The position numbers and the translations under genes are program-made. Shown here piece after piece: positions 1 to 64,000 of a stretch of 64,000 nucleotides of DNA. Where the stretch lies: assembly GCA_905178155.1 (NCBI GenBank), contig CAJINV010000014.1, positions 1 to 64,000 of the forward strand, written 5' to 3'. This stretch comes from Amoebophrya sp. A120. Taxonomy: Eukaryota > Protista > Dinoflagellata. The notes below the pieces were generated by a model. It was not told the DNA's origin. It did no database searches and saw nothing but the letters and a program-made list of their open reading frames with translations. Positions within the stretch are counted from its first letter, which is position 1. Each line of letters begins with the position of its first letter.

Positions 1-1439
1 CTCGCAACAAAACGAGCGTGCCAAACACTTTATGCGCTTGAACCTAACCGATACCGTCGAGCGTAGTGCGCTGCGGGAAGCGACTACAAGCAAAGAAAGA
101 CGGTGGACACTTCTTGAACGCTTGAGCCAGGAAAGGTGCCTAAACTCTAGCAAAATGCCCAACACGGTGAGAATGGTGTACAGACGGTTTCTATGGACAC
201 CCGTCGCTACACTGGCTACAGTCTACGTATTTCTCTTCTTCTATACTATCTAATATGTTGGTTCAAAAAATGAACTTTCAACAAAGTGAGCCAGTTCATT
301 GTGTGAAATTGTAAGAAGTAGTTCTCAACACAGTCAGAACAGAGCACCGACCACGGCTGTGGCTGAGGATCGCCTTGCAGATAACTTGCCATCTTCTGAC
401 TCTGAAGATCATTGTGCTGACGAGGACTGGCGAGTGTTACTTATAATAAATATCATTTATTTTTTCATCCGTGGGCGGCTGGGCCTTAATATTCAGCGCT
501 TCCGCTTCCTGAAGAATGATCAACAACAAAGAAATATCTACAACTTCTTGCGGGACTGGTAGCGTTGGTTTCCACTCTATTGCCTGTGATTGCTGTGTTT
601 TTTCGAAGTCGTTCAAGATGAACACCCACCGAAACACTTTTTTTCGTGCGCTGTGCTGTAAGACCGGCTTCACCTTCAGCCCCTCATCGAGCTCGACGGC
701 TCCTGCTCGAGGTTTTTGCTATATCAAAGTACTCACTTTTTCTTTGAACGAGCACTGAAAGCTGTCTGAACATGCGTAAAAAGTATACTTAAATCAGGCA
801 CATTTATCTTTCACCTCGTCAGCATTTTGCCGTGGCGATCCATTACAAGGAGGTGAGTCAAAATTAAGATCTTCGTGCTTCATTTTATTTCGCAAACAAG
901 TGCAATTAATATACTGCGTTCTTCATTGCTCGCAGGTCATTCTTGGCCAGATGATACATAGATACAGCACAAGACTCAAGTTAGTTAGTTAGTTAGGGGG
1001 GCCGCCCCGCTCCTCGCAACTCGCACTTCTGATGGTGAAAAAAGCAAAGAACGGCCAATACTGCGCCGTTGATGTGAAACTGCACAAATTAATAAAAGAA
1101 AAATAACAGCAGGATTTTTTGGGCTGACGATGTTGACGCGATTTCTACATTTTATTTTTTCGGTAGCTACGTGCGGTTTGTAATTTTGATACTAGGAACA
1201 GTAATAATGACACGAAATTGAATCATCTACAACAACATATTTTGGTCTACTAGTTGGTTACAGTCTATCGCTTTATTTTTGGTTTTGGATATTATTAGCA
1301 GTGCTCGCGCCTACTTGTTCTTGGCATGGTACGGAATAGGTGCAGCACCATCGTGATTTGTGTTTTTTCTCTACTTGAGCAAGAACTGCAGCAACAACAG
1401 ACACCACTCAACTACTCAACTTCCACAAAAGGAGACACC

Positions 1440-2540
1440 TCACACACATCAAAGGGGGTTTGTTGGTCTCCGGTCCTCGGTCCTCAGTCCATCCCAAGGT
1501 AATAGAAGACAACGAGAGAAGAAGGGGGAAAGCTCACACACATCACAGGGGGTTTGTTGGTCTCCGGTCCTCGGTCCTCAGTCCATCCCAAGGCAATAGA
1601 AGACAACGAGAGAAGAAAGAAGAAAGCGCGCGCACACCAAGAGAGGGGGTTTGTTGGTCTCCGGTCCTCGGTCCTCAGTCCATCCCGATGTAATAGAAGA
1701 CAGCGAGAGAAGAAGGGAGAAAGCTTACACATAAGAGGGGGCTTGTTGGTCTCCGGTCCTCGGTCCTCAGTCCATCCCAAGGCAATAGAAAGACGACGAG
1801 AGAAGAAGGGAGAAAGCTCACACACACCAGAGGGGGTTTGTTGGTCCCCGGTCCTCGGTCCTCAGTCCTTCGCAGGGTAGTAGTTGGCGAGATAAGAAGG
1901 TAGAAAGCCCACACACATCACAGGGGGCCTGCTGGTCTCCGGTCCTCGGTCCCCAGTCCACCGCAAGGCAGTAGATGGCGAGGCAAGAAGGCAGAAGGCC
2001 AACACACATCAAAGGGAGTTTCTTTGTTGGCCTCCGGCCCTCGGTCCCTCCATCACCGGGCAAGATCCGACGGGGAAAGAAGGTAGAAAGCCCCCACACA
2101 AAAAAAAGGGGGCCAATTGTTCCACGGCCCCCCCTCAGTCCATCGCGGGGCAGCAGCTGGCGAGATAAGAAAGAGGGCAGAAAGCCCACACAAATGCGCG
2201 CGGGCTGTTGGTCTCCGGCACTCGGTCTGCAGTTCATCGCGGGGCGGCGCCTGGCGAGACAGATAAGAAGGCAGAAAGCCCCCAAGCAGGGGCCTGCTGC
2301 TTTCCGGTCCTCGGCCCTGAGTGAGTCTGTAGAGCGATCAGACCCGGCGAGCGTGATTGCTGGCATGGTACAAAGGCCAGGCATTTACGACGGAGCCTGT
2401 TCGTCTCCGGCTCTCGGTCCTCCGTCCCTCATGGGGCGGCACACCACTTACAGAAAAAGGCCGAAGGCCTACGGACATCGGCGGAGGCGTGCGGGTCTCT
2501 GGTCCTCGGCCCTCCGTGCCTCCCGAGGTTGGTAATATCT
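1440..2540 (+). repeat. Left-arm tandem array of the foldback element (~93-97 bp unit)
   Basis: Core TTGTTGGTCTCCGGTCCTCGGTCCTCAGTCC recurs near 1460, 1553, 1650, 1744 and 1838, and degenerates inward. Confidence 0.9.
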
Positions 2541-4929
2541 GAGTTGGCGCAAACAATACGCGTCGCGCTAGGCAGCAGGGAGGCCGAACGAAAGCAATCG
2601 GGCCGGCCGCCGCTCCCCCCGCACAGGCCCCGCCCCCGGACTTTGTTTGTATGCTCCAGCGGCCGCGGCCGTGACGCACGTGGATGACGTCGCGGAGGGA
2701 GCCCGGGCGCAACAGGAGGCGACCGAGCGCCGCCATTTTTCCTCGCCTGGCTGGCGGGCGCGCCCGTGCATGCTTTCGAACTGAAGCGCCGCGGCGCCCC
2801 GGCCCCCGTTGCTTTTGATCACACAACCGGCAACCGAGCGACACGACGGACGTGAGCCCGCGCGCGCTCACATACGGCGCCAGGGTCTTACGGCTTTCAT
2901 TGATTCGCCTGGCTCTGAAGGCGAAGAGGTTCACTGCGCGGGAACAAAGATAGCGACGCACAGCGCGCGCCCGGCCTCGCTTGCGATCTGCCAGGCTGTG
3001 AACCACGCGCGCGCGCTGTTGTTCTTTGCGCCCCCCTGCATTTCAACACGAAACGCGCCACCTGGCAGATTGGTGGCCGCCCACCGAAATCACTAGCCGC
3101 CTGCGCCGCCTTCGTCATCGCCGGAACTTCGAGGCGACGGGCCGGGGCTCCGGGGGCTGCTGTCCGTCGTTGTCGCTGGGAGAAGGGTCCGAGGCAGTAT
3201 CTGCGCCGGCCCCTTCGGCTTCCACCCCCGACCGGTTGGCTTCGGGCTGTCCGATTAGTTACGGGCGAAATGAACAAAATCCAGCCGGTTTGTCAGCCTT
3301 CAGCATACATTTCTGCACCGCCCAGCAGGTATCCGCCCCAATCAAATGAAAACGACCCGCGCGGCCTTCGTTTTTTTTTTCCGCGGCTCGCCTTTCAGTT
3401 GCTTGTCGGCCGCGACCTGGTTTGAAAGATCAGGAAGGGCACGCGGGTCGGGACTTGGGTGGCCCATTTCAAAGTGGCGGGACCATCTTGATCCATTACG
3501 GGCATGAAGCTGATCGCACTAATCAGAATCGCGCCGGCCCATGTGCTTTGTTTTTTTTGCTGGGCCGCGCCTTGCGGAGACGGCCCTACCCAAAGCCTAA
3601 AAAATTTACGGTCTTCGCCATTTCCGGCGCAGGCAGGCTCTCGCTTCTGGCTGCGCCCCCTTTTCCTCTTCGCTGCCCTCTGTTGTGTTGCGGCCGCCCA
3701 CCCATGGCATTTCCGGAATTGGGGGAAAGCCGTCGGGGCGTCGCCCTTGTGTGCGAGACCTTTGCCGCGCTCTAATTCGGGGGCGCTTTCACGCTCTTGC
3801 ATTTTGGCCTTCAGTTTGTGTCTTACTTTTTGTTCCCATTTTTTGTTTTTATTTTTTGCTGTTATTTTTTCGTCTTACTTTTTCGCCCTACTTTTTTGGC
3901 TTCTTTTTGTGTCCTCCTTTGTTTTCAGTTTTATTTTTTTGCTTTAGAGGCCGCGCGATTAATGGGCCTTCTTTTCGATACCGAAAAGGAGGGGGGTAGG
4001 TGCGGCCGTTCGTCTGGCGGGCCGTATCCACAGATGGCCGGGCCCATCCGGACCCGACCAGTGTTCCCTTTTCGGACTTCAAAAATCTAAGGCCACAACT
4101 TCCCCGCCCTGGCGAAAAAAAATCTGTTTTGCTTGCTGCGGTTTCTCAGCTGGGTTTCTGCGTGGTTTCTGCGGTGTAGCTGGAACAGAATGAAGCAGAG
4201 CGACAGATATTTCTTGGGCGCGCGCGGCGCGCGTGGATCGGCATACGGATGCAACAACAGAAAACGCTTCAAGCGCGCGACGCGCGCGCGCAAACTGAAA
4301 AAAAGCTCGCGGCGCGCGCTGGTGCGCGCGCGCAGCGGAGAACATGCAGCGGAGCACGTGCCGTCCCAATGGTCGAAGTGGCCGCCTCAGCTTTTGCAAA
4401 TGCGGGCGGTGCTGAGGTGGTCGCTTCAACAACCCGAGGGCGGCTGCGCAGTGCTGCGCTACAAGTAGCTGCCTCCTGGTGGTCCATTTCTGGTATGGCC
4501 TCTGAGTAGGCCTCTGAGCAATCCTGTAGCAATGCCTTTGGTTCTGCCCTCTAGTTCCGCCTCTGAAATTCTTCTAATTTATTCCTTCGCCCACGCGGCA
4601 GCTTCGAGGCTTCTAAAAATCCGCTAAAGCTGCCGGGTAGGCGAAATCACACACAAAGTCGCAGCTTCGCGACTTTAGAAGATGAAAGAGAAGCACTTCG
4701 GACGGCAAAACCGGAAACGGAACCGGAAGGCTCTTCCGGTGAGCCGGGAGATTCCTCCGCTTGCTTCGGCTTCACGGGACCACGTAGGACCCGGCAGCTG
4801 TAGATATCTGCCCGCGGCCTGCGGGAGATGATGCGCATGCTCGAGAGCAACGAGCACCATCTTCCGCGAAACGACAAGCAAATGCCTGCCCTCATTTTTC
4901 CACCCGCACTGCGAAACGCCCAGCAAGGT

Positions 4930-5580
4930 GGTATGTGCCTGGTGCCTCTACCTTCTATCTTGCCCCACCATATATTGCTAGCCTCGAGATGAACTGAGGC
5001 CCGAGGACCGAAGGGCAGCACCCTCCTGCGTATGTGCCTGGTGCTTCTACCTCCTTGTCTCGTCACGTATTACCTCGCGAGGAACTGAGGACCGAGGACC
5101 GGGGACCAACAGCCTCCTTCTTATGTGTCTGGTGTTTCTACCTTCTTATCTCGTCAGGTATTGCCTCACGATGAACGGAGGACCGAGGACCGGAGACCAA
5201 CCGCCTCCTTCTTATGTGTCTGGTGCTTCTACCTTTTTCTCTCCTCATGTATTACCTCGCGATGGAGTGAGGACCGAGGACCGGAGACCAACGACCTCCT
5301 TCTTATGTGTCTGGTGCTTCTCCCTTCTTATCTCCTCCTATCCTACCTCGTAATGGAGTGAGGACCGAGGACCGGAGACCAACAGCCTCCTTCTTATGTG
5401 TCTGGTGCTTCTCCCTTCTTATCTCCTCATATACTACCTCGTGATGGAGTGAGGACCGAGGACCGGAGACCAACAACCTCCTTCTTATGTGTCTGGCGCT
5501 TCTCCCTTCTTCTCTCCTCATATATTACCTCGCGATGGACTGAGGACCGAGGACCGGAGACCAACAACCTCCCCTTTCGG
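4930..5580 (-). repeat. Right-arm tandem array of the foldback element (91 bp unit, inverted relative to the left arm)
   Basis: GAGGACCGAGGACCGGAGACCAAC recurs near 5087, 5178, 5269, 5360, 5451 and 5542. Confidence 0.9.
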
Positions 5581-5728
5581 TGTGTCAAGTGTCTACCATT
5601 TTATGTAGTGCGTTACTTTAAAAGAGCTTCCTTTAGGATCTTCTGTTGTTACTTTTTCAATTCCTTTTAGAGCAAAAACACGAAACACGATGGAACTGCA
5701 CCTATTCCGTACCATGCCTTGTTCTTGT

Positions 5729-8700
5729 TCATATGTCCACCTGATAAGAGAACTCCGCGTCGTCTCCCAGGCGAAAACGCTGTTGCTGCCGGGACGAGGT
5801 TATGCAGTGCAAGAGTATAATCGCACTCGTAATAATAAATTGCACTTATGCATTACAAATCTAGGCTGTTAAGGCAGATCCGCATTTACAAAAATAATTT
5901 GTAATGCTGAGGCAATTTGTCCTCATGCATTTACACGAGTAAGATACTTTTGCAATGCATAGAGGTCGTGACGTCCGTTGCGAGATTGAGCCCTCCTCTG
6001 TGCTGGTCTTGGACAAAGGGATCCAGAACGCTTGGATAGATCGCATCTTCCTTGGGCACGAAACCTGGCGTCGTCTGGTTGTACTGTCGCGTGGTGGCAG
6101 GCAGGGGCCCGCTCACGACGCTTTTTGCGAACATGTAGCGGGCGGCCGTGTCGGGAATCCCGGTCGCCCACGGCTTGGCGTGCATGTGAATGCCGTGAAT
6201 CTGCATGCGGAACTTGTTCTCCGTGCCCTGCGGGATCAGGGCGTAGAGCCGGTAAAACATCCCGCCGGTGGCACTGGAGACGGTGCTAAAACCGTGGTAG
6301 GTGAGCAGATAGGTGTCGCCCCCGTAATCGTAGTCGGTGGTGCAGGTCGTGCAGGGTCCGCGGCGCTGCCCGTCCTTGGAGTACTCGTGCGGCGCCGGGT
6401 ATGGAAGCGCCAGGATCGAAATTGAAAAAGGTTGAGTTTTCTTTGTTTTTATGCATAAAATAAACCTATATTGCTTATTTTCATCCCAATTTCTAAGCGG
6501 CGCATGACAATAAATTTTGGAGCCATGACAGAAATCCTGTTTGTCATGCGTTTTGGCTACAGCAGACTGCTTCTTTCACAGGCTGCTTTAGCAACAGTAT
6601 CTCCGCAGCCCCTCTATTAGAGGCTTACAATTGACCTCGCTTGCGGCCATCTCTGCTTCTCAGGCACTTCATGCAGCCTTGCATTTGGTTATGCATGGCA
6701 AATTATCGCAACTTTGTTCATTTCGATCCTGACGCTTCCATACCGGACCCACGAGGTCTTCCGCAATCACGTTGTGCAGCGAGGTGTGCAGGCGCACAAT
6801 GAGAAATACTTTTTGCCTCCCCCAGCCTTGGTCGTTCCACTTGATCGTGAGCGCGACCTGTTCGAACTGCCCACTACCCGACTTTATCCAACAGAAAAAG
6901 ACAGTGACAGGCACGGCATGTCTGTATATGCGGAGACAAATCGACCAAAAAAATCGGCACTGCATCATGTCCTACACAGTGTCTATGCTATGGAGTCGAC
7001 GCCCATGGCAGATTTTTCTACTGGTATTTTTAATTTTGCGTTACAAATAAACGTATACACCCTGCATGTGTATGGTATGGTATGGGCGTGCGTGGCGAGT
7101 AGTGTAGCACCTAATCCTTGTGCCTAGTACAACTACTTGTACCCGACTCGGGTGTTTTAGGCATTTCTGTGAGATAGATGCGCGGGGAAGAAAGTAGTCC
7201 CAGATGGGCGACACGATCTGCGTTTCGGTCGGATCTGCCGCGGGGTCGCGGGTGTTGCGCACTCCCACCAAACCGGGGATGGGGTATGCCAAGTCGCCGC
7301 TGGGAAGCCGGAGCGGCCTGTGCAGGCGCACGGTAGACGCCCGCGCGTCGTAGGACAGAGTCTGGTATCAAATGCAAATACGTCTGGGTCTGGAAACTTC
7401 AACTTGTGATGTGCTGAACTGTGAACGACAAACACACGACTTCCGAGTCATGCAGTCAAGAATGACAAATTTCCATACGCAGTCCACCGCATGAGGAACT
7501 GCGCTTTTGCATATATTTAGATTTTTACGACACGCCAGATATTAGCACAGTAAAAATTAAAATGTAAGACCAGCACTAATACACGTTCGTACTTAACTTT
7601 CGTCCAGACCCAGACATATTTGCAATGCTTACGTGCCGGAAGCGATCCGAATACATAAAGGCGGGGCCGTCGTAGCGGTTCCACCCGTTTTTCCCGCAGT
7701 ACTGCCGGTTTGCGTACAGGTGGAATCCGGGACGACAGGCCACGCAGTCGGGCGTTCCATGCACTGCGCAAGCAAATCCTTCCGAAGGGATCCCGTTGGG
7801 GCACAGGCACTTCCGCGCCGGGGCGATGGTCGCGGAGGTCGTCGCGGAGGTGACCACGTGCGCCACACTGGTACTGGGAGGAGGGGCGGTAGCAACTTCT
7901 ACACTGGTCGCGAGCCTCTTGCCAAACACCCGCACCTGTGTAATTTGCAGTATGCGGAACTCCCCCGCGGCAGCGCCGGGCAATTCCAGTACCACGTACC
8001 GGCCCGGCTTACCCCCTGCGCACTCCACGGAAGCGGTCCCAATTGTGGAGCTCCGGGCAGCATCCAGGAAGTCAGCATTATACACGGCGAAGCGATCCCA
8101 CCCTTTCCCGCTGTCGTACTTTAACGTATCGCAGATCTCATCCTCGTTTTGGGCAGGGCAGGCCGGATTTCCAATCTGCACGCAGGCGCCGTCCACGTAG
8201 CCCGCATCCGTGGCGGCGGTCCCCTGCAGGATCTTGCAGCTGGCGCTGTGCGACCGGCGGACAGGAGAGACGGAGATCGTCATTCCCTTGTCGTTGGCAT
8301 CGGTGTCGACACCGGAGTTTGTCCCCAGCACATCGGGCCCCCATAACTCCGTGTTGAAGAACAGCCGTCGCAGAACCCCATTGGTACTTTTGAGCGTGCT
8401 GATCTCGACCCTCGTAACCGTGAACAGCCCTCCGAGATCCACTTGCAACCAGGGACAGCGCAGAGTGGTCGAGTGGAAATTTGTATTATGATTCTCGTCG
8501 AGTATGTTTTGCGCTATCGCGGTAGTGCCCTCACCTGTTACGAAAGGATGGTCGCCGGCTGTCGTCACCGTTCCGAACCCTCCCTCATAGGGAGTGATGT
8601 CATCCGGCTTGCGCAAGGGCTTACACGCCTCGAACCTTTTGCCACTGTACAGTGTGTAGCAAAACGGCAAGTAATGAGGGGTGGCCGGCGGGTTCCGACA

Positions 8701-11700
8701 GTAGTTGTGGTCTCCCACCCCTGTGCCAGGCCGGAGCGCAAGGGTGTTGGTGTGCGTTTGGGGCGACTGATCCGTCCACTTTTGGCACGGGTATCCCGAG
8801 ATGGTGACGGTCTGGCAGCCGCGGTAGTTCTGTCCTTTTTCGTCGTACAAATTTTCGTCACAGGACGCCGTTGTGGTCGTGGTCAGGGTAGTACAAGTAC
8901 CGAACCTGTGATTGGGATCTGCAGTGTAGCAGAAGATGGTTGGCACGTTCGCGGCCGGGGGACTGCGGCAGTAGTTGTGATCTCCCAACCCGTGGTCCGT
9001 GGTTCCACCGTAGTTGTGCGTGTGCGGTGACTGCGTCGACCACTTCTGGCAGAGATGGCCTTCTATGGTGCGCGTCTGGCAGCCACGGTAGTTTGCGGCG
9101 TCCGCCCCGTATGTCAGGACGTCGTTTTCCACACAGGAGGCGGTGGTGGTGGTAGTGGTGGTAGTGGTGGTGGTGTGATACACATTCACCGGGTCCTCCA
9201 CGATGCCGGAGCTGGGGCCGTTCAGATTGATGGGGATCCGGATCCGGTTTCCCCGGGGGCGAAAGCCCACCCGGCGAATTTTGCGGCCCGGCAGGTCCTA
9301 TCAAATGCAAAAATGTCTGGGTCTGGAAGAATGCAACTTGTCATGATGTTTTTGGACTCTAAAATTGCATGACCAGCAGCAAGAGGGGTCCGGTTTGTGC
9401 TACACGGACAGGGCATTTTTCATGCGGAAGGTGCATCAGTAAGCCCTCTAAAAATCTGTGATGCTTAGTCATGCATGCACTACGCTGAGTTGTCGTATAG
9501 TCTGAATTGTACCCGAATACGAATTAAGTTCCGAGCAAAGCTTGCGTCGTATCGTATGGCGAAAGCCTGAAAACAGCGAGCGAAGCACTTCAGGAGCCAA
9601 TTTCCTCAAAAGCGGAAATGGCGCGCCTTGTGTCGTATTTGCCCCCAAGCGGAAAGAATAGCGCAGCAGCTGAATTGTCACAGAATGGAGCAACTCAGCG
9701 CACAAAGACAAAGCAGCCCAGCGCGGTGGCTCGACAATATATTTTGCGACCACAGTGCCTGACAGCTTTATTTGGAGCAAGAAAATAGTAGTCCACGGAA
9801 ATGCCCAGCACCCTTAAAGGCGCCTCGCATAGTAAGTAGGGGCTAAGGCCGGTAGCGCGGGAGGCTTGCGCGGGCGCTCGGCCTATTGCGCGACGGGCTG
9901 TGTGCGTGTCGACGTTTTCCGCAGAGCGTTGCTCTAAAGCAAAGACGAAAATAAACAGCGCGCGCACCCTAATTTCGCATGCGCGCCAGAATGCGAAAGA
10001 GGGCCCGGGGGGGGCGGGGGGGGGAAGGCCGCCCGCAAGCGTTATGCCGGGCCCGAGGCGTTCCGAAATAGAGCGGGCGGCTTGCGGCAGTTTTCTCGTA
10101 ACACTGCGCCGCCCGCCACACACGCAACGATGTCCAGCCCTCGGAAGAGCATTCCATGGCTGGGCCCTCGCAAACTGGCCGCGCTAGAGCGCAGCGCTTG
10201 CAGCTTCTTCCTCTTTGCGCTACGTGTTTGGCCATGAACAAGTGCGCGCGAAAGCCTTGGGCCTCAAACAGGCCTGCTCGGATCACGTGATAATCACATG
10301 AGTAGTCACGTGATAATCACATGACTTTTGTTGCTCATAAGCCAATCTGAGTTGTCTTCATCACGTGATGATCACATGATTATCACGTGATGACGACCCC
10401 GAAAAGGCGGCGGCTAATATTGCGGGATATGACGCGCCGCCCGTCATACGTGAAACCAACAGCGGCAAGACAGAAAGGATTAACGAAGAAAACTGAGCAA
10501 AGACGAAGTCCGAAGGTATGAGCTATATTGTGACAATTCAGATCGCGCCAGAAACTGCACAAAAAAAAGTCAAAAAAGCAACTCAGCACGAAGCAATTCA
10601 GATTACTGCATGCATCATAGGCATCATGGATCTATCATGAGAAATCTGCATGACAAATCTTGCATTCTTCCAGACCCAGACATTTTTGCATTTGATAGGT
10701 CCTGCGGCGAAATGTCGAGCGCGAGCTGCTGTCCGAGCCGCGTTATCCTGTGCAAAAGTAACGTATTCGTATTGCAATCATGCATATGCAAATCTTTTTC
10801 TTTAGGCGAATCCGAACTACATCTCTCAGTCACGCTGAGGAAATTTGTATATGCATTTATACGAATACGATACTTTTGCAATGCATACGAGTGGGCTTCC
10901 CGTCCACCAGCAGTCGCAGCTTGGTTTTCTTCTCCGGCGTGGCGGTGGTGGCTACCTTGCGCCGTTTGACGGTCGGCCTCGGCGTCGACGGCGTGCCGTG
11001 GCTAGTACGCAGCTTTTCTTCATCACCAACACTCGAGGTGGTCCCGCCCCCGTGGTCCTCCTGCCCCGCCCCCGCGGCCGCGCTAGTGCCCTATCAACTG
11101 CATATGTGTCTGGGTCTGGAAATTTGTGATGCAAGAGCGGGATGATAGTTAGCACACTCTCAATGCGCTGGCAAGCATGACAAGTTTTTTCGTGGTTCGG
11201 AGTTGCGTACTCCGCGTGAGAGGCTGCGTTTTTGCATGACAGGCAAGAGGAGCGTTTCGCGGCCACGCAGTACAGAGTTTAGAGTCATGCAAGAGTAGCA
11301 TGACAAATCTCGCAATCTTCCAGAGCCAGACATATTTGCAATGCATATGCCCCCACTGCTGCTGATCCTCGTTAAGGTTGGCGCGTCCCCCCGCTGGTAC
11401 AGCCAGAAGCCACAGAACATCAGCGCGTTGTTGGCGGTGTTCCCCGAGCTGTCTCCGATGCGGATTTTCCAGACCCTTTTGTTGATCGGAACCCAGGTGC
11501 CGGTCGTCTTCACCAGGCCCGGCGTCCGGAGGGCAGCCTCCGGGATGCCGCTGTCGTTCAGGTAAATTTTAGCGTTCTGGATGGTCTGGCCCCGCGAGCC
11601 GTCGTCCAGTTGAAACAGGGTGAACCCTGCAATGTCCCGCGGCACGCGGTCCCGGAATTCGACCGCCCACCAGTTGTTCGTGCCCCCGTTGTATGCATTG

Positions 11701-14700
11701 CAAATATGTCAGGGTCTGGAAGGATTCAAATTTGTGATGCGAGTTCCACAACATGCCAACATCTGTCATGCGTGGCCAGAAAAAGGCCGCGCTTCGGCTT
11801 CTTGTCACAGAAAAAGTGGATTTGTAGTCATGCGGCTTAAGCATTAGGCTACCTGCCCGAAACCTGTGGCGCTAGGGCTTGCACGCCAGACGATCTGGGT
11901 CAGGCACAAACTGCATGACAAATGTTCGCATTCTCCCAGACCCAGGCTGCATATTTGCAATGCGTACGTTGTGAAAGCAGTACCCGTCCGCCTGTTCCCC
12001 GACCGCGGTTATGACAGTGCACAACCCCCCCTCGCCCTCATTTGTCATACAAAAGCCAAAAGCCCAAATCCACGCGCTGGGCTGCGCTGCCATGTGGCAG
12101 TGTTTGCATGACAGATTGTGGAAGCCTAAACAGTACTGCATGACGCGCGTGAACTTGTCATGCGCAGGCTCCATGTGCGCTGGTGTTTCTATTGCTGCTC
12201 CTCATGCAATACGAACAATGAGGCGGAGGGGGGGGGGTGCACTCTCATAGCGGTGGTGATGCCCTCGGGACGGGTCAGCACCCAATCTATCCAAAGAAAA
12301 AAAGTGCTATGGTATACACATCTGCTGCAACTTGAGCAACACAAACTTGCTCTGCACTTTTGGTTTTGCAGAGAAAACTTGCAATACAGAGACCCTAGGG
12401 GAAAACACGTACGAAACGACTCTCGGGCTCGCATGCCTTTCGTCCGGCGTGAGAGAGGTTGTCTGTCTTGCGCGTTCCGCAACACGATGTGCAACTGTAA
12501 CGCTTTTTTCTTTGCATACGCTCGGCGCCGCACTTAGCAGGGAAGTCCACCGGATAGGTATCCAAGCAAAAAACTGTGTCAGTGTAGCTTTGTGTTCCAG
12601 ACGATGCCAGACATTTACAACTGTCATGCTGGACACACATGCGTCAGTGGCTCTTTTCGAACGTGGTGTCACGTACAACTCGCTACGAGTGACAGGTTTT
12701 GTCTGTTATGCGGAGCAAACTTGTGATGCTGTTCCTCCAAGAAAGTTACACTTACACATACACGACAGTCTTTTTCTCGCATAACACGATGCGGGGGTGG
12801 AATCGCACGGATTGTCCACCGCACAGGTTGCGGGGTTACTCGTCGCCGCTGGGTCCACCCAGTCGCTGCCTCGGTAGTAGGGCGACATACTCGTCCGCAA
12901 TAGTTCGGGCGGCACGAAACTTCCGGTCGTACCAACCGGGAGCCCGTTCAAGGGCAGGAGCGCGGCCGGATCGCTGCTGTCGTAAGTGCTCATCACGTCC
13001 TCCCGACACAGCGCTGTCATGTCCAGGCTGTTCAATCCCGTGTTTTGCGCTTGCGAAGAATCCGGCATATCCTCGGTTTTGATGTTGCAGTCCCCCGTGG
13101 TGCCATCCGTCAGCTTAGCGGTCCCAGCAACACCACCGTCGGGACGGTGGACCAAGTGCTTGCAGCTGGGGTTTTGCGCACAGAGACGGACTATCAAATG
13201 TAAAAATGTCTGGGTCTGGAAAAATGCAAGTTTGTCATGCTTGTCTGGCATGACTCTTAAAACTGTCATGCACATCACCAAACACCCCCACTCTCCTGTC
13301 ATGCAGAAACGTAGTTTGTCATGCAGAATAGGCAACACCTAGAAGCTCAGAAACTTGTCATGCTGAGCCAGCAACTGTGGCCTCCTCATGATATGCCACA
13401 CAGCATCACAAATTTCCAGACCCAGACATTTTTACATTTGATACGGACGCATTCCTGCCACGTTTGTCCGGATGTCGTAGTCGTCGCGCCTCCACTATCC
13501 CCTGCAAATTAACCATCCCCATCCAGTTTGTCATGCAAAACAGACATAAAGTCTTCTGTTTGTCATGCACAAAGTGGATGGGGATGGTTAATTTTCACGG
13601 AATATCCACCGTAGTCGGTATTCAACAAAGGTCTACAGACGGACGACCCAGACGCCGTGCCGGCCAAAACGTCGTCTATGGGATTCCCAAACGTTTACAT
13701 CCTCAGTCAGCTGTATACATGAATTAGTAATGCAAGAATGGCAATAAAATTAGTAATGCAAGAATGGCAAAAGTGAAAGGAGTGGAGGAAGATCACGCCT
13801 TTTGCATTACAGGTTTGCCACGGATTCTAGTGCTATTAATTTAGCGCGTCGAGAAGTTGTTGTCATGCGAAGAATCATCATTTAGTGGACACCCGCTCCC
13901 AGCGCCAAAGGTCAGGGACGCCCTCGCCGGGGGGTGGGCGAGGAAGCACTTTCGGCGACCTCATCACACAAGATCGTGTGAAGATGAGTGATGCTGCTTT
14001 TGCATGGCAAATCATGGTTGTAACAGTTGAGAATGTAACGTTTGAAAGCGCCATATCGCACTCGGCGATGTTTCTGCCCTGCCAGGTGGCAACCTCCGCG
14101 GCGTTCGTCGTGCAGCCAGCGGCCATCAGCTCGCACCCTGATGCAGTTTGGCCGACGATCGGCATAAAGAACGCGCTGCACTCGGGAGTCAAGGCACAAA
14201 GGTATCGGCACTCGCTGATGGTGTAGTCGCGGTCCACGTACTTGGTCTGCACTTGGCGCGGGATAGCGTGATTGAACGAGACGCCGTCCGGGGGCGTGCA
14301 GTGCCCAGCATACGCCACCGGGCACGTGGTAGCGTCAACCTGCGGCACTGCCGTGGCGTCCACACACGTGGCGCTCAGTTTGGCCAAGGTGTAGAAGTGA
14401 GCTGCGTGCACGTCCGAAACCCGATCTTGGGTGCATCCGGCTCTGTAAAGCTTGCAGGTGATTGCTCCGCCGGGGCTCTCGACAACGAAGGCCGCACAGT
14501 TCGCATTGGCGCGACACCGCGCGGCACAAGCCTGCCACGGAATGTCATTTCCCTCGTTCGAGATAAGCAGGCTGCTGTCTTCATTGCACCCGCCGATCCA
14601 CTCCATGGCGCAGATCGGGGTCGCGTGCACGTCTTCCATGGGACGCGTCGTAGTCGTCGTCGTGGAGGTCGCCGTGCGACAGGTCTCGAGCTTCCACGAC

Positions 14701-17700
14701 TGCCACTCTGTGGCGGTACCTTGCCTCCCACATTTCGCAGCATTGTACAACAGCGCGCAGTGTTTTCGGTCTGTGGTGGTTGTGTCGTACAGCCTTAGCA
14801 TAAACGAGTCGCAACCTTTCGTGACAGCGCACAGGTACCGACATTCGGCCACCGTGTAGGCTCGCCGGTTGTCTTCGTAGAACCTCGAAGCGGACCCGTC
14901 CGCAGGGCAACTGCCGTGCGTCGTGAGAATTATTCCCACGCCGCCATTCTTCGGACAGGAATCCGTGTCAATCGGCGGGACCGCGGAGCTGTCGCGGCAA
15001 TAGGCGCTGTTCTTCTCGAGGGAGTAATATTTCGTTGTACGGAGCTTCTTCGTCTTTTGCTGGTCCGGGCCAGGTGTGATGTCCTCGCCCCGAGAAAAGC
15101 CAGCCTTTGTAAATTTACAGCCTCCATCGCTCGCGCAAAAGCCGGTAGCTAACGCGGACGGGTTGCACATTTCGAAGCCAGCGCATTCCGGGTCCTCGCG
15201 ACAGCGCGCGTCGCAGACCTTCAAGTTCCCGTTCGCCGTGGGTAGCGCCAAGCTTGTTTTCTCATCGAAGTTCAGCGGGATTCCACTGAACTCCGCGGGA
15301 CACACGTCGTACCCGACGGCGCTGGCCCCCGGATGCGCGTGCACGCCCGGCGCGACCGAACGGGATGCCAGGCGGCAACTGCGCATCTCGTACCCTGTCA
15401 CGGCGTCTGCGTCCTGTGCGTTGGTGGAGCACCCCTCTCGAACCAGGTCACACGTACGCGGGAACGCGGTTGTGAGGAAAAACGCGGAGCATTCCTTTTC
15501 CTGCGAACACAGGTAGCGGCACTCGCTCGGCGTGTAGGGGCGCTGTTCGCCGGAATACCGCAGCAGCAACAGGTCGGCCTCGTACGATACGCCAGACGGG
15601 GGTACACAGGAACCGTAAAACGCGGGAGCGCAGGAAACCGAGTCCACCTTCGGCACCTCCGTCCGCTCCAGGCAGGTTTCCTGGTTCCTTGCCAAGGTGT
15701 AGTACGCCAAGCTCCCGGCCCCGCTGGTCGGCCCGCTGGTCGGTCCGGTCCTCGCGCACGCCCGCTCGGTTTTGCGGAAGAAGGAACACTTGGCCCCTTT
15801 GCCCTCACTGGTCGCACCTTCGTAGACGTACACGTGGGCGCCGCAGATTGTAAGGGGGTCGTCCCCAAAGGTGTAAGACGTCCCTTTGGAGGTGCGGTCC
15901 AATTGGGCTAGCACGTACACCCGCTGCACCGGCTGCTTCGCCAAGAGGGTGGCGCTGCCCGCGTCCAGGCTGACCACCGTGCCGCCTTCGCTGCCCGGAA
16001 GCACGCGCCCGAGCTGAATGTAGTCCGTGCCCGCCACCATGGTGCCGCCGGTGAGCAGGCCGTACAGCTCCCCCGCGATGGCGGCGTAGTTGCTCGATTG
16101 ATCTTCGTCCACTGTGATCGGCGGATCCAGCCACACGGTCGCGTAGTCCAGGCGTTCCTTCAGCGAGGGGTCCGACACATCCCGGTTGAACAGGTGCAAG
16201 TGGGACATGTGCCGCCGAATGGAATTCTTGAACCCGACCCGCCACCAGTTGAGACCCGTCTCCGGAGTGCTGTCGGTAGCGCCGGTCCCCGCCGTGAAAG
16301 CGCACGTGTCACCCCAGGGGGAGCTGCCACGTTCGTACCCGAGCGGGTTCGTCGCCACTTTGTCCGTATAGCTGCTGTGGCTGCCATCAATGCTCACCTG
16401 CTCCGCCGTCAGGTCTGCCTGTGCCACCCGTGTTGGCGCACCCACCAAGGTAAATCCCACGCAGTCGGCGATGGAGCGGCACTCCGCATCGCACGACTGC
16501 ACGGACTGGCCCGCATTGGCCGACTCGGAAATCTGTAGCGGGTGGGACAGCGCGGCGGCGCGGTAGTAAACCGCGGCCGCCGCCGCCTGATCCGAAACAA
16601 AATACGCCCCGCAGCCGCCGCGCCAAGCCGCCGCGCACACCGGGTCGGTAAGGTCGCGCGGAACACGGTCTCGCCGCTCTGGCTGCTCAGCCCCCGCCTC
16701 ATTCGCCGGCTGCGGAAGCTGGTCCAAGAAGGGAATCAGCACGCAAATGTTATCCTGTGTAAAAACGTCTCCTGTCATGCAAATGTTGCGCAATGACAGG
16801 AACATTTCATCTCCATGAGGGGCATTTTCAATCGAGTTTTGGCCTTTGTAATTCTGTAAACAGGATGAGCAACTGGCTTTCTCGTGCGGCTTCCCTTGCT
16901 AACTGTAACTACCACTACACTGCAGATGGAATCTTGTCATGCACAACTCCCAACACGCCCTCGCGGAGATTTGTGTTGCAGATTTACCGACTTGACCAAG
17001 GGGTCATGGGAAGGCTTTTGCTCAAGATAAGTGTGGTAGTCGTCCGCGTGGCTGAGGTAGCTTGGCCGAAACCAGTCGCGGATCTGGGCCACATGGTTCA
17101 GCCTTTGGCACTCGGGCGGGTCGTACTGATTTATCTCGTTGGTGCTTTTTTCCAACCGGCAGGACGCGCCCAGTCGCCCGTTTTCACTGTTGCACTTAGT
17201 GCACCACCCAGGGACTGTTTCACTTACTGCACCACTGCAGGGGAAGTGACTCTCCTGCGGCCGGGGACCACAGCCCGTGCACAAAGGCTTCTCGACCGGA
17301 CCGGCCGAGCTGGCAGACGGCTCGGCGGTTGCAGTGCTGCTGCTGGTGTGCGAAGCGTGGAGGATCTTCGGACGACCTGCTCGGTCGGTATCGTGGAAAG
17401 GCATTCCGTGCCCCGGGAGGGCGGTCAGCTGGCGCGGATCGGGCATTAGCCGGATCGAGACCGTGTGGAGCTCACCAGCGGTGATAGTGGCCCCAGGGAG
17501 CAGCGCAGGATCCCAGATTTGCAGCGTTTGGTTAAAAACCTGTCCCGGGATGTCGTGCCACGCATCTCCCGGCTTCCAGCCGGCCCCGCCTCGCAGCGTG
17601 AAATAATCCAACTCGACAATGTACTCCTTGCCTTCCTCCTCGCACTGTAGCACCAACTCGAACGAAGTCTTGGCATCGCACATGTCGGCGTTCAGGTAGC

Positions 17701-20700
17701 TGATACCGCAAGATTCCTCCGACCCCCACTTCTCAGCCACGAACGTCATCTCGAAAGACTCCAGCACTTCCTCCGGACTGACTTCCACTCCCACAAAGAG
17801 CGACGTCGCGTTGCACTTCCGCTGGTCCGCCAGAGAGCTGGTCGGCGTGGTGCCCGGCTCCGTTTCCCCGCCGCAACCGAGATGGCACACCCAGTGGTTG
17901 AACTCGTAGCGGTTGTCCGAGGCACAGCCGTGGCAAACCCAGTATTGCCCCCCGAAAGCGGGCGTGAGCCCCTCGCAGGGGCGGGCGTCCGCGTCCACGC
18001 CACCCCGGGCAAAGTCGCCGGACCGGATCGTTTTATCGTTCACTTTCATCTGCAGGAACACATCGGCGTCCGGAGAGAACAGGTTGGCGCCCGTGACGAA
18101 GTCAAAGGCGTGCTCGTGGGACGCACGGAAGTCGGTGGCTACCGTGCCGCCCAGGCTCGGAAAATGGGGAAAAAAGAAGGAGCGCGCCAGGTCCGCGTGG
18201 ATCTCCAGGGAATGCTGCACGCGCGCACCAGGCGTGGTGCCCCGTTCCTCCTCTTCGCAAATCTGGCCTCGCTTGACGCAGTGGCAGTAGAAGCTGAGTC
18301 CGGACCCGTCGGTGACGGGCAGAATGCCGTACGTCAGCACCGCCCCGCATTCGCGATCCACGTCCACCACTGCCCGGCAGCTTTCTGCCGTGTTGGCAGT
18401 CGCAGCGAGCGCCTTAACCACGGTCCCGACCGTGCCACCGCAGGCGTAATTCTGCTTCCCGCTTCCGATGGGGTACTTGCGAAACCAGCGGGGCGAAGAC
18501 ACCGTCTTGGCCGCGGCCACCGTGCGAATGCCGATTTCGCGCGCATACAGGGTGTCCGCACCGGTGGTCCGCGCAGCTCTCGGCGGGAGCAGGTACGAGG
18601 AGGCGCCCGGGACAAGCACGTCGCTGGCTGTTGCCGTCGTAGTTCCTGCCCCGCCGCTTGAAGTAGAAGACGCACTGGTCGCGGTCGTCGTGTAGTTCCG
18701 GGACTGCACGAGCCAGGAGGGCGCCACGTAGTGGGTGGCGTAGTTCAGCAATGGCTTGACGCGTTCGCGGCCTGTGTAGGGGCTCCGCATCAGACTGGCG
18801 CGGTCCCGTGTGGCGTCCTGGTCTTCGAACGTCATCTGGGTCCGTACGTAGATCCACGCGCCCGCGAGCAAGATATTTTTCGCGTGTCCGCGATGGCCCA
18901 CGCTGAAGCCGACAATCCACTGCTCCACATTGTGCCACCGTCCGGAAGCCGGAATTTCGCCCGTATTCCCGCCATACTCGTCGCCGTACGGCCACGCGGC
19001 AAGAAAGTGGTCGCCTCTCGTGAAAGGCACGCGGTCGCGGTGCAATAATGTGAAGAGCGCGATGCTGAGATGATTTTGCCGACTCCAGTACGACCCTGCG
19101 TCCTCGGCGCGGTTGAACAAAACAATGGCTGCAACGTAACGCGGAATGTTGTCGGGAAACACCACTTTCCACCAGCCCATTTCACTCGCTGCCGTAACCG
19201 TGTGGACCGGAATGTGTTGGTACCGGATCCACTGCATGCCCAATCCGTATGCATTAGTCTTCGTCAAGTGGTAGTCGTGTCGCCGCGGGCTGTAGTCCCC
19301 GTACTGGCGGTTCAGGGGCCCCTCAAAAGCGACCTCGTGGTAAGGGTCAAGCGCTCCGGTACCCCCTGGGTAGACGTCCGCGCCCCGCCCGCTCGCCGTC
19401 AGCATCTTGCTTTGCCACGGGTCCAACATCTCCCCGGGATGGGGCGACAGGGGCTCGGCGCGCGCCAGAAAGAGGTGGAACCCGCACACCGTCAGGGCCT
19501 GGTCGCCGAATCCACTGGCGCCGTCGTTGACGATTTTGATGCGGCGGAACCAGCGGTATGCATTGCAAGAAAATTATCGTACTAGTATAAATCGCAATAC
19601 AAATTGCCTCAGCATTAATAGAAATGGAATTTGCAATGCTGTTTTACGTTTAGGAAGAACATTTGTCACGACGCATAGTTGCAATTACTACGAGCAGTAC
19701 GATACTTTTGCACAGGATAAGCGGCGCACGGGGACGTAGGTCCCGAACGGGGATACGTACAGCGGGAGCCGGAAGGCCGCCGTCACCTCGTCGTCGAAAA
19801 AGACAGCAGCCTGGGCGAGGGACTGACCCTATATGCCCTCGCGACTGTAGATGACAAAGCCGTCCACCGGCCGCGCAGTGGAGTGGGTGGACCGCCCCAT
19901 GTCCGCATTGATGCTGACCCCGGGCTTATCGAAAGGAAAAATCTCCCCTCCCCATATCAAATAAAACGCAATTTCTGAGGCTGGATTATTTGTGTACACA
20001 GAGCAGCTTTGTATTGCAGGAAGGCATTGCGGCCAGATCCCCGCGCTAGGTAGGGGCGTATTGGTCTAGTTGTTCACCATGGCAAACCGCTCCCCTTTAG
20101 GCCCAACAGCATGACAAATCGCTTCCACAATGGGGCGGAAGCTTCTGCCCTGGTCTTCTTGCAAGACAAATGTGATTTGTGAACTCAAATCAGCAACACA
20201 AATTTTCGGAAGCATACCTTTTCACTATGGGGAGGGGGAGTTTTTCCTTTTAATAGGGCTCCTGGAATTCCGCCTGCCAGAACGCGGTACCGCGAACGGC
20301 CGGCACGTCCGTTTGGCTGCACTGCCTATGAAAGTGCACAACTACCCCTCCCCCTCGTTTGTCATGCAAGATCCCAAATCCAGCTGCTGCCTTGTAGCAC
20401 TGTTTGCACCATGCTGACAAACTCTGGAAGCCCAAACAGTACTACATGAGGCGCATAAATTTCAAATTGTCAACATGCATAGGCTCCATGTGTGCTGGTG
20501 TCTGTATTACTGCTCATGCCATACGAATGGGGGGGAGGGGGAGTTGTGCACTGTCATACTGGGACGCGAGGGACGCGAAGGCAGAGGAGTCGTAGTAGGC
20601 GCGCGCCACCAGCGACGTGTCCGCGGCACCGGTGCCGGGGGCGTGGCTCGCCTTCAAAGTGCCGGTGTCATACGAGGAGACTCGGGGCGACTCGTTTGGC

Positions 20701-23700
20701 CGCTTCCCGCCGTCAAAGAGCAGCCCCGGAAGCGCCGCGTTGGGCTTCAGGACCATGACGCGGTCCCAGGGAATCCGCCTATGAAAGCCTCAGAATGGAA
20801 ATTCTCAAAGTGGAATATAATTTGATGTAATGCATGATGAAATGCGGCACCAAAAAGACTGCATTCAAGAGAAGGCAATGGAGTCCGACTAATATTGTAG
20901 TGCTTCTACGGATTCAGAATTATTGGGCTGCTGACTTATTAGCACGATAGAGGGTCACGTCCCCTTTGCCTAACTAGCATGACAGACGCGTTTTGAGTGC
21001 CCCCGGGGAAATTTGTCATGCGCCGACTAGAAATGGCACTTCAACTGGAATGATCGTTTTTTTTGCAATTGCAAATTTACTATATTTTCACCTTGAGGAT
21101 TTCCAACCTGATGCTTTCATACCGCCACCAGTGCTGGGGCAGGGGAATGCTGAGCTGGCGTTCCTCCACCTCCGCCAGGGAAAGTTTCTCGCTAGCCCCG
21201 GTACTAGTCGCGAGCTCGTCCTCGGCAGAAAGCATGACGCCACTGGTCCGGAACTCGCTCTCGCGCAGGACACTCTTTCGGCACTCCGCCGTCATCTCCA
21301 TCGCGTCGACGTAGCTCTGTGCCGACTTTGTTATGGAGGCATCCGCGGCCCATCCCAACAACAGGCAGCCATTGGTTGGGTCCCGCACGAAACCGTTGCA
21401 GGTGGGGTAATGCGCGCAGGTAAGCATGCACTCCTCGAAGCTGGAAAATTTCGACGCGCCACGACTGCCATAGGAAAAGGAGCCGTCCAGATCAGTGCCC
21501 CCGACGAGTGTCGTGCCTTCGTCCCGAACGCACGTCGTTGGGATGGGGATCTGGGTCATCACGTGCGCCAAGCGGAAGCTCGCTTTCCACGGGTCCAGAA
21601 ACTTCAGGAGCTGGCTACGGCAACCAGAAGACACCACTGTCACGTCGTAGTCGTAGTTCGTCTGCCACTTCACATGGGTCATGTCACCAGTTTCAAAGCT
21701 ATTCTTCTCTAGGAGGCAGTTACTGCTTTGAGGTGGAAAACCGCGCTTGTGAAAATTGAAGCCCGTGCACTCTTCCACCGCTGCACAGCTCAGGAGACAG
21801 TCCTGGTAGGTGCGCGCCTGCGGCACCGTCTCGAAGCCGGCGTCATTATAAAACCGGTTTAGGTACCGTGCGCAATCCGCCGGCGGCGCGTGGAACTTTC
21901 GCGGCACCATCCGGCGGCGGCACTTCGGGGTCATCACCAGCGAATCGGTGGTCAGGTCCGTCACGGCCGCGCTCGCGGGCATGTCCTGTTTGAGGCGGCA
22001 GTTTTTTTCGTTCACCCCGGCCCCCTATCAATCGCAAATATGTCTCCTGGTCTGGAGGAAGATTCTGAGACTTGTCACGCACGTTTTGCGTGAGCCATGA
22101 TGTCTGTGATGCATGCCGTAGCATTCCAGATTTTTTGACAGGTTCTTGATGATGCCAATTCCGCATGACAAATGCCCTCCTCCTCTCCGAGTAACAAGAT
22201 TAGTATTACATTCCCTTTGCTGCTCATGTAATACAAAACTTTTTCCAAATAATCCAAAAGCAGCATCACAGGTTGCATTCTTCCAGACCACCCAGACATA
22301 TTTCCACTTCATACCCCCAGCCGGAACGTGATCCCGGCACAGCCTTCGAGTTTGGCACAGATGCGGACGCAGCCTTCAAAATGCACCGCGTCGGTCACGA
22401 AGTCCGCCGCTTGGGCGGACCCGCCGAGCGCGTTCCCCCCGAGCGGAAGCGGGTAGTCCAGGAACTTGAGCCGTTTGCAGTAATACTTTGCGTCCCCCTC
22501 CGCGGAAGGAGCGCCGTAGGCCGGGACTGGAACCTCGAAGATGTTCGCTCGGGACAGCAAAGCGGTGGTGCGGTTGGCGGCCGCCTGGTAGGCCGCCAGG
22601 GAGGCAAATTGGGGGACGCCGCGGGTAACGAACAGGTGGAAGCCCGCCACGCGGAGGTAACTGTCTCGGTTTCCGTCATAGTTGGGGCCGTTCGCGGACA
22701 CCAGGCGAATGCTGAACACCCACCGGTGCACATTGACCCAGGAGGTGCGGGCACTCTCACTGCCCCCCGACAAAGGGCTGGGGACGTAAGAACTGTCCCA
22801 GTCGTACTCTGCATGACGTAATTAGCGGCCCTTTCATAAGGGTCATAGCTCAAGCGACGTTTCACATTCTGGCCCCCGCCACTGACGGTAGCAACTAGAC
22901 GCAGCCCGCGCGTGAGCGCGGCTTCCCCGATGAGACACCTCGAGGCCGCGAGATCTCACTCCAAGCGAGCGAAGTGAAGAACTTCCCGCCCGGTCCGCCG
23001 TCGGTTGGGGAGTCGGGGTCTTCACCCCGAAGACCCCGCCTAGTAGCCCGCTGCCCTCCTCTACCCGCGAAAATTTTTGGGGGGCTAAGGGAGGTTTCGG
23101 CCTTCAGACCGTCGCATAGCTTTTCGCGAAACAGAAAAAGGCTCGCTCGTGGCGGAGCCGCACCGGCCAAACTTCCAAGGGGCGAAGTAAGGTTTTTTTT
23201 TCAAAACCTCCAGTAGGAAATATTTATCAGCTGCTTTCACCCTTACAGACGTGCAGAACAGCGGATAAATATTTCCTACCCGAGGTTTTGCCAAAAAAAA
23301 AACTACCTCGGGTAGCAAAAAGCAGAAAATACATTTTTCCTACCCGGTTTTTTTTTTAGTTTGTTTACCCATGATCACGAATCCCGCGAGTCCTAGAGCA
23401 TTGCAAGCTATTTCCCTACTACTTGCCCACCTATTTTCTACGTCTACGCGCACACTGCTCTGGTGCGTGTCAGATGGCTGCTTACTCGAAATTCATGCCC
23501 CAATACTCCCCGCGCAAATTTTTCTGCGAAGCCTCCATCCAGCAGTCCCCCCGCAGAGCAGCCGTCTCCATGTAGCACTCCGAAGCGCTCACCTGAGTAC
23601 TGAGTTACTACAGCGCAGCGTGGCGCATCTTCCAGGTCCCTACACAGTCAAAACCTGTAGAAATGTGCGGACTATGAGTTTTCTTCTGGCGTGTTTGTGT

Positions 23701-26598
23701 ATTCCTGATGTCTACACTGTGCAAGGTGTTGCAGATGCGCTGCCGATAAACAAAGGAACAGGCGTCGCAAATGCGCAACGTCGCAGTTGCGTGGTTTATC
23801 ATACGAAAACACAATCACCAGAGCGGCCCGGCGCACTGCACTGGGTGGCAGCCGACGGGGACTGAAGTTTCCGACCTGTCGAGTGCTTTCTTTGGCTCGC
23901 TGCTTCTACTTCTTCTAATATCGCGTCACTTTCACTGTGCAAGCTACTTTAGAAGCCTATGCCACTGATAAAGCGTAGGCTCCTTGTAAGCAAGCCTCTT
24001 GCTTCTAAAGGGAGCGCGCCTGCTGCACAAGAACGCGTAGCACACGCAGCTCCTGAACACGTTCCGACTTATTTAAGGTTTTTTTTTCATCTCCAGCGCT
24101 GGGTGTGTGACAAGGAGTGAAATGTCCGGACTTATGAAAGGGCTGGGGACGTAACTGTCCCAGTCGTACACGTTGCTCCGAAAGTAGGACTTGTCATCGT
24201 TGTACACCAGAAGCGCTCCCGGGAGGCTTGAACCGCCCGCCTGCTGCAGAAAAAACCCCTCCACGGGGCGCGGAACACCGTCCGCGAACCGCACCTCCCA
24301 CCAGGCCGATTGCGTTAGCGGGGGTACGTACCGGGTCTTCCGAATGAGCAAGGTGTAGAAGGGCACGTCGGTCATGGTCCCCACCCCGTAATATCCGATG
24401 GGTGCCGCTCCCTCCGACCCGGCGAGATAGTCGCCGTACGGGTTTATCAAATGTAAAAATGTCTGGGTCTGGAAGAGGAGAAGTTTGTCATGCACATTTT
24501 CCATGATCCATGATCGTCTGTGATGTGTGCCATAGCATCACAGATTTTTTGAGCGCCTGTCGATGCGCATCCAGCATGACAAATGCCCTCTCCGCGTAGC
24601 CAAGTTTGGTCCTCTTGCTGCTCATGCAATACAGATTTCTGTAGCATCCAAATGCAGCATCACAAGTTTGGCTCTTCCAGACCCAGACATTTTTGCAGTT
24701 GATAGGGTTGACAGATAGACCATCGCTCGCGGTCGAGCTATGGTAGTTTTCCGGCCCCTATGGATTGTAAAAGTGTCTGGGTCTGGAAAGTTGTGCTGCT
24801 GGGTGGCGTCTCATGATGAGGCCACAAGTGCTGTCTCAGCATGACAAGTTTTTGAGCTTCTAGGTGTTGCCTATTCTGTATGACAAACTGTGTTTCTGCA
24901 TCACAGAAAAATGGACCTCTTGGGTAGCGTGCATGACAGATTTAAGTGTCATGCCAGACAAGCATGACAAACATGCATTCTTCCAGACCCAGACACTTTT
25001 GCACTTGATAGCCCCTGACTAACGAGCAACCCCGCCGTATGGAGGTGGCAGGATCGATATCGAAATGGTCAAAGGTAACACATAAAATGCATGACGCGAG
25101 GCGCGTGCGTTGCAGAGCAGGCAAGTGAGGCCGATTGTATTAAGCTTGTTCGGGGTTAGAGCTTGAGCTGCTGTAGTAGCATGAAAAAATCAGTCTTATT
25201 TGTCTAAACAACGCGACAAACTGGATTTACATTTAGGGACAGCCAAAATTTGTCATGCGCCATTTAGAAACAGGGCTCCAACTGGCATCCATTTTCCTTA
25301 TGCGTGACAAATCACTTCAACTTTGTCGATTTCGATCCTGACAGTTGGTTCCATACGCTGCATTGTCGGGGTCTCCATTTGCGTCCAGCAGAGGGAAGGC
25401 TGTCGGCGGGATCTTAGCGAGGGGGGAAGCTTGGAAGAGCCAAAGCCCACAGATTATCACCCGGCCCTGCACCGTCACTTTCGTTGCCCTTGCGCCCACG
25501 GAGACCCAAAAGCCCGAGACTCCCCCCAAGACCGCGGGAAGGGCCGCAATATGAGCAGAGCCGGCGTCGTCCAAATAAATAGATGTGTCGGCAAAGCTTA
25601 CGGTGTGCGCGCCGGCTCGGTCTACCCCAAAGATGACCAGACCCGCAATTTCGCGCGGAACCTGATCCGCAAACTCGACGGAATATCTAATCGAGCCTCC
25701 GTCGGAGGAATCGCCGTTCCAACAGTAGAACGGCTCGTCAGGAAGGCCGCGATTCTTCGTGTCGCCCACAGGGCGGTTTAGCGGGTTCGTGGCTGCATAG
25801 GTTGCCTCGTTGTTGTACACACTGGACGCGGTCACGGAGAGGCGCGCAGGCTCCACGAAAGTGCCGCTACGGGTTGCGTGGTGCGTTGATTCGTAGAGCC
25901 AGAAGCCGCAAAAGTGCAGATTCTCGGCTTCCAGTTTGATTTTCCAGACCTGTTTCTCGAGCTGGACGAAGGTGCCGAACTTGTGTACGTTGCTCGGCGT
26001 CTTCGCTGGCTCTGGCGAAGGACTGTCGTTCAGGTAGATCAGCGCGTTTTGAATCTGATCCCCGTCACCGGTGTTGTCCCGCTTGAACAGTGAAAACCCC
26101 GTGATGTGCCGGGGTTTTTTGTCCTGAAATTCGACCGCCCACCAATCAGCGCCCCAAGTAGCACCATCCGGTGTACTTGACTATGTTCGTCGCGGTATTG
26201 TCTCCCTCTGGGCGCGTTAGCGGCAGCGAATGGTGGCACTTGCTGTCGTCGTTCTGACCACACTTCGACCAGGACCATGGGTCCTTGTACGGGGCGGAGC
26301 TCGTCTGCAACAGAGTCGGCGGCACAAACAACCCGTTTGTTCCAGCAGGCCTACCCGCCTCTGTTCCCACGGGGACCAGGGGCAACTGCTGCACCAGGAG
26401 GAGCAGCAGGTTGCTCAGTGTAGGCCACGCGACGTCGAGGACGCAGCAGTTCTTCTTGCAGGGCTTTTTACTTCTTTTGCAGCAGAAGAAGTTGTAGAGC
26501 TGCGCACCGCGGCCTCTACTGTGCGGCCGCCAGAACCACGAGAACAAGCGGTGGGCTGCGGCACAACATCCTGCAGCTGCTAGAGCCAGAAGTTTCAT
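5729..26598 (-). CDS. Gene 1: giant (~4,100 aa) multi-exon adhesin/lectin-like protein with F-type lectin/discoidin-like repeats, PAN/apple repeats, 2 kringles and Thr-rich linkers
   Basis: Probable start MKLLALAAAG at 26598; stop TGA at 5729-5731 after ...FSYQVDI. Contains 23 introners plus a 1.3-kb intron. Junctions translated by hand are in frame (e.g. YCFHN|GGTNNWWAVEF, ISPQD|LPGRKIRRVGF, WQECV|RLCAQNPSC). One frameshift (~26155) and one in-frame TAG (19829) are unresolved. Confidence 0.8.
5801..5961. mobile_element. Introner family C
   Basis: TATGCAGTGCAA...TTGCAATGCATA; DR GAGGT; frame restored. Confidence 0.9.
6400..6742. mobile_element. Introner family B
   Basis: TATGGAAGCG.CAGGATCGAAAT TIR; DR CCGGG/CCGGA. 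Confidence 0.9.
6885..7176. mobile_element. Introner family F-like (degenerate)
   Basis: TATCCAACAGAAA...TTTCTGTGAGATA; DR decayed; frame restored. Confidence 0.65.
7366..7631. mobile_element. Introner family A, apparently converted to a GT-AG intron (7362-7632)
   Basis: GTCTGGGTCTGGA TIR; minus strand reads CAC|GTAAGC...GATACCAG|ACT. Confidence 0.85.
7633..9298 (-). CDS. Gene 1 exon: two kringle domains, F-type lectin/discoidin-like domain, Cys-rich module
   Basis: Kringle motif YRGCQT..G..CQKW..QSP.TH...DHNYCR.P...FCYT..RF..C occurs twice (~8895-9135, ~8620-8865). PWLQVDLGGLFTVTRVEI...GRYVVLEL follows. Confidence 0.9.
9299..10697. mobile_element. Introner family A with a nested 1.1-kb insert
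   Basis: Long perfect TIR TATCAAATGCAAAAATGTCTGGGTCTGGAAGAATGCAA; DR GGTCC. Confidence 0.92.
9477..10609. mobile_element. Non-coding TIR element nested in an introner
   Basis: Imperfect TIR GCACTACGCTGAGTTG / GCAGTAATCTGAATTG; ATGCAT flanks both ends; subterminal CTGARTTG motifs. Confidence 0.6.
10744..10887. mobile_element. Introner family C
   Basis: TAT...ATA ends; DR CGCGT/CGAGT. Confidence 0.9.
11092..11347. mobile_element. Introner family A
   Basis: DR TGCCC. Confidence 0.9.
11692..11966. mobile_element. Introner family A
   Basis: DR CGTTG. Confidence 0.9.
12010..12249. mobile_element. Introner family E
   Basis: TATGACAGTGCAC...GTGCACTCTCATA; DR GCGGT. Confidence 0.9.
12288..12518. 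mobile_element. Introner family F
   Basis: TATCCAAAGAAAAAA...TTTTTTCTTTGCATA; DR CAATC/CGCTC; frame restored. Confidence 0.8.
12559..12783. mobile_element. Introner family F
   Basis: DR ATAGG/ACACG (decayed); frame restored. Confidence 0.8.
13192..13443. mobile_element. Introner family A
   Basis: Perfect TIR; DR CGGAC. Confidence 0.92.
13496..13604. mobile_element. Introner family G (109 bp)
   Basis: AATTAACCATCCCCATCC inverted repeat; DR TCCAC. Confidence 0.9.
13677..14055. mobile_element. Introner family J
   Basis: DR TCGTC/TCGCA; frame restored. Confidence 0.85.
14056..16750 (-). CDS. Gene 1 exon: tandem PAN/apple domains plus a lectin-like domain
   Basis: Repeated ECRYLC....CSAFF....C.L...GC and C.ARC....C..F motifs; NPLGYERG...CAFT...NWWRVGF. 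Confidence 0.85.
16751..17029. mobile_element. Introner family M
   Basis: TATCCTGTGTAAAAACGTC...CTCAAGATA; DR AATGT/AGTGT; frame restored. Confidence 0.8.
17030..19556 (-). CDS. Gene 1 exon: lectin-like and Cys-rich region
   Basis: 850-aa open frame containing GWWKVVF..IVLFNR. In frame with both neighbouring exons after introner removal. Confidence 0.85.
19557..19719. mobile_element. Introner family C
   Basis: DR AGCGG. Confidence 0.9.
19927..20255. mobile_element. Introner family H
   Basis: AAGGAAAAA..CCCCTCCCCATA inverted repeat; DR GGGCT. Confidence 0.9.
20327..20558. mobile_element. Introner family E
   Basis: DR CTGCC/CTGGG. Confidence 0.85.
20780..21121. mobile_element. Introner family I
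   Basis: TATGAAAGCCTCAG TIR; DR CCGCC. Confidence 0.9.
21122..22025 (-). CDS. Gene 1 exon: PAN/apple repeats
   Basis: DCLLSCAAVEECTGFNF and ECMLTCAHYPTCNGFV; bounded by introners. Confidence 0.85.
22026..22313. mobile_element. Introner family A
   Basis: DR CCCCC. Confidence 0.88.
22807..24171 (-). other. 1.36-kb intron/insertion flanked by a ~33-36 bp duplication of coding sequence
   Basis: 22772-22807 matches 24137-24169. A 13-bp inverted repeat lies at 22828-22840 / 24131-24143. An in-frame GT..AG pair is available. Confidence 0.6.
24445..24704. mobile_element. Introner family A
   Basis: DR GGGTT. Confidence 0.92.
24759..25010. mobile_element. Introner family A
   Basis: DR GCCCC; internal sequence is an inverted relative of 13192-13443. 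Confidence 0.92.
25038..25355. mobile_element. Introner family B
   Basis: DR CGCCG/CGCTG. Confidence 0.88.
25356..26598 (-). CDS. Gene 1 first exon: hydrophobic N-terminus and two lectin-like repeats, with an apparent frameshift near 26155
   Basis: Frame 1 ends ...KYTGWCYLG and the adjacent frame continues ADWWAVEFQDKKPRHITGFSLF, homologous to the repeat at 11350-11690. Confidence 0.65.
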
Positions 26599-27271
26599 GC
26601 AGGGCAGAAACGAGGAAAGGTACCAACTCATCAAAAACGACGACGTCGCGGCCGGACGAACAGCAGAAGATGAGCCAGAAATCAAAAATACTGGCTTGTT
26701 GCTGGTGCTGCTACAGCGAGAAGCGGGAAGATCTCGATGTTGCCTAGGCGGGTCGGAACAGCATGTCATGATTTCTACTATCTATCGGGATCTATTATAT
26801 AATGCGCGTGTGGGCAGTACGCGCGGGACTCGCTGAAAAGTCTCGCTTCACCGTGGGACGTACGAGGTACATACTACATGTTAAAACGAGAGCAGTTGCA
26901 CTACCGTCGTTTATTTCATTTCGCTACCTAAGTAGAAAGTCCAAGTCGCATAGAAAAACTTTCTAGTAATGGAATACCAGCATGCCAAACAACGGGTACC
27001 GGAGCTCCAACAGAAAAGCATCACTAAACATATTAGTGACGAGCATAGCACCAATTTATCGAAAAACTCTTACTTTTTCAAAGAAGAAAGCGAAAGAAGA
27101 GATGAGATCATGACGAAAAGATGATCTATAGTCACAGGCTCCGTAACCGTAATCTTCACACGGCAGGCACACCAAGAGACAGATCTTTTTCTTCTTCGTA
27201 TTCCTTGTTGTCCTTTATCTATCATCAACAAGAAGTCTTGAGGTCAAAGCTCTATAACAAATACAAAGTAG

Positions 27272-28007
27272 AAGTGCTTGCTCACTTTGCTCCCGGCACG
27301 AGTGGAGGTGGCAGGCGATAACTTCTACATTGATGCTCCTGGGAATCATGATAAAGAACAGGAGAAAAGTAAAAGTTGGGCGACGTACAGCGTTGCAATA
27401 TATGTCTGGGTCTGGAAGCGGGCAAGTCTGTAACGCGCCCTTGGAGGGGCCACACCCGCACAAGAATCTTCGGTCTTCGTCTTGCATGACCGCCACAAGC
27501 TGCTGGGGCGAAATTATTGATGTGTCATGCAGAATACATAGGCATTGCAACTTGCAAAGATCTTGCGCCAGACTCTGCAACGCTGGGCCCAGCACCTCAG
27601 ACCTCCTGGGCCGTGCAAAACCTGCGTCAAAAGTACAGTAGCAGCACTGTTTGAGATAGACCCAGACTGACGTTTAATTTGCAGTGTTGATTTGATAAAT
27701 GCAATAAGCGAGCAACAAGAGAACAACGACAGTTAGGTGGTTGAGTGCCAAACTCTAGTACAGCGGCGAGATATTATTGCTATCAGATACGACGTCGACG
27801 AAAGAAAACGGATCCACAGCTTCCCTTCTGCTGGTAGCGGTACAACAGTCGTGCCTTCAAAAAATATTGCTTTCCAAAGAAGTATTGAAGTGCAGGAGCA
27901 GGAGGTGGTGGTCCTGCTCGGTAATAAAAGTGCAAGAATGTGAATGGTGCTATCGCTCACAAGAAAGGGCAGCACCGCTATCGGTTACAAGATCGGATCC
28001 CTCCTGA
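27272..28007 (+). CDS. Possible small plus-strand coding segment split by one introner (hypothetical)
   Basis: Removing 27386-27789 plus one DR gives an open frame ...KSKSWAT|STKENG...DPS*. No start codon or domain recognised. Confidence 0.25.
27386..27789. mobile_element. Degenerate family A introner
   Basis: Left end ATATGTCTGGGTCTGGAAG; DR CGACG. Confidence 0.65.
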
Positions 28008-28168
28008 CACGAGGACCGCCATATTTTTATGCAGTGGTCCCGGAGCTGCTCCACCTGTAATCATCTTCTATTATTCGACTACTCCATTTCGAAAATGAAC
28101 ACGTTTCTTTGATAAGAATTGAAGCGCGTAATAAATTGTACAACGAGCAGCTGTACTAGGTGCCTCTC

Positions 28169-31100
28169 TCATTGGTAATCAGCCTCGACATCTTCTTGGT
28201 ACATGTCAAGCTTCGCCACAGCTGCGCCGGTTCTCTTTGCCTGAGCGGCTTGCAGGTGGTCGGTAGTCGCACTTGTTGTTTCCGGTAGTTCACCCGTACC
28301 ATAATCCTGGTTGGCAGACGAGGAAGAGGACGCAGGAGCTCTCGTCGTCGATATGGAGAGAAAAAAGTTTCTCACAGTCACGAACTTGCAGGTTTTGCAT
28401 TACAAATTTTCTCAGAATCACAAACTTTCCTTGTATTGCAGAAACACTAGGGAAATCCTTAATGAAGTTTGGCTGTGAAGATGCATTTTGACGCATGACA
28501 AACAATTTTGTATTGCAAAAATGCGCATGAGTGATCGTGACGAACTTTTTTTCTTTGATAGTCGACCCCTCTATTTTAGTACTACCTGCAGGCATCGCAA
28601 GAAAAAACTGTTTCACTGTGAACTTGTGATGCATAGAATGGACCACAGAACTATTTGTCTTGCTACACCTGCAAGACCTTGACTCTTTAGGGGTGTTCTT
28701 TTCCCTTTGGAAGCGCGCATGGCAAATTTTCTGTGTCATGTGTAACAAACTTGTGATGCAGATCTTGCAAAATCATCACAGTGAAACAGTTTTTTCGTGG
28801 GATACGGATAGCAGGTGGAGTGGCTGGGCGGCCCGGGAGATTTGGCGCAGTTGTTTCCGGCTGCTCCTCGCGCAGTTGCTTTTTCAATTTTGCTTCGTAC
28901 TCATCCTTATGCATTGCAAAAGAATGATCGTGCTCTTTCGATACTTAAATCAACGCAACCGTGCATGGCAGAAGAAGATCTAGTAGTACCTCTGCACATC
29001 ACTGCATGCTCTCTCAGTATTTTTACAAATTTAGAAGTATATTTTTCATGCTGACCAAACTTTTTTAACTTTTTGTTATGACGCGATTTGTACTAGTACG
29101 ATAGTACAACTTCTTTTGCAGTGCATAATCCTCTAGAACGCCGAGCTCATCGACCTGGTACTCCAGCGCAGCCAGCGCGTACCGTTGTCTCATATGGGTG
29201 ATTCTCAACTATCCTTACATTCGCAACTGCTACAGGAACATCAATTTGTGAAGATGATGCAAGAGTAAGCAAATGTGATGAAAGGTGAAAGAATCAATGT
29301 AAACTGCGCGCTTTGCATTACATTTACAATAATCTGGAACGGGTACGGATTTCGATTTCCATGCTGTTAAGGAGTGCGACGAGAGCTTGCCATGCAAAAA
29401 ATTAGCTTGATCGTGTGGATGGTGGTAGCAAATTTGCATGATCACAAATAATCATGCAACAGCTGGGAAGAATGTGACGCATCAAGTGTAAAAGTGTCTG
29501 GGTCTGGAAGAATGCAACTTGTGATGCTGCATTTGGATTCCAAAAAAATCTGTATTGCATGAGTACCAACGGGAATGCGATTTTTGCTACGCTAGTAGTA
29601 GTAGTAGTACCATTTAACTCCTGGCGGGTGGGCGTTAGAACAGATTTAGCCTCTGCCAATACCTGGGCGTTAGAACAGATTTAGCCTCTGCCGATACCCC
29701 TAGGTGGAGACGCGGTCCACTTCCTAACTACCACCCGGCTGCACCTGCAAAACCGCTATCGATTGCTTACGCATGGCTACAACCAGTGGGCGCTATGTGT
29801 GGCTGACCTGCCTTACCATCCAAGCCCGCGAGCAAGGTGGAGATCCAGTATTGCCTTGAAGGGTTAGTCTTACAAACTTGCTCGCAGTCTTACTTTTGTG
29901 GCCGGTTGCGCGCTAAAAAATATACAGGGGGTCTAATGATCAGACACGGTGATCCTATCACGATGGCGGACGACCCAACGGCGTGCCCCTTTCAGACACT
30001 TTACGCTTAGAAGGCATTTGTCATGCGGAATAGGCATCAAGAAGCCCTCAGAAAATCTGTATTGCTAGGGTACGCATCACAGACATCATGGATCATGCAA
30101 AACGTGCAAGACAAGTGTCAGAATCTTCCAGACCCAGACATTTTTACGGTTGATATGACGCTTGAGAATCCCATACCTCCTCTCGAATTCCTCGAAGGAC
30201 AGTTCCCGACGCTCTACTTTGCCGCCTATGCATTGCAAATATGTCCTCTGGGTGGTCTGGAATGTTACAATTTGTCATGATGCGAAATCTCGACTACAAA
30301 AAAAATTGCGTTCTTCGCATGACCGCAAAAAGCTCCCCACTGCTTGCTAGGTAAAAGGCGGGCTTCTGTTGATGCGGAATAAGCATGTTGGGGATCGATG
30401 GTTTATTCGTGATGAAATCTGTGAAGATGCTTCTGTGTGCAAGTGCATTCCAGATCATGTGCGTGGTCCGCGAGATGCATGGCAAATCGCGGATTATACT
30501 TCCAGACCCAGACTACACATTTATGCTTATTTGCATTTGATACCGGCCGCCTTTTTCTCATTCATTTCTCTGATCTTTTCGCAGCTCGCCAAAATGTTTT
30601 GGTCGGACCAGCGCGGCGCGATGCCGGGCTGCAGCGGCGTGTCATAGTAGGTTATTGTGAGGAAAAATCCCCCCTCCCCATATCAAACCGGGATACTTCT
30701 GAAAATTTGTGACGCTGATTTGAGACCACAAATCGTCGCTGTATTGCATGAAGGCAAATCTACAGGCTCCGCCACATTCTACAGGCGGTTTGTCATGCAG
30801 CTGTTGGCGTTGCTCCTACAGCCGCGTAGACGTCTGTCATGCTAAGCGCCTAGGCCAGAACCTGTCTACTCAGGCTTGATATGGGCCTGCAGTCCTCGCC
30901 AGCAAGACAGATCTGATTTGTGTACGCAAATCCAGCATCAGAAACATCGTTTTGATATGGGGAGGGGGGATTTTTCCTTACGATATAGGTGATAGGGTAA
31001 CTTGAATCTCTTTCGAACATCTCCTGCGTGAGGTAGTCGCAGGCAGATGATGCAGACGAGGCGTCGCGGCCTGCTTGTTCTTGCGCAGAAGCATGATGCT

Positions 31101-34100
31101 GAACTGGAGAAGATGTTGACCCTGTATGGATTGCAAAGGTATCGCACTCGTATAAATGTATTACAAATTTCCCCAGCATGAGAAATAAAATATGTAATGC
31201 GGATTTGACTTAACGAAAAGCAAAAGATTTGTAATGCATGACTGCAATACGAATACGATGCTTTTGCACAGGATACCCTGCTCCTCTGTACAACTCGCTT
31301 TCTGGTTCAACATTTTCGTCCACAACACCAATCATCAGGTACAAGATGTCAATGCGCATGTGCCGAAGAAAAAAGATGTTGGCGAACTCGTGATCTTCCA
31401 GGGAGGCGAGGTAGTTGAGCCCCACTTTGATGATATCACACTGCACGACTCCCTTCCCCCTCATTTGTCATGCAAAATAGCAAATCCAGGCTGTGCCTCT
31501 TGCCACTGCTTGCATGACAAGCGCCTTAATTTATATGGGGCCGCCCTGCCCTTAGCCTTCCAACATGACAAACTCCGGAAGCCCAAACAGTACTACACTC
31601 CTGGGCAAATTTGTAACATGCAAAACAGGCACTCATCTTGCTGACGCTTGTATTGCCGTTCATGCTATACAAATGAGGGGAAGGGGGAGTTGTGCACTGT
31701 CATAGATGATGTCGCGCATGTAAACCGGCAACTCAGGTTCGCCCGATTCCTGTTCATCATCAGCAGGCTCGTCTTCTCCCTTTTTCGTCGAACCACGACC
31801 AAACAGCTTGGAGAGGTTGACAGTTTGATAATTTGAAACCGAATAAAGTTTGAAGTCCGCGGAGTGTCCAGTACTCGCTCGCGCTCCCTCGCCGTATGAC
31901 AGTTGCGCACAGCTCGTCCCTTTCACTTGTAGTACGTGGGCATGAAGAACAGCAATACAAACGTCGGCACGAATGCAGGTTTTGCATGCCAAATTCACAA
32001 CTGCACAGGACGACTGTATTGATGTTTCTTGGGCAGCTCCTGCCAGAATCTGTCATGCAAACAGTGCCAAGAAGAACAAGAAGCAGAGGCTGGATTTACA
32101 ACCATTTCCATTTTCCATGACAGGAGTGAATGAGGAGCTGTAGCTGAAGCTGTGCACTCTGATACGCCGAAAAAAGCATCCACAAAGGTGTCCGACTCTT
32201 CCGTCGAAACGTGTTGGTCGTTATTCCCTGAAACTTAACCGCCCCGATCCAATTTGTCATGCAAAACATGTAGGAAATTCTGTGTCTTTCATGTCAAAAA
32301 TGGATGGTGATGGTTTAAAATTTTCAGGGAATAGTCGTCGAACCCGTCCTCCAGATACTTCGTATGGAAAACCTCCCAAGTAGCGTTACACTCTCAGCTG
32401 TTAGATGGATTTCGTTTGCCATGCAGAACTGGTGCCTTAAGCCGCCAGACGATCAAGCTACTTCGCACGAAAAATTATCTCCGCAGCAGGGCTAAATAGC
32501 ATTTAAATCTGTTCCGAATCTGTGAAGCAGCAAGCTTGCCCCTTTGGCTGTTTTTTTCGTTCTCGTCGCATCACAAATTCATGCAACAGTTGAGAGTCTA
32601 ACTGCTTTGAGAACGCCAACATACTTCGCCCGCCGGCGCTCGTCCCGAAGACACGTGTATCCTCAGCAAGAACGTCCACCCCAATATAACACAAAAAAAA
32701 GCAGGCAGGTCGCATGATTTTCGTAGTTGCAAAAATAAATACACAAAAAAATCTGTATTGCATATCCTAAGCAGCATGCTACGAGGCCGCCTATCATGAC
32801 AAATTTTTCTGTGTATTTATTGCATAATACAAATATAATTATGCCCTGCGTGCTTTTTTGTTTTTCTCTGGGATATGCGACTGATCCCTACATTCAAGAT
32901 GGGAAAGCTGCTAGAGAAAAAAAACAACAAGGTTTGGCTGTTGTGCATAAAACCAAGTTTGGCCTCGCAAGGTAGCCGTGTCGTGTGTGCAGCCACGTGT
33001 AGCAGCAATATTACAGATCGAGCGGCTAAGTAGTTGATTATAATTATGCTGACGCTGATTCACGCATGACAAAATTCAAAACACGACTAGGAAATCAAAG
33101 GCTTCTCCTGGTGGTCCTGGGGCCGCGCTCGCGCATCATGATAAACATAAGCACTTATTTTAGAAATGGCTGCTGCTCTGCACATGATGCAGATTTGCAT
33201 AACAGGTCTGTGGTGTTTATGTACTGGCAGAGACCGAAATGAAGCACAGAGAAACTTCAAACTTTCACAAAAGGATGGGGAGGATAAGCAACTATGTCGA
33301 GAAGAGAAACGCGCGGCATTACTCTACTAGGTCTGGGGTGTTTATGTTCTGGAAAAGACCAAATTAAAGCACCGCGAATTTTCGAATTTTCGCGAAAGCA
33401 CAGCGACAGAGAAGTTTCGAGAGCACGAGTTTTTCGACTGGGGTGTTTATGTACTGGAAAAGACCAAATTAAAATTTAAAGCACAGAGAAATGGGGTGGG
33501 GACCGACGTTCTTACTCAGGATCATAAGGTGTAGGCCCGGTTTAGCTGCTGAAACTGCTCTTTGTCACCAGTCGGCTTGTCGGGATTATGCATTGCAAAT
33601 ATCCAACCTGGACGTCTGTCATGCTAAAAAATCTGGACCGCAAATAAAATATCTATGTTGCATAGACCAGGCCAAAAATCGTCACCTTTTTGCCGTGGAA
33701 GCGCCAAGCTTCTGTTTCGTGCGGGTGGACATTTCCGTCGTATGGCAAAGGTTTTTCAAAACCTGTGATGCTTGTTCTGTGTCAGTTTTTCCAGAAGACC
33801 ATCTACGTGATCCTACACCATGAGATGCATGTCAAAGGCGCAATAAATTCTTCCAGACCTGCTCCCAGACATATTTATAATTTGCACTGGATAGGGATGC
33901 ACACGGAGTGACTTGCGGCGGAATTGACGCACCACCTGTTCCGTGGTGCAATCCTCGGGCAAGTCCAACAGCTCGAAATACTTCAGCCGCGGCCTGCTCA
34001 GCCGATTCATTTTTCTTCGAATTCTCTCGTCTTCCGATTCGTCTCCAGCGACGGTCACGGTAGGGAGTTGGTCAACAGTGAGTTCTCTAAGTTTGCTAGT
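28169..34100 (-). CDS. Gene 2: J-domain (DnaJ/Hsp40 type III) protein with 13 introners; 5' end not resolved
   Basis: Spliced by hand: KYFELLDLPEDCTTEQVVRQFRRKSLRVH|PDKPTGDKEQFQQLNRAY|TCLRDERRRAK|YLEDGFD|DQHVSTEESDTFVDAFFG... The frame stays open to stop TGA at 28169-28171. Confidence 0.88.
28352..28560. mobile_element. Introner family K
   Basis: DR GTCGA. Confidence 0.9.
28593..28810. mobile_element. Introner family L
   Basis: AAAAAACTGTTTCACTGTG inverted repeat; DR GCAGG. Confidence 0.8.
28908..29127. mobile_element. Introner family C
   Basis: DR ATCCT. Confidence 0.9.
29480..30155. mobile_element. Family A element nested in the TIR of the J introner
   Basis: DR TGACG; GTCTGGGTCTGGAAGA inverted repeat. 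Confidence 0.88.
29594..30001 (-). mobile_element. SINE-like or truncated non-LTR repeat nested in the family A element
   Basis: (AGT)n tail at the left end; TACGCT flanks both ends; related copies at ~47560-47891 and ~48170-48237. Confidence 0.65.
30227..30542. mobile_element. Introner family A
   Basis: DR CCGCC/CCGGC. Confidence 0.85.
30653..30985. mobile_element. Introner family H
   Basis: DR TAGGT. Confidence 0.9.
31125..31275. mobile_element. Introner family C
   Basis: DR CCCTG. Confidence 0.9.
31434..31704. mobile_element. Introner family E
   Basis: DR GATGA. Confidence 0.9.
31895..32164. mobile_element. Introner family E
   Basis: DR CGCCG. Confidence 0.88.
32222..32333. mobile_element. 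Introner family G
   Basis: TATTCCCTGAAA inverted repeat; DR GTCGT. Confidence 0.9.
32363..32623. mobile_element. Introner family J
   Basis: DR CTTCG. Confidence 0.85.
32658..33526. mobile_element. Introner family M (long; internal tandem repeats; probable nested F-like piece at ~32685-32876)
   Basis: TATCCTCAGCAAGAACGTC / GACGTTCTTACTCAGGATCATA; DR ACGTG/AGGTG; removal restores J-domain helix III-IV. Confidence 0.85.
33587..33893. mobile_element. Introner family A splitting the HPD motif
   Basis: DR GGGAT. Confidence 0.9.
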
Positions 34101-35667
34101 GCTACTTCATTGTCGTATGTCATACAACATTTTTAGTTCTCCGGAAGATTAGTGCTTGTGAGCTCCGCCTCCAACGAGTGTGTTTCATACCAAATTTAGA
34201 AAATAAAAGGCGGGCAGTTCTTCGCAGTCATCGACTGATCAATCGGACGACTGCGCCAATGCCACTGGATTAAAACTACTGCAAAAGAACAAGAAGCAGG
34301 GTTGTAAAACTAAATGGGATCGTTCCGAAGAAAACACTCAAGACTCCAAGAGCACCAGGATCCGGATACAACTGTAGGAATTAGACCACTACTTTCAACG
34401 AGCGTATTTATTATAAATATATCCAATATCAAGTAGTGGAAAAAGAGTACTTACTTTCATTTTCGTTGCAGCTGTTGCACCGAAAGCTCGTCTTCAGAGG
34501 CGCCAAGAATTATTGCAATGATCCGAAATCGTTCCTGAAACCAGTGCTGCGATGAACTCGTTCGATTTACGTGGCGAACGCAAAACAAATAGAATATCGA
34601 CACGAACCTGCAACGTTAATTTTAATACATGCTCTGCAACATCAAGCAAACCCACGGCCGGGTGGCGCACAGGTTGCAGGGAAATAAATGTGGTCCGCAG
34701 CTGCCCCTGCCGTTTATTTGCAAAGTTAAGCAATCCGAACTTCCTCATTTATGATTACAACATGGAAAAGCCAAAGCCAAAAGTTCCTCGATGCCAGCTT
34801 TTTTTTTTTTTGTCCCGCCGTGGCTGTAGCGCCACCAGCACATCATCAGCATACGACCACATGCGACCAAATTTATACTAACCAAAACAGAAAATCGATA
34901 CTAGTAGGTACCGAAGCTACTGAATGAAGCCGGAGCTCCTGCGGTGGAGGTGCTTCAACAAAAGTCGATCGTGTAGCAAAGTGATAAATCAGGAGGACTA
35001 TGCTGTACAACTCGCTCAACGTCGTGCATAAAAATTCCTCAATCTTGGAGCAGAATTCTATTATTTTGCTTGTTGGTTTCTTGTTGTGCTGAAAAAATAG
35101 TACAACTGGAAGATCTCGAAGAGCCTGCTGCTCACCTTTATTTTGCAAAAAAAAACACAGTCGCCGAGATTAAAAACACTCAGAAAAATCAAGGACTCTT
35201 GCAAAATGATCATAGTTAGACGTGTAAAAAAAAGCTACGTTTCTTCGAAAGTAGTAAGTAAATAGTTGACAGATGCCAGAAACTCCTGCGCTGTACTGCA
35301 AAGATTTTTTTCTTTCAGCATCGCGCTTTTCCTTTTCGATTTCGATTTTGTTCGGTACTATGTTTTTAATATCAATACTTGGCGGCCTTTGTTTAATATT
35401 TATATTGCGACAACGAATATAAAGAGCTATCAATGACTATAATCTGGTTGCTCCGGGCATAAGTCTTACTTAGAAATCATCTATGACCACAACAGCGTAT
35501 AAAAAAATTTTCGTCTTTATTATTTTGTAGAATGCAAAAAGTCAGACCATCGACGCAATCACGGCGCCAGCCGCGGCAACTAGTAACGCTGCGACGGGGA
35601 CGATGCGCAGTTTTCTTGTTCTCGCGTGAAGTGGCGGGTCGTGCTCGTCGTGGCCGAGCAGCAAACA

Positions 35668-35976
35668 CATGCATATGCAAAAGTGTCTCAGTCTGGAATA
35701 AACTTGTGTCGCTGTTGATACAACCAGCCTTGTCCTAGGTGTACGTACTTTTATTAAGTGCTTATTATATTTACCAGATTCAGAAGTCTTTCAGGCTTGC
35801 GCGACCGCTCATTTGTAACACCACGCATGGCAAATTATTAGCTTCCAGCACGCCAAAAGAGCCCCTGATGCAGCTCCTGCTGACTTGTAATTCAATATGT
35901 CGGCTGCATAGAAGATCACGACATCCTTCAAATCTCGCGTCACTAATCCAGACTTTGAGCTATTTGCATATGCATA
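35668..35976. mobile_element. Degenerate family A element downstream of the gene 3 stop (probable 3' UTR)
   Basis: ATGCATATGCAAA inverted repeat and GTCTGGA/TCCAGAC. Confidence 0.65.
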
Positions 35977-36067
35977 AGCAAATAGAGATAATTCGCGATC
36001 GCTATATGCGTTTCCGTCTTCCCATGGTCACCTCCGCTCCCCAGCATTGCTGTTTTGATCGCGATCG

Positions 36068-39000
36068 CTAATACGTTTCCGTCTTTCCATATGGATGTGT
36101 CAGGATCAAAATCGACAAAGTTGAAATGATTTGCCATGCTAAACTGACCGAAACCACTACACAACTTGTACGAGCGCCTCAAATGATTTGCCATGCATAA
36201 AATGCAGCCCACAAAGTGCCTGTCTTGCAGAGTAGGCATGGGGGGGCAGATCGCAAATTATTTCAACTTTGTCGATTTCAAGCCTGACGCTTCCATATTC
36301 CATCACCTCCGCCCCCCATTCCTTGTCCCTGGTCCTCGCTTCCCTGCTGCAAGGCACCCGCCCCGGGTATGGCGTTCTCAACTGTTACACTCTCAACTGT
36401 TACATGAATTTGTGATGTGAGAATGGCAAAACTGAAAGGGGGAAGATTGCGCCTTTTGCATGACAGACTTGGGACAGAAGATTTTGAGCCTGTTTGGCCC
36501 TTCGGAACTTTGTCATGCGAAGCAGCTTGCTCGTGTTGCTTCATTCTGATTGGAATTTTGCATGACAAAAGAAAGCACGTCGTAACATCAGCTGAGAATG
36601 TAACATTTGAGGACGCCATACCGGGGAGCTTCGCGGGTTTTCTGCCCTCGACCGAAACCTGGGCATAGTTGCCGTTGTGTACTCGCTTGTAACACTGGAG
36701 CTCGTTCACACCGCCCCTGAAAAACGTGGCGATCTGCTATGACAGCCTCAGAGTGGAAATCCTCAAAGTGACAATGATTTGTGATGCAAAAAAACGATTC
36801 CAGTTGAAGCGCCATTTCTAGTCGGCGCATGACAAATTTACCGAAAACTCAAGGCATGTCTGTCATGCTAGTTAGGGCAAAGGGGTGCCCTTCTCTCATG
36901 CTAATAAGCAGCCCAATTCTGAACCCGTAGAAGCACAATAGTCGGCCTCCATTGCGTTCTCTGCAATACAGTCTTTTTGGTGTCGTATTTCCTGCATCAC
37001 AAATTATTTCCACTTTGAGGATTTCCATTCTGAGGGTGTCATATCTGCACCGGCGGGGGTGTCTTTCCGCTGTCCACGTCTTGTGCCGCGGTGAACGGGG
37101 ACACCATTTCGTAGTTGACTTCGTCATAAGGCGTCGGATATCAAATGCAACAATGTCTGGGTCTGGAAGATTCTAAACTTGCAATGCTGTCTCTGGATTC
37201 TAACAAAATTTGTATTGTATGACCAGCAAAAGGACTCCAGTTTGTGCTACGTGGAGAGGGCATTTCTCATGCGGTAGAGGCATCAAAAAGTCCTCTAAAA
37301 ATCTGTGACGCTAGGACAAACATCACAGACATCATGCCTCATGCAAAACGTGCATGACAGACTTGCACTCTTCCAGACCCAGACACTTTTGCATTTGATA
37401 TCGGAAGGTGGATAGTTTTGTTCGGATTTGTATCCCCGGGACCAATCACCGTCGTATGGCGTTCTCAAACGTTCCATTCTGAACTGTTGCATGTCAAGTC
37501 AAGTCAAGTCAAGTCAACGCGTGGGAGTGGAGTGGAGTGGAGTGGGGCGGCGGCGGTGGCCTCTTACCATCAAGCTCGAACGGCCGGGGCAGGGAACAAC
37601 GCGATGCTTTGCACCACGGGCAGACGACTACTATCAGGCAGTGTGGACGCCTCCGGACAGCAGCAACTGCCCAACATACAAAAATCTAAGTTATCAACTT
37701 CCTACAGCACTAGGGACCTGCTAGACTTCTCCTCTAACCCACTGGGGCGTTTAACTAGCTCGGCGGGCCTGGGTGCAGCACATATAAACTCCTGCTGCTT
37801 AAGATAACTTCTTTTTGCCCCAGTTCATAATGAACTTTTTCTCTCTTGTGTAATGTGGGCTAGTCTCTCTTGTGGGCTAGTCTCTGGTTAGTAATCCTCG
37901 CTCAGAGATTTGTCGAAAATATCGTAGCCGTGCGTGTATTGTTATCAAGTTCTTCCTTCGGTGGGGTCTGTGGCCATGCTATCTGACTGCGTGCGTTCCA
38001 TCAGATTCTTTTTGAAACCACACGCCCGCCACCTGCACCTCTTCCTTGCCTGTGTTTTCGCAGAAGAAGATCTCGCCCACTTGGAAGGCGATGCTCGGGT
38101 CGCCATCGATTTCCCAAAAACCCTGCCTGTCACTGTTATGCTTCCACTTTTTGCCGTGTAGGCTTTCGGCGAGTGCTGCCCGCGCCCTTTCTTCCTCTTC
38201 CCTCTGCTGCTGTAGCCTTTTCCGGCGTTCAGCCTGCATTTCTTCCGCGCGCTCGGATTTGGCTCCTGGCTTTGGTCCCTTTTTCCCCGGTGGCTTTTTT
38301 GCGGTTGCGTAGGGCCTTCTTCGCGTCAGCATTTCGCGCACCACTGGTCCGGCGGGCTTTTGCAGTTCCAGGTCTTTAAGTTCCACACTGTAGTGCTCCA
38401 GGTCTGCAGCCGCCAACCTGCCCCAAGGCGTCTTTTGTTCGATTTCGTGTCGAATTCTCCCAAACGACCCCTCGCCTAGGGGATCCCGCGCTGCGTGGCC
38501 GATCCAAGAAATCCGCTTCTCCCGGATCTCTGTCTCGATCAGCTGCACCCCGAGGGCTTGGCAAAGTTCCGCTCGTGATGGAGATCCTTCCCACTCCCAG
38601 ATCCCAAAAATGAACCGCAAGGCATTCAGCTGGAAGGCCCTCAGCGCTTTTTCGTCGCTCTCCGTAATTGCCCACGTCTCTGCGTTATACAGTGCTACGC
38701 TGAGGCTCAGGGAACGATAAAGATTGGCTTTCAAGTGCCGCGGCACCTCTTTATCGCGCCAGATCTTGCTCAGAGAGCGCACGACGCTCATCGCCATGGC
38801 GCAGCGCCGGCGCGTTTCCGACTTGGTCGACCCTTCGCTGTCCATCTCTGTACCGAGATAAGTAAAGCGGTCGACCGTTGCGATCTGTTTCCCGTCGTGC
38901 CACACGTTGGCCGGCTCTGTTTCCGCTTTCTCCCTGCTCTCCTTCTTTTTTCCCTCTACCTGTCGCGCTACTCTCAGCGTGCGAAGGTCGTGGACCGTTT

Positions 39001-42000
39001 TCTCTTCCCTGCAGAACCCGGTCGCCAGGTGGTACTTGAGCGCATTTTCATCTTCGAGGACATCGCCACACCGGTGGCACCGGTGCACGTTGTGCTTGTC
39101 CAAGATGTATTCGCGCCGCCCCATCCTGTTAATTCGCATCGCCCGGCCGTTGTCCAACGTGGCCCAGCCTGAAGCTTTCAGCTTTATCACGTTATGGAGC
39201 CCATTGTCCCAGATGACGAGGTGAGTTGGCACCAGGTCGCCCATGCGCTGTGTACAGACCGCACGCGCTGCGGCCCTGTACTCTGGTTTATGGTCGATTC
39301 CCGCCCACTCCACCATCAGCCCCCAGGTCGGAGCTGCGCCTTCTTCTTTGCTCACCATGCGCCTCTCGGTCATGGCAAACTCATCCCGCCTGTCTTTGCG
39401 CTCTGGGTTGACAGCCATAATCTCCGTTCTTCCCTTGTCCGCATTCAGCTCCAAGCCCACAAACCTGCAGGCCCCTGCCAGCTCGGTGACTGCAAATTGC
39501 GCTTCGGACTCAGATCCGGTTTTGATCGCCAGATCATCCACGAACCCGAGCAGGCTCATTGCGAATCCCCGAGCCTGTGCTGTGGTCCACTTTTTTTCCT
39601 CTTTCATCACTTCCGCGAAACTAGTGATGGCGAAATCAAGCACGATGGCAAACAGCAACGGCGACAGCGAGCTGCCCTGCCGTATGCCGGCCATTTGCTT
39701 GATGGCTTCCGTAAAACTGTCGGCGGCTAGCCTGATACTGACTCGCGCCCCCTTGTCGTACATGCCCCGAATTACTTCCCCAAGGTTGTCAGGCATTCCC
39801 TGGCGCTTCAGTACTTTGCGCATGATATCCCAGGCCAAACTGTCGAAGGCCTTCAGGAAATCAGCAAAAACGTAGTACGCCCGGCGGCCTTCCCGCTTGC
39901 AGCGCTCCATATCCCGAAGAATTTGGAAAACTCCGTGTCTGCAGCTTAGCCCCCTGGTGCACCCCTTCTGCCTTTTGTCGATGGCGCTCATCGCTTCTGT
40001 TTCAATCCGGCGCAAGATTATGAGGCCAATGAGTTTTTCAGCAAAGGTGAGCAAGGCTATCGGTCGGTAGTTTTTTGCTTGGGCTTTGTCGCCTTTCTTG
40101 TGGAGCATCGCCAGCACCGCGCGGCCCCATGCCTCGGGGACATCCTCTCCCCGAAACACTCTCCCCGCACAAGTGCTACTACAACTGCGCGCGCGAGCTC
40201 GCAGTTGCGGATCAGTTCTACAGGTGCTACCCCAGCGAAGGACTTGCCGGCCTTAAGACCCCGCAACGCATCACAAATCTCCGCTTCACTTGGGACGGCG
40301 TCAAGCCCCTGGCACCACTGTTGCCGCGGTTCTTGCTCCAGCCTTTCCGCGCATTTGCGGAAGCTGTTCGTGCTTTTGGTGGCCTGACTTGGTTCGGGGC
40401 GCGGCTCGCCAAAAATTTTTCCCCAGAACTGCGCCCACATTTCCGGAGGGCCCGGTAGCTCCTGCGCCGGTTTCCGCGCTTTGCCCGCCAGCTGCCGGAC
40501 AACTTCGTAAACCTCTCGCGAGTTCCCGGCGTTGTCCGCCTTCTGTAAGTTGTCCAGCTTCTCTTCCACCCAAGCTTTTTTGTCGCTTTTGATGCTCGCC
40601 CGGATATCCCTCCCGAGCTTGTTCCGCTTGGCCCTGGCGGTTTTTCCTTCCTTGGTCATCAGCTTTTTCCGCTCCTCAATCTTTTTCCAAGTTGTCCCTG
40701 TGATCCAAGGCTTGCGCGGGCCGCTTCTGGTAACCCCGGTGCTGAGTTTTTCGATCGTGGTAGAAAGAGCTTCTTCGAACTCCTTCCACCACTCATCCGC
40801 GCTACGCCCACCCGTTTCTATTTCGTTAACAAGGGTCGGGCCGTCGTAAACTTCCCCAAGGCATGCGCCTACAGCTTCTGCGGCTTCCTCGGTTCGGATC
40901 CACGCCCCGGCCCCCTTGTTCACAGTCTTCTTCTTGGTGATAGAAAGGGATACTTCTGCCTCCACCAGTCTGTGGCCACTCTTGTGGTACGTCTCACCCC
41001 GCACCTGAAACGCACACACGTACCCCCGGTGCTTCCACGAGACAAAAATGTGGTCGTACTCTCGCCGTGGTCTCGCCCCCTTCCAAGCTCCCTCGAAAGT
41101 GTACCGCCGCACCCACGGTTTTTTGAACAAGGACGAAACGTCGACCATCTCCGCTGCGGCTGCTAGTGCCTGGAGCCTGTCAGCGTTGTCAGTCCGGCGC
41201 GCGAAACCAGCGGAGAGGCCGCAGGGACCTACTGTAAACGGAAGCCCGGCCTCCTGTAGTTCCCGCTGCGGGCCTCCCGCCATCTCAGCATTAAAATCTC
41301 CTACCGCAATCACGATGTCCCTGCCACTGTGATTGGCGATTTTTCTCGTTGCTTTTTCCCAGAAGCTGTCTTTGTCCCCGACGTCTGCCGCGTTCGTTGG
41401 AGCGTAGCAGCCGTGGAGATGGACTCTTTGCCCATACGGGGTCCGGAGGGAAATTCGGCCATGTCGCCCGCACTGCTCGCTGTCAAAGTCAACAACTTCG
41501 ATGCTGTGGCGGACGACAAACAATACCCCCCCGACCGGCGTTCCGGAACTATTTAGCCACGCCCCGCCCCCATACAGAAGATACTCGCCAACGCGCTCAC
41601 CGGTAATCCACTCAGTCACTCTACTCTCCTGCGTCACCATGACATCGAGTTTCCTGGATCTAGCGTCCTTGATCAAGCATTCCATTTCCACCGTCCGTAT
41701 CCCGCTGTCCTCCCTCTTGCCGAGGGTGAGCACGTTCCATGTGCCCAGCCTCAGCTTCTTCTTTGCGGAAGCGTGCGCGCCGCGTCGGCCTCGAGAGGGA
41801 TCCTCCCTCCCGGCAGGCTTCGCCCTGCTGCCGCCTACAGCAGGGCTCCTCCCTGCTGTGGTGTCGTAAGTCGCGGCGCCTTCAGCTGCGGCTTGGTTAA
41901 TTTGGGATCTCACTTGCATCATCAGCTCGTACTACTCTCCCCAGATTCCAACAACCTCCAGTCCGCTTCGTACCGTTGAACACAAGTCGATCACGTTTCT

Positions 42001-45000
42001 TCCACGAAGGATAGAGCCCCGGGATTATTTCTTTTCACTGAGCGCAAGGTAGCAGGTGCACAAAAGTCCAGCTCTTCTCTTCTTCTCTTCGATAACAATA
42101 CTAATGCCTTCAATACAGCAACGCGGTTGGCGGCCACGAGCTAGGTCAGGTCCATCAGCTAATCTCTCAGATCTTCTTTCCAATCTTCAGCCCGACCCAG
42201 TCAGTCTGCTGCAAGGACGTTGCAGTTCGTGTAAGTACAGCTGAGCAGACTCGTCGATCAGACCCAAAGCTCGACTTTCTAATTACCCTGCACAGAGTCC
42301 ACTTTCGCCCCGTTTGTTGGTTTTCCAAACGTGTTCTGCTTCCCACCTCCTCCTTCGGTTACTACCGCAGCAGTTAGTGTGGCGCAAAAAACCAGTCTCT
42401 CAGTAGATCGAATTCCGAGCGACCTGCTCCAGTTTCTCCTCGTCACCGTCAAAAAAGTACTATCTTACACGTGGCGCTCGAGGTACTGCAGCTCACTCTT
42501 CGTAGTTCACGTTCTTGTTCAAAGTTTATCTTCCAAATTCAAACTGCAGTAAACAACTTCATTCATTTTACATTCGCCAACAGAAATCTGGAGTACTCAC
42601 CACCATCTCGCACCACCTATCTTTCCATATTCCAATCTTAACATCTCGCCATCAGAACTTCAACTTCTTCGCCCCGATCAACACTCCACTCCGCATGACC
42701 TTCGCAAGGTTAGCGCCGGACCGTTTGATCGGGACTCCGCCCTTCTTCGCCTCAGACTGGGACGCCGCCGGTGCGCGACTACTGCTGCTGCTGCTGCTGG
42801 CAGCCGCCTGCCGCTGCTGGCCTTGTGTCCCCTTATTTTCGCCCTGTTTCGCCTTTTTCTGGGATGGCTCCGCTGCCTGTGCGTCATTTTTATCGTTTTT
42901 GCCCGCGGCGCCCGTTCCCTTTTCCTCCTTCGCCTGCTCCTTTTGGTCGTTTTGCGCTGCGTTCTCGATTTTCCTCGCCACCTTCCGCGCCTGCTGCGGC
43001 GTACGCGGAAAATTTTCCCGGACCAAAATAGGGAGGACGAACATCCGCAGCCAGTTTTTTGTGTCGCTCTGGACGAGGGAGAGCAAGGTCATCGAGTGGG
43101 AATTTGGTTTCAGTATGACGTCCGCCCATCCCGTCGTGGGATGCACGTTGAGGAAGCGCACATATCCCGGATCCAAAGCCTTGAAGGCACTCTGCATCTT
43201 TCCCGACAGCGCGGCGCATATCTTGGCTGCATGGCTGTCGTAAGTCAGCTCTGGGTCCTCGGCTATCGTCGGTTTCCCCGTCTCGGGGTCTTTCACGATC
43301 ATCTTGCCTTGGTCGCCTTCTTTGATGATGTGGTCACGGCATTTTTGGGCTATCAGGTGCATACTTTCCATTTTCCAGAACTGGATCCGTTCCTGGTGGG
43401 TCTTGGTGTCAAAATTCGCGATGAACTCCTCTCGCTCCTCACGGAGTGCTGACGCAGTCATTATCGGGCTGGTCGCGGTGGCCATCCCGCTCGGACGTTT
43501 GTTTGACGTGGTCGATGTCAAACTCTGTAGCAAGCCGTCCTCTTCCTCCGCAGCGTCTTCCATAGGCGCATCTTCATCCTCGTCTACGAAGCTCACCGAC
43601 CGGTTGTTATTTTCCTTGCCAGCCTCACTGCCGGCTTCCTCGACGTCATTGTTCCCACCTGTTCCTAATTCCCCATGTTCCGCTTTAGCCTCCTCGGCCC
43701 AGATAGAGAAAGGCTTCAAATTATCGAATCCTTTCAAGCTCACCATGAATGACGACCGGATTTCAGCGAGCTGCTTCTGCACCGTCTCGAACGCCTTGCC
43801 GGGGGTCGATGGCGCATTTGGCGCACGGGGGTCGATGGCGCAACTGTTGCATGAACTTGTATATGCAAGAACGGCAAAAGTGAAAGGGCTAAGTTTGCGC
43901 CTTTTGCGTTACAAGTTCCGCACAGATTTAGGTGCTGTCTCGCCCCTCGCAGATTTGTCATGCGAAGCAGCTTGAGCATCTGGTGCGCGGCTTAAGGTAG
44001 TTTTGCATGACAAATTGATGTAACAGTTGAGAATGTAACGCTTGAGAATTCCATACGTCGACCCGTCCACATATGCGATGTACACGCCGAGAATGTTGCA
44101 GGTTGGCCCCTGTGCCGCCATGTAGAACTTTTCGAAGCCCAGGCACGAGTCAAAAGCGTCACACAGAGCGCTGCAGTCGTTCTTCGAGGGTGTCAAAGGC
44201 GTTTCGTCGAGCTCGAGGCGTGAGTAGTCGAGTACAAACATCGTGTTCGGCCAGGGGTTATGAAGTGCAAAAAGGTCTGGGTCTGGAAACTTGTGATGCT
44301 ACGATGTGCATGATGAAAACACTTCCGAATGCAGTCGGGCATGAGAACTTCCCAAAACGCTTCCTCATAGGCAATCCGAATGAGAAGCTGCGTTTTTGCA
44401 TGACAAAAGAGGCTGCGACTTTTGTTCGTTATGCAATACAGATTTTCTAGGTATGGAAAGCTAGCATTACAAGTCCCAACCTTCCAGACCCAGACACTTT
44501 TACAATCCATAGGGGTCCCACCCCCCGTGTTCCGGGGTGCAAACCCCAAAGCCAGCAAACTCGTACGGCTCCGGAATGATGACACACTCGTGATACCCCA
44601 AGCCCGCGAACTTCTCCAGGGGCGCGTAGTGGCACTCGGTGCTGCCTCCAGTGCAAATATGTCTGGATGTCTGGAAGGGTGGATGAACTTGTAATGCTGT
44701 CTGCGGATAATAAATTCTAAAACAAAAACTATCTGCGTTCTTGCATGAGCAGCAAGAGGAGTCCAGTTCTTGGCACGCGGAGAGGGCATTGATTTCTCAT
44801 GCGTGACAAGCATCAAGCAGCCTTCAAAAAATCTGTGATGCTAGGACTTGCATCATGCAAAATGTGCATGCCCACAAACCCCGACTCTTCTAGACCCAGA
44901 CATATTTGCAATGCATATGCTGTCGGCGGCATTGTTTTTCATGCAGCAATATGAAATGTAAAAGCATCGTACTAGTATAAATCGCATGACAAATTTCATC

Positions 45001-48000
45001 AGCAAGAGAAATGAAATTTGTAATGCGGGTTTAACTTGAGAAAAAAATAACTTGTATTGCATGAATACGATTAGTACGAGTACGATACTTTTGCACAGGG
45101 TAAGCAAGCCCCTTGGTGGAGGTGTACGTCGTTCGGCAGCCCTATGGAGGTGTCAGAATTGAAATCGACAAAGTTGAAAAAACTTGTGATGCATAAAATG
45201 CATAGACGCGAAATACGTGTGTTGCAGAGCAGGCAAGTGAGGCCGATTGCAAGCCTGTTGGGGGTTAGCGCTCGAGCTGCCAAAGTAGCATGAGAGAACC
45301 AATCTTCTTTGCCCAAACAGCATGACAAACTGGATTCAGGAACGACCAAAATTTGTCATGCGCCACTTGGAAGCTGGGTTCTAACAGGCATCCATTTTAT
45401 GCATGACAAATCTATCATTTCATTTTCAACTTTGTCAATTTCAATCCTGACAGTTCCATAAGCCCGTTACACTTCGCACAGTACCCGGCTTTGCCGCACG
45501 CGGCAAGGCATTCCCGTTATGACACCCTCAGAATGGAAATCCTCAAAGTGGAAATGATTTGTGATGCATGGAATGCGACACCAAAAAGACTGTGTTGCAG
45601 CGAACGCAATGGAAGCCGACTATGTATTGTCCTGCTACGGGTTAAGGATTGGAGTGCTGAGTAGCATGCCAGAAACGCACCCCTTTGCCTAACTAGCATG
45701 ACAGACGCGTTTTGAGTGCCCGGGAAATTTGTCATGCGCCGACTATAAATGGTGCTTCAACTGGCGTCGTTTTTTTTGCATTACAGATTACTTTCACTTT
45801 GAGGATTTCCAACCTGAGGCTTTCATACCCGTTGCCGGGGCCCGCAGTCTTTGCAGAGAGGCTGGTATCCAAGAAAAAAACGCTGCTAGTGTAAATTTGT
45901 CATGCGCAACAACATGCAAGACGAGGGCGTCTGTCATGCTTGGCCTGCATCGACGTAGGGTCCATCAAGGAGCGTTTTCACGTACTATCGTATCTGCGCA
46001 TGACAGGATTGTGCTGTCATCATGCCAGACAAATTTGTAATGCTGTTCCTCCAAAAAAGTTACACCTACAATGCTTTTTTCTTGGATAGCTGGGTAACAT
46101 CGGGCTCGGCCCCATACCCCCGGCGGACTTCCACGAGAGATAAATGCTGCTCAGGGGGTATCGAGAGGAAACATCTCCCCTCCTCATACCAAAACGAAAT
46201 CTCTGGTGCTGGATTTGTGTGCACAAATCAGCTCTGTATTGCAGGAAGGCACTGCGGCCACCTCCAAAGGCTAGCTGGGAGGATATGGGTCTAGGTGTTC
46301 AGCATGGCAAACGCCTCCCCTTTAAGCCCAGCACCATGGCAAATCGCTTCGATAATGGGGCGAAAGCTTCTGCCCTTGTCGTCTTGCAAGACGCCTGTGA
46401 TTTATGACCTCAAATCAGCAACACAAATTTTCGGAAACATAGCTTTTCCATATGGGGAGGGCGGATTTTTCATTTTCATAGGGGGGACGGGCTCCTTCTG
46501 CGCAAGAGACAAACTCTGGGAAGCAGAGTACGAATTATATCCAATCTCCGGCGGCTTCAGCCAGAAGGGCTCGCTGGCGTAAAAGTGCACCCCGCAGATG
46601 GTGAGGTAATCATCAGGAGCATTACCTATCAAAAGAAAAAAGTTCGTCACGATCACTCATGGGCATTTTTGCAATACAAAATTGTCTCTCATGCGTAAAA
46701 ATGCATCACAGCCACACTTCATAAGGGATTTCCCTAGTGTTTCTGCAATACAAGGAGAAGGCGTGATGCTAAAAAAATTTGCAATGCAAAACCTGCAACT
46801 TAGTGACTGTGACAAACTTTTTTCTCTCCATATTACCAGCAGCATTAACAATATCATCAGGCCCTATGACATACAAGGTGCGAAACGGCTGCTTTGCTTT
46901 AAGCGCGTCCTTATCAAATGCAAATATGTCTGGCGTGTTGTCTGGAAACAAGACCTTGGTACAGCACAGGGAGGAGAACGACAACGAGTTAAATTTTCAA
47001 AAGTAAAAATAAATAACAACTACGCTCAGAAAATGAGCCCGGGTCGTCTAGTAATGCTAGCTTTGCACCCCTGGTGGAACATTTGCAAATAGACGCACTT
47101 ACTGCATAGGCTTAGCAAACATATGAACTAGCATAAGAGTCGCAGCCATCTTTCTCATGCAAAAACGCAGTTTCTATTCCGGCTGCCTATGAGCAGAAAG
47201 CGCTCCGGACACTTGTCTTGCATGGCTGCGTTCGGAATTGTTTCCATCGTCCACGCTTTAGCATCACAAGTTTCCAGAGACCCAGACATATTTGCAATGC
47301 ATAGTCCTGCAGCAGGTCCACGAATTCCCCTCCCCCGCCGTTGAAGTCGTCAACTTTATGATATTCTCCGTCGCCCGCGTCGCCCCCTATGCCAACGCCG
47401 GGAACATTGTCCGAAAGTTTGATTATCAAATGCAAATTATATCCCTGGGTCTGCAAGGTTGGTGGAACTTGTGATCGCTATTTCTGCATTCTAAAAAATC
47501 AGTATTGCATGACCAGCAAGAGGGGTCCGGTTTGTGCCGCGACATGTAGTAAGTATTTTTTAGTGACCATTTCACAGACTCCTTGCGGGCGGCGTTAGAG
47601 CAGACTTAGCCTCTGCCAATTCCGTGGCGTTAGAACAGATTTAGCCTCTGCCAATTATACCCCTAGGTGGACATCATCATCACCCGTTCCACTTCCTAGT
47701 ACAGGCACCAACCGACCGCAACAGCAGAACCGCCTCCGATTTCTTATGCGTGTCTACGGCCAGTGGCCGCTAGAGGTGGCGGGCCTGGCTTACCATCCAA
47801 GCCCGTGGGCAGGGTGGAGCTCCGGTATAGCCTTGATGGGTTAGTCTTACAAACTTTAACGGCTAACGGTTTTTGTGGTTGGTTGCGCGCTGATGGGTGG
47901 GGCATTTCTCATGCGTATGGCGTTCTCAAACGTTACATTCTCAAGCGTTTGTGTTGCATGAATTTGTGATGCATGACCAGCGAGAGTGAAAGGGAGAATC

Positions 48001-51000
48001 TTGCAGCTGTTGCATTACAAACTTGGCACAGATTTAGGCGCGGTTTAACCCTTCGAGTCTTTGTTGCGCGCAGCCGCTTGGTTGCGTACATGCGAGATGG
48101 GGAGGGCATCTCTCATGGCGATGCGTGCATCCAGTTTGTGCGACATGTATCGCATCGCTTTGGCCTTTGACTCCTGTCAGGGCGGCGTTAGAACAGATCT
48201 AGCCTCTGCCAATACCGTGGCGTTAGAAAAGATTTAGGGGAGGGCATGGGGAGGCATTTTCTCATGCGGGGAGGGCATTTCTCATGCGGAATAGGCATCA
48301 GGGAGCCCTCTAAAAATCTGCGATGCTAGGTCATGCATTCGAAGCATTATGGGTCATGCAAAATATGCATGACAACCCTGGCAATCTTCCAGACCCAGAC
48401 ATATTTGCATTTGATATGGACCTATGGATTGCGAATGTGTCTGGGTCTGGAGAGTTGAACTTGTAGTGCTGGTCTTTAATTATTTGTATTTCCTGTGTAT
48501 TAATAAAAATCTGAATCTGTATTGCATGGCCAACAACAACCAAGGTCGTGCCTCTTTTGTCATACAAAAACGTAGCCTCTCATGCGAATTGCTTATGAGA
48601 AAGCGCTCTGCAATAAAGTTGTCATGCTTGGCTGCATTCGGCAACGTCTTCATCATCCGGTGCTCAGCATCATAACTTTCCAGACCCCGACTTCATATTT
48701 GCCCTTGATAGGACCCAACCACCGACGCGGGGTTCGGTAGTTTTAACAATGTTCATCAGCTCTGCCTTAGTTGGATTTGATCCGTATGACAGTGCACATT
48801 CCCCCCTCCCCCTCACGTAGTAATGCAGAATACCATTTTTTCCCTTTCTTTTGGCACTCTCTGCATGTTAAATTTTGATTTAAGAATCTCAAACAGTATA
48901 TATTACATCCCGCGTGCAGATCTGTGTCTGTCGTGCGGAAGCCACCTCTCTGCCGTTGCTTGTGTTGTTGTTGTTGTTGATGCAATAAGTACAAATGAGG
49001 GGAAGAGGTGGCGGAGTTGTGCAGTCTCATAGTCCGACTGCGGGATGCATCCAGGAAAAAACACCCATCCCCATCCAATTTGTCATGCAAAACATGCACA
49101 AAATCCACTATTTGTCATGCAAAAAATGGATGGGGATGGGTGTTTTTTCCTGGATAGGATCCACAAGCACGTAGCCGTTATTTAACCGCTGTCGACAGCA
49201 GTCCCCCCGATTCCAGATTTCCATGTAAGAAAGTGTGTGGCTTTTTCCATCCGCAAACTCCACGCGCCACCAGCCTGCCGTGTCTCTGGTGTGGCTACAG
49301 ACCGCCGGCCTGCCAGTTCGCGTGGACGCTTGGTATTTTTCCCAGCCCCACTCGGTAACCCTGCCCTTCTCGTAGTACAGCGGATCTTCCGCTTGGCCGA
49401 CAAGTTTTTCCAAAACAGTAGTCGTGTAGTCTGAGCTCTGCGTGGCTTTCAGCAGAATGGGGTTCACTCGCAGTCGCGGACTTTCCTCCCACCAGGGCAC
49501 TTCAGTTGAGGGGATGTAGAAGAGCACGCCGCACTATGAAAGTGCACAACTCCCCCTCCGCCACAACATTTGTCACGCAAAATTTTAAGTCCACCCTTTG
49601 CCTGTTAGCACTGTTTGCATGACAGGCTCCGGAATTATATCCAAAACAGCACTAGTACAACCCTCTAGGGACTTCTCACGCAATATTAAAGGCTGCATCT
49701 TTGCCAGCGCTTGTGTTGCTGTTCATGCAACTACACAAATGCGGCGGAGGGGCAGTTGTTGTGCACTCTCATACACACAGGTTTAACACATCTCGCGAAT
49801 GAGGCACCACGTACAAGTACCGAAAAGACTTCGACGCAGTTAGAGCACTTAGGTCCACCCGCTCCCCATCCTGGCAGTTGTTTTCATTATCCAATGCAAA
49901 TATGTCTGGTGTTTTGTCTGGAAACAAGACCTTGGTACAGCACGGGGAAGAGAACGACTTGAACTTTTTGAAGAAAGAAAATAAAAGAGAACTACGTGAA
50001 TGCAGTATGTAGAGAGAGATTAAACATGCTAATATGTCCACCGGTGGTACTAATTATTACTACTTATACTATCACTTGCGCAACATACAATTTGGGTGCA
50101 ATGAACTTCTGCCCACGGGGTCCCGCAGGCTCTACCGAGGTGCTACGCTGGCCAAAGCGCTAGGCACCTGGGTCGGGAAGGATGCAAGGTTTCTTTGTCA
50201 TGCTTGTCCGGCATGACTGAAGAGTTTATTGTGACGGGTGTCCAAGAAGCGAGCCGTTTGCTTGTCATGCAAAACGCAGTTTGTCGTGCGGAAAGCACAA
50301 CACTAAGCCGCCCAAATATTTTTTTCTCATGCTCGGCTGTGCATTACAGAGAGTTTAATTATATTCACAACTGTTTAATATTCACAACTAAAAAGCATTA
50401 CAAGTTTCCAGACCTCCCAGACATATTTGCATTTGATAATCTCCCTTGTACGTTGGTTCGGACGCTGAGCAGTCAACGTTGGAATCGCTACAAATTGCTT
50501 CCTGTATCCTGTGTAAAAACGTCCCCGCCCAATGGAGGGTGTCATGCAAATCTGCGTCTTCCTTAAAATGTCTCTCATGCGGAGCCCCATGAGACGCATT
50601 TTCTAGTCGTGGCTTGGAATTTGCGATAATCGAATCGGCGCGATGATGTGCAGCTCCTAGATCGGTGATGCTACTGAACTAGCTAAACACAACTACACGA
50701 CGAGGCCAAACTTGTCATGCGCAACAGCTAAACCTTGTTGAGGTGTGTAGCAGATTTCCCATCTTGACTATGGGGTGTTTATGTACTAGAAAAGACCACA
50801 TGAAAAAAGCACAGACGATAAGCAACTGACGAGTATGGGGTATTTATGTACTGGAAGAGACCAATATAAAGCACAGAGAAGCTTCAAACTTTCAGGAAAG
50901 GAAGGAGGAGAACCAACTACGACGAGAAGAGAAATTGAAATAGAAAAGCATGCTACTATGTGGCCACTGCTAATATTCTGTACTGTGCTTCTATGGTGTG

Positions 51001-54000
51001 TGGCCGTTTTTACACAGGATACTCTTGTAGTCGGGTTTGCCATCCTGAGGATCCTCGTCCACATCGGGGTCGCAGACTGGGACGTCGCCTGGCAGCTGGA
51101 TGTGGTATGATGCACCTGCACTTGCACTCATCTGCGCATTCCAAGCCGTCTCCAAGTCATTCTGCGTCGGCGCAGAATGGTTCACCCCGGGCGGATCCAA
51201 CAGGATGTGAGCGTTGTTGACGCGATCTCGTCCCACGGTGCCGGTTCGTGCTCGATTCCAAATTCTCATGCTTGAGCGTCGCGTTGTCAAACTTGGTTAC
51301 GTGGATGGACGCTGCCACGGCGTGATTTTCATTTTTGCTTGGCAACTAGTTCATATCTAGAACGGGCGGGCGCTCCGCGCCCGCCGGCCCGGCGACAAGG
51401 GGGTGCAAGGGGGAGCGAGGGAGAAAGGGCCTACAGGGTAGCGGCTAGCGCTACAGCCTCAAAACATGCTGGACAGGCGAAAAAAAGAAACGGCAGCGCC
51501 CCTGGCCTTCCTCCCTCGGTCGGCGGGAGCGAAAGAAGTGTGGGTCGAGAGAAGGCCGCGAGGCGCCAGGGGCGGTAGGGGGCGCACAGCGCAGCCCCGG
51601 TCCGAGCCGCCACAGACAGGTCCGGCGGAGAGCGTGCCAAGACCCTTTTCGACGGCCCGGGAGGCGAGTCACAGGAAGATGAACGAAAAGACAACCCCAA
51701 AAAAAAGTAAGCAGGCCAAAGCCCGGGGTCGGGGAAGAAGCAAAAAGCCCCGGAAGCGAAAGGGGAAACGCCCAAACAGGCCGAAGGGGCGAGCCGTAAA
51801 GAAACCGGAAACACGCCCGGCGGCCCAAAGGACACGGGGCAAAATCAGGCAGCCCCGGTGAGGCCGAAGAGCCCCCGCGGCCGGCAGTGGGCACGCGACG
51901 AAGCCCGGCCTAGAGAGCCACAGGTGGCAGGGGAAGGCGCAGGATGCCACCAAACCCCTCGCAACAGGGGGCGAATGGCAAGGGGCGCCAGAATGCAGCA
52001 CGAATCCGGCCCGGGGTAGCCAATCGGCGGCCGCCAGCCAGGCATCTAAGAGGGTTCGGCAAGGGGAGACCGCAGCCCCGAGCCCCCTGCCCGAGGCTCC
52101 TTGACAGGCGGCCCGGGCGAGCTTTTGTTGGTCTATTGTGTTTCCATCGGGGTTTCTGGCTCCGGCTGCATTGGCGGGTTTTCTCACTAGTGTTTCCGCT
52201 TTCCCCAAAGTCGGGCTTTTTGTCACTAGTGGCTTCACTAGTGGGCGCCTTCACTAGTGGCGCCTGTCACTAGTGCCCCTCGTGCTTTTTTGTCACGCTA
52301 AAAACACTAGCAGGATTTCTACTAGTAGCCGTTTTTCTACTAGCAGCTTTCCACTAGTAGAATTCCTACTAGTAGCTTGCAGCCCCGCGTCCGCCAGAAT
52401 TTTTGCAATAAAATTATAGATAATTGTTCTGCTGCACCAACAAGATATTGCAAAAAGGAAGGCTGCGCTTCCAGCGTGACAGGTTCGGCACGGACTGCAG
52501 AGAAGTACCTGTTGGGCTTGACGTTAATGTAGTTGATGTAAGTAGCCTGATCAACATGCAGACGAGTGTCTTCAAGAATGTGTGACGCTGACGCAGGTAC
52601 TAGAGGTTCTGCATGACAAATTTGCACAACGAGAAGCCAAGACACGACGACGTCGCAACAGCAAAGGTCCACGTAACACTGGAGGCGAACGTGATATCAA
52701 GAGCGAGTGGGCTTTCCCGTCGGCAAACTCCATGCGCCACCATGCCCCCTTACTGTTGTTTTCTGCGTTGAGGGATATCGCCAGAAAAAACTGCTTCACT
52801 GTAAATTTGTAATGCACAAAATGTATTTCTTCACAAGTGTTTGCCTTGCTGTTGCTACACATGCAAGACAGTGGGGTTTTAGCTGTGCTGTTTTCCCTTA
52901 GGAACCTTGCATGGCAAATTTCTCTGTCATGTAGAGCAAACTTGTGATGCAAAACCTGCAAAATGAAAATCCTTACAATGAAACACTTTTTTTGTACGAT
53001 AAGGGAGCAAAGGTTTTCACTACCACCACCGTGCCTGGTGTTCATGCCCTTCTCGTAGCCTAGTGGTTTTATAGCGTCATCTATCCACATCACGTTTCTC
53101 TTTTCGCTATCAAAGGCAAATATGTCTGGGTCTGGAAGATTGCCATGTTTGTCATGCATATTTTGCATGACCCGTGAAGTCTGTAATGCATGCACGAGCA
53201 TCACAGATTTTTTTTAGATTATAGAGTGCTTCCTAATGCCTATTCCGCATGAGAAAAGCCCTCTACTCCGCGTAGTCCAAACTGGAGTCCTCTTTACTGG
53301 TCACGCAATACATTTTTTTTTGAATCCAGAGACACCAGCGTCACAAGTTTAGAATCTTCCAGACCCAGACATTCTTGAATTTGATATTCGCTTATGAAAT
53401 GCAAAAGTATCGCACTCGTACAAATGCACTACAAATTTCCTCAGCATGAGAAATAAAATTTGTAATGCAGATTTGCCTTAAGAAAAACATTTGTAACGCA
53501 TGATTGCAATACGAGTACGATACTTTTGCACAGGATATCGCTCTGTGTGGCCCAAAGCTCCGACGCCGGAACCTGGACTTCCTATGCAAGAAAAAAACTG
53601 CGTAAGTGTAGCTTTGTAATGCATAACTACATGCAACAGAATTACGCCTGTCATGCCAGACAACCATGCAGTCCTCTTTTCTATGTGTGTTTTCCCTTAC
53701 AAGCCACGCATGACAGGTTTATTTCGCTCCTGTCATGTAGCGCAAATTTGTGATGCTGTCCGCGGCCAACGAATAAAGTTACACTAACGCAGTTTTGTTC
53801 TTGGATACTTCCAGCTGCTCGTCTGCAGCTCTGGTCTTTCGTTCTACCTTCACTTTCTGCCCTTTCTTCGCGATTCGAGCTCTGGAGGAGAGCCCGATGA
53901 CCTCCGTGGTGGTCTCTTTCTCCCGACTGATGCTTGTGAAATCATGCCCACGCTCTTTATTCTCGTGAGGACTTCTGCTCTGCACCGCGCTCCTCTTCGG

Positions 54001-57000
54001 GGTAGTTTCGGTTCCACTTGCGCTCGCAGTATTTGTTGAATTTGTTGCAGTTGCTGCGTTCTTTGTCTTTCGGGAGTAGTTGTGGTTGGAATTATAATTA
54101 TTCTTCTTCATCTTCTTCTGGGGCTGGCGTTGGGCTTGGCTTTCGCTTTGATGCCCCTCCTTCTCTTCTTCTTCTTCTTCTTCTTCTCGCGAGGTTGCTA
54201 TTAATGTCACCTGCGTCGTGGTCGCCGTCGCAGCAGAGGGCGGCGCGGCATGCGTTGCGAAGTATACCTCCCAATCAAATGCAAAAATGTCTGGGTCTGG
54301 AAGAGTCCGAGATTTGGTATGCTGTTTTTGCATGACACATAATGTCTGTCATGGAAGTCCTAGCATCACAGGTTTTTAGAGGTTTTCCTGATGCCTATTC
54401 CGCATGACAAATGCCCTCCACGCGTAGCACAAACTGGACTCCTCTTGCTGGTCACGCAATACAGAATTTTTCAGAGTCCAAAGTTAGCATCACAAGTTCC
54501 ACTCTTCCAGACCCAGACATTTTTGCATTTGATACTCCCAATCCTCGTCCGCGACCGCCTGCACAGGGATGACGCAAGAAAAGTAGTCCGTCACACCAAA
54601 GAACTCGTTCCCCGGCATGTCATTTGTAAAAACGTCCCCACCCCAGAGTCAAGATGGGGATTTTGCAACACAAACCTGAAAGTTTTGGGAGCCACGCATG
54701 ACAACTTGCAGGCTGTAGTGTAATGGTGTTTAGCAAGGGAAGCCGCATAACAAATCCATCTCCTTATCCTGTTGACAGCATTACAACTTCCATAACACGA
54801 TGGGAAATGCCTCTCCTGGGGATGCGCATTACAAATGCTCTTGCGCTTGCAGATCTGCATTACAACTCTGGTGTGGGTACGTTTTTACTTACGGTACGGC
54901 ACGCTGGCACACTCCCGCTTGGTCGCGGCGTCCTTTTTACAGCAGGCCCCTTTCGTATGAAAGAGCACAACTCCCCCTCCCCCTCATTTGTCATGCAAAA
55001 TTCCAAATCCACCCTTTGCCTGTTAGTACTGTTTGCATGACAGATTATTCCGGAATCCGAAACAGCACTGCCATCGCCTAGGAATTTGTCATGAAAAAGC
55101 TGCATGATCCTGTGTTGCTGTTCATGCAACACAAATGAGGGGGACGGAGGGGGAGTTGTGCACTGTCATATTTCGATTTGCCGTCCCTGGAGTCGCACCC
55201 GAAGCACCACCCCTCGATGGGAAGGTTTTCGTCACTCATCTCCCGGCACACCGCGGGGCACTCCATCTGCTATTGCGTTCTCAAACGTTACATTCTCAAC
55301 GGTTACATGAATTATTTGTCATGCAAAAATACCATAAGCAACCACACGGCCCAGCGGCTGTGCATGACAAATTCTCGAAGGGCTATTAAACAGAATCTAA
55401 ATCTGTCCGGAATTTGTAATGCTACAGGTCCAGCAACCTCCTTCTGGCTTTGGATTTTCATTTTGTCACTCTTGCATCACAAATCCATGTCACAGTTGAG
55501 AACATAAGAACGTTTGAGAAGGCCATATCTGCTTGGGTCCCATTGGAACTGCCGCCATCTCGTCCTCGGTTGCTCGCCCGGGCAGGTTCCCCGGCGTGTA
55601 GAGCACGCACTGATGATACGGAAAGTAGCTCCCGTCGGGTAGCTTCCCAAAGTAGCTCGGCGGGATCTGTTTGCACTCTGGGGGGTCGTTCTTGTCATTG
55701 TACCCGTATCAAATGGAATATTTGATGCCGGGATCCTCTTTGGGGAGATTCATTTTGCAAAAACACTTGTAACGCTCTGCGGACAGGTGGACGAGCAAAT
55801 AATCTGTGATGCATGTTGATGCGCTACCGCGCATGTTTTTTCGTTGTAAAATGCAAAAACGCAACTTCTCATGCACTTCACGCACTATCCAGTCGCTCAG
55901 AAACTAACTTGTCATGCGCGTGCCCATGATCATATTTGACGCGGCTCATGATCCGCAAAGTAGCATCGCAACTTTCCTTCAGAGGACCCAGATGATGTGT
56001 TTTCAATGCATAGCCTGCAACACGCACCAACCTCGCTCCCGTCCGCTATGAGAGTGCACAACAACTCCCCGTCCCTCTCATGTGGATGTTGCTGGCAAAA
56101 AAAGCAATACAAGTGTCGGCAAGTAGAATACAGGTTTTGCCGCGTGACAAATTCATCACCCAGGACTGTAGTGCTGCTTGAGCTTCCAGAACTTGTCATG
56201 CGAAAAGTGCCAAGAGGCAGAGGGTGGTGTGGATTTGGTATTCTTGTTTTGCATGACAAATGGAAATGAGGTGGAGGGGGAGCAGTTGAGCACTCTCATA
56301 TCCGCTGCGTCGCACCCACGACATCGGCCAGGTGTGGCGCACATACTCCGCTATGGAAGCGTCAGGGTTGAAATCGACAAAGTTGAAATGATTTGTCATG
56401 CATAAAATGGATACCAGTTGGAAGCCCAATTTCTAAGCGGCGCATCACAAATTATGATGGTGCCTAAATCCAGTTTGTAATGCTGTTTAGGCGAAAAAGA
56501 CTGATTCTCTCATGCTGGTGTAGCAGCTCGAACTGTAACCCCAAACAGGCTTGCAATCGGCCTCAGTTGCCTGCTCTGCAACACACGTATTTCGCGTCAT
56601 GCATTTTATGCATCACAAATTTTTCGATTTTGTCAATTTCGATCCTGACAGTTCCATATCCGCTCTGCAGAAATTAGAGTCGCCGTTACTAGATTATGCA
56701 GTGCAACAGTATCGTACTCGTACTAATCAATGGCGTGTAAGTTTATGCATTACAAATTGTTCTTTAGGCCAATCGCCCGCATTTTTACAAAGTAATGCAG
56801 CTATTGCAATTTTTACTAGTACGCTACTTTTGCAATGCATATACATCATCTTCCGGGGTGACGTGGTCGTAGCGAATGCACTGCTGAAAGCCTGGCCCGC
56901 TATCACAAGGAAAAAATCCCCCTCCCCACATCAAAACGAAAATTCTGAGGCTGAGTGTGCGTACACAATGCAGGTCTGTCTTGCAGAAAGTGCTTGGTAG

Positions 57001-60000
57001 CATTTTCTCAGCCTGTTGAGGTATCGAGAAGGCTAGCAATTACGCACCGCAAACAGGTTTTCTGTGGTCGAAAGCGCGTGACAGACGGGACTCGAATGCG
57101 CGGCCACATGGCCCCCATTAGATAGTTGCCCTCTACTAGGCAAGACAAAGGTGATTTATGACCACAAACCAGATTCAGAAACTTCCATTTTGATATGGGG
57201 AAGGGGGATTTTTCATTTTGACACCCGCAGTGTTTTCCGTCTGCGGAGCACCGCGGCGTCGCTCCCGACGAGAGGAAAATAGGACTCCCGCCGGTGAAGG
57301 ATACACCATTTTTCGCATATCGGCACGCCTGTGTCATTCTTGTGTAGTCTACCGTTGACTCGGCTTTCACGGCGTTGTAGTCGTGCACCGCTTTCAGCTG
57401 ACAATCACCTGTTTCCGTATAAAAGGCAAAGCCCGTGCAGTCGCTCCGTGCTGCACACAACGCCAGGCATTCGTCGTATATTGTAAGGAAAAACTCCTCC
57501 TCCCCATATCGAAACGAAGTTTCTGACGCTGGATTTCCGTACACAAATCCGAGCTGTCTCGCAGGAGAGGACTAGAGGCATACGCCGCGCCTGAATACAG
57601 AGCTTCTGACGTGGACGCTTAGCGTAAGCGTCGGAAATGTCTATGCTATAGCCCAAGCAGCATCGCAAACCGTCCGCATAATGCGGCGGAGACTGTAGAG
57701 CTGCCTTCTTGCAGGACAAATGTGATTTGTGCCCTCAAATCAGCAACGCAAGAACTTTTAGGAGACATACCTTTTCCATATGGGGAGGGGGGATTCTTCC
57801 TTTCAATATCGTACGTTTTCTGAAAGGGGTTGTCCAGATCATTGCCCTCGTGGTTACGGTCCTCGTGCCTCCCACACGCATCGTTGATATCAAGCTTATC
57901 CAAGAAAAAAACACCATCGCAGTCACATTTTGGAGGGTATGCATCAGACTCTCGTATGCCAAACTTTTTTTGTGTTGCAAAAACATAAGGAGAAATCGCC
58001 TATAAAAAGCCCTGCTCTTATTTGTCTGTGATGCAGTTCTGCGCATGACAAATATTTTTGTTTATGCAAAAATATGCAAAAGTGATTGTGATGGTGTTTT
58101 TTTCATCTTGGATAAAGCTGCGGGTAGTTGTAGTACGGCAGGGGCGCCAATTATGGAGGCGTCCGGACGGAAATTTTTGACAAAGATGGAATAAATCTAA
58201 ATTTCCAGGCATGATCAAATGCAACGCACAGAGTCGTGCCTGTCTTGCGGGGAGGGCAAGCGACGCCGATAATTGCAAGCCTGTTCTTTAGGGGTCCTCA
58301 CGACGAAGCTACTAAAGTAGCATGACAGACCTCGTCTTCTTACTTTGCCCAAAGACCCTGACAAACTGGACGATTTCAAGCATCGCAAAGTATTTTTTCA
58401 ACTTCGTCGATTTCGATCCTGACACTCCCATACAACTACACGTCGGCACGCGTCCGTCATTTCCAGGTAGTCGGTTTTATTATTGGCAACCTCCTTGAAC
58501 GCCGTGCCTCCAACTTCGCCTTTCACCGCACAATTGTTTCCTTTGTTGCGCTATGCAATGCAGAAGTATTGCACTCGTACTACTTGCAAGTATGCATCAT
58601 GACAAGAAATCTTCTTCCTATAGGTAAAACAGCACGACGACAAATTCCATTTTTCTTGTAGCCAAAATTTGTATATGCAATTTATACTAGTACGATACTT
58701 TTGCAAGAATGCATATGGGTTTCCGCATGTGCACTAAGCCCGCGCAGTCGGGATTTTCCGCGCACCAATCCCGGCACTCCTCGTATGTCAAATGAGCCTT
58801 GACGCGGTAAACAGTACCCCCTGCAATGAGCTTATCCGCTCCTTCGACATTCGTGCGAAGCTTCTTCTCGCAGAAGTCGTCAATGGGCTGGTGTAGTGCG
58901 GACCGGCACTGATCGGTCATCCGCAGGTACGGTATGAGAGTACACAACTCCCGCCGCTTCCCCTCATTTGTATTGCATCATGAACAGCAATAGATACAAG
59001 CGTCAGCAAGAATGCAGGTTTCGCATGACAAATTCAAATTTGGACAGGAGTGTAGTGCTATTCGAACTGCCAGAACTTGTCATGCGAGCAAGGCCATCAA
59101 GAGCCAAGAAGTAATGTAATGTAAACTACTAGGCATTTTGCAAGACAAATGAGGGGGCGGGTGGTTGTCGTTGTGCACCCTCATATACGTTATCGCCTCC
59201 CCTGGCTTGTCCTCGAGGTCCAAATCGTTGAACGGAGCGTTTTTTATTGCACAGTTATCCTCGTCGGAAAGAGCAGTTCCAACAAACACAAAACCCGTGC
59301 AGTCGGCGTATCTTCGGCAAAAATCCTGGCACTCCTCAAAGGTGAGATGCCCCATCACGCGCCCCATGTCCCCTCCGACGTCTTCGTCGTTGCCCTTGAG
59401 ATTCTTATTGTCCTGCCTTTTGCAGTATGCATTGCAAAAGTACCGTATTAGTACCAATTGCGATTACAAATTTTATCAGAAAATAAAACGAAATTTGTAA
59501 TGCTAATTTTTTTTTTTGCTAATTCAGGTATAAAAGGTAGGTTTGTCATGCAAGATTGCAACTAGTACGAGTACGATACTTTTGCACTGCATACGCAGAC
59601 GTCCTCGACTTTTAAGCTTGTTGTTCCACGACCCGAATGCAGCCCGCTCTTGGTTTCTTTATTGCAAGAAAAAATCCCCCGCCCCTCCCATATCGCAAAG
59701 ACACGCCTAGGTGGAACATTTGCAGAAGTGCTGATCTGTGGCTACCGATCGCGTGTCTTGCGAGAAGGCAACTCCACAGGCTCCGCCGCATCATGCAGGC
59801 GGCTTGTGATGCTGTGGGCCCTACAGCGTAGACGTTTGCCATACTGGGTGCCTGCTATGTGAAAACAATGAACAACTTAATACTATACGCCTGCAGTTCT
59901 CTGCTGCAAGACAAATCGGATTTGTGCAGTCACATCACGCAAATCCAGCATCAGAAATTTCGTTTTGATGTGGCGGGCGGGGACGGGGAGATTTTTCCTT

Positions 60001-63000
60001 GCGGTACTCTTGTGAGGACATTTCCGAGGTGGACACCTGCCTCGCGTTCGCCTCTAGAAAACCAGTATTAGAGTTTACTGTGTCCACCTGGGACTTTCCC
60101 AAGATGAACAGCCGTTGGAGCACGACGCCGTCTTTTCCCGGGCGCACCTACTGAGAGGAAAAGTCTCCCCTCCCCATATCGAGCCGAAGTTTCTGCTGCT
60201 GGATTTGCGTACAAAAATCAGATCTGTCTTGCAGAAGCACGCGCCTGGCCGCATTTTCTGAGCCTGTTTGGGTATAATGCACAAGGCCAGCAAGAGCAAT
60301 TGCGCATGACAAACAGGTTTGCAGTAGTCGAAAGCGGGTGACAGACTTGCTCTGGAATGCGAATGCGTCAAATGTTGGCTCCTATAACAAACACTATACG
60401 CATGACAAAGATGATATTTGTGACCACAAATCAGCACCACAAATTTTCGTTTTGATATGGGGATGGGGGATTTATTTTCATTTTGATAGCACCGTGATTT
60501 TGTGCACTTGCCCATTGCCCCCCTCCGGGTCGTTCGGGTCATGCAGGTCGTATTCCACTACGTTTCCGGTCAGCCTTATGGATGTGTCAGAGTTGAAATC
60601 GACAAAGTTGAAATAATTTGCCATGCATAAAATGGATGCCAGTTGGAAGCCCAATTTCGAAGCGGTGCATGACAAATTATTCGAGCATCGGAATCCAATT
60701 TGTCATGCTGTTTGGGCACAGGCGACTGCTTTTGTCATGCTACTTTAGCAGCTCTATTTCAAACCCTAAACAGGCTGACAGTCGGCCTCACTTGCCATCC
60801 CGGCAAGACAGGCACTTCATGCCTTGCATTTTATGCATGACAAATTATTTCAACTTTGTCGATTTCAAACCTGACACATCCATAAGCCTGTCTGTGGCGT
60901 AGCTGTTGTTGTACTTATTCAGATCGCTAGGATAGGTATCCAAGAAAAAAACTTCGTTACTCGATATAACACAATAAACGCCCCCAAACAAAATAAAACT
61001 GGTTTCGCTATGGGCAGCAGGGCACTTCCGCATTCCAACTTTCCAAGTGCTAGAGCTATCAGGCGGTCATCTGTCGTGTGTTGACTCTTCTCCCAGGTGG
61101 TGACTGTTTGGCATATCGCGCCAGGCCACTGCACAACCCTAACTACTTAAGCTAGCGCTGCGCCCCCGTCGGCCCTTGACTTCACGAAAGTCTGCGGTCC
61201 TTGACTTCAACCAAGACCGGCTCCTAAAGATTTCCTAAGGGGCCGGCTTTGGAAAAAGTTCGGGAGGCTGGGCTTTTATCAATTCTGGCGCCGGAACTGG
61301 AAAAAGCTCAGAAACGAAGAAACGCCCTGAACTTTTTCGAAAGGGCGCGGCCCCAAGCACTATCTGGGTGGCTTTAACACGTGCCGGGGCACGGCCGGAG
61401 TGCGGCCCTTTTTTCGGTGTCTGCGTCTACTTGATTCCCGGCAAAAATTGCTCGGGTTCTCAAGAAGCCGCGCCGTTTTTTTTTTGGTGCGCCGCAGTCA
61501 TCACCCCGAGGGAATGCTAGCTGGGCTGGCATGCCGGAAAAGAGGGCCGCACCACTCTCCACCCAGATCCGTGGCGTAGCTGTTGTTGTACTTATTCAGA
61601 TCGCTAGGATAGGTATCCAAGAAAAAAACTTCGTTTATCAAACAAAAATCTGTTATCGTTATCGGATTGGAATTTGCTGGCAAATGCCAAATTTTTTTTA
61701 AGTTAAGCTACTGACTTAGCTACCTCAACTATGTATGATTTTGAACCACTTGCGTGCATTTGGCCAAGCGCCGCACCGAAGCCTGGATCATGTCGAGCCC
61801 ATTCTGCCGGACCGTTTCGAGCTGCGCGCCAACCCTCCCAGGTGGATGCGATTTGCTCAGCTTCCGGCAGTGCAAGTTGGAAGCTTGTTTTGGGCTCATA
61901 AAGATCAATTTGTAATGCGGACCTGCGTCACCGCCGCGTCACGTTTTTGACATGGGAGAAGTGCTGCCGTGCCCACTGCATCACGCAGGTAGATGCCCAG
62001 AAATAAGGTCTTTTTGGGTGCTCTGGTTGCCGCCCAGTCGTTGATGATGAAATCTGCCCACCATCCCGTGGCCACCATCGTCGCCGGGCTCTGGCCTGAG
62101 AAATTACAGGAAATAGGATGGCGCGCGGACTATAAAAGTGACCAAAAAGTTTCGATGTTATCGGTTTCGGCCAGGGCCTCGGGGATCTGGCCAATCTGGC
62201 CAGCAAAAGTGGCCACTTTTCCGAAGCCTCCGGGCAAACCGATAACAAGCACCCTTTTTGGTCACTTTTATAGTCCGCGTGCCGTCGTGCTTCGTGTCTG
62301 TTATCGGTTTCGGCTTGGCCACCCCCCCGAAACCGATAACAGAGCAGGGCTTTGCTCAGTTTATCGGGCCCGTGCCGTCGTGATAAAAATCTGTTATCGG
62401 TTGCCCTTTTGACATCGCGCCAAAGCGAGCCTGCGCGAAGTAGACCCATAAACTTGAGCTAGCCACGACCTGAGTCGGACCTTAGAAGCTGTCTGGCATG
62501 ACACCAGGCGCGAACCTGTTGCATGTTCTCCTGCATTACTACAGAGTTAATACATATTTGCACAGTTTTTTTCTTGCATAACAGGTCTGAGAGGACCCAC
62601 AGCCGTCGGTGAAGGCAGCGGATGGAATTTGGCTCCACGAAGTCTCCGAGTTCACCTTGATCCACATCAGGTCGTTGTCGGTCGCGCTATGAAAATTGTC
62701 GCTGTGAATGCCTGACCCGTCGAGCGACTTGGAGAGGTCCGTGTCCGGGGGCGGGCTCCCGCGGACGCGGGCGACCACTTGTAGTCTCTTGTCCGCTGGG
62801 GCAGATCCCACGGTCATGAAATAAAACTCGGCCTCGCTCTGCGTCAGCTGCTCGTCGCAATGGTGCACGGGGTCGGCGACTAGATGGCACTGATCGATGT
62901 CATATCCTGTCCAACCTGTCTCAATGGTATTTTCTTGCTTCAGGCACCCCGGTCGCATCAGGTAGCACTTTCGTTTTCCGCTCTCCGCACTATCCTCGAG

Positions 63001-64000
63001 GAAGAACGAGGCGCAGTCGTGTGTTTGCGCGCACAAGTACCGGCACTGGTCCAGGTTATAGTTATGGAAGCGTCAGGATTGAAATCGTCAAAGTTGAAAT
63101 AGTTTGTGACGCATAAAATGCAACCCACAAAATGCCTGTCTTGCAGAGTAGGCAAGGGAGGCAGATTGCAAGCCTGTTGAGGGGTAGACATAGAGCTGCT
63201 AAAGCAGCACGACAAACGGCGTCTCCCTTACCCAAACAGCACTACAGACTGGATTTCGGTTCTACCCAAATTTGTCATGCTTTGCTTAGAAACTGGGCTC
63301 CAACTGGCATGCGTTTTCTGCATCACGAATTATTTCAACTTTGACGATTTCAATCCTGACACTCCCATAATAGTTGCGGTCCTCGTACATGCTGACGAGG
63401 ATGGTCGCATCATAGTCAGGTGGTGAGTCATCACCATTTTATCAAATGCAAAAATGTAGTGTCGGTCTGGAAACCTGTGATGCTAATAAAGCGTAGATGG
63501 CGGAAGAACTGCTTCTCTTCCGAATGCAGCACTACAGCATGACAACTTTCCAGAGCGCTTTGTTCTCATACGCAATCCGCATAAGAAGCTGCCTTTTTGC
63601 ATGAAAACAGTGGCTGCCACTTTTGTTGGTTCTGCAATATAGGTTTTCTTCCTTTCCAGGAGTGTTGAGCTAGCATTACAAGTCCACTTTTCCAGACCCA
63701 GACGCATTTGCATTCGATACTTCTTTATACAATTTCTCATCCGCGTACGCCCCCCCGGGTAGACACAGGCCCTACTACAGCGAAAAATGCCCCCACCCCA
63801 TTGCTGCGGCGCCTGCCGTGCTACTTCGGTGACACGTGACTGCGTCCTGCTGTCCGCTGACAGTGCTACCGCTGCTTCCCCCAGTGATGCCACCTACGGA
63901 CAAAACACGGGGACACGATTGCGGCCTCCAAGTGCCGCCCCCGGGGTCCGTCTGTGCTTGTAGTGCAGGAGCCTATGCTGACGCATCGGGAGAGGGTAGG
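36068..64000 (-). CDS. Gene 3 (5'-incomplete): giant PAN/apple + F-type lectin (fucolectin-like) + Cys-rich protein with 47 introners in the window
   Basis: Stop TAG at 36068-36070 after GGGGDG|KTETY. Junctions checked over most of 36068-53800 are in frame. Motifs include CSHT..GWWRVEF..IWNRGDCCRQRL and PAN modules such as ECQDFCRRYADCTGFVF and ECRDWCAENPDCAG. Confidence 0.82.
36090..36297. mobile_element. Introner family B
   Basis: DR TTCCA. Confidence 0.92.
36368..36620. mobile_element. Introner family J
   Basis: DR CCGGG. Confidence 0.9.
36738..37043. mobile_element. Introner family I
   Basis: DR TCTGC. Confidence 0.92.
37139..37400. mobile_element. Introner family A
   Basis: DR TCGGA. 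Confidence 0.92.
37979..41922 (-). CDS. LINE ORF2: AP endonuclease + reverse transcriptase, frameshifted near 40160
   Basis: APE motifs GTWNV, TQES, CYAPT, GDFNA, YDHIFV, SGHRLV. RT motifs KKGDK..NYRPIALL, FADFLKAFDS, GIRQGSSLSPLLF, FVDD, FTYLG. Confidence 0.92.
42652..43841 (-). CDS. LINE ORF1-like frame with no recognised domain; open to the element's 5' junction
   Basis: 376-aa ORF inside the TSD-bounded element, with a basic C-terminus and no ATG at its 5' end. Confidence 0.7.
44259..44511. mobile_element. Introner family A
   Basis: DR GGGGT. Confidence 0.9.
44645..44917. mobile_element. Introner family A (left end CCT)
   Basis: DR TGCTG. Confidence 0.85.
44950..45102. mobile_element. 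Introner family C
   Basis: DR AGCAA. Confidence 0.88.
45143..45460. mobile_element. Introner family B
   Basis: DR AGCCC. Confidence 0.92.
45518..45827. mobile_element. Introner family I
   Basis: DR CCCGT. Confidence 0.92.
45866..46088. mobile_element. Introner family F
   Basis: DR GCTGG. Confidence 0.92.
46159..46480. mobile_element. Introner family H
   Basis: DR GGGGG. Confidence 0.9.
46627..46832. mobile_element. Introner family K (inverted relative to 28352-28560)
   Basis: DR TTACC. Confidence 0.92.
46912..47303. mobile_element. Introner family A variant
   Basis: DR GTCCT. Confidence 0.88.
47424..48416. mobile_element. Introner family A with nested SINE-like copies and a J-family fragment
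   Basis: TATCAAATGCAAAT inverted repeat; DR TTGAT/TGGAC. Confidence 0.8.
48423..48710. mobile_element. Introner family A
   Basis: DR GGACC; starts 6 bp after the previous element. Confidence 0.88.
48785..49031. mobile_element. Introner family E
   Basis: DR ATCCG/GTCCG. Confidence 0.85.
49048..49156. mobile_element. Introner family G
   Basis: ATCCAGGAAAAAACACCCATCCCCATCCA perfect inverted repeat; DR GGATG/GGATC. Confidence 0.9.
49157..49534 (-). CDS. Gene 3 exon: F-type lectin domain with an intact fucose-binding-type motif
   Basis: CSHT...WWRVEF...NRGDCCRQRL matches the H...RxDCCxxR signature of fucolectins. Confidence 0.85.
49535..49773. mobile_element. Introner family E
   Basis: DR CGCAC/CACAC. 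Confidence 0.88.
49888..50438. mobile_element. Introner family A variant (related to 46912-47303)
   Basis: TIR present; DR decayed; frame restored. Confidence 0.8.
50505..51021. mobile_element. Introner family M
   Basis: TATCCTGTGTAAAAACG perfect inverted repeat; shares the internal GGTGTTTATGTACTGGAA repeat with 32658-33526. Confidence 0.88.
51277..52696. mobile_element. Introner family D containing a Helitron-like insert
   Basis: Imperfect TIR with a GTTACGTGGA core; removal restores ADGKAHSL|.SMRIWNR. Confidence 0.72.
51346..52420 (-). mobile_element. Non-autonomous Helitron-like element
   Basis: Minus strand reads A|TCTATAA...GGCGGGCGC-GGA-GCGCCCGCC hairpin...CTAG|T; no TSD. Confidence 0.7.
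52776..53001. mobile_element. Introner family L
   Basis: DR AGGGA. Confidence 0.88.
53108..53386. mobile_element. Introner family A
   Basis: DR TTCGC. Confidence 0.92.
53393..53537. mobile_element. Introner family C
   Basis: DR TCGCT; starts 6 bp after the previous element. Confidence 0.92.
53583..53807. mobile_element. Introner family F
   Basis: DR CTTCC. Confidence 0.9.
54273..54534. mobile_element. Introner family A
   Basis: DR CTCCC. Confidence 0.9.
54618..54896. mobile_element. Introner family M (TGT...GTA ends)
   Basis: GTAAAAACGT.CCCAC.CCAGAGT inverted repeat; DR CGGCA. Confidence 0.85.
54956..55170. mobile_element. Introner family E
   Basis: DR TTTCG. Confidence 0.92.
55271..55527. 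mobile_element. Introner family J
   Basis: DR TCTGC. Confidence 0.9.
55707..56012. mobile_element. Introner family A (degenerate)
   Basis: TATCAAATG...CAATGCATA; DR ACCCG/GCCTG. Confidence 0.65.
56047..56300. mobile_element. Introner family E
   Basis: DR TCCGC. Confidence 0.9.
56352..56658. mobile_element. Introner family B
   Basis: DR TCCGC. Confidence 0.92.
56695..56841. mobile_element. Introner family C
   Basis: DR TAGAT/TACAT. Confidence 0.85.
56901..57222. mobile_element. Introner family H (ends ACA)
   Basis: DR CCCGC. Confidence 0.88.
57479..57808. mobile_element. Introner family H
   Basis: DR TCGTA. Confidence 0.9.
57897..58114. mobile_element. Introner family F
   Basis: DR AAGCT. 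Confidence 0.9.
58152..58432. mobile_element. Introner family B
   Basis: DR CCAAT/CAACT. Confidence 0.8.
58552..58715. mobile_element. Introner family C
   Basis: DR TGCGC/TGGGT; frame restored. Confidence 0.8.
58933..59185. mobile_element. Introner family E
   Basis: DR TACGG/TACGT. Confidence 0.85.
59426..59593. mobile_element. Introner family C
   Basis: DR TGCAG/CGCAG. Confidence 0.88.
59660..60006. mobile_element. Introner family H
   Basis: DR TTCTT/CTCTT. Confidence 0.8.
60149..60488. mobile_element. Introner family H
   Basis: DR GCACC. Confidence 0.88.
60577..60884. mobile_element. Introner family B
   Basis: DR AGCCT. Confidence 0.92.
60937..62580. mobile_element. Introner family F expanded to 1.6 kb by nested sequence
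   Basis: TATCCAAGAAAAAAACT / AGTTTTTTTCTTGCATA; DR ATAGG/ACAGG. Confidence 0.8.
61571..61635 (+). repeat. Exact 65-bp duplicate of 60894-60958 (exon plus introner end)
   Basis: Direct comparison of the two sequences. Confidence 0.92.
63063..63369. mobile_element. Introner family B
   Basis: DR ATAGT. Confidence 0.92.
63440..63719. mobile_element. Introner family A
   Basis: TIR present; DR CATTT/CTTCT. Confidence 0.82.

What the first reader, a model, noticed from the sequence alone, without database searches (positions are those of the whole stretch)
5801..63719. A non-GT-AG intron system: ~85 TAT...ATA inverted-repeat elements with 5-bp target duplications that must be removed precisely
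Seen: ~13 sequence families share only TAT/ATA termini, family-specific TIRs and a 5-bp DR. Removing the element plus one DR restored the frame at every junction I translated and rebuilt recognisable motifs (J-domain HPD, PAN, F-type lectin). DRs are arbitrary (CCCCC, TCGGA, GATGA), so no register gives GT-AG at most sites. Families occur in both orientations (K at 28352 vs 46627). Known: inverted-repeat/direct-repeat non-canonical introns were reported in Amoebophrya (Farhat et al. 2021, BMC Biology), so the class is not new; to my knowledge the excision machinery is unresolved. Inference: removal is guided by the paired TIR stem and works in either orientation, using a modified spliceosome, a non-spliceosomal nuclease/ligase, or DNA-level excision like ciliate IESs.
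Basis: partly seen in the sequence, partly recalled or inferred. Interest (0 to 1): 0.9.

Follow-up and report, generated by a model that had tools for sequence, protein, structure and literature searches.

The report
Known Amoebophrya introners, fixed cut rule
Dozens of short transposon-like inserts fill three genes of what is likely the marine parasite Amoebophrya, a kind of intron described in 2021; they are missing from the RNA of the two genes that could be tested although they lack normal splice signals, and the cuts likely follow one fixed rule that could make the unknown splicing machinery testable.

Summary
Real, but a known system. I curated 84 TAT...ATA inverted-repeat elements (53 with an exact 5-bp direct repeat, 31 imperfect); an 85th runs off the window. 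They match the introner elements Farhat et al. 2021 described for Amoebophrya A120 (TAT + 7 nt + AAA ends, 5-bp repeats), and the window's LINE has its best hit there (69%). RNA-like contigs skip 14 of 14 elements laid directly, each by element + 5 nt; summed lengths fit the other 47 elements of two genes exactly. DNA-like contigs keep the elements. The 23 elements of the third gene are untested. What is added: at 9 junctions with imperfect repeats only one register fits all, 1 nt before TAT and 4 nt after ATA on the transcript (chance about 0.01-0.03), whereas the paper calls the sites variable. Removal does not need an exact repeat. Selection for RNA pairing (G-U test) and drift towards GT were tested and not supported. 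The machinery is inferred: most likely a U1-less spliceosome; a Euglena-like non-spliceosomal route stays open. The scan noted position-set cuts beside hairpins in other protists before.

The parts
5801..25355 (-). 23 TAT...ATA elements in gene 1 (5801, 6400, 6885, 7366, 9299, 10744, 11092, 11692, 12010, 12288, 12559, 13192, 13496, 13677, 16751, 19557, 19927, 20327, 20780, 22026, 24445, 24759, 25038)
   Evidence: frame restored in silico; removal from RNA not tested
5729..26180 (-). Gene 1: very large Kringle/PAN/lectin-like protein; in-frame TAG at 19831-19829 and a 1.3-kb interruption near 22808-24139; may be a damaged or duplicated copy; 5' end not defined
   Evidence: low RNA cover and about double DNA depth
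28352..33893 (-). 13 elements in gene 2 (28352, 28593-28804, 28908, 29193, 30227, 30653, 31125, 31434, 31895, 32222, 32363, 32658, 33587)
   Evidence: RNA contig lengths 623 = 623 (8 elements) and 160 = 160 (5 elements, assuming a 30-letter overlap of two contigs)
28169..34010 (-). Gene 2: J-domain protein; its HPD motif is split by element 33587-33893
   Evidence: (DnaJ E 8e-5 on the first exon alone), RNA contigs
35668..63719 (-). 48 elements in gene 3, one of them (35668-35976) in the 3' untranslated part
   Evidence: 14 skipped directly in RNA contigs; 3403 = 3403 letters across 36 elements, two shared with the 14
34799..63772 (-). Gene 3: PAN/lectin-like protein, 1719 open codons in the window, stop at 36070-36068; the transcript starts beyond the window
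   Evidence: one 7099-letter RNA contig
37455..44055 (-). 6.6-kb element that holds a non-LTR retrotransposon (ORF 42655-43908, endonuclease 40060-41931, reverse transcriptase 37982-40252) and is still removed as element + 5
   Evidence: included in the 3403-letter sum
28593..28804 (-). Element whose spliced end is the ATA in register with the inverted repeat (0/5 direct repeat), not the ATA 6 nt further out that has an exact repeat
   Evidence: inferred from a 6-letter length difference; boundary moved after seeing the difference
60937..62580 (-). Element with a duplicated left end (60937 and 61614); both are used as alternative 3' cut sites, each at element + 5
   Evidence: X1, X2 skip 1649; X3 skips 972
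56695..63719 (-). Junctions with imperfect repeats that fix the register: 56695, 58152, 58552, 58933, 59426, 59660, 60937, 63440 (plus 35668)

Best explanation
These are non-autonomous transposon-like inserts (introners) with 5-bp flanking repeats that are absent from the RNA of the two testable genes, likely because a modified, U1-less major spliceosome cuts one base before the TAT at the 5' end and four bases after the ATA at the 3' end. Shown: the elements stay in DNA-like contigs; RNA-like contigs lack element + 5 nt; both orientations are removed; exact repeats are not needed. Supported on 9 junctions: the intron is N-TAT...ATA-NNNN on the transcript. Inferred: insertion by an unknown transposase acting in trans that makes a 5-bp target duplication; the two TAT/ATA ends, brought together by the inverted repeat, are read as landmarks; only the +2 U of the usual GU donor is kept and the 3' site is measured by distance instead of by AG. 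Because 1 + 4 equals the 5-bp duplication, any insertion in either orientation restores the original coding sequence, which would explain why exons tolerate so many.
For: 14 of 14 elements in 56660-64000 skipped by length + 5 in up to four contig sets of one sample. Length sums 3403 = 3403, 623 = 623, 160 = 160 cover all 61 elements of genes 2 and 3. X6 contigs run through five elements with their flanks with 0-1 differences (table 8). Polarity: first T lost at the donor end in 1 of 231 elements, last A lost at the acceptor end in 11 of 231, p 0.006, genes on both strands included. Two elements (7366, 29193) are plain GT-AG in this very register. In other loci 170 of 247 elements have an exact 5-bp repeat against at most 22 for any other length 2-8. 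Farhat et al. found 83 of 89 spliceosomal proteins, no U1, and the same repeat layout in 15% of canonical A120 introns.
Against: No test here touches the machinery. The +1 base is G in only 29 of 84 (exon background 31%) and there is no AG preference. Drift to G at +1 seen in the window (6 to 0) did not repeat in other loci (0 to 2). No G-U excess, so RNA pairing is not shown to be selected. All register-fixing junctions lie in one minus-strand gene of one sample; three of them (58933, 59426, 59660) also allow register 4, so dependence on element orientation is not excluded within a family. X1-X4 are guessed to be RNA, are assembled contigs that drop minor forms, and may be the window's own source. 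Farhat's Fig. 3 legend calls the sites variable.
Confidence: 0.55

Rival explanations
1. Same RNA-level, fixed 1 + 4 removal, but by a non-spliceosomal nuclease/ligase or a separate machine that reads the stem end, as proposed for Euglena nonconventional introns.
For: No GT or AG preference; Euglena uses a paired motif with fixed unequal spacers, 3 nt at the donor and 5-6 nt at the acceptor (PMC12501133), and its excised introns are circles, not lariats (review PMC11282704). 70 of 75 folded elements pair end to end.
Against: The invariant +2 U and two GT-AG members in the same register fit a spliceosome; the spliceosome is nearly complete in A120; no G-U excess.
Confidence: 0.3
2. Removal is at RNA level but the cut position inside the duplicated 5 bp varies from site to site, as Farhat et al. 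state, or depends on element orientation; the common register here is chance.
For: Only 9 informative junctions; chance 0.008-0.03 under a simple null chosen after the fact; Fig. 3 legend of PMC7789003.
Against: All nine agree; every joint removes exactly length + 5; donor/acceptor asymmetry across 231 elements. Perfect repeats make aligners report arbitrary sites, which alone would give the paper's 'variable' picture (inference).
Confidence: 0.08
3. The elements are cut from the DNA in the expressing life stage, like ciliate IESs.
For: TIR plus short repeat anatomy suits a transposase; only the 15 best of 1458 joints were shown, so rare excised DNA forms are unseen.
Against: X6 contigs keep the elements at even depth 40-51; X1 behaves like RNA (no cover of 22670-24003, contigs ending at gene 3' ends, depth differing by gene); the polarity follows the transcript.
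Confidence: 0.04
4. The skips are reverse-transcriptase jumps across a hairpin between direct repeats (a known artefact, recalled), and the genes are dead.
For: Hairpin plus repeat is the anatomy that causes such jumps; no direct-RNA reads were available.
Against: All 61 elements are missing together from the dominant contigs; sites with 3/5, 2/5 or 0/5 repeat identity are removed by the same length; removal rebuilds frames of 1719 and 450 codons and a J-domain.
Confidence: 0.03

Closest known systems
Introner elements among the non-canonical introns of Amoebophrya sp. A120 (Farhat et al. 2021, PMC7789003; classed as TIR DNA elements of unknown family in PMC12130899, Dataset S2)
   Same: Ends start with TAT, seven looser bases, then three or more A; 5-bp direct repeat example; about 240 nt mean length; many families; no own transposase; tens per gene. 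The window's LINE has its best hit in A120.
   Different: The paper gives repeats of 3-5 nt, inverted repeats of 8-20 nt and variable splice sites; here the removed length is always element + 5 and one register (1 + 4) fits. Sequence identity to their families could not be checked (motifs not found in 12 of 14 supplement files searched).
Euglena nonconventional introns (PMC12501133; review PMC11282704)
   Same: No GT-AG; paired motif near both ends; fixed, unequal spacers between motif and cut, longer on the 3' side; repeats at the junction.
   Different: Motif CDG/CHG with spacers 3 and 5-6 and a purine starting the next exon, against TAT/ATA with spacers 1 and 4; unrelated lineage; circles shown there, products unknown here.
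Fritillaria borealis non-canonical introns (as reviewed in PMC11282704)
   Same: MITE-derived introns with TIRs and target duplications, removed by a changed major spliceosome.
   Different: Preferred end dinucleotides (AG-AC, AG-AT) there; none here beyond +2 T.
Ciliate internal eliminated sequences (recalled)
   Same: Transposon-derived inserts in coding regions that must be removed precisely.
   Different: Removed from DNA; here DNA contigs keep the elements.

Membership tests
Amoebophrya A120 introner elements | Inverted repeat at both ends starting TAT, N7, AAA | tested here: met
   TAT at the 5' end in 78 of 84, strict TAT-N7-AAA in 44 of 84 (definition)
Amoebophrya A120 introner elements | 3-5 nt direct repeat at the exon/intron boundary | tested here: met
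   5 bp, exact in 53 of 84 here and 170 of 247 in other loci
Amoebophrya A120 introner elements | Removed from RNA without GT-AG | tested here: met
   for 61 of 84; GT-AG in 2 of 84 in the fitted register
Amoebophrya A120 introner elements | Repeated families | tested here: met
   11 clusters in the window; 56 of 84 match other loci over 80% of their length, up to 98% identity
Amoebophrya A120 introner elements | Host is Amoebophrya A120 or a close relative | tested here: inconclusive
   LINE reverse transcriptase: best hit and 4 of 22 hits named Amoebophrya sp. A120, 69% identity at best; no host gene could be matched; genus likely, strain not established
MITE / TIR DNA transposon | TIRs, fixed-length target duplication, no coding capacity | tested here: met
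   (longest stop-free stretches in the long elements 77-193 codons apart from the LINE; these were not searched against families)
MITE / TIR DNA transposon | Cognate transposase and empty sites in related genomes | tested here: inconclusive
   no whole genome held; no orthologous exon among 164 loci
Spliceosomal (U2-type) intron | GT-AG (or GC-AG) ends | tested here: not met
   5 of 84 GT-AG in any register
Spliceosomal (U2-type) intron | Lariat with branch-point A; needs U2/U5/U6 | not testable with these tools
   A at -7 is kept in 228 of 231 but not more than its donor-side partner (3 vs 9 losses, p 0.15)
Euglena nonconventional intron | N3-CDG ... CHG-N5-6, purine at exon start | tested here: not met
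   N-TAT ... ATA-N4; first exon base C 19, G 23, A 27, T 15
Ciliate-type IES | Absent from the expressed DNA | tested here: not met
   X6 contigs span elements intact; other life stages not tested

The most novel reading that the evidence does not exclude
Amoebophrya's 'variable' non-canonical splice sites are one strict code, N|UAU...AUA NNNN|, read from transposon ends by distance: the machinery has dropped +1 G and the AG and cuts 1 + 4 bases outside the repeat, which exactly cancels a 5-bp target duplication in either orientation. That would be a second, independent ruler-type splicing code beside Euglena's and would make the host splicing-immune to this transposon family.
Probability: 0.6. 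Interest if true: 0.68.

Novelty: already known. Interest (0 to 1): 0.42.

Why it matters
The class is published, but how tens of thousands of such introns are cut is open, and the paper left the borders undefined. A single register gives a concrete splice code: it would fix gene models, say where to look for a branch point or ligation ends, and explain why insertions into exons are harmless. It also offers a direct comparison with the spacer rule shown in Euglena.

Tried and rejected
No whole genome is held, so snRNAs, a transposase and other genes could not be searched. A gene 1 exon found no longer relatives (weak search). Rfam gave 0 matches. Stop-codon counts did not separate the six registers. 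Drift towards GT: 6 to 0 at +1 and G in 5 of 6 non-TAT donors in the window (p 0.03, 0.02) but 0 to 2 and 2 of 6 in other loci: rejected as unsupported. Branch point at A -7: inconclusive. Selection for RNA pairing by G-U against A-C: none. In one search, 88 of 247 elements could not be given a strand and 12 more with under 3/5 repeat identity were dropped before the counts; loci under 1500 bases were left out. No empty-site allele among 164 loci. The family motifs were not found in the supplement files searched of PMC12130899. Look-ups of earlier scan notes by place and by sequence were empty.

Full report
Observation. A scan for any 5-bp direct repeat around inverted ends returned 82 candidates, 41 with TAT..ATA ends; five Markov controls gave 11-16 candidates and none with those ends. 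With gapped scoring, 53 of 57 candidates scored 20 or more, against 0 in five controls. A library of those ends found further termini with imperfect repeats. Hand curation gave 84 outer elements: 23, 13 and 48 in three minus-strand genes. The repeat is exact in 53, 4/5 in 14, 3/5 in 11, 2/5 in 5, 0/5 in 1. Clustering gives 11 multi-member groups and 15 singletons at bit score 80 (23-35 groups over three thresholds), and the six largest groups hold both orientations. Removing element + 5 nt opens frames of 1719 (gene 3), 450 (gene 2) and 3001 codons (gene 1); +3, +4, +6, +7 give at most 400, 235 and 1031. Pfam on single exons: Kringle and PAN above cut-off, DnaJ and F5/8-type below. GT-AG is possible in some register at 5 of 84 sites.

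RNA and DNA. Eleven runs were listed; seven were laid. In 56660-64000, contigs of X1-X4 (one sample, RNA by guess) show 15 joints: all 14 elements, each skipped by its length + 5, and an alternative end at 61614, also + 5. One 7099-letter contig has 3403 letters between window positions 57224 and 35662; my list predicts 3403 across 36 elements, including the 6.6-kb element that holds a LINE (the end at 35668 was set with help from the contig). In gene 2 a contig has 623 letters across 8 elements; my first list gave 617, and moving the right end of element 28593 from 28810 (exact repeat) to 28804 (in register with the inverted repeat, flagged, repeat 0/5) gives 623: a fit made after the fact. 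Two adjoining contigs give 160 letters across the other 5 elements if they overlap by 30 letters; predicted 160. So 61 of 84 elements are supported, 14 directly and 47 by sums; gene 1's 23 are untested. X1 behaves like RNA: no cover of 22670-24003, contigs ending downstream of the stop codons, depth differing by gene. X6 behaves like DNA and its contigs run through elements 28908, 30227, 31895, 33587 and 35668 with flanks, with 0-1 differences; only 15 of 1458 joints were shown, so rare excised DNA is not excluded. These runs may be the window's own source and are not independent strains.

Register. Where the two 5-bp flanks differ, the RNA shows which letters are kept. Counting letters removed before TAT on the transcript, the allowed values are 0-2 (56695, 58552), 0-1 (58152, 60937, 61614, 63440), 0-4 (58933) and 1-5 (59426, 59660); only 1 fits all. 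A contig end limits 35668 to 0-1. The chance of a common register under random choice is 0.031 for eight independent sites and 0.008 for nine. The intron is thus likely N-TAT...ATA-NNNN. All nine of Farhat's commonest A120 site pairs have T as second base (GT-AC, CT-AG, AT-AG and so on, each 2-3%), which fits. Limits: one gene, one strand, one sample; three sites also allow 4.

Test outside the window. A pattern scan gave 164 stored loci, 489 kb, holding the same families. In those over 1500 bases I found 247 elements without scoring the end triplet: TAT 224 and ATA 229; exact repeat of 5 bp in 170, of any other length 2-8 in at most 22. Removing + 5 (or + 8, same frame) puts 169 (165) junctions in long open frames against 72-88 for other lengths; 147 could be given a strand, 55 plus and 92 minus. 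Over all 231 elements the donor-side first T is lost once and the acceptor-side last A 11 times (p 0.006; 1 vs 5 in the loci alone). Against my first reading: drift to G at +1 did not repeat, the A at -7 is not specially kept, and G-U is not enriched over A-C (279 vs 246), so pairing in RNA is possible (70 of 75 fold end to end) but not shown to be selected. Positions 1-3 and 11-13 pair in 82-97% of elements, positions 4-7 in 35-74%, which looks more like sequence landmarks than a perfect stem.

Organism and literature. The LINE's reverse transcriptase has its best hit in Amoebophrya sp. A120 (69%); the strain is not established. Farhat et al. [quoted passage not shown] PMC12130899 (passages; 22 of 58 A120 rows of Dataset S2) lists them mostly as TIR DNA elements of unknown family with repeat lengths 2-5 and mixed sites. 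PMC12005148 (passages) finds mainly GT-AG in another Amoebophrya. PMC12501133 (abstract, section 8) shows the Euglena spacer rule; PMC11282704 (passages, section 6) reviews Fritillaria and Euglena. The Roy et al. dinoflagellate introner preprint was seen only as a listing. Five searches showed no paper that states a fixed 1 + 4 register; subscription papers are mostly missing and Fig. S23, whose legend places the repeats 1-5 nt from the splice sites, may show it.

Mechanism. Shown: kept in DNA, missing from RNA, length + 5, both orientations, exact repeat not needed. Supported: fixed, transcript-polar 1 + 4 cut. Inferred: origin as MITE-like insertions moved in trans; removal by a U1-less major spliceosome that keeps only the +2 U of the donor and sets the acceptor by distance (0.55). 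A non-spliceosomal route of the Euglena kind remains at about 0.3; variable register, DNA excision and reverse-transcriptase artefact (recalled as a known artefact) are unlikely.

Verdict. The added value is junction-level confirmation and a candidate splice code from nine sites. Interest 0.42.

Noticed in passing
window 48417-48422 and 53387-53392: Six bases between neighbouring elements leave a net exon of one nucleotide; both are inside the exact 3403-letter sum, which suggests removal one after the other.
   Followed up: partly
window 37455-44055: A near-complete non-LTR retrotransposon (endonuclease and reverse transcriptase in overlapping different frames) sits inside an introner, which is still removed as element + 5.
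   Followed up: partly
window 29480-30155, 32684-32875, 47916 onward: Introners nested in introners; 29480-30155 and 47424-48416 share about 450 bp at 75% identity.
   Followed up: partly
window 19829-19831 and 22775-24170: Gene 1 has an in-frame TAG and a 1.3-kb interruption flanked by a roughly 30-base duplication without TAT/ATA ends; DNA depth near 18000-19300 is about twice that of gene 2, with fixed differences: perhaps a duplicated or damaged copy.
   Followed up: partly
window 27385-27697: A decayed element at the 3' end of gene 2; the RNA contig begins inside it (27581) and keeps that part.
   Followed up: no
window 36930-37043, run X9: 253 reads have a loose end at 36930 that looks like a template-switch adaptor (recalled) and 588 run past 37043 into unrelated sequence: a copy of this family seems kept in an abundant RNA at another locus or strain.
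   Followed up: no
window 1412-2284 and 4891-5618: Two arrays of a 91-97 bp repeat in opposite orientation, about 3 kb apart.
   Followed up: no
window 63773-64000: A further element starts at 63773 (TAC) and runs off the window; RNA contigs leave the window sequence exactly at 63772.
   Followed up: partly

Follow-up and report, generated by a model that had tools for sequence, protein, structure and literature searches.

In a gene of the dinoflagellate Amoebophrya sp. A120, two non-canonical introners stand back to back with six nucleotides between them. We consider it probable that the two elements, E1 and E2, are excised in two separate reactions, each with the register defined below (-1/+4), and that a single base, 53388, is left between them as a one-nucleotide exon. 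The analysis covers a window of 64,000 nucleotides, positions 1 to 64,000 of contig CAJINV010000014.1 (assembly GCA_905178155.1). How tens of thousands of Amoebophrya introns are removed with neither GT-AG ends nor a detectable U1 is left unexplained in the relevant passages of the A120 genome paper (PMC7789003), and the E1/E2 locus offers a natural three-way reporter: separate removal would give introns of 150 and 284 nt, one-step removal a single intron of 434 nt, and exon skipping a 435-nt frameshift. A one-nucleotide exon by itself has precedents; it is the combination with the register that makes the splicing question directly testable.

Anatomy of the pair and its transcript junction

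The examined part of the host gene (46500-60143, minus strand) holds 30 introners, and the gene extends past both of its ends. Once each element is removed together with 5 nt, 1181 codons are open. First in transcription order comes E2 (53393-53537, minus strand, 145 nt), followed by E1 (53108-53386, minus strand, 279 nt). Both carry TAT..ATA inverted repeats, matching at 20 of 25 terminal positions in E2 and at 21 of 25 in E1. The direct repeats are perfect over 5 nt: TTCGC for E1, whose outer copy at 53103-53107 is likely a target-site duplication, and TCGCT for E2, with its outer copy at 53538-53542. Their inner copies (53387-53391 and 53388-53392) overlap within the 6-nt spacer TTCGCT (53387-53392), the two repeats being offset by one base, and the letters TCGC are common to both outer flanks (53104-53107 and 53538-53541). 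The preliminary description had given these element coordinates, the 5-bp repeats and the one-base offset, all of which were borne out by the sequence check.

The two elements are unrelated: they come from different families, and no long match links one to the other. Elsewhere in the 64-kb window E1 has eight long family matches and E2 seven, at 67-85% identity. The ends of E2 fit TAT-N7-AAA on both sides; in E1, AAA stands at positions 11-13 of one end, whereas the opposite end has AAG.

Under the -1/+4 register, the E2 intron would span 53389-53538 (minus strand, 150 nt, ends AT..CG) and the E1 intron 53104-53387 (minus strand, 284 nt, ends AT..GA). The predicted physical exon between them is position 53388 (minus strand), an A on the sense strand, and it is untraceable in the mRNA because the letters on its flanks are identical. 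The neighbouring exons are of ordinary size: 40 nt upstream (53539-53578, minus strand), bordered by joints 53576>53807 and 53103>53538 of sequencing run X4, and 101 nt downstream (53003-53103, minus strand), matched by an X4 piece at 53002-53103 with 0 differing letters.

Eight of 11 sequencing runs were compared with the locus. None is recorded as RNA; the status of X4-X7 as RNA, under one shared sample code of one study, is a guess. One contig of X4, likely RNA (7729 nt, depth 37), carries the joint 53103>53538, which skips 434 nt, as well as joints of 231, 230 and 267 nt. The 53103>53538 joint reads exactly CAG AGC GAA AAG AGA AAC, the cDNA junction predicted beforehand. By record coordinates, runs X5, X6 and X7 each retain 215 nt from 53807 to 51271, the same total as the 39+102+74 nt of X4; their 434-nt skip is derived by length only, since the 15 of 237 joints listed all come from the DNA-type run X1. 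The frame needs one net base between E1 and E2 in the mRNA: a skip of 434 nt is seen, and one of 435 nt would break the frame. Skips of 284 nt or 150 nt alone are absent among the X4 joints listed, which come from assembled contigs that drop rare forms. The raw-read RNA runs X9-X11 have depth 0 on the exons here and match only look-alike pieces of elements. Three further X4 joints, of 1308, 1220 and 123 nt, lie inside elements at depth 6-18 and share no letters; they probably stem from further copies of these families and were not counted.

A probable cut register in the host gene

Eight distinct intervals, compared in 16 checks, lose exactly the sum of their elements plus 5 nt each (16/16, difference 0). 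Seven of the eight (25 elements) are independent of any boundary setting, their element ends coming from the sequence alone; the eighth, which holds E1/E2, is circular for this rule, as the left end of element 51277-52696 was set by subtraction. Compensating errors of +1 and -1 could hide within the interval sums; removals of single elements are all +5 as well (4/4: 230, 231 and 267 nt on the X4 contig, 258 nt in X5/X6). The rule is indifferent to the letters at the junction and extends to direct repeats that have decayed to two or three matches of five. Element 51277-52696 itself has a left end that barely resembles an inverted repeat and a direct repeat of 3/5; it is a decayed element, yet it is removed, at a length that subtraction puts at about 1425 nt.

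Mismatched repeats indicate where the cut falls, as they show from which copy each base came. Nine of the 14 elements with an observed edge are informative in this respect, and the one 5' overhang compatible with all nine is 1 nt, three of these edges being derived on the assumption of +5 and one from the boundary set by subtraction. Element 50505-51021 alone permits only the 1-nt 5' overhang, and needs neither the +5 assumption nor a subtracted boundary. From these mismatches we infer that the upstream cut lies 1 nt ahead of the 5' TAT of the hairpin and the downstream cut 4 nt past its 3' ATA, in data that cover one gene and one strand. The resulting intron ends have no fixed dinucleotide across the 30 introns of the host gene. 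At the same time, -1/+4 is the register that gives GT..AG ends when the duplicated target is NNAGG, and the plus-strand element ending at 62580, with flanks of the NNAGG type, has GT..AG ends under it. That locus (60937-62580) has two left ends, 60937 and 61614, with the same flank, and 62580 as their one common right end.

A fixed -1/+4 cut register appears to be new. In the passages of the A120 paper that treat the subject, the position of the cut is variable or unknown, and a figure legend there describes splicing as falling at variable distances from the hairpin, which speaks against a fixed register (PMC7789003). In the one gene analysed here the cut maps to -1/+4, and the +5 does not vary. 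The literature searched, mostly open-access, yielded no paper on a fixed cut register in Amoebophrya. If general, the register would settle ambiguous intron borders, tie introners to GT..AG geometry and correct annotations, in which pairs such as E1/E2 would be called one 434-nt intron. It seems to us an even call whether, genome-wide, the hairpin serves as a fixed ruler (-1/+4) that stands in for U1 as well as for a splice-site consensus, takes no account of the direct repeat and acts on one stem at a time with such precision that one-base exons are routine.

A second back-to-back pair lies in the same gene: elements 47424-48416 and 48423-48710 (minus strand) flank the spacer TGGACC (48417-48422), with an inferred 1-nt exon at 48418. 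Its left element is 993 nt long, with a decayed repeat (3/5) on the outer side and an inner element end at 47916. The interval 49157-46620, which includes this pair, loses 2265 nt in X5 and X7, precisely six elements plus 5 nt each, and by this length arithmetic a net 1-nt exon at 48418 fits. The same host gene also has an 11-nt exon, 49033-49043, between elements 48785-49031 and 49048-49156.

With 30 elements placed uniformly, the probability of at least one 1-nt exon is 0.22 and that of at least two is 0.025; at least two exons of 5 nt or less are expected with a probability of 0.41. As post hoc values they are at most suggestive of an insertion bias toward +1. If the ruler reading is true, two 1-nt exons in one gene hint at a preference for inserting one base from an old element. 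A pattern scan of metagenomes (37 of 64 parts) found three of 116 loci to resemble the elements of the window, with spacers of 5, 8 and 24 nt, too few for testing a bias in spacing. The same element families occur on contigs L113, L080 and L112 of a public assembly (prefix JACKZZ01). On L113 (51-479) two elements are 8 nt apart, with a predicted net 3-nt exon, and close pairs are therefore not confined to a spacing of 6 nt; on L112 (301-350) the elements are 24 nt apart, and on L080 (444-474) two ends are 5 nt apart with ambiguous pairing.

One removal or two

According to the preliminary description, the frame is kept only if both elements are removed separately. This argument fails: because the outer flanks share TCGC, a single 434-nt cut in any of six registers gives an identical mRNA, and the cDNA junction therefore cannot tell two removals from one. 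Two separate removals leaving one net base are nonetheless the best-supported reading, on other grounds than frame and cDNA, namely the +5 rule, the -1/+4 register in other introns and the folding. The element arithmetic agrees, E1+5 and E2+5 amounting to 284 + 150 = 434 nt.

The strongest alternative, which we regard as unlikely, is that both elements and the spacer leave in one step as a single 434-nt intron, using the 5' end of E2, the 3' end of E1 and the shared outer repeat TCGC, with no real 1-nt exon. Its mRNA would be identical to the two-step product, the X4 joints include no intermediate, and the outer ends share TATC with 14 of 25 in-register matches. Repeats of 3-5 nt are reported for A120 introners (PMC7789003), and in fungal stwintrons the loss of both twins in one step by way of a terminal stem is described as mis-splicing (PMC12403724). 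However, each of the six single-cut registers requires an overhang that totals 4 instead of 5, and GT..AG ends occur in none of them; an overhang of 4 is seen in none of four single-element removals and needed in none of the seven independent intervals. Cutting once between the normal outer sites would take out 435 nt, which breaks the 1181-codon frame. The second pair, which has hardly any outer repeat, would moreover have to depart from the rule in the same way. Folding points the same way: the sense strand folds into two separate stems (z = -10), pairing of the outer ends of E1 and E2 has a probability of 0.00, and forcing it costs about 9 kcal/mol. The last three TAT/ATA pairs at the end of E2 are themselves predicted with a probability of only 0.06, similar to several other removed elements; the ruler is therefore not simply the last predicted base pair, and it may be set by a motif or a protein instead.

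Two separate excisions, the reading we prefer, would most likely be sequential, E1 and E2 leaving one after the other. Owing to the overlapping repeats, the five letters upstream of the 5' cut of E1 would be unchanged by the removal of E2, and because the direct repeats overlap, either order of removal is workable. Whichever intron leaves second would then be an ordinary single introner, flanked by normal exons on both sides. This bears on the earlier claim that recognition proceeds with no need for exon definition. A cut does appear possible with a hairpin 2-5 nt away, but the claim is weaker than it was put, because sequential removal leaves a normal exon (40 or 101 nt) beside each intron.

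As to the machinery, we lean towards the U1-less spliceosome reported for this genus, whose sites would be placed by the hairpin. In A120 nearly all spliceosome proteins and U2, U4, U5 and U6 are reported, and U1 was not detected in A120 and A25 (PMC7789003). It is improbable, to a greater degree than one-step removal, that a small structure-recognising nuclease and a ligase, and not the spliceosome acting in sequence, make the two -1/+4 cuts together, with the base as a true separate exon. The unconstrained junction letters across 30 introns would suit such enzymes, and euglenid hairpin introns leave as circles rather than lariats, by a route given as unknown in the relevant part of the source (PMC11282704). 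Against them stand the coincidence of the register with the placement of GT..AG, the reported spliceosomal components and the difficulty that a free 1-nt piece would presumably be hard to retain.

Least probable of all, and in our judgement only barely worth entertaining, is that the joined contigs are DNA of an element-free allele or a retrocopy, or that the real product is a mix dominated by another junction. The labelling of X4-X7 as RNA is a guess, coverage of the locus is missing from all three raw-read RNA runs, and X1 has no entry at the E1/E2 junction among the 15 of 237 joints listed. On the other side, none of the 30 elements is present in the joined contigs, whose listed pieces show 0 differing letters, the contigs of X1 run through elements and exons of the host gene, and 1181 codons are open in frame.

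Precedents, host protein and other elements in the window

The introners of A120 (Farhat et al. 2021) have inverted repeats that start from TAT, continue with about seven variable bases and an A run (PMC7789003), extend over 8-20 nt or more and join the intron ends (PMC7789003). They are further described as having 3-5 nt direct repeats that overlap the borders, non-GT-AG ends and repeated families (PMC7789003), with tens of introns per gene (PMC7789003; PMC12130899). E1 and E2 share the inverted repeats, the direct repeats at the borders, the families and the non-GT-AG removal with them. The motif and the GC content of the window, near 0.5, fit A120 too. The passages of that paper bearing on introners make no mention of adjacent pairs or micro-exons (PMC7789003), whereas here two pairs leave one net base.

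One-nucleotide exons are known from Arabidopsis APC11 (PMC4674806) and Fusarium CYP621A (PMC12940212), and resemble the present case in being constitutive and required by the frame (PMC4674806, PMC12940212). For APC11, sequential, intron-defined removal was proposed, and the same argument on exon definition was already made there (PMC4674806). The sections of these reports that deal with the exons do not report transposon-like flanking introns (PMC4674806, PMC12940212), whereas here both flanks are non-canonical repeated elements. Unlike in APC11 and CYP621A, the 1-nt exon here is not demonstrable from the mRNA alone, whose sequence would be no different after a single cut.

Fungal [D1,2] stwintrons are also similar, with introns one base apart in register, a two-step removal and a one-step alternative (PMC12403724). 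In stwintrons, nested GT-AG introns of the U2 type are involved and the single base lies in the donor of the outer intron (PMC12403724), whereas E1 and E2 are neighbours without nesting, and the mRNA is predicted to retain the base. Identity with [D1,2] stwintrons was considered and is ruled out, the elements being side by side and without GT-AG ends. The nonconventional introns of euglenids are alike in having a terminal stem placed asymmetrically to the cuts, with positions +4..6 pairing with -8..-6 (PMC11282704), as well as repeat-like junctions and a likely MITE origin (PMC11282704). They differ in lineage, motif and offset, have a purine/pyrimidine preference at the junction and leave as circles (PMC11282704); the introns of the E1/E2 type have no fixed junction dinucleotide. 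A 1-nt exon between non-canonical introners appears to be new, no paper on one having been found in the literature searched, mostly open-access, and its component parts are of known kinds.

The pair could have arisen when two MITE-like elements inserted in turn, each with a 5-nt target duplication and the later one a single base away from the earlier; either order of insertion would yield the present layout. Dense insertion probably produced the 1-nt exon as a neutral side effect, and it is unlikely to be a functional module.

In the host gene, PAN_1 is matched above its Pfam cut-off by one exon (25.7 bits, cut-off 21.4); another two exons match PAN models below the cut-off, and one matches F5_F8_type_C_2, also below it (20.2 against 27.8). 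Three of the seven host exons scanned with Pfam have no match, among them the exon adjoining the E1/E2 junction. By eye, the junction falls within the first of two similar modules. A weak search for a full-length relative of the host, covering 217-2000 aa only, had none of 60 candidates pass.

Across the window, 67 TAT..ATA pairs are 60-600 nt long with at least 16 of 25 inverted-repeat matches, and 39 of them have a perfect 5-nt direct repeat; about 0.07 would be expected by chance at 1/1024. Element 9299-10697, 1399 nt long, is possibly young or compound; its inverted repeat matches at all 25 of 25 positions and its 5-nt direct repeat is perfect as well. A stretch of 6.6 kb, 37455-44055, is bounded by inverted repeats of the introner type and a CGTCG repeat. 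It holds a 418-aa ORF and, on the minus strand and in different frames, ORFs with matches to reverse transcriptase (PF00078, E 9.8e-23) and endonuclease (PF03372); judged by this sequence content, it is likely a non-LTR retroelement inside an introner.
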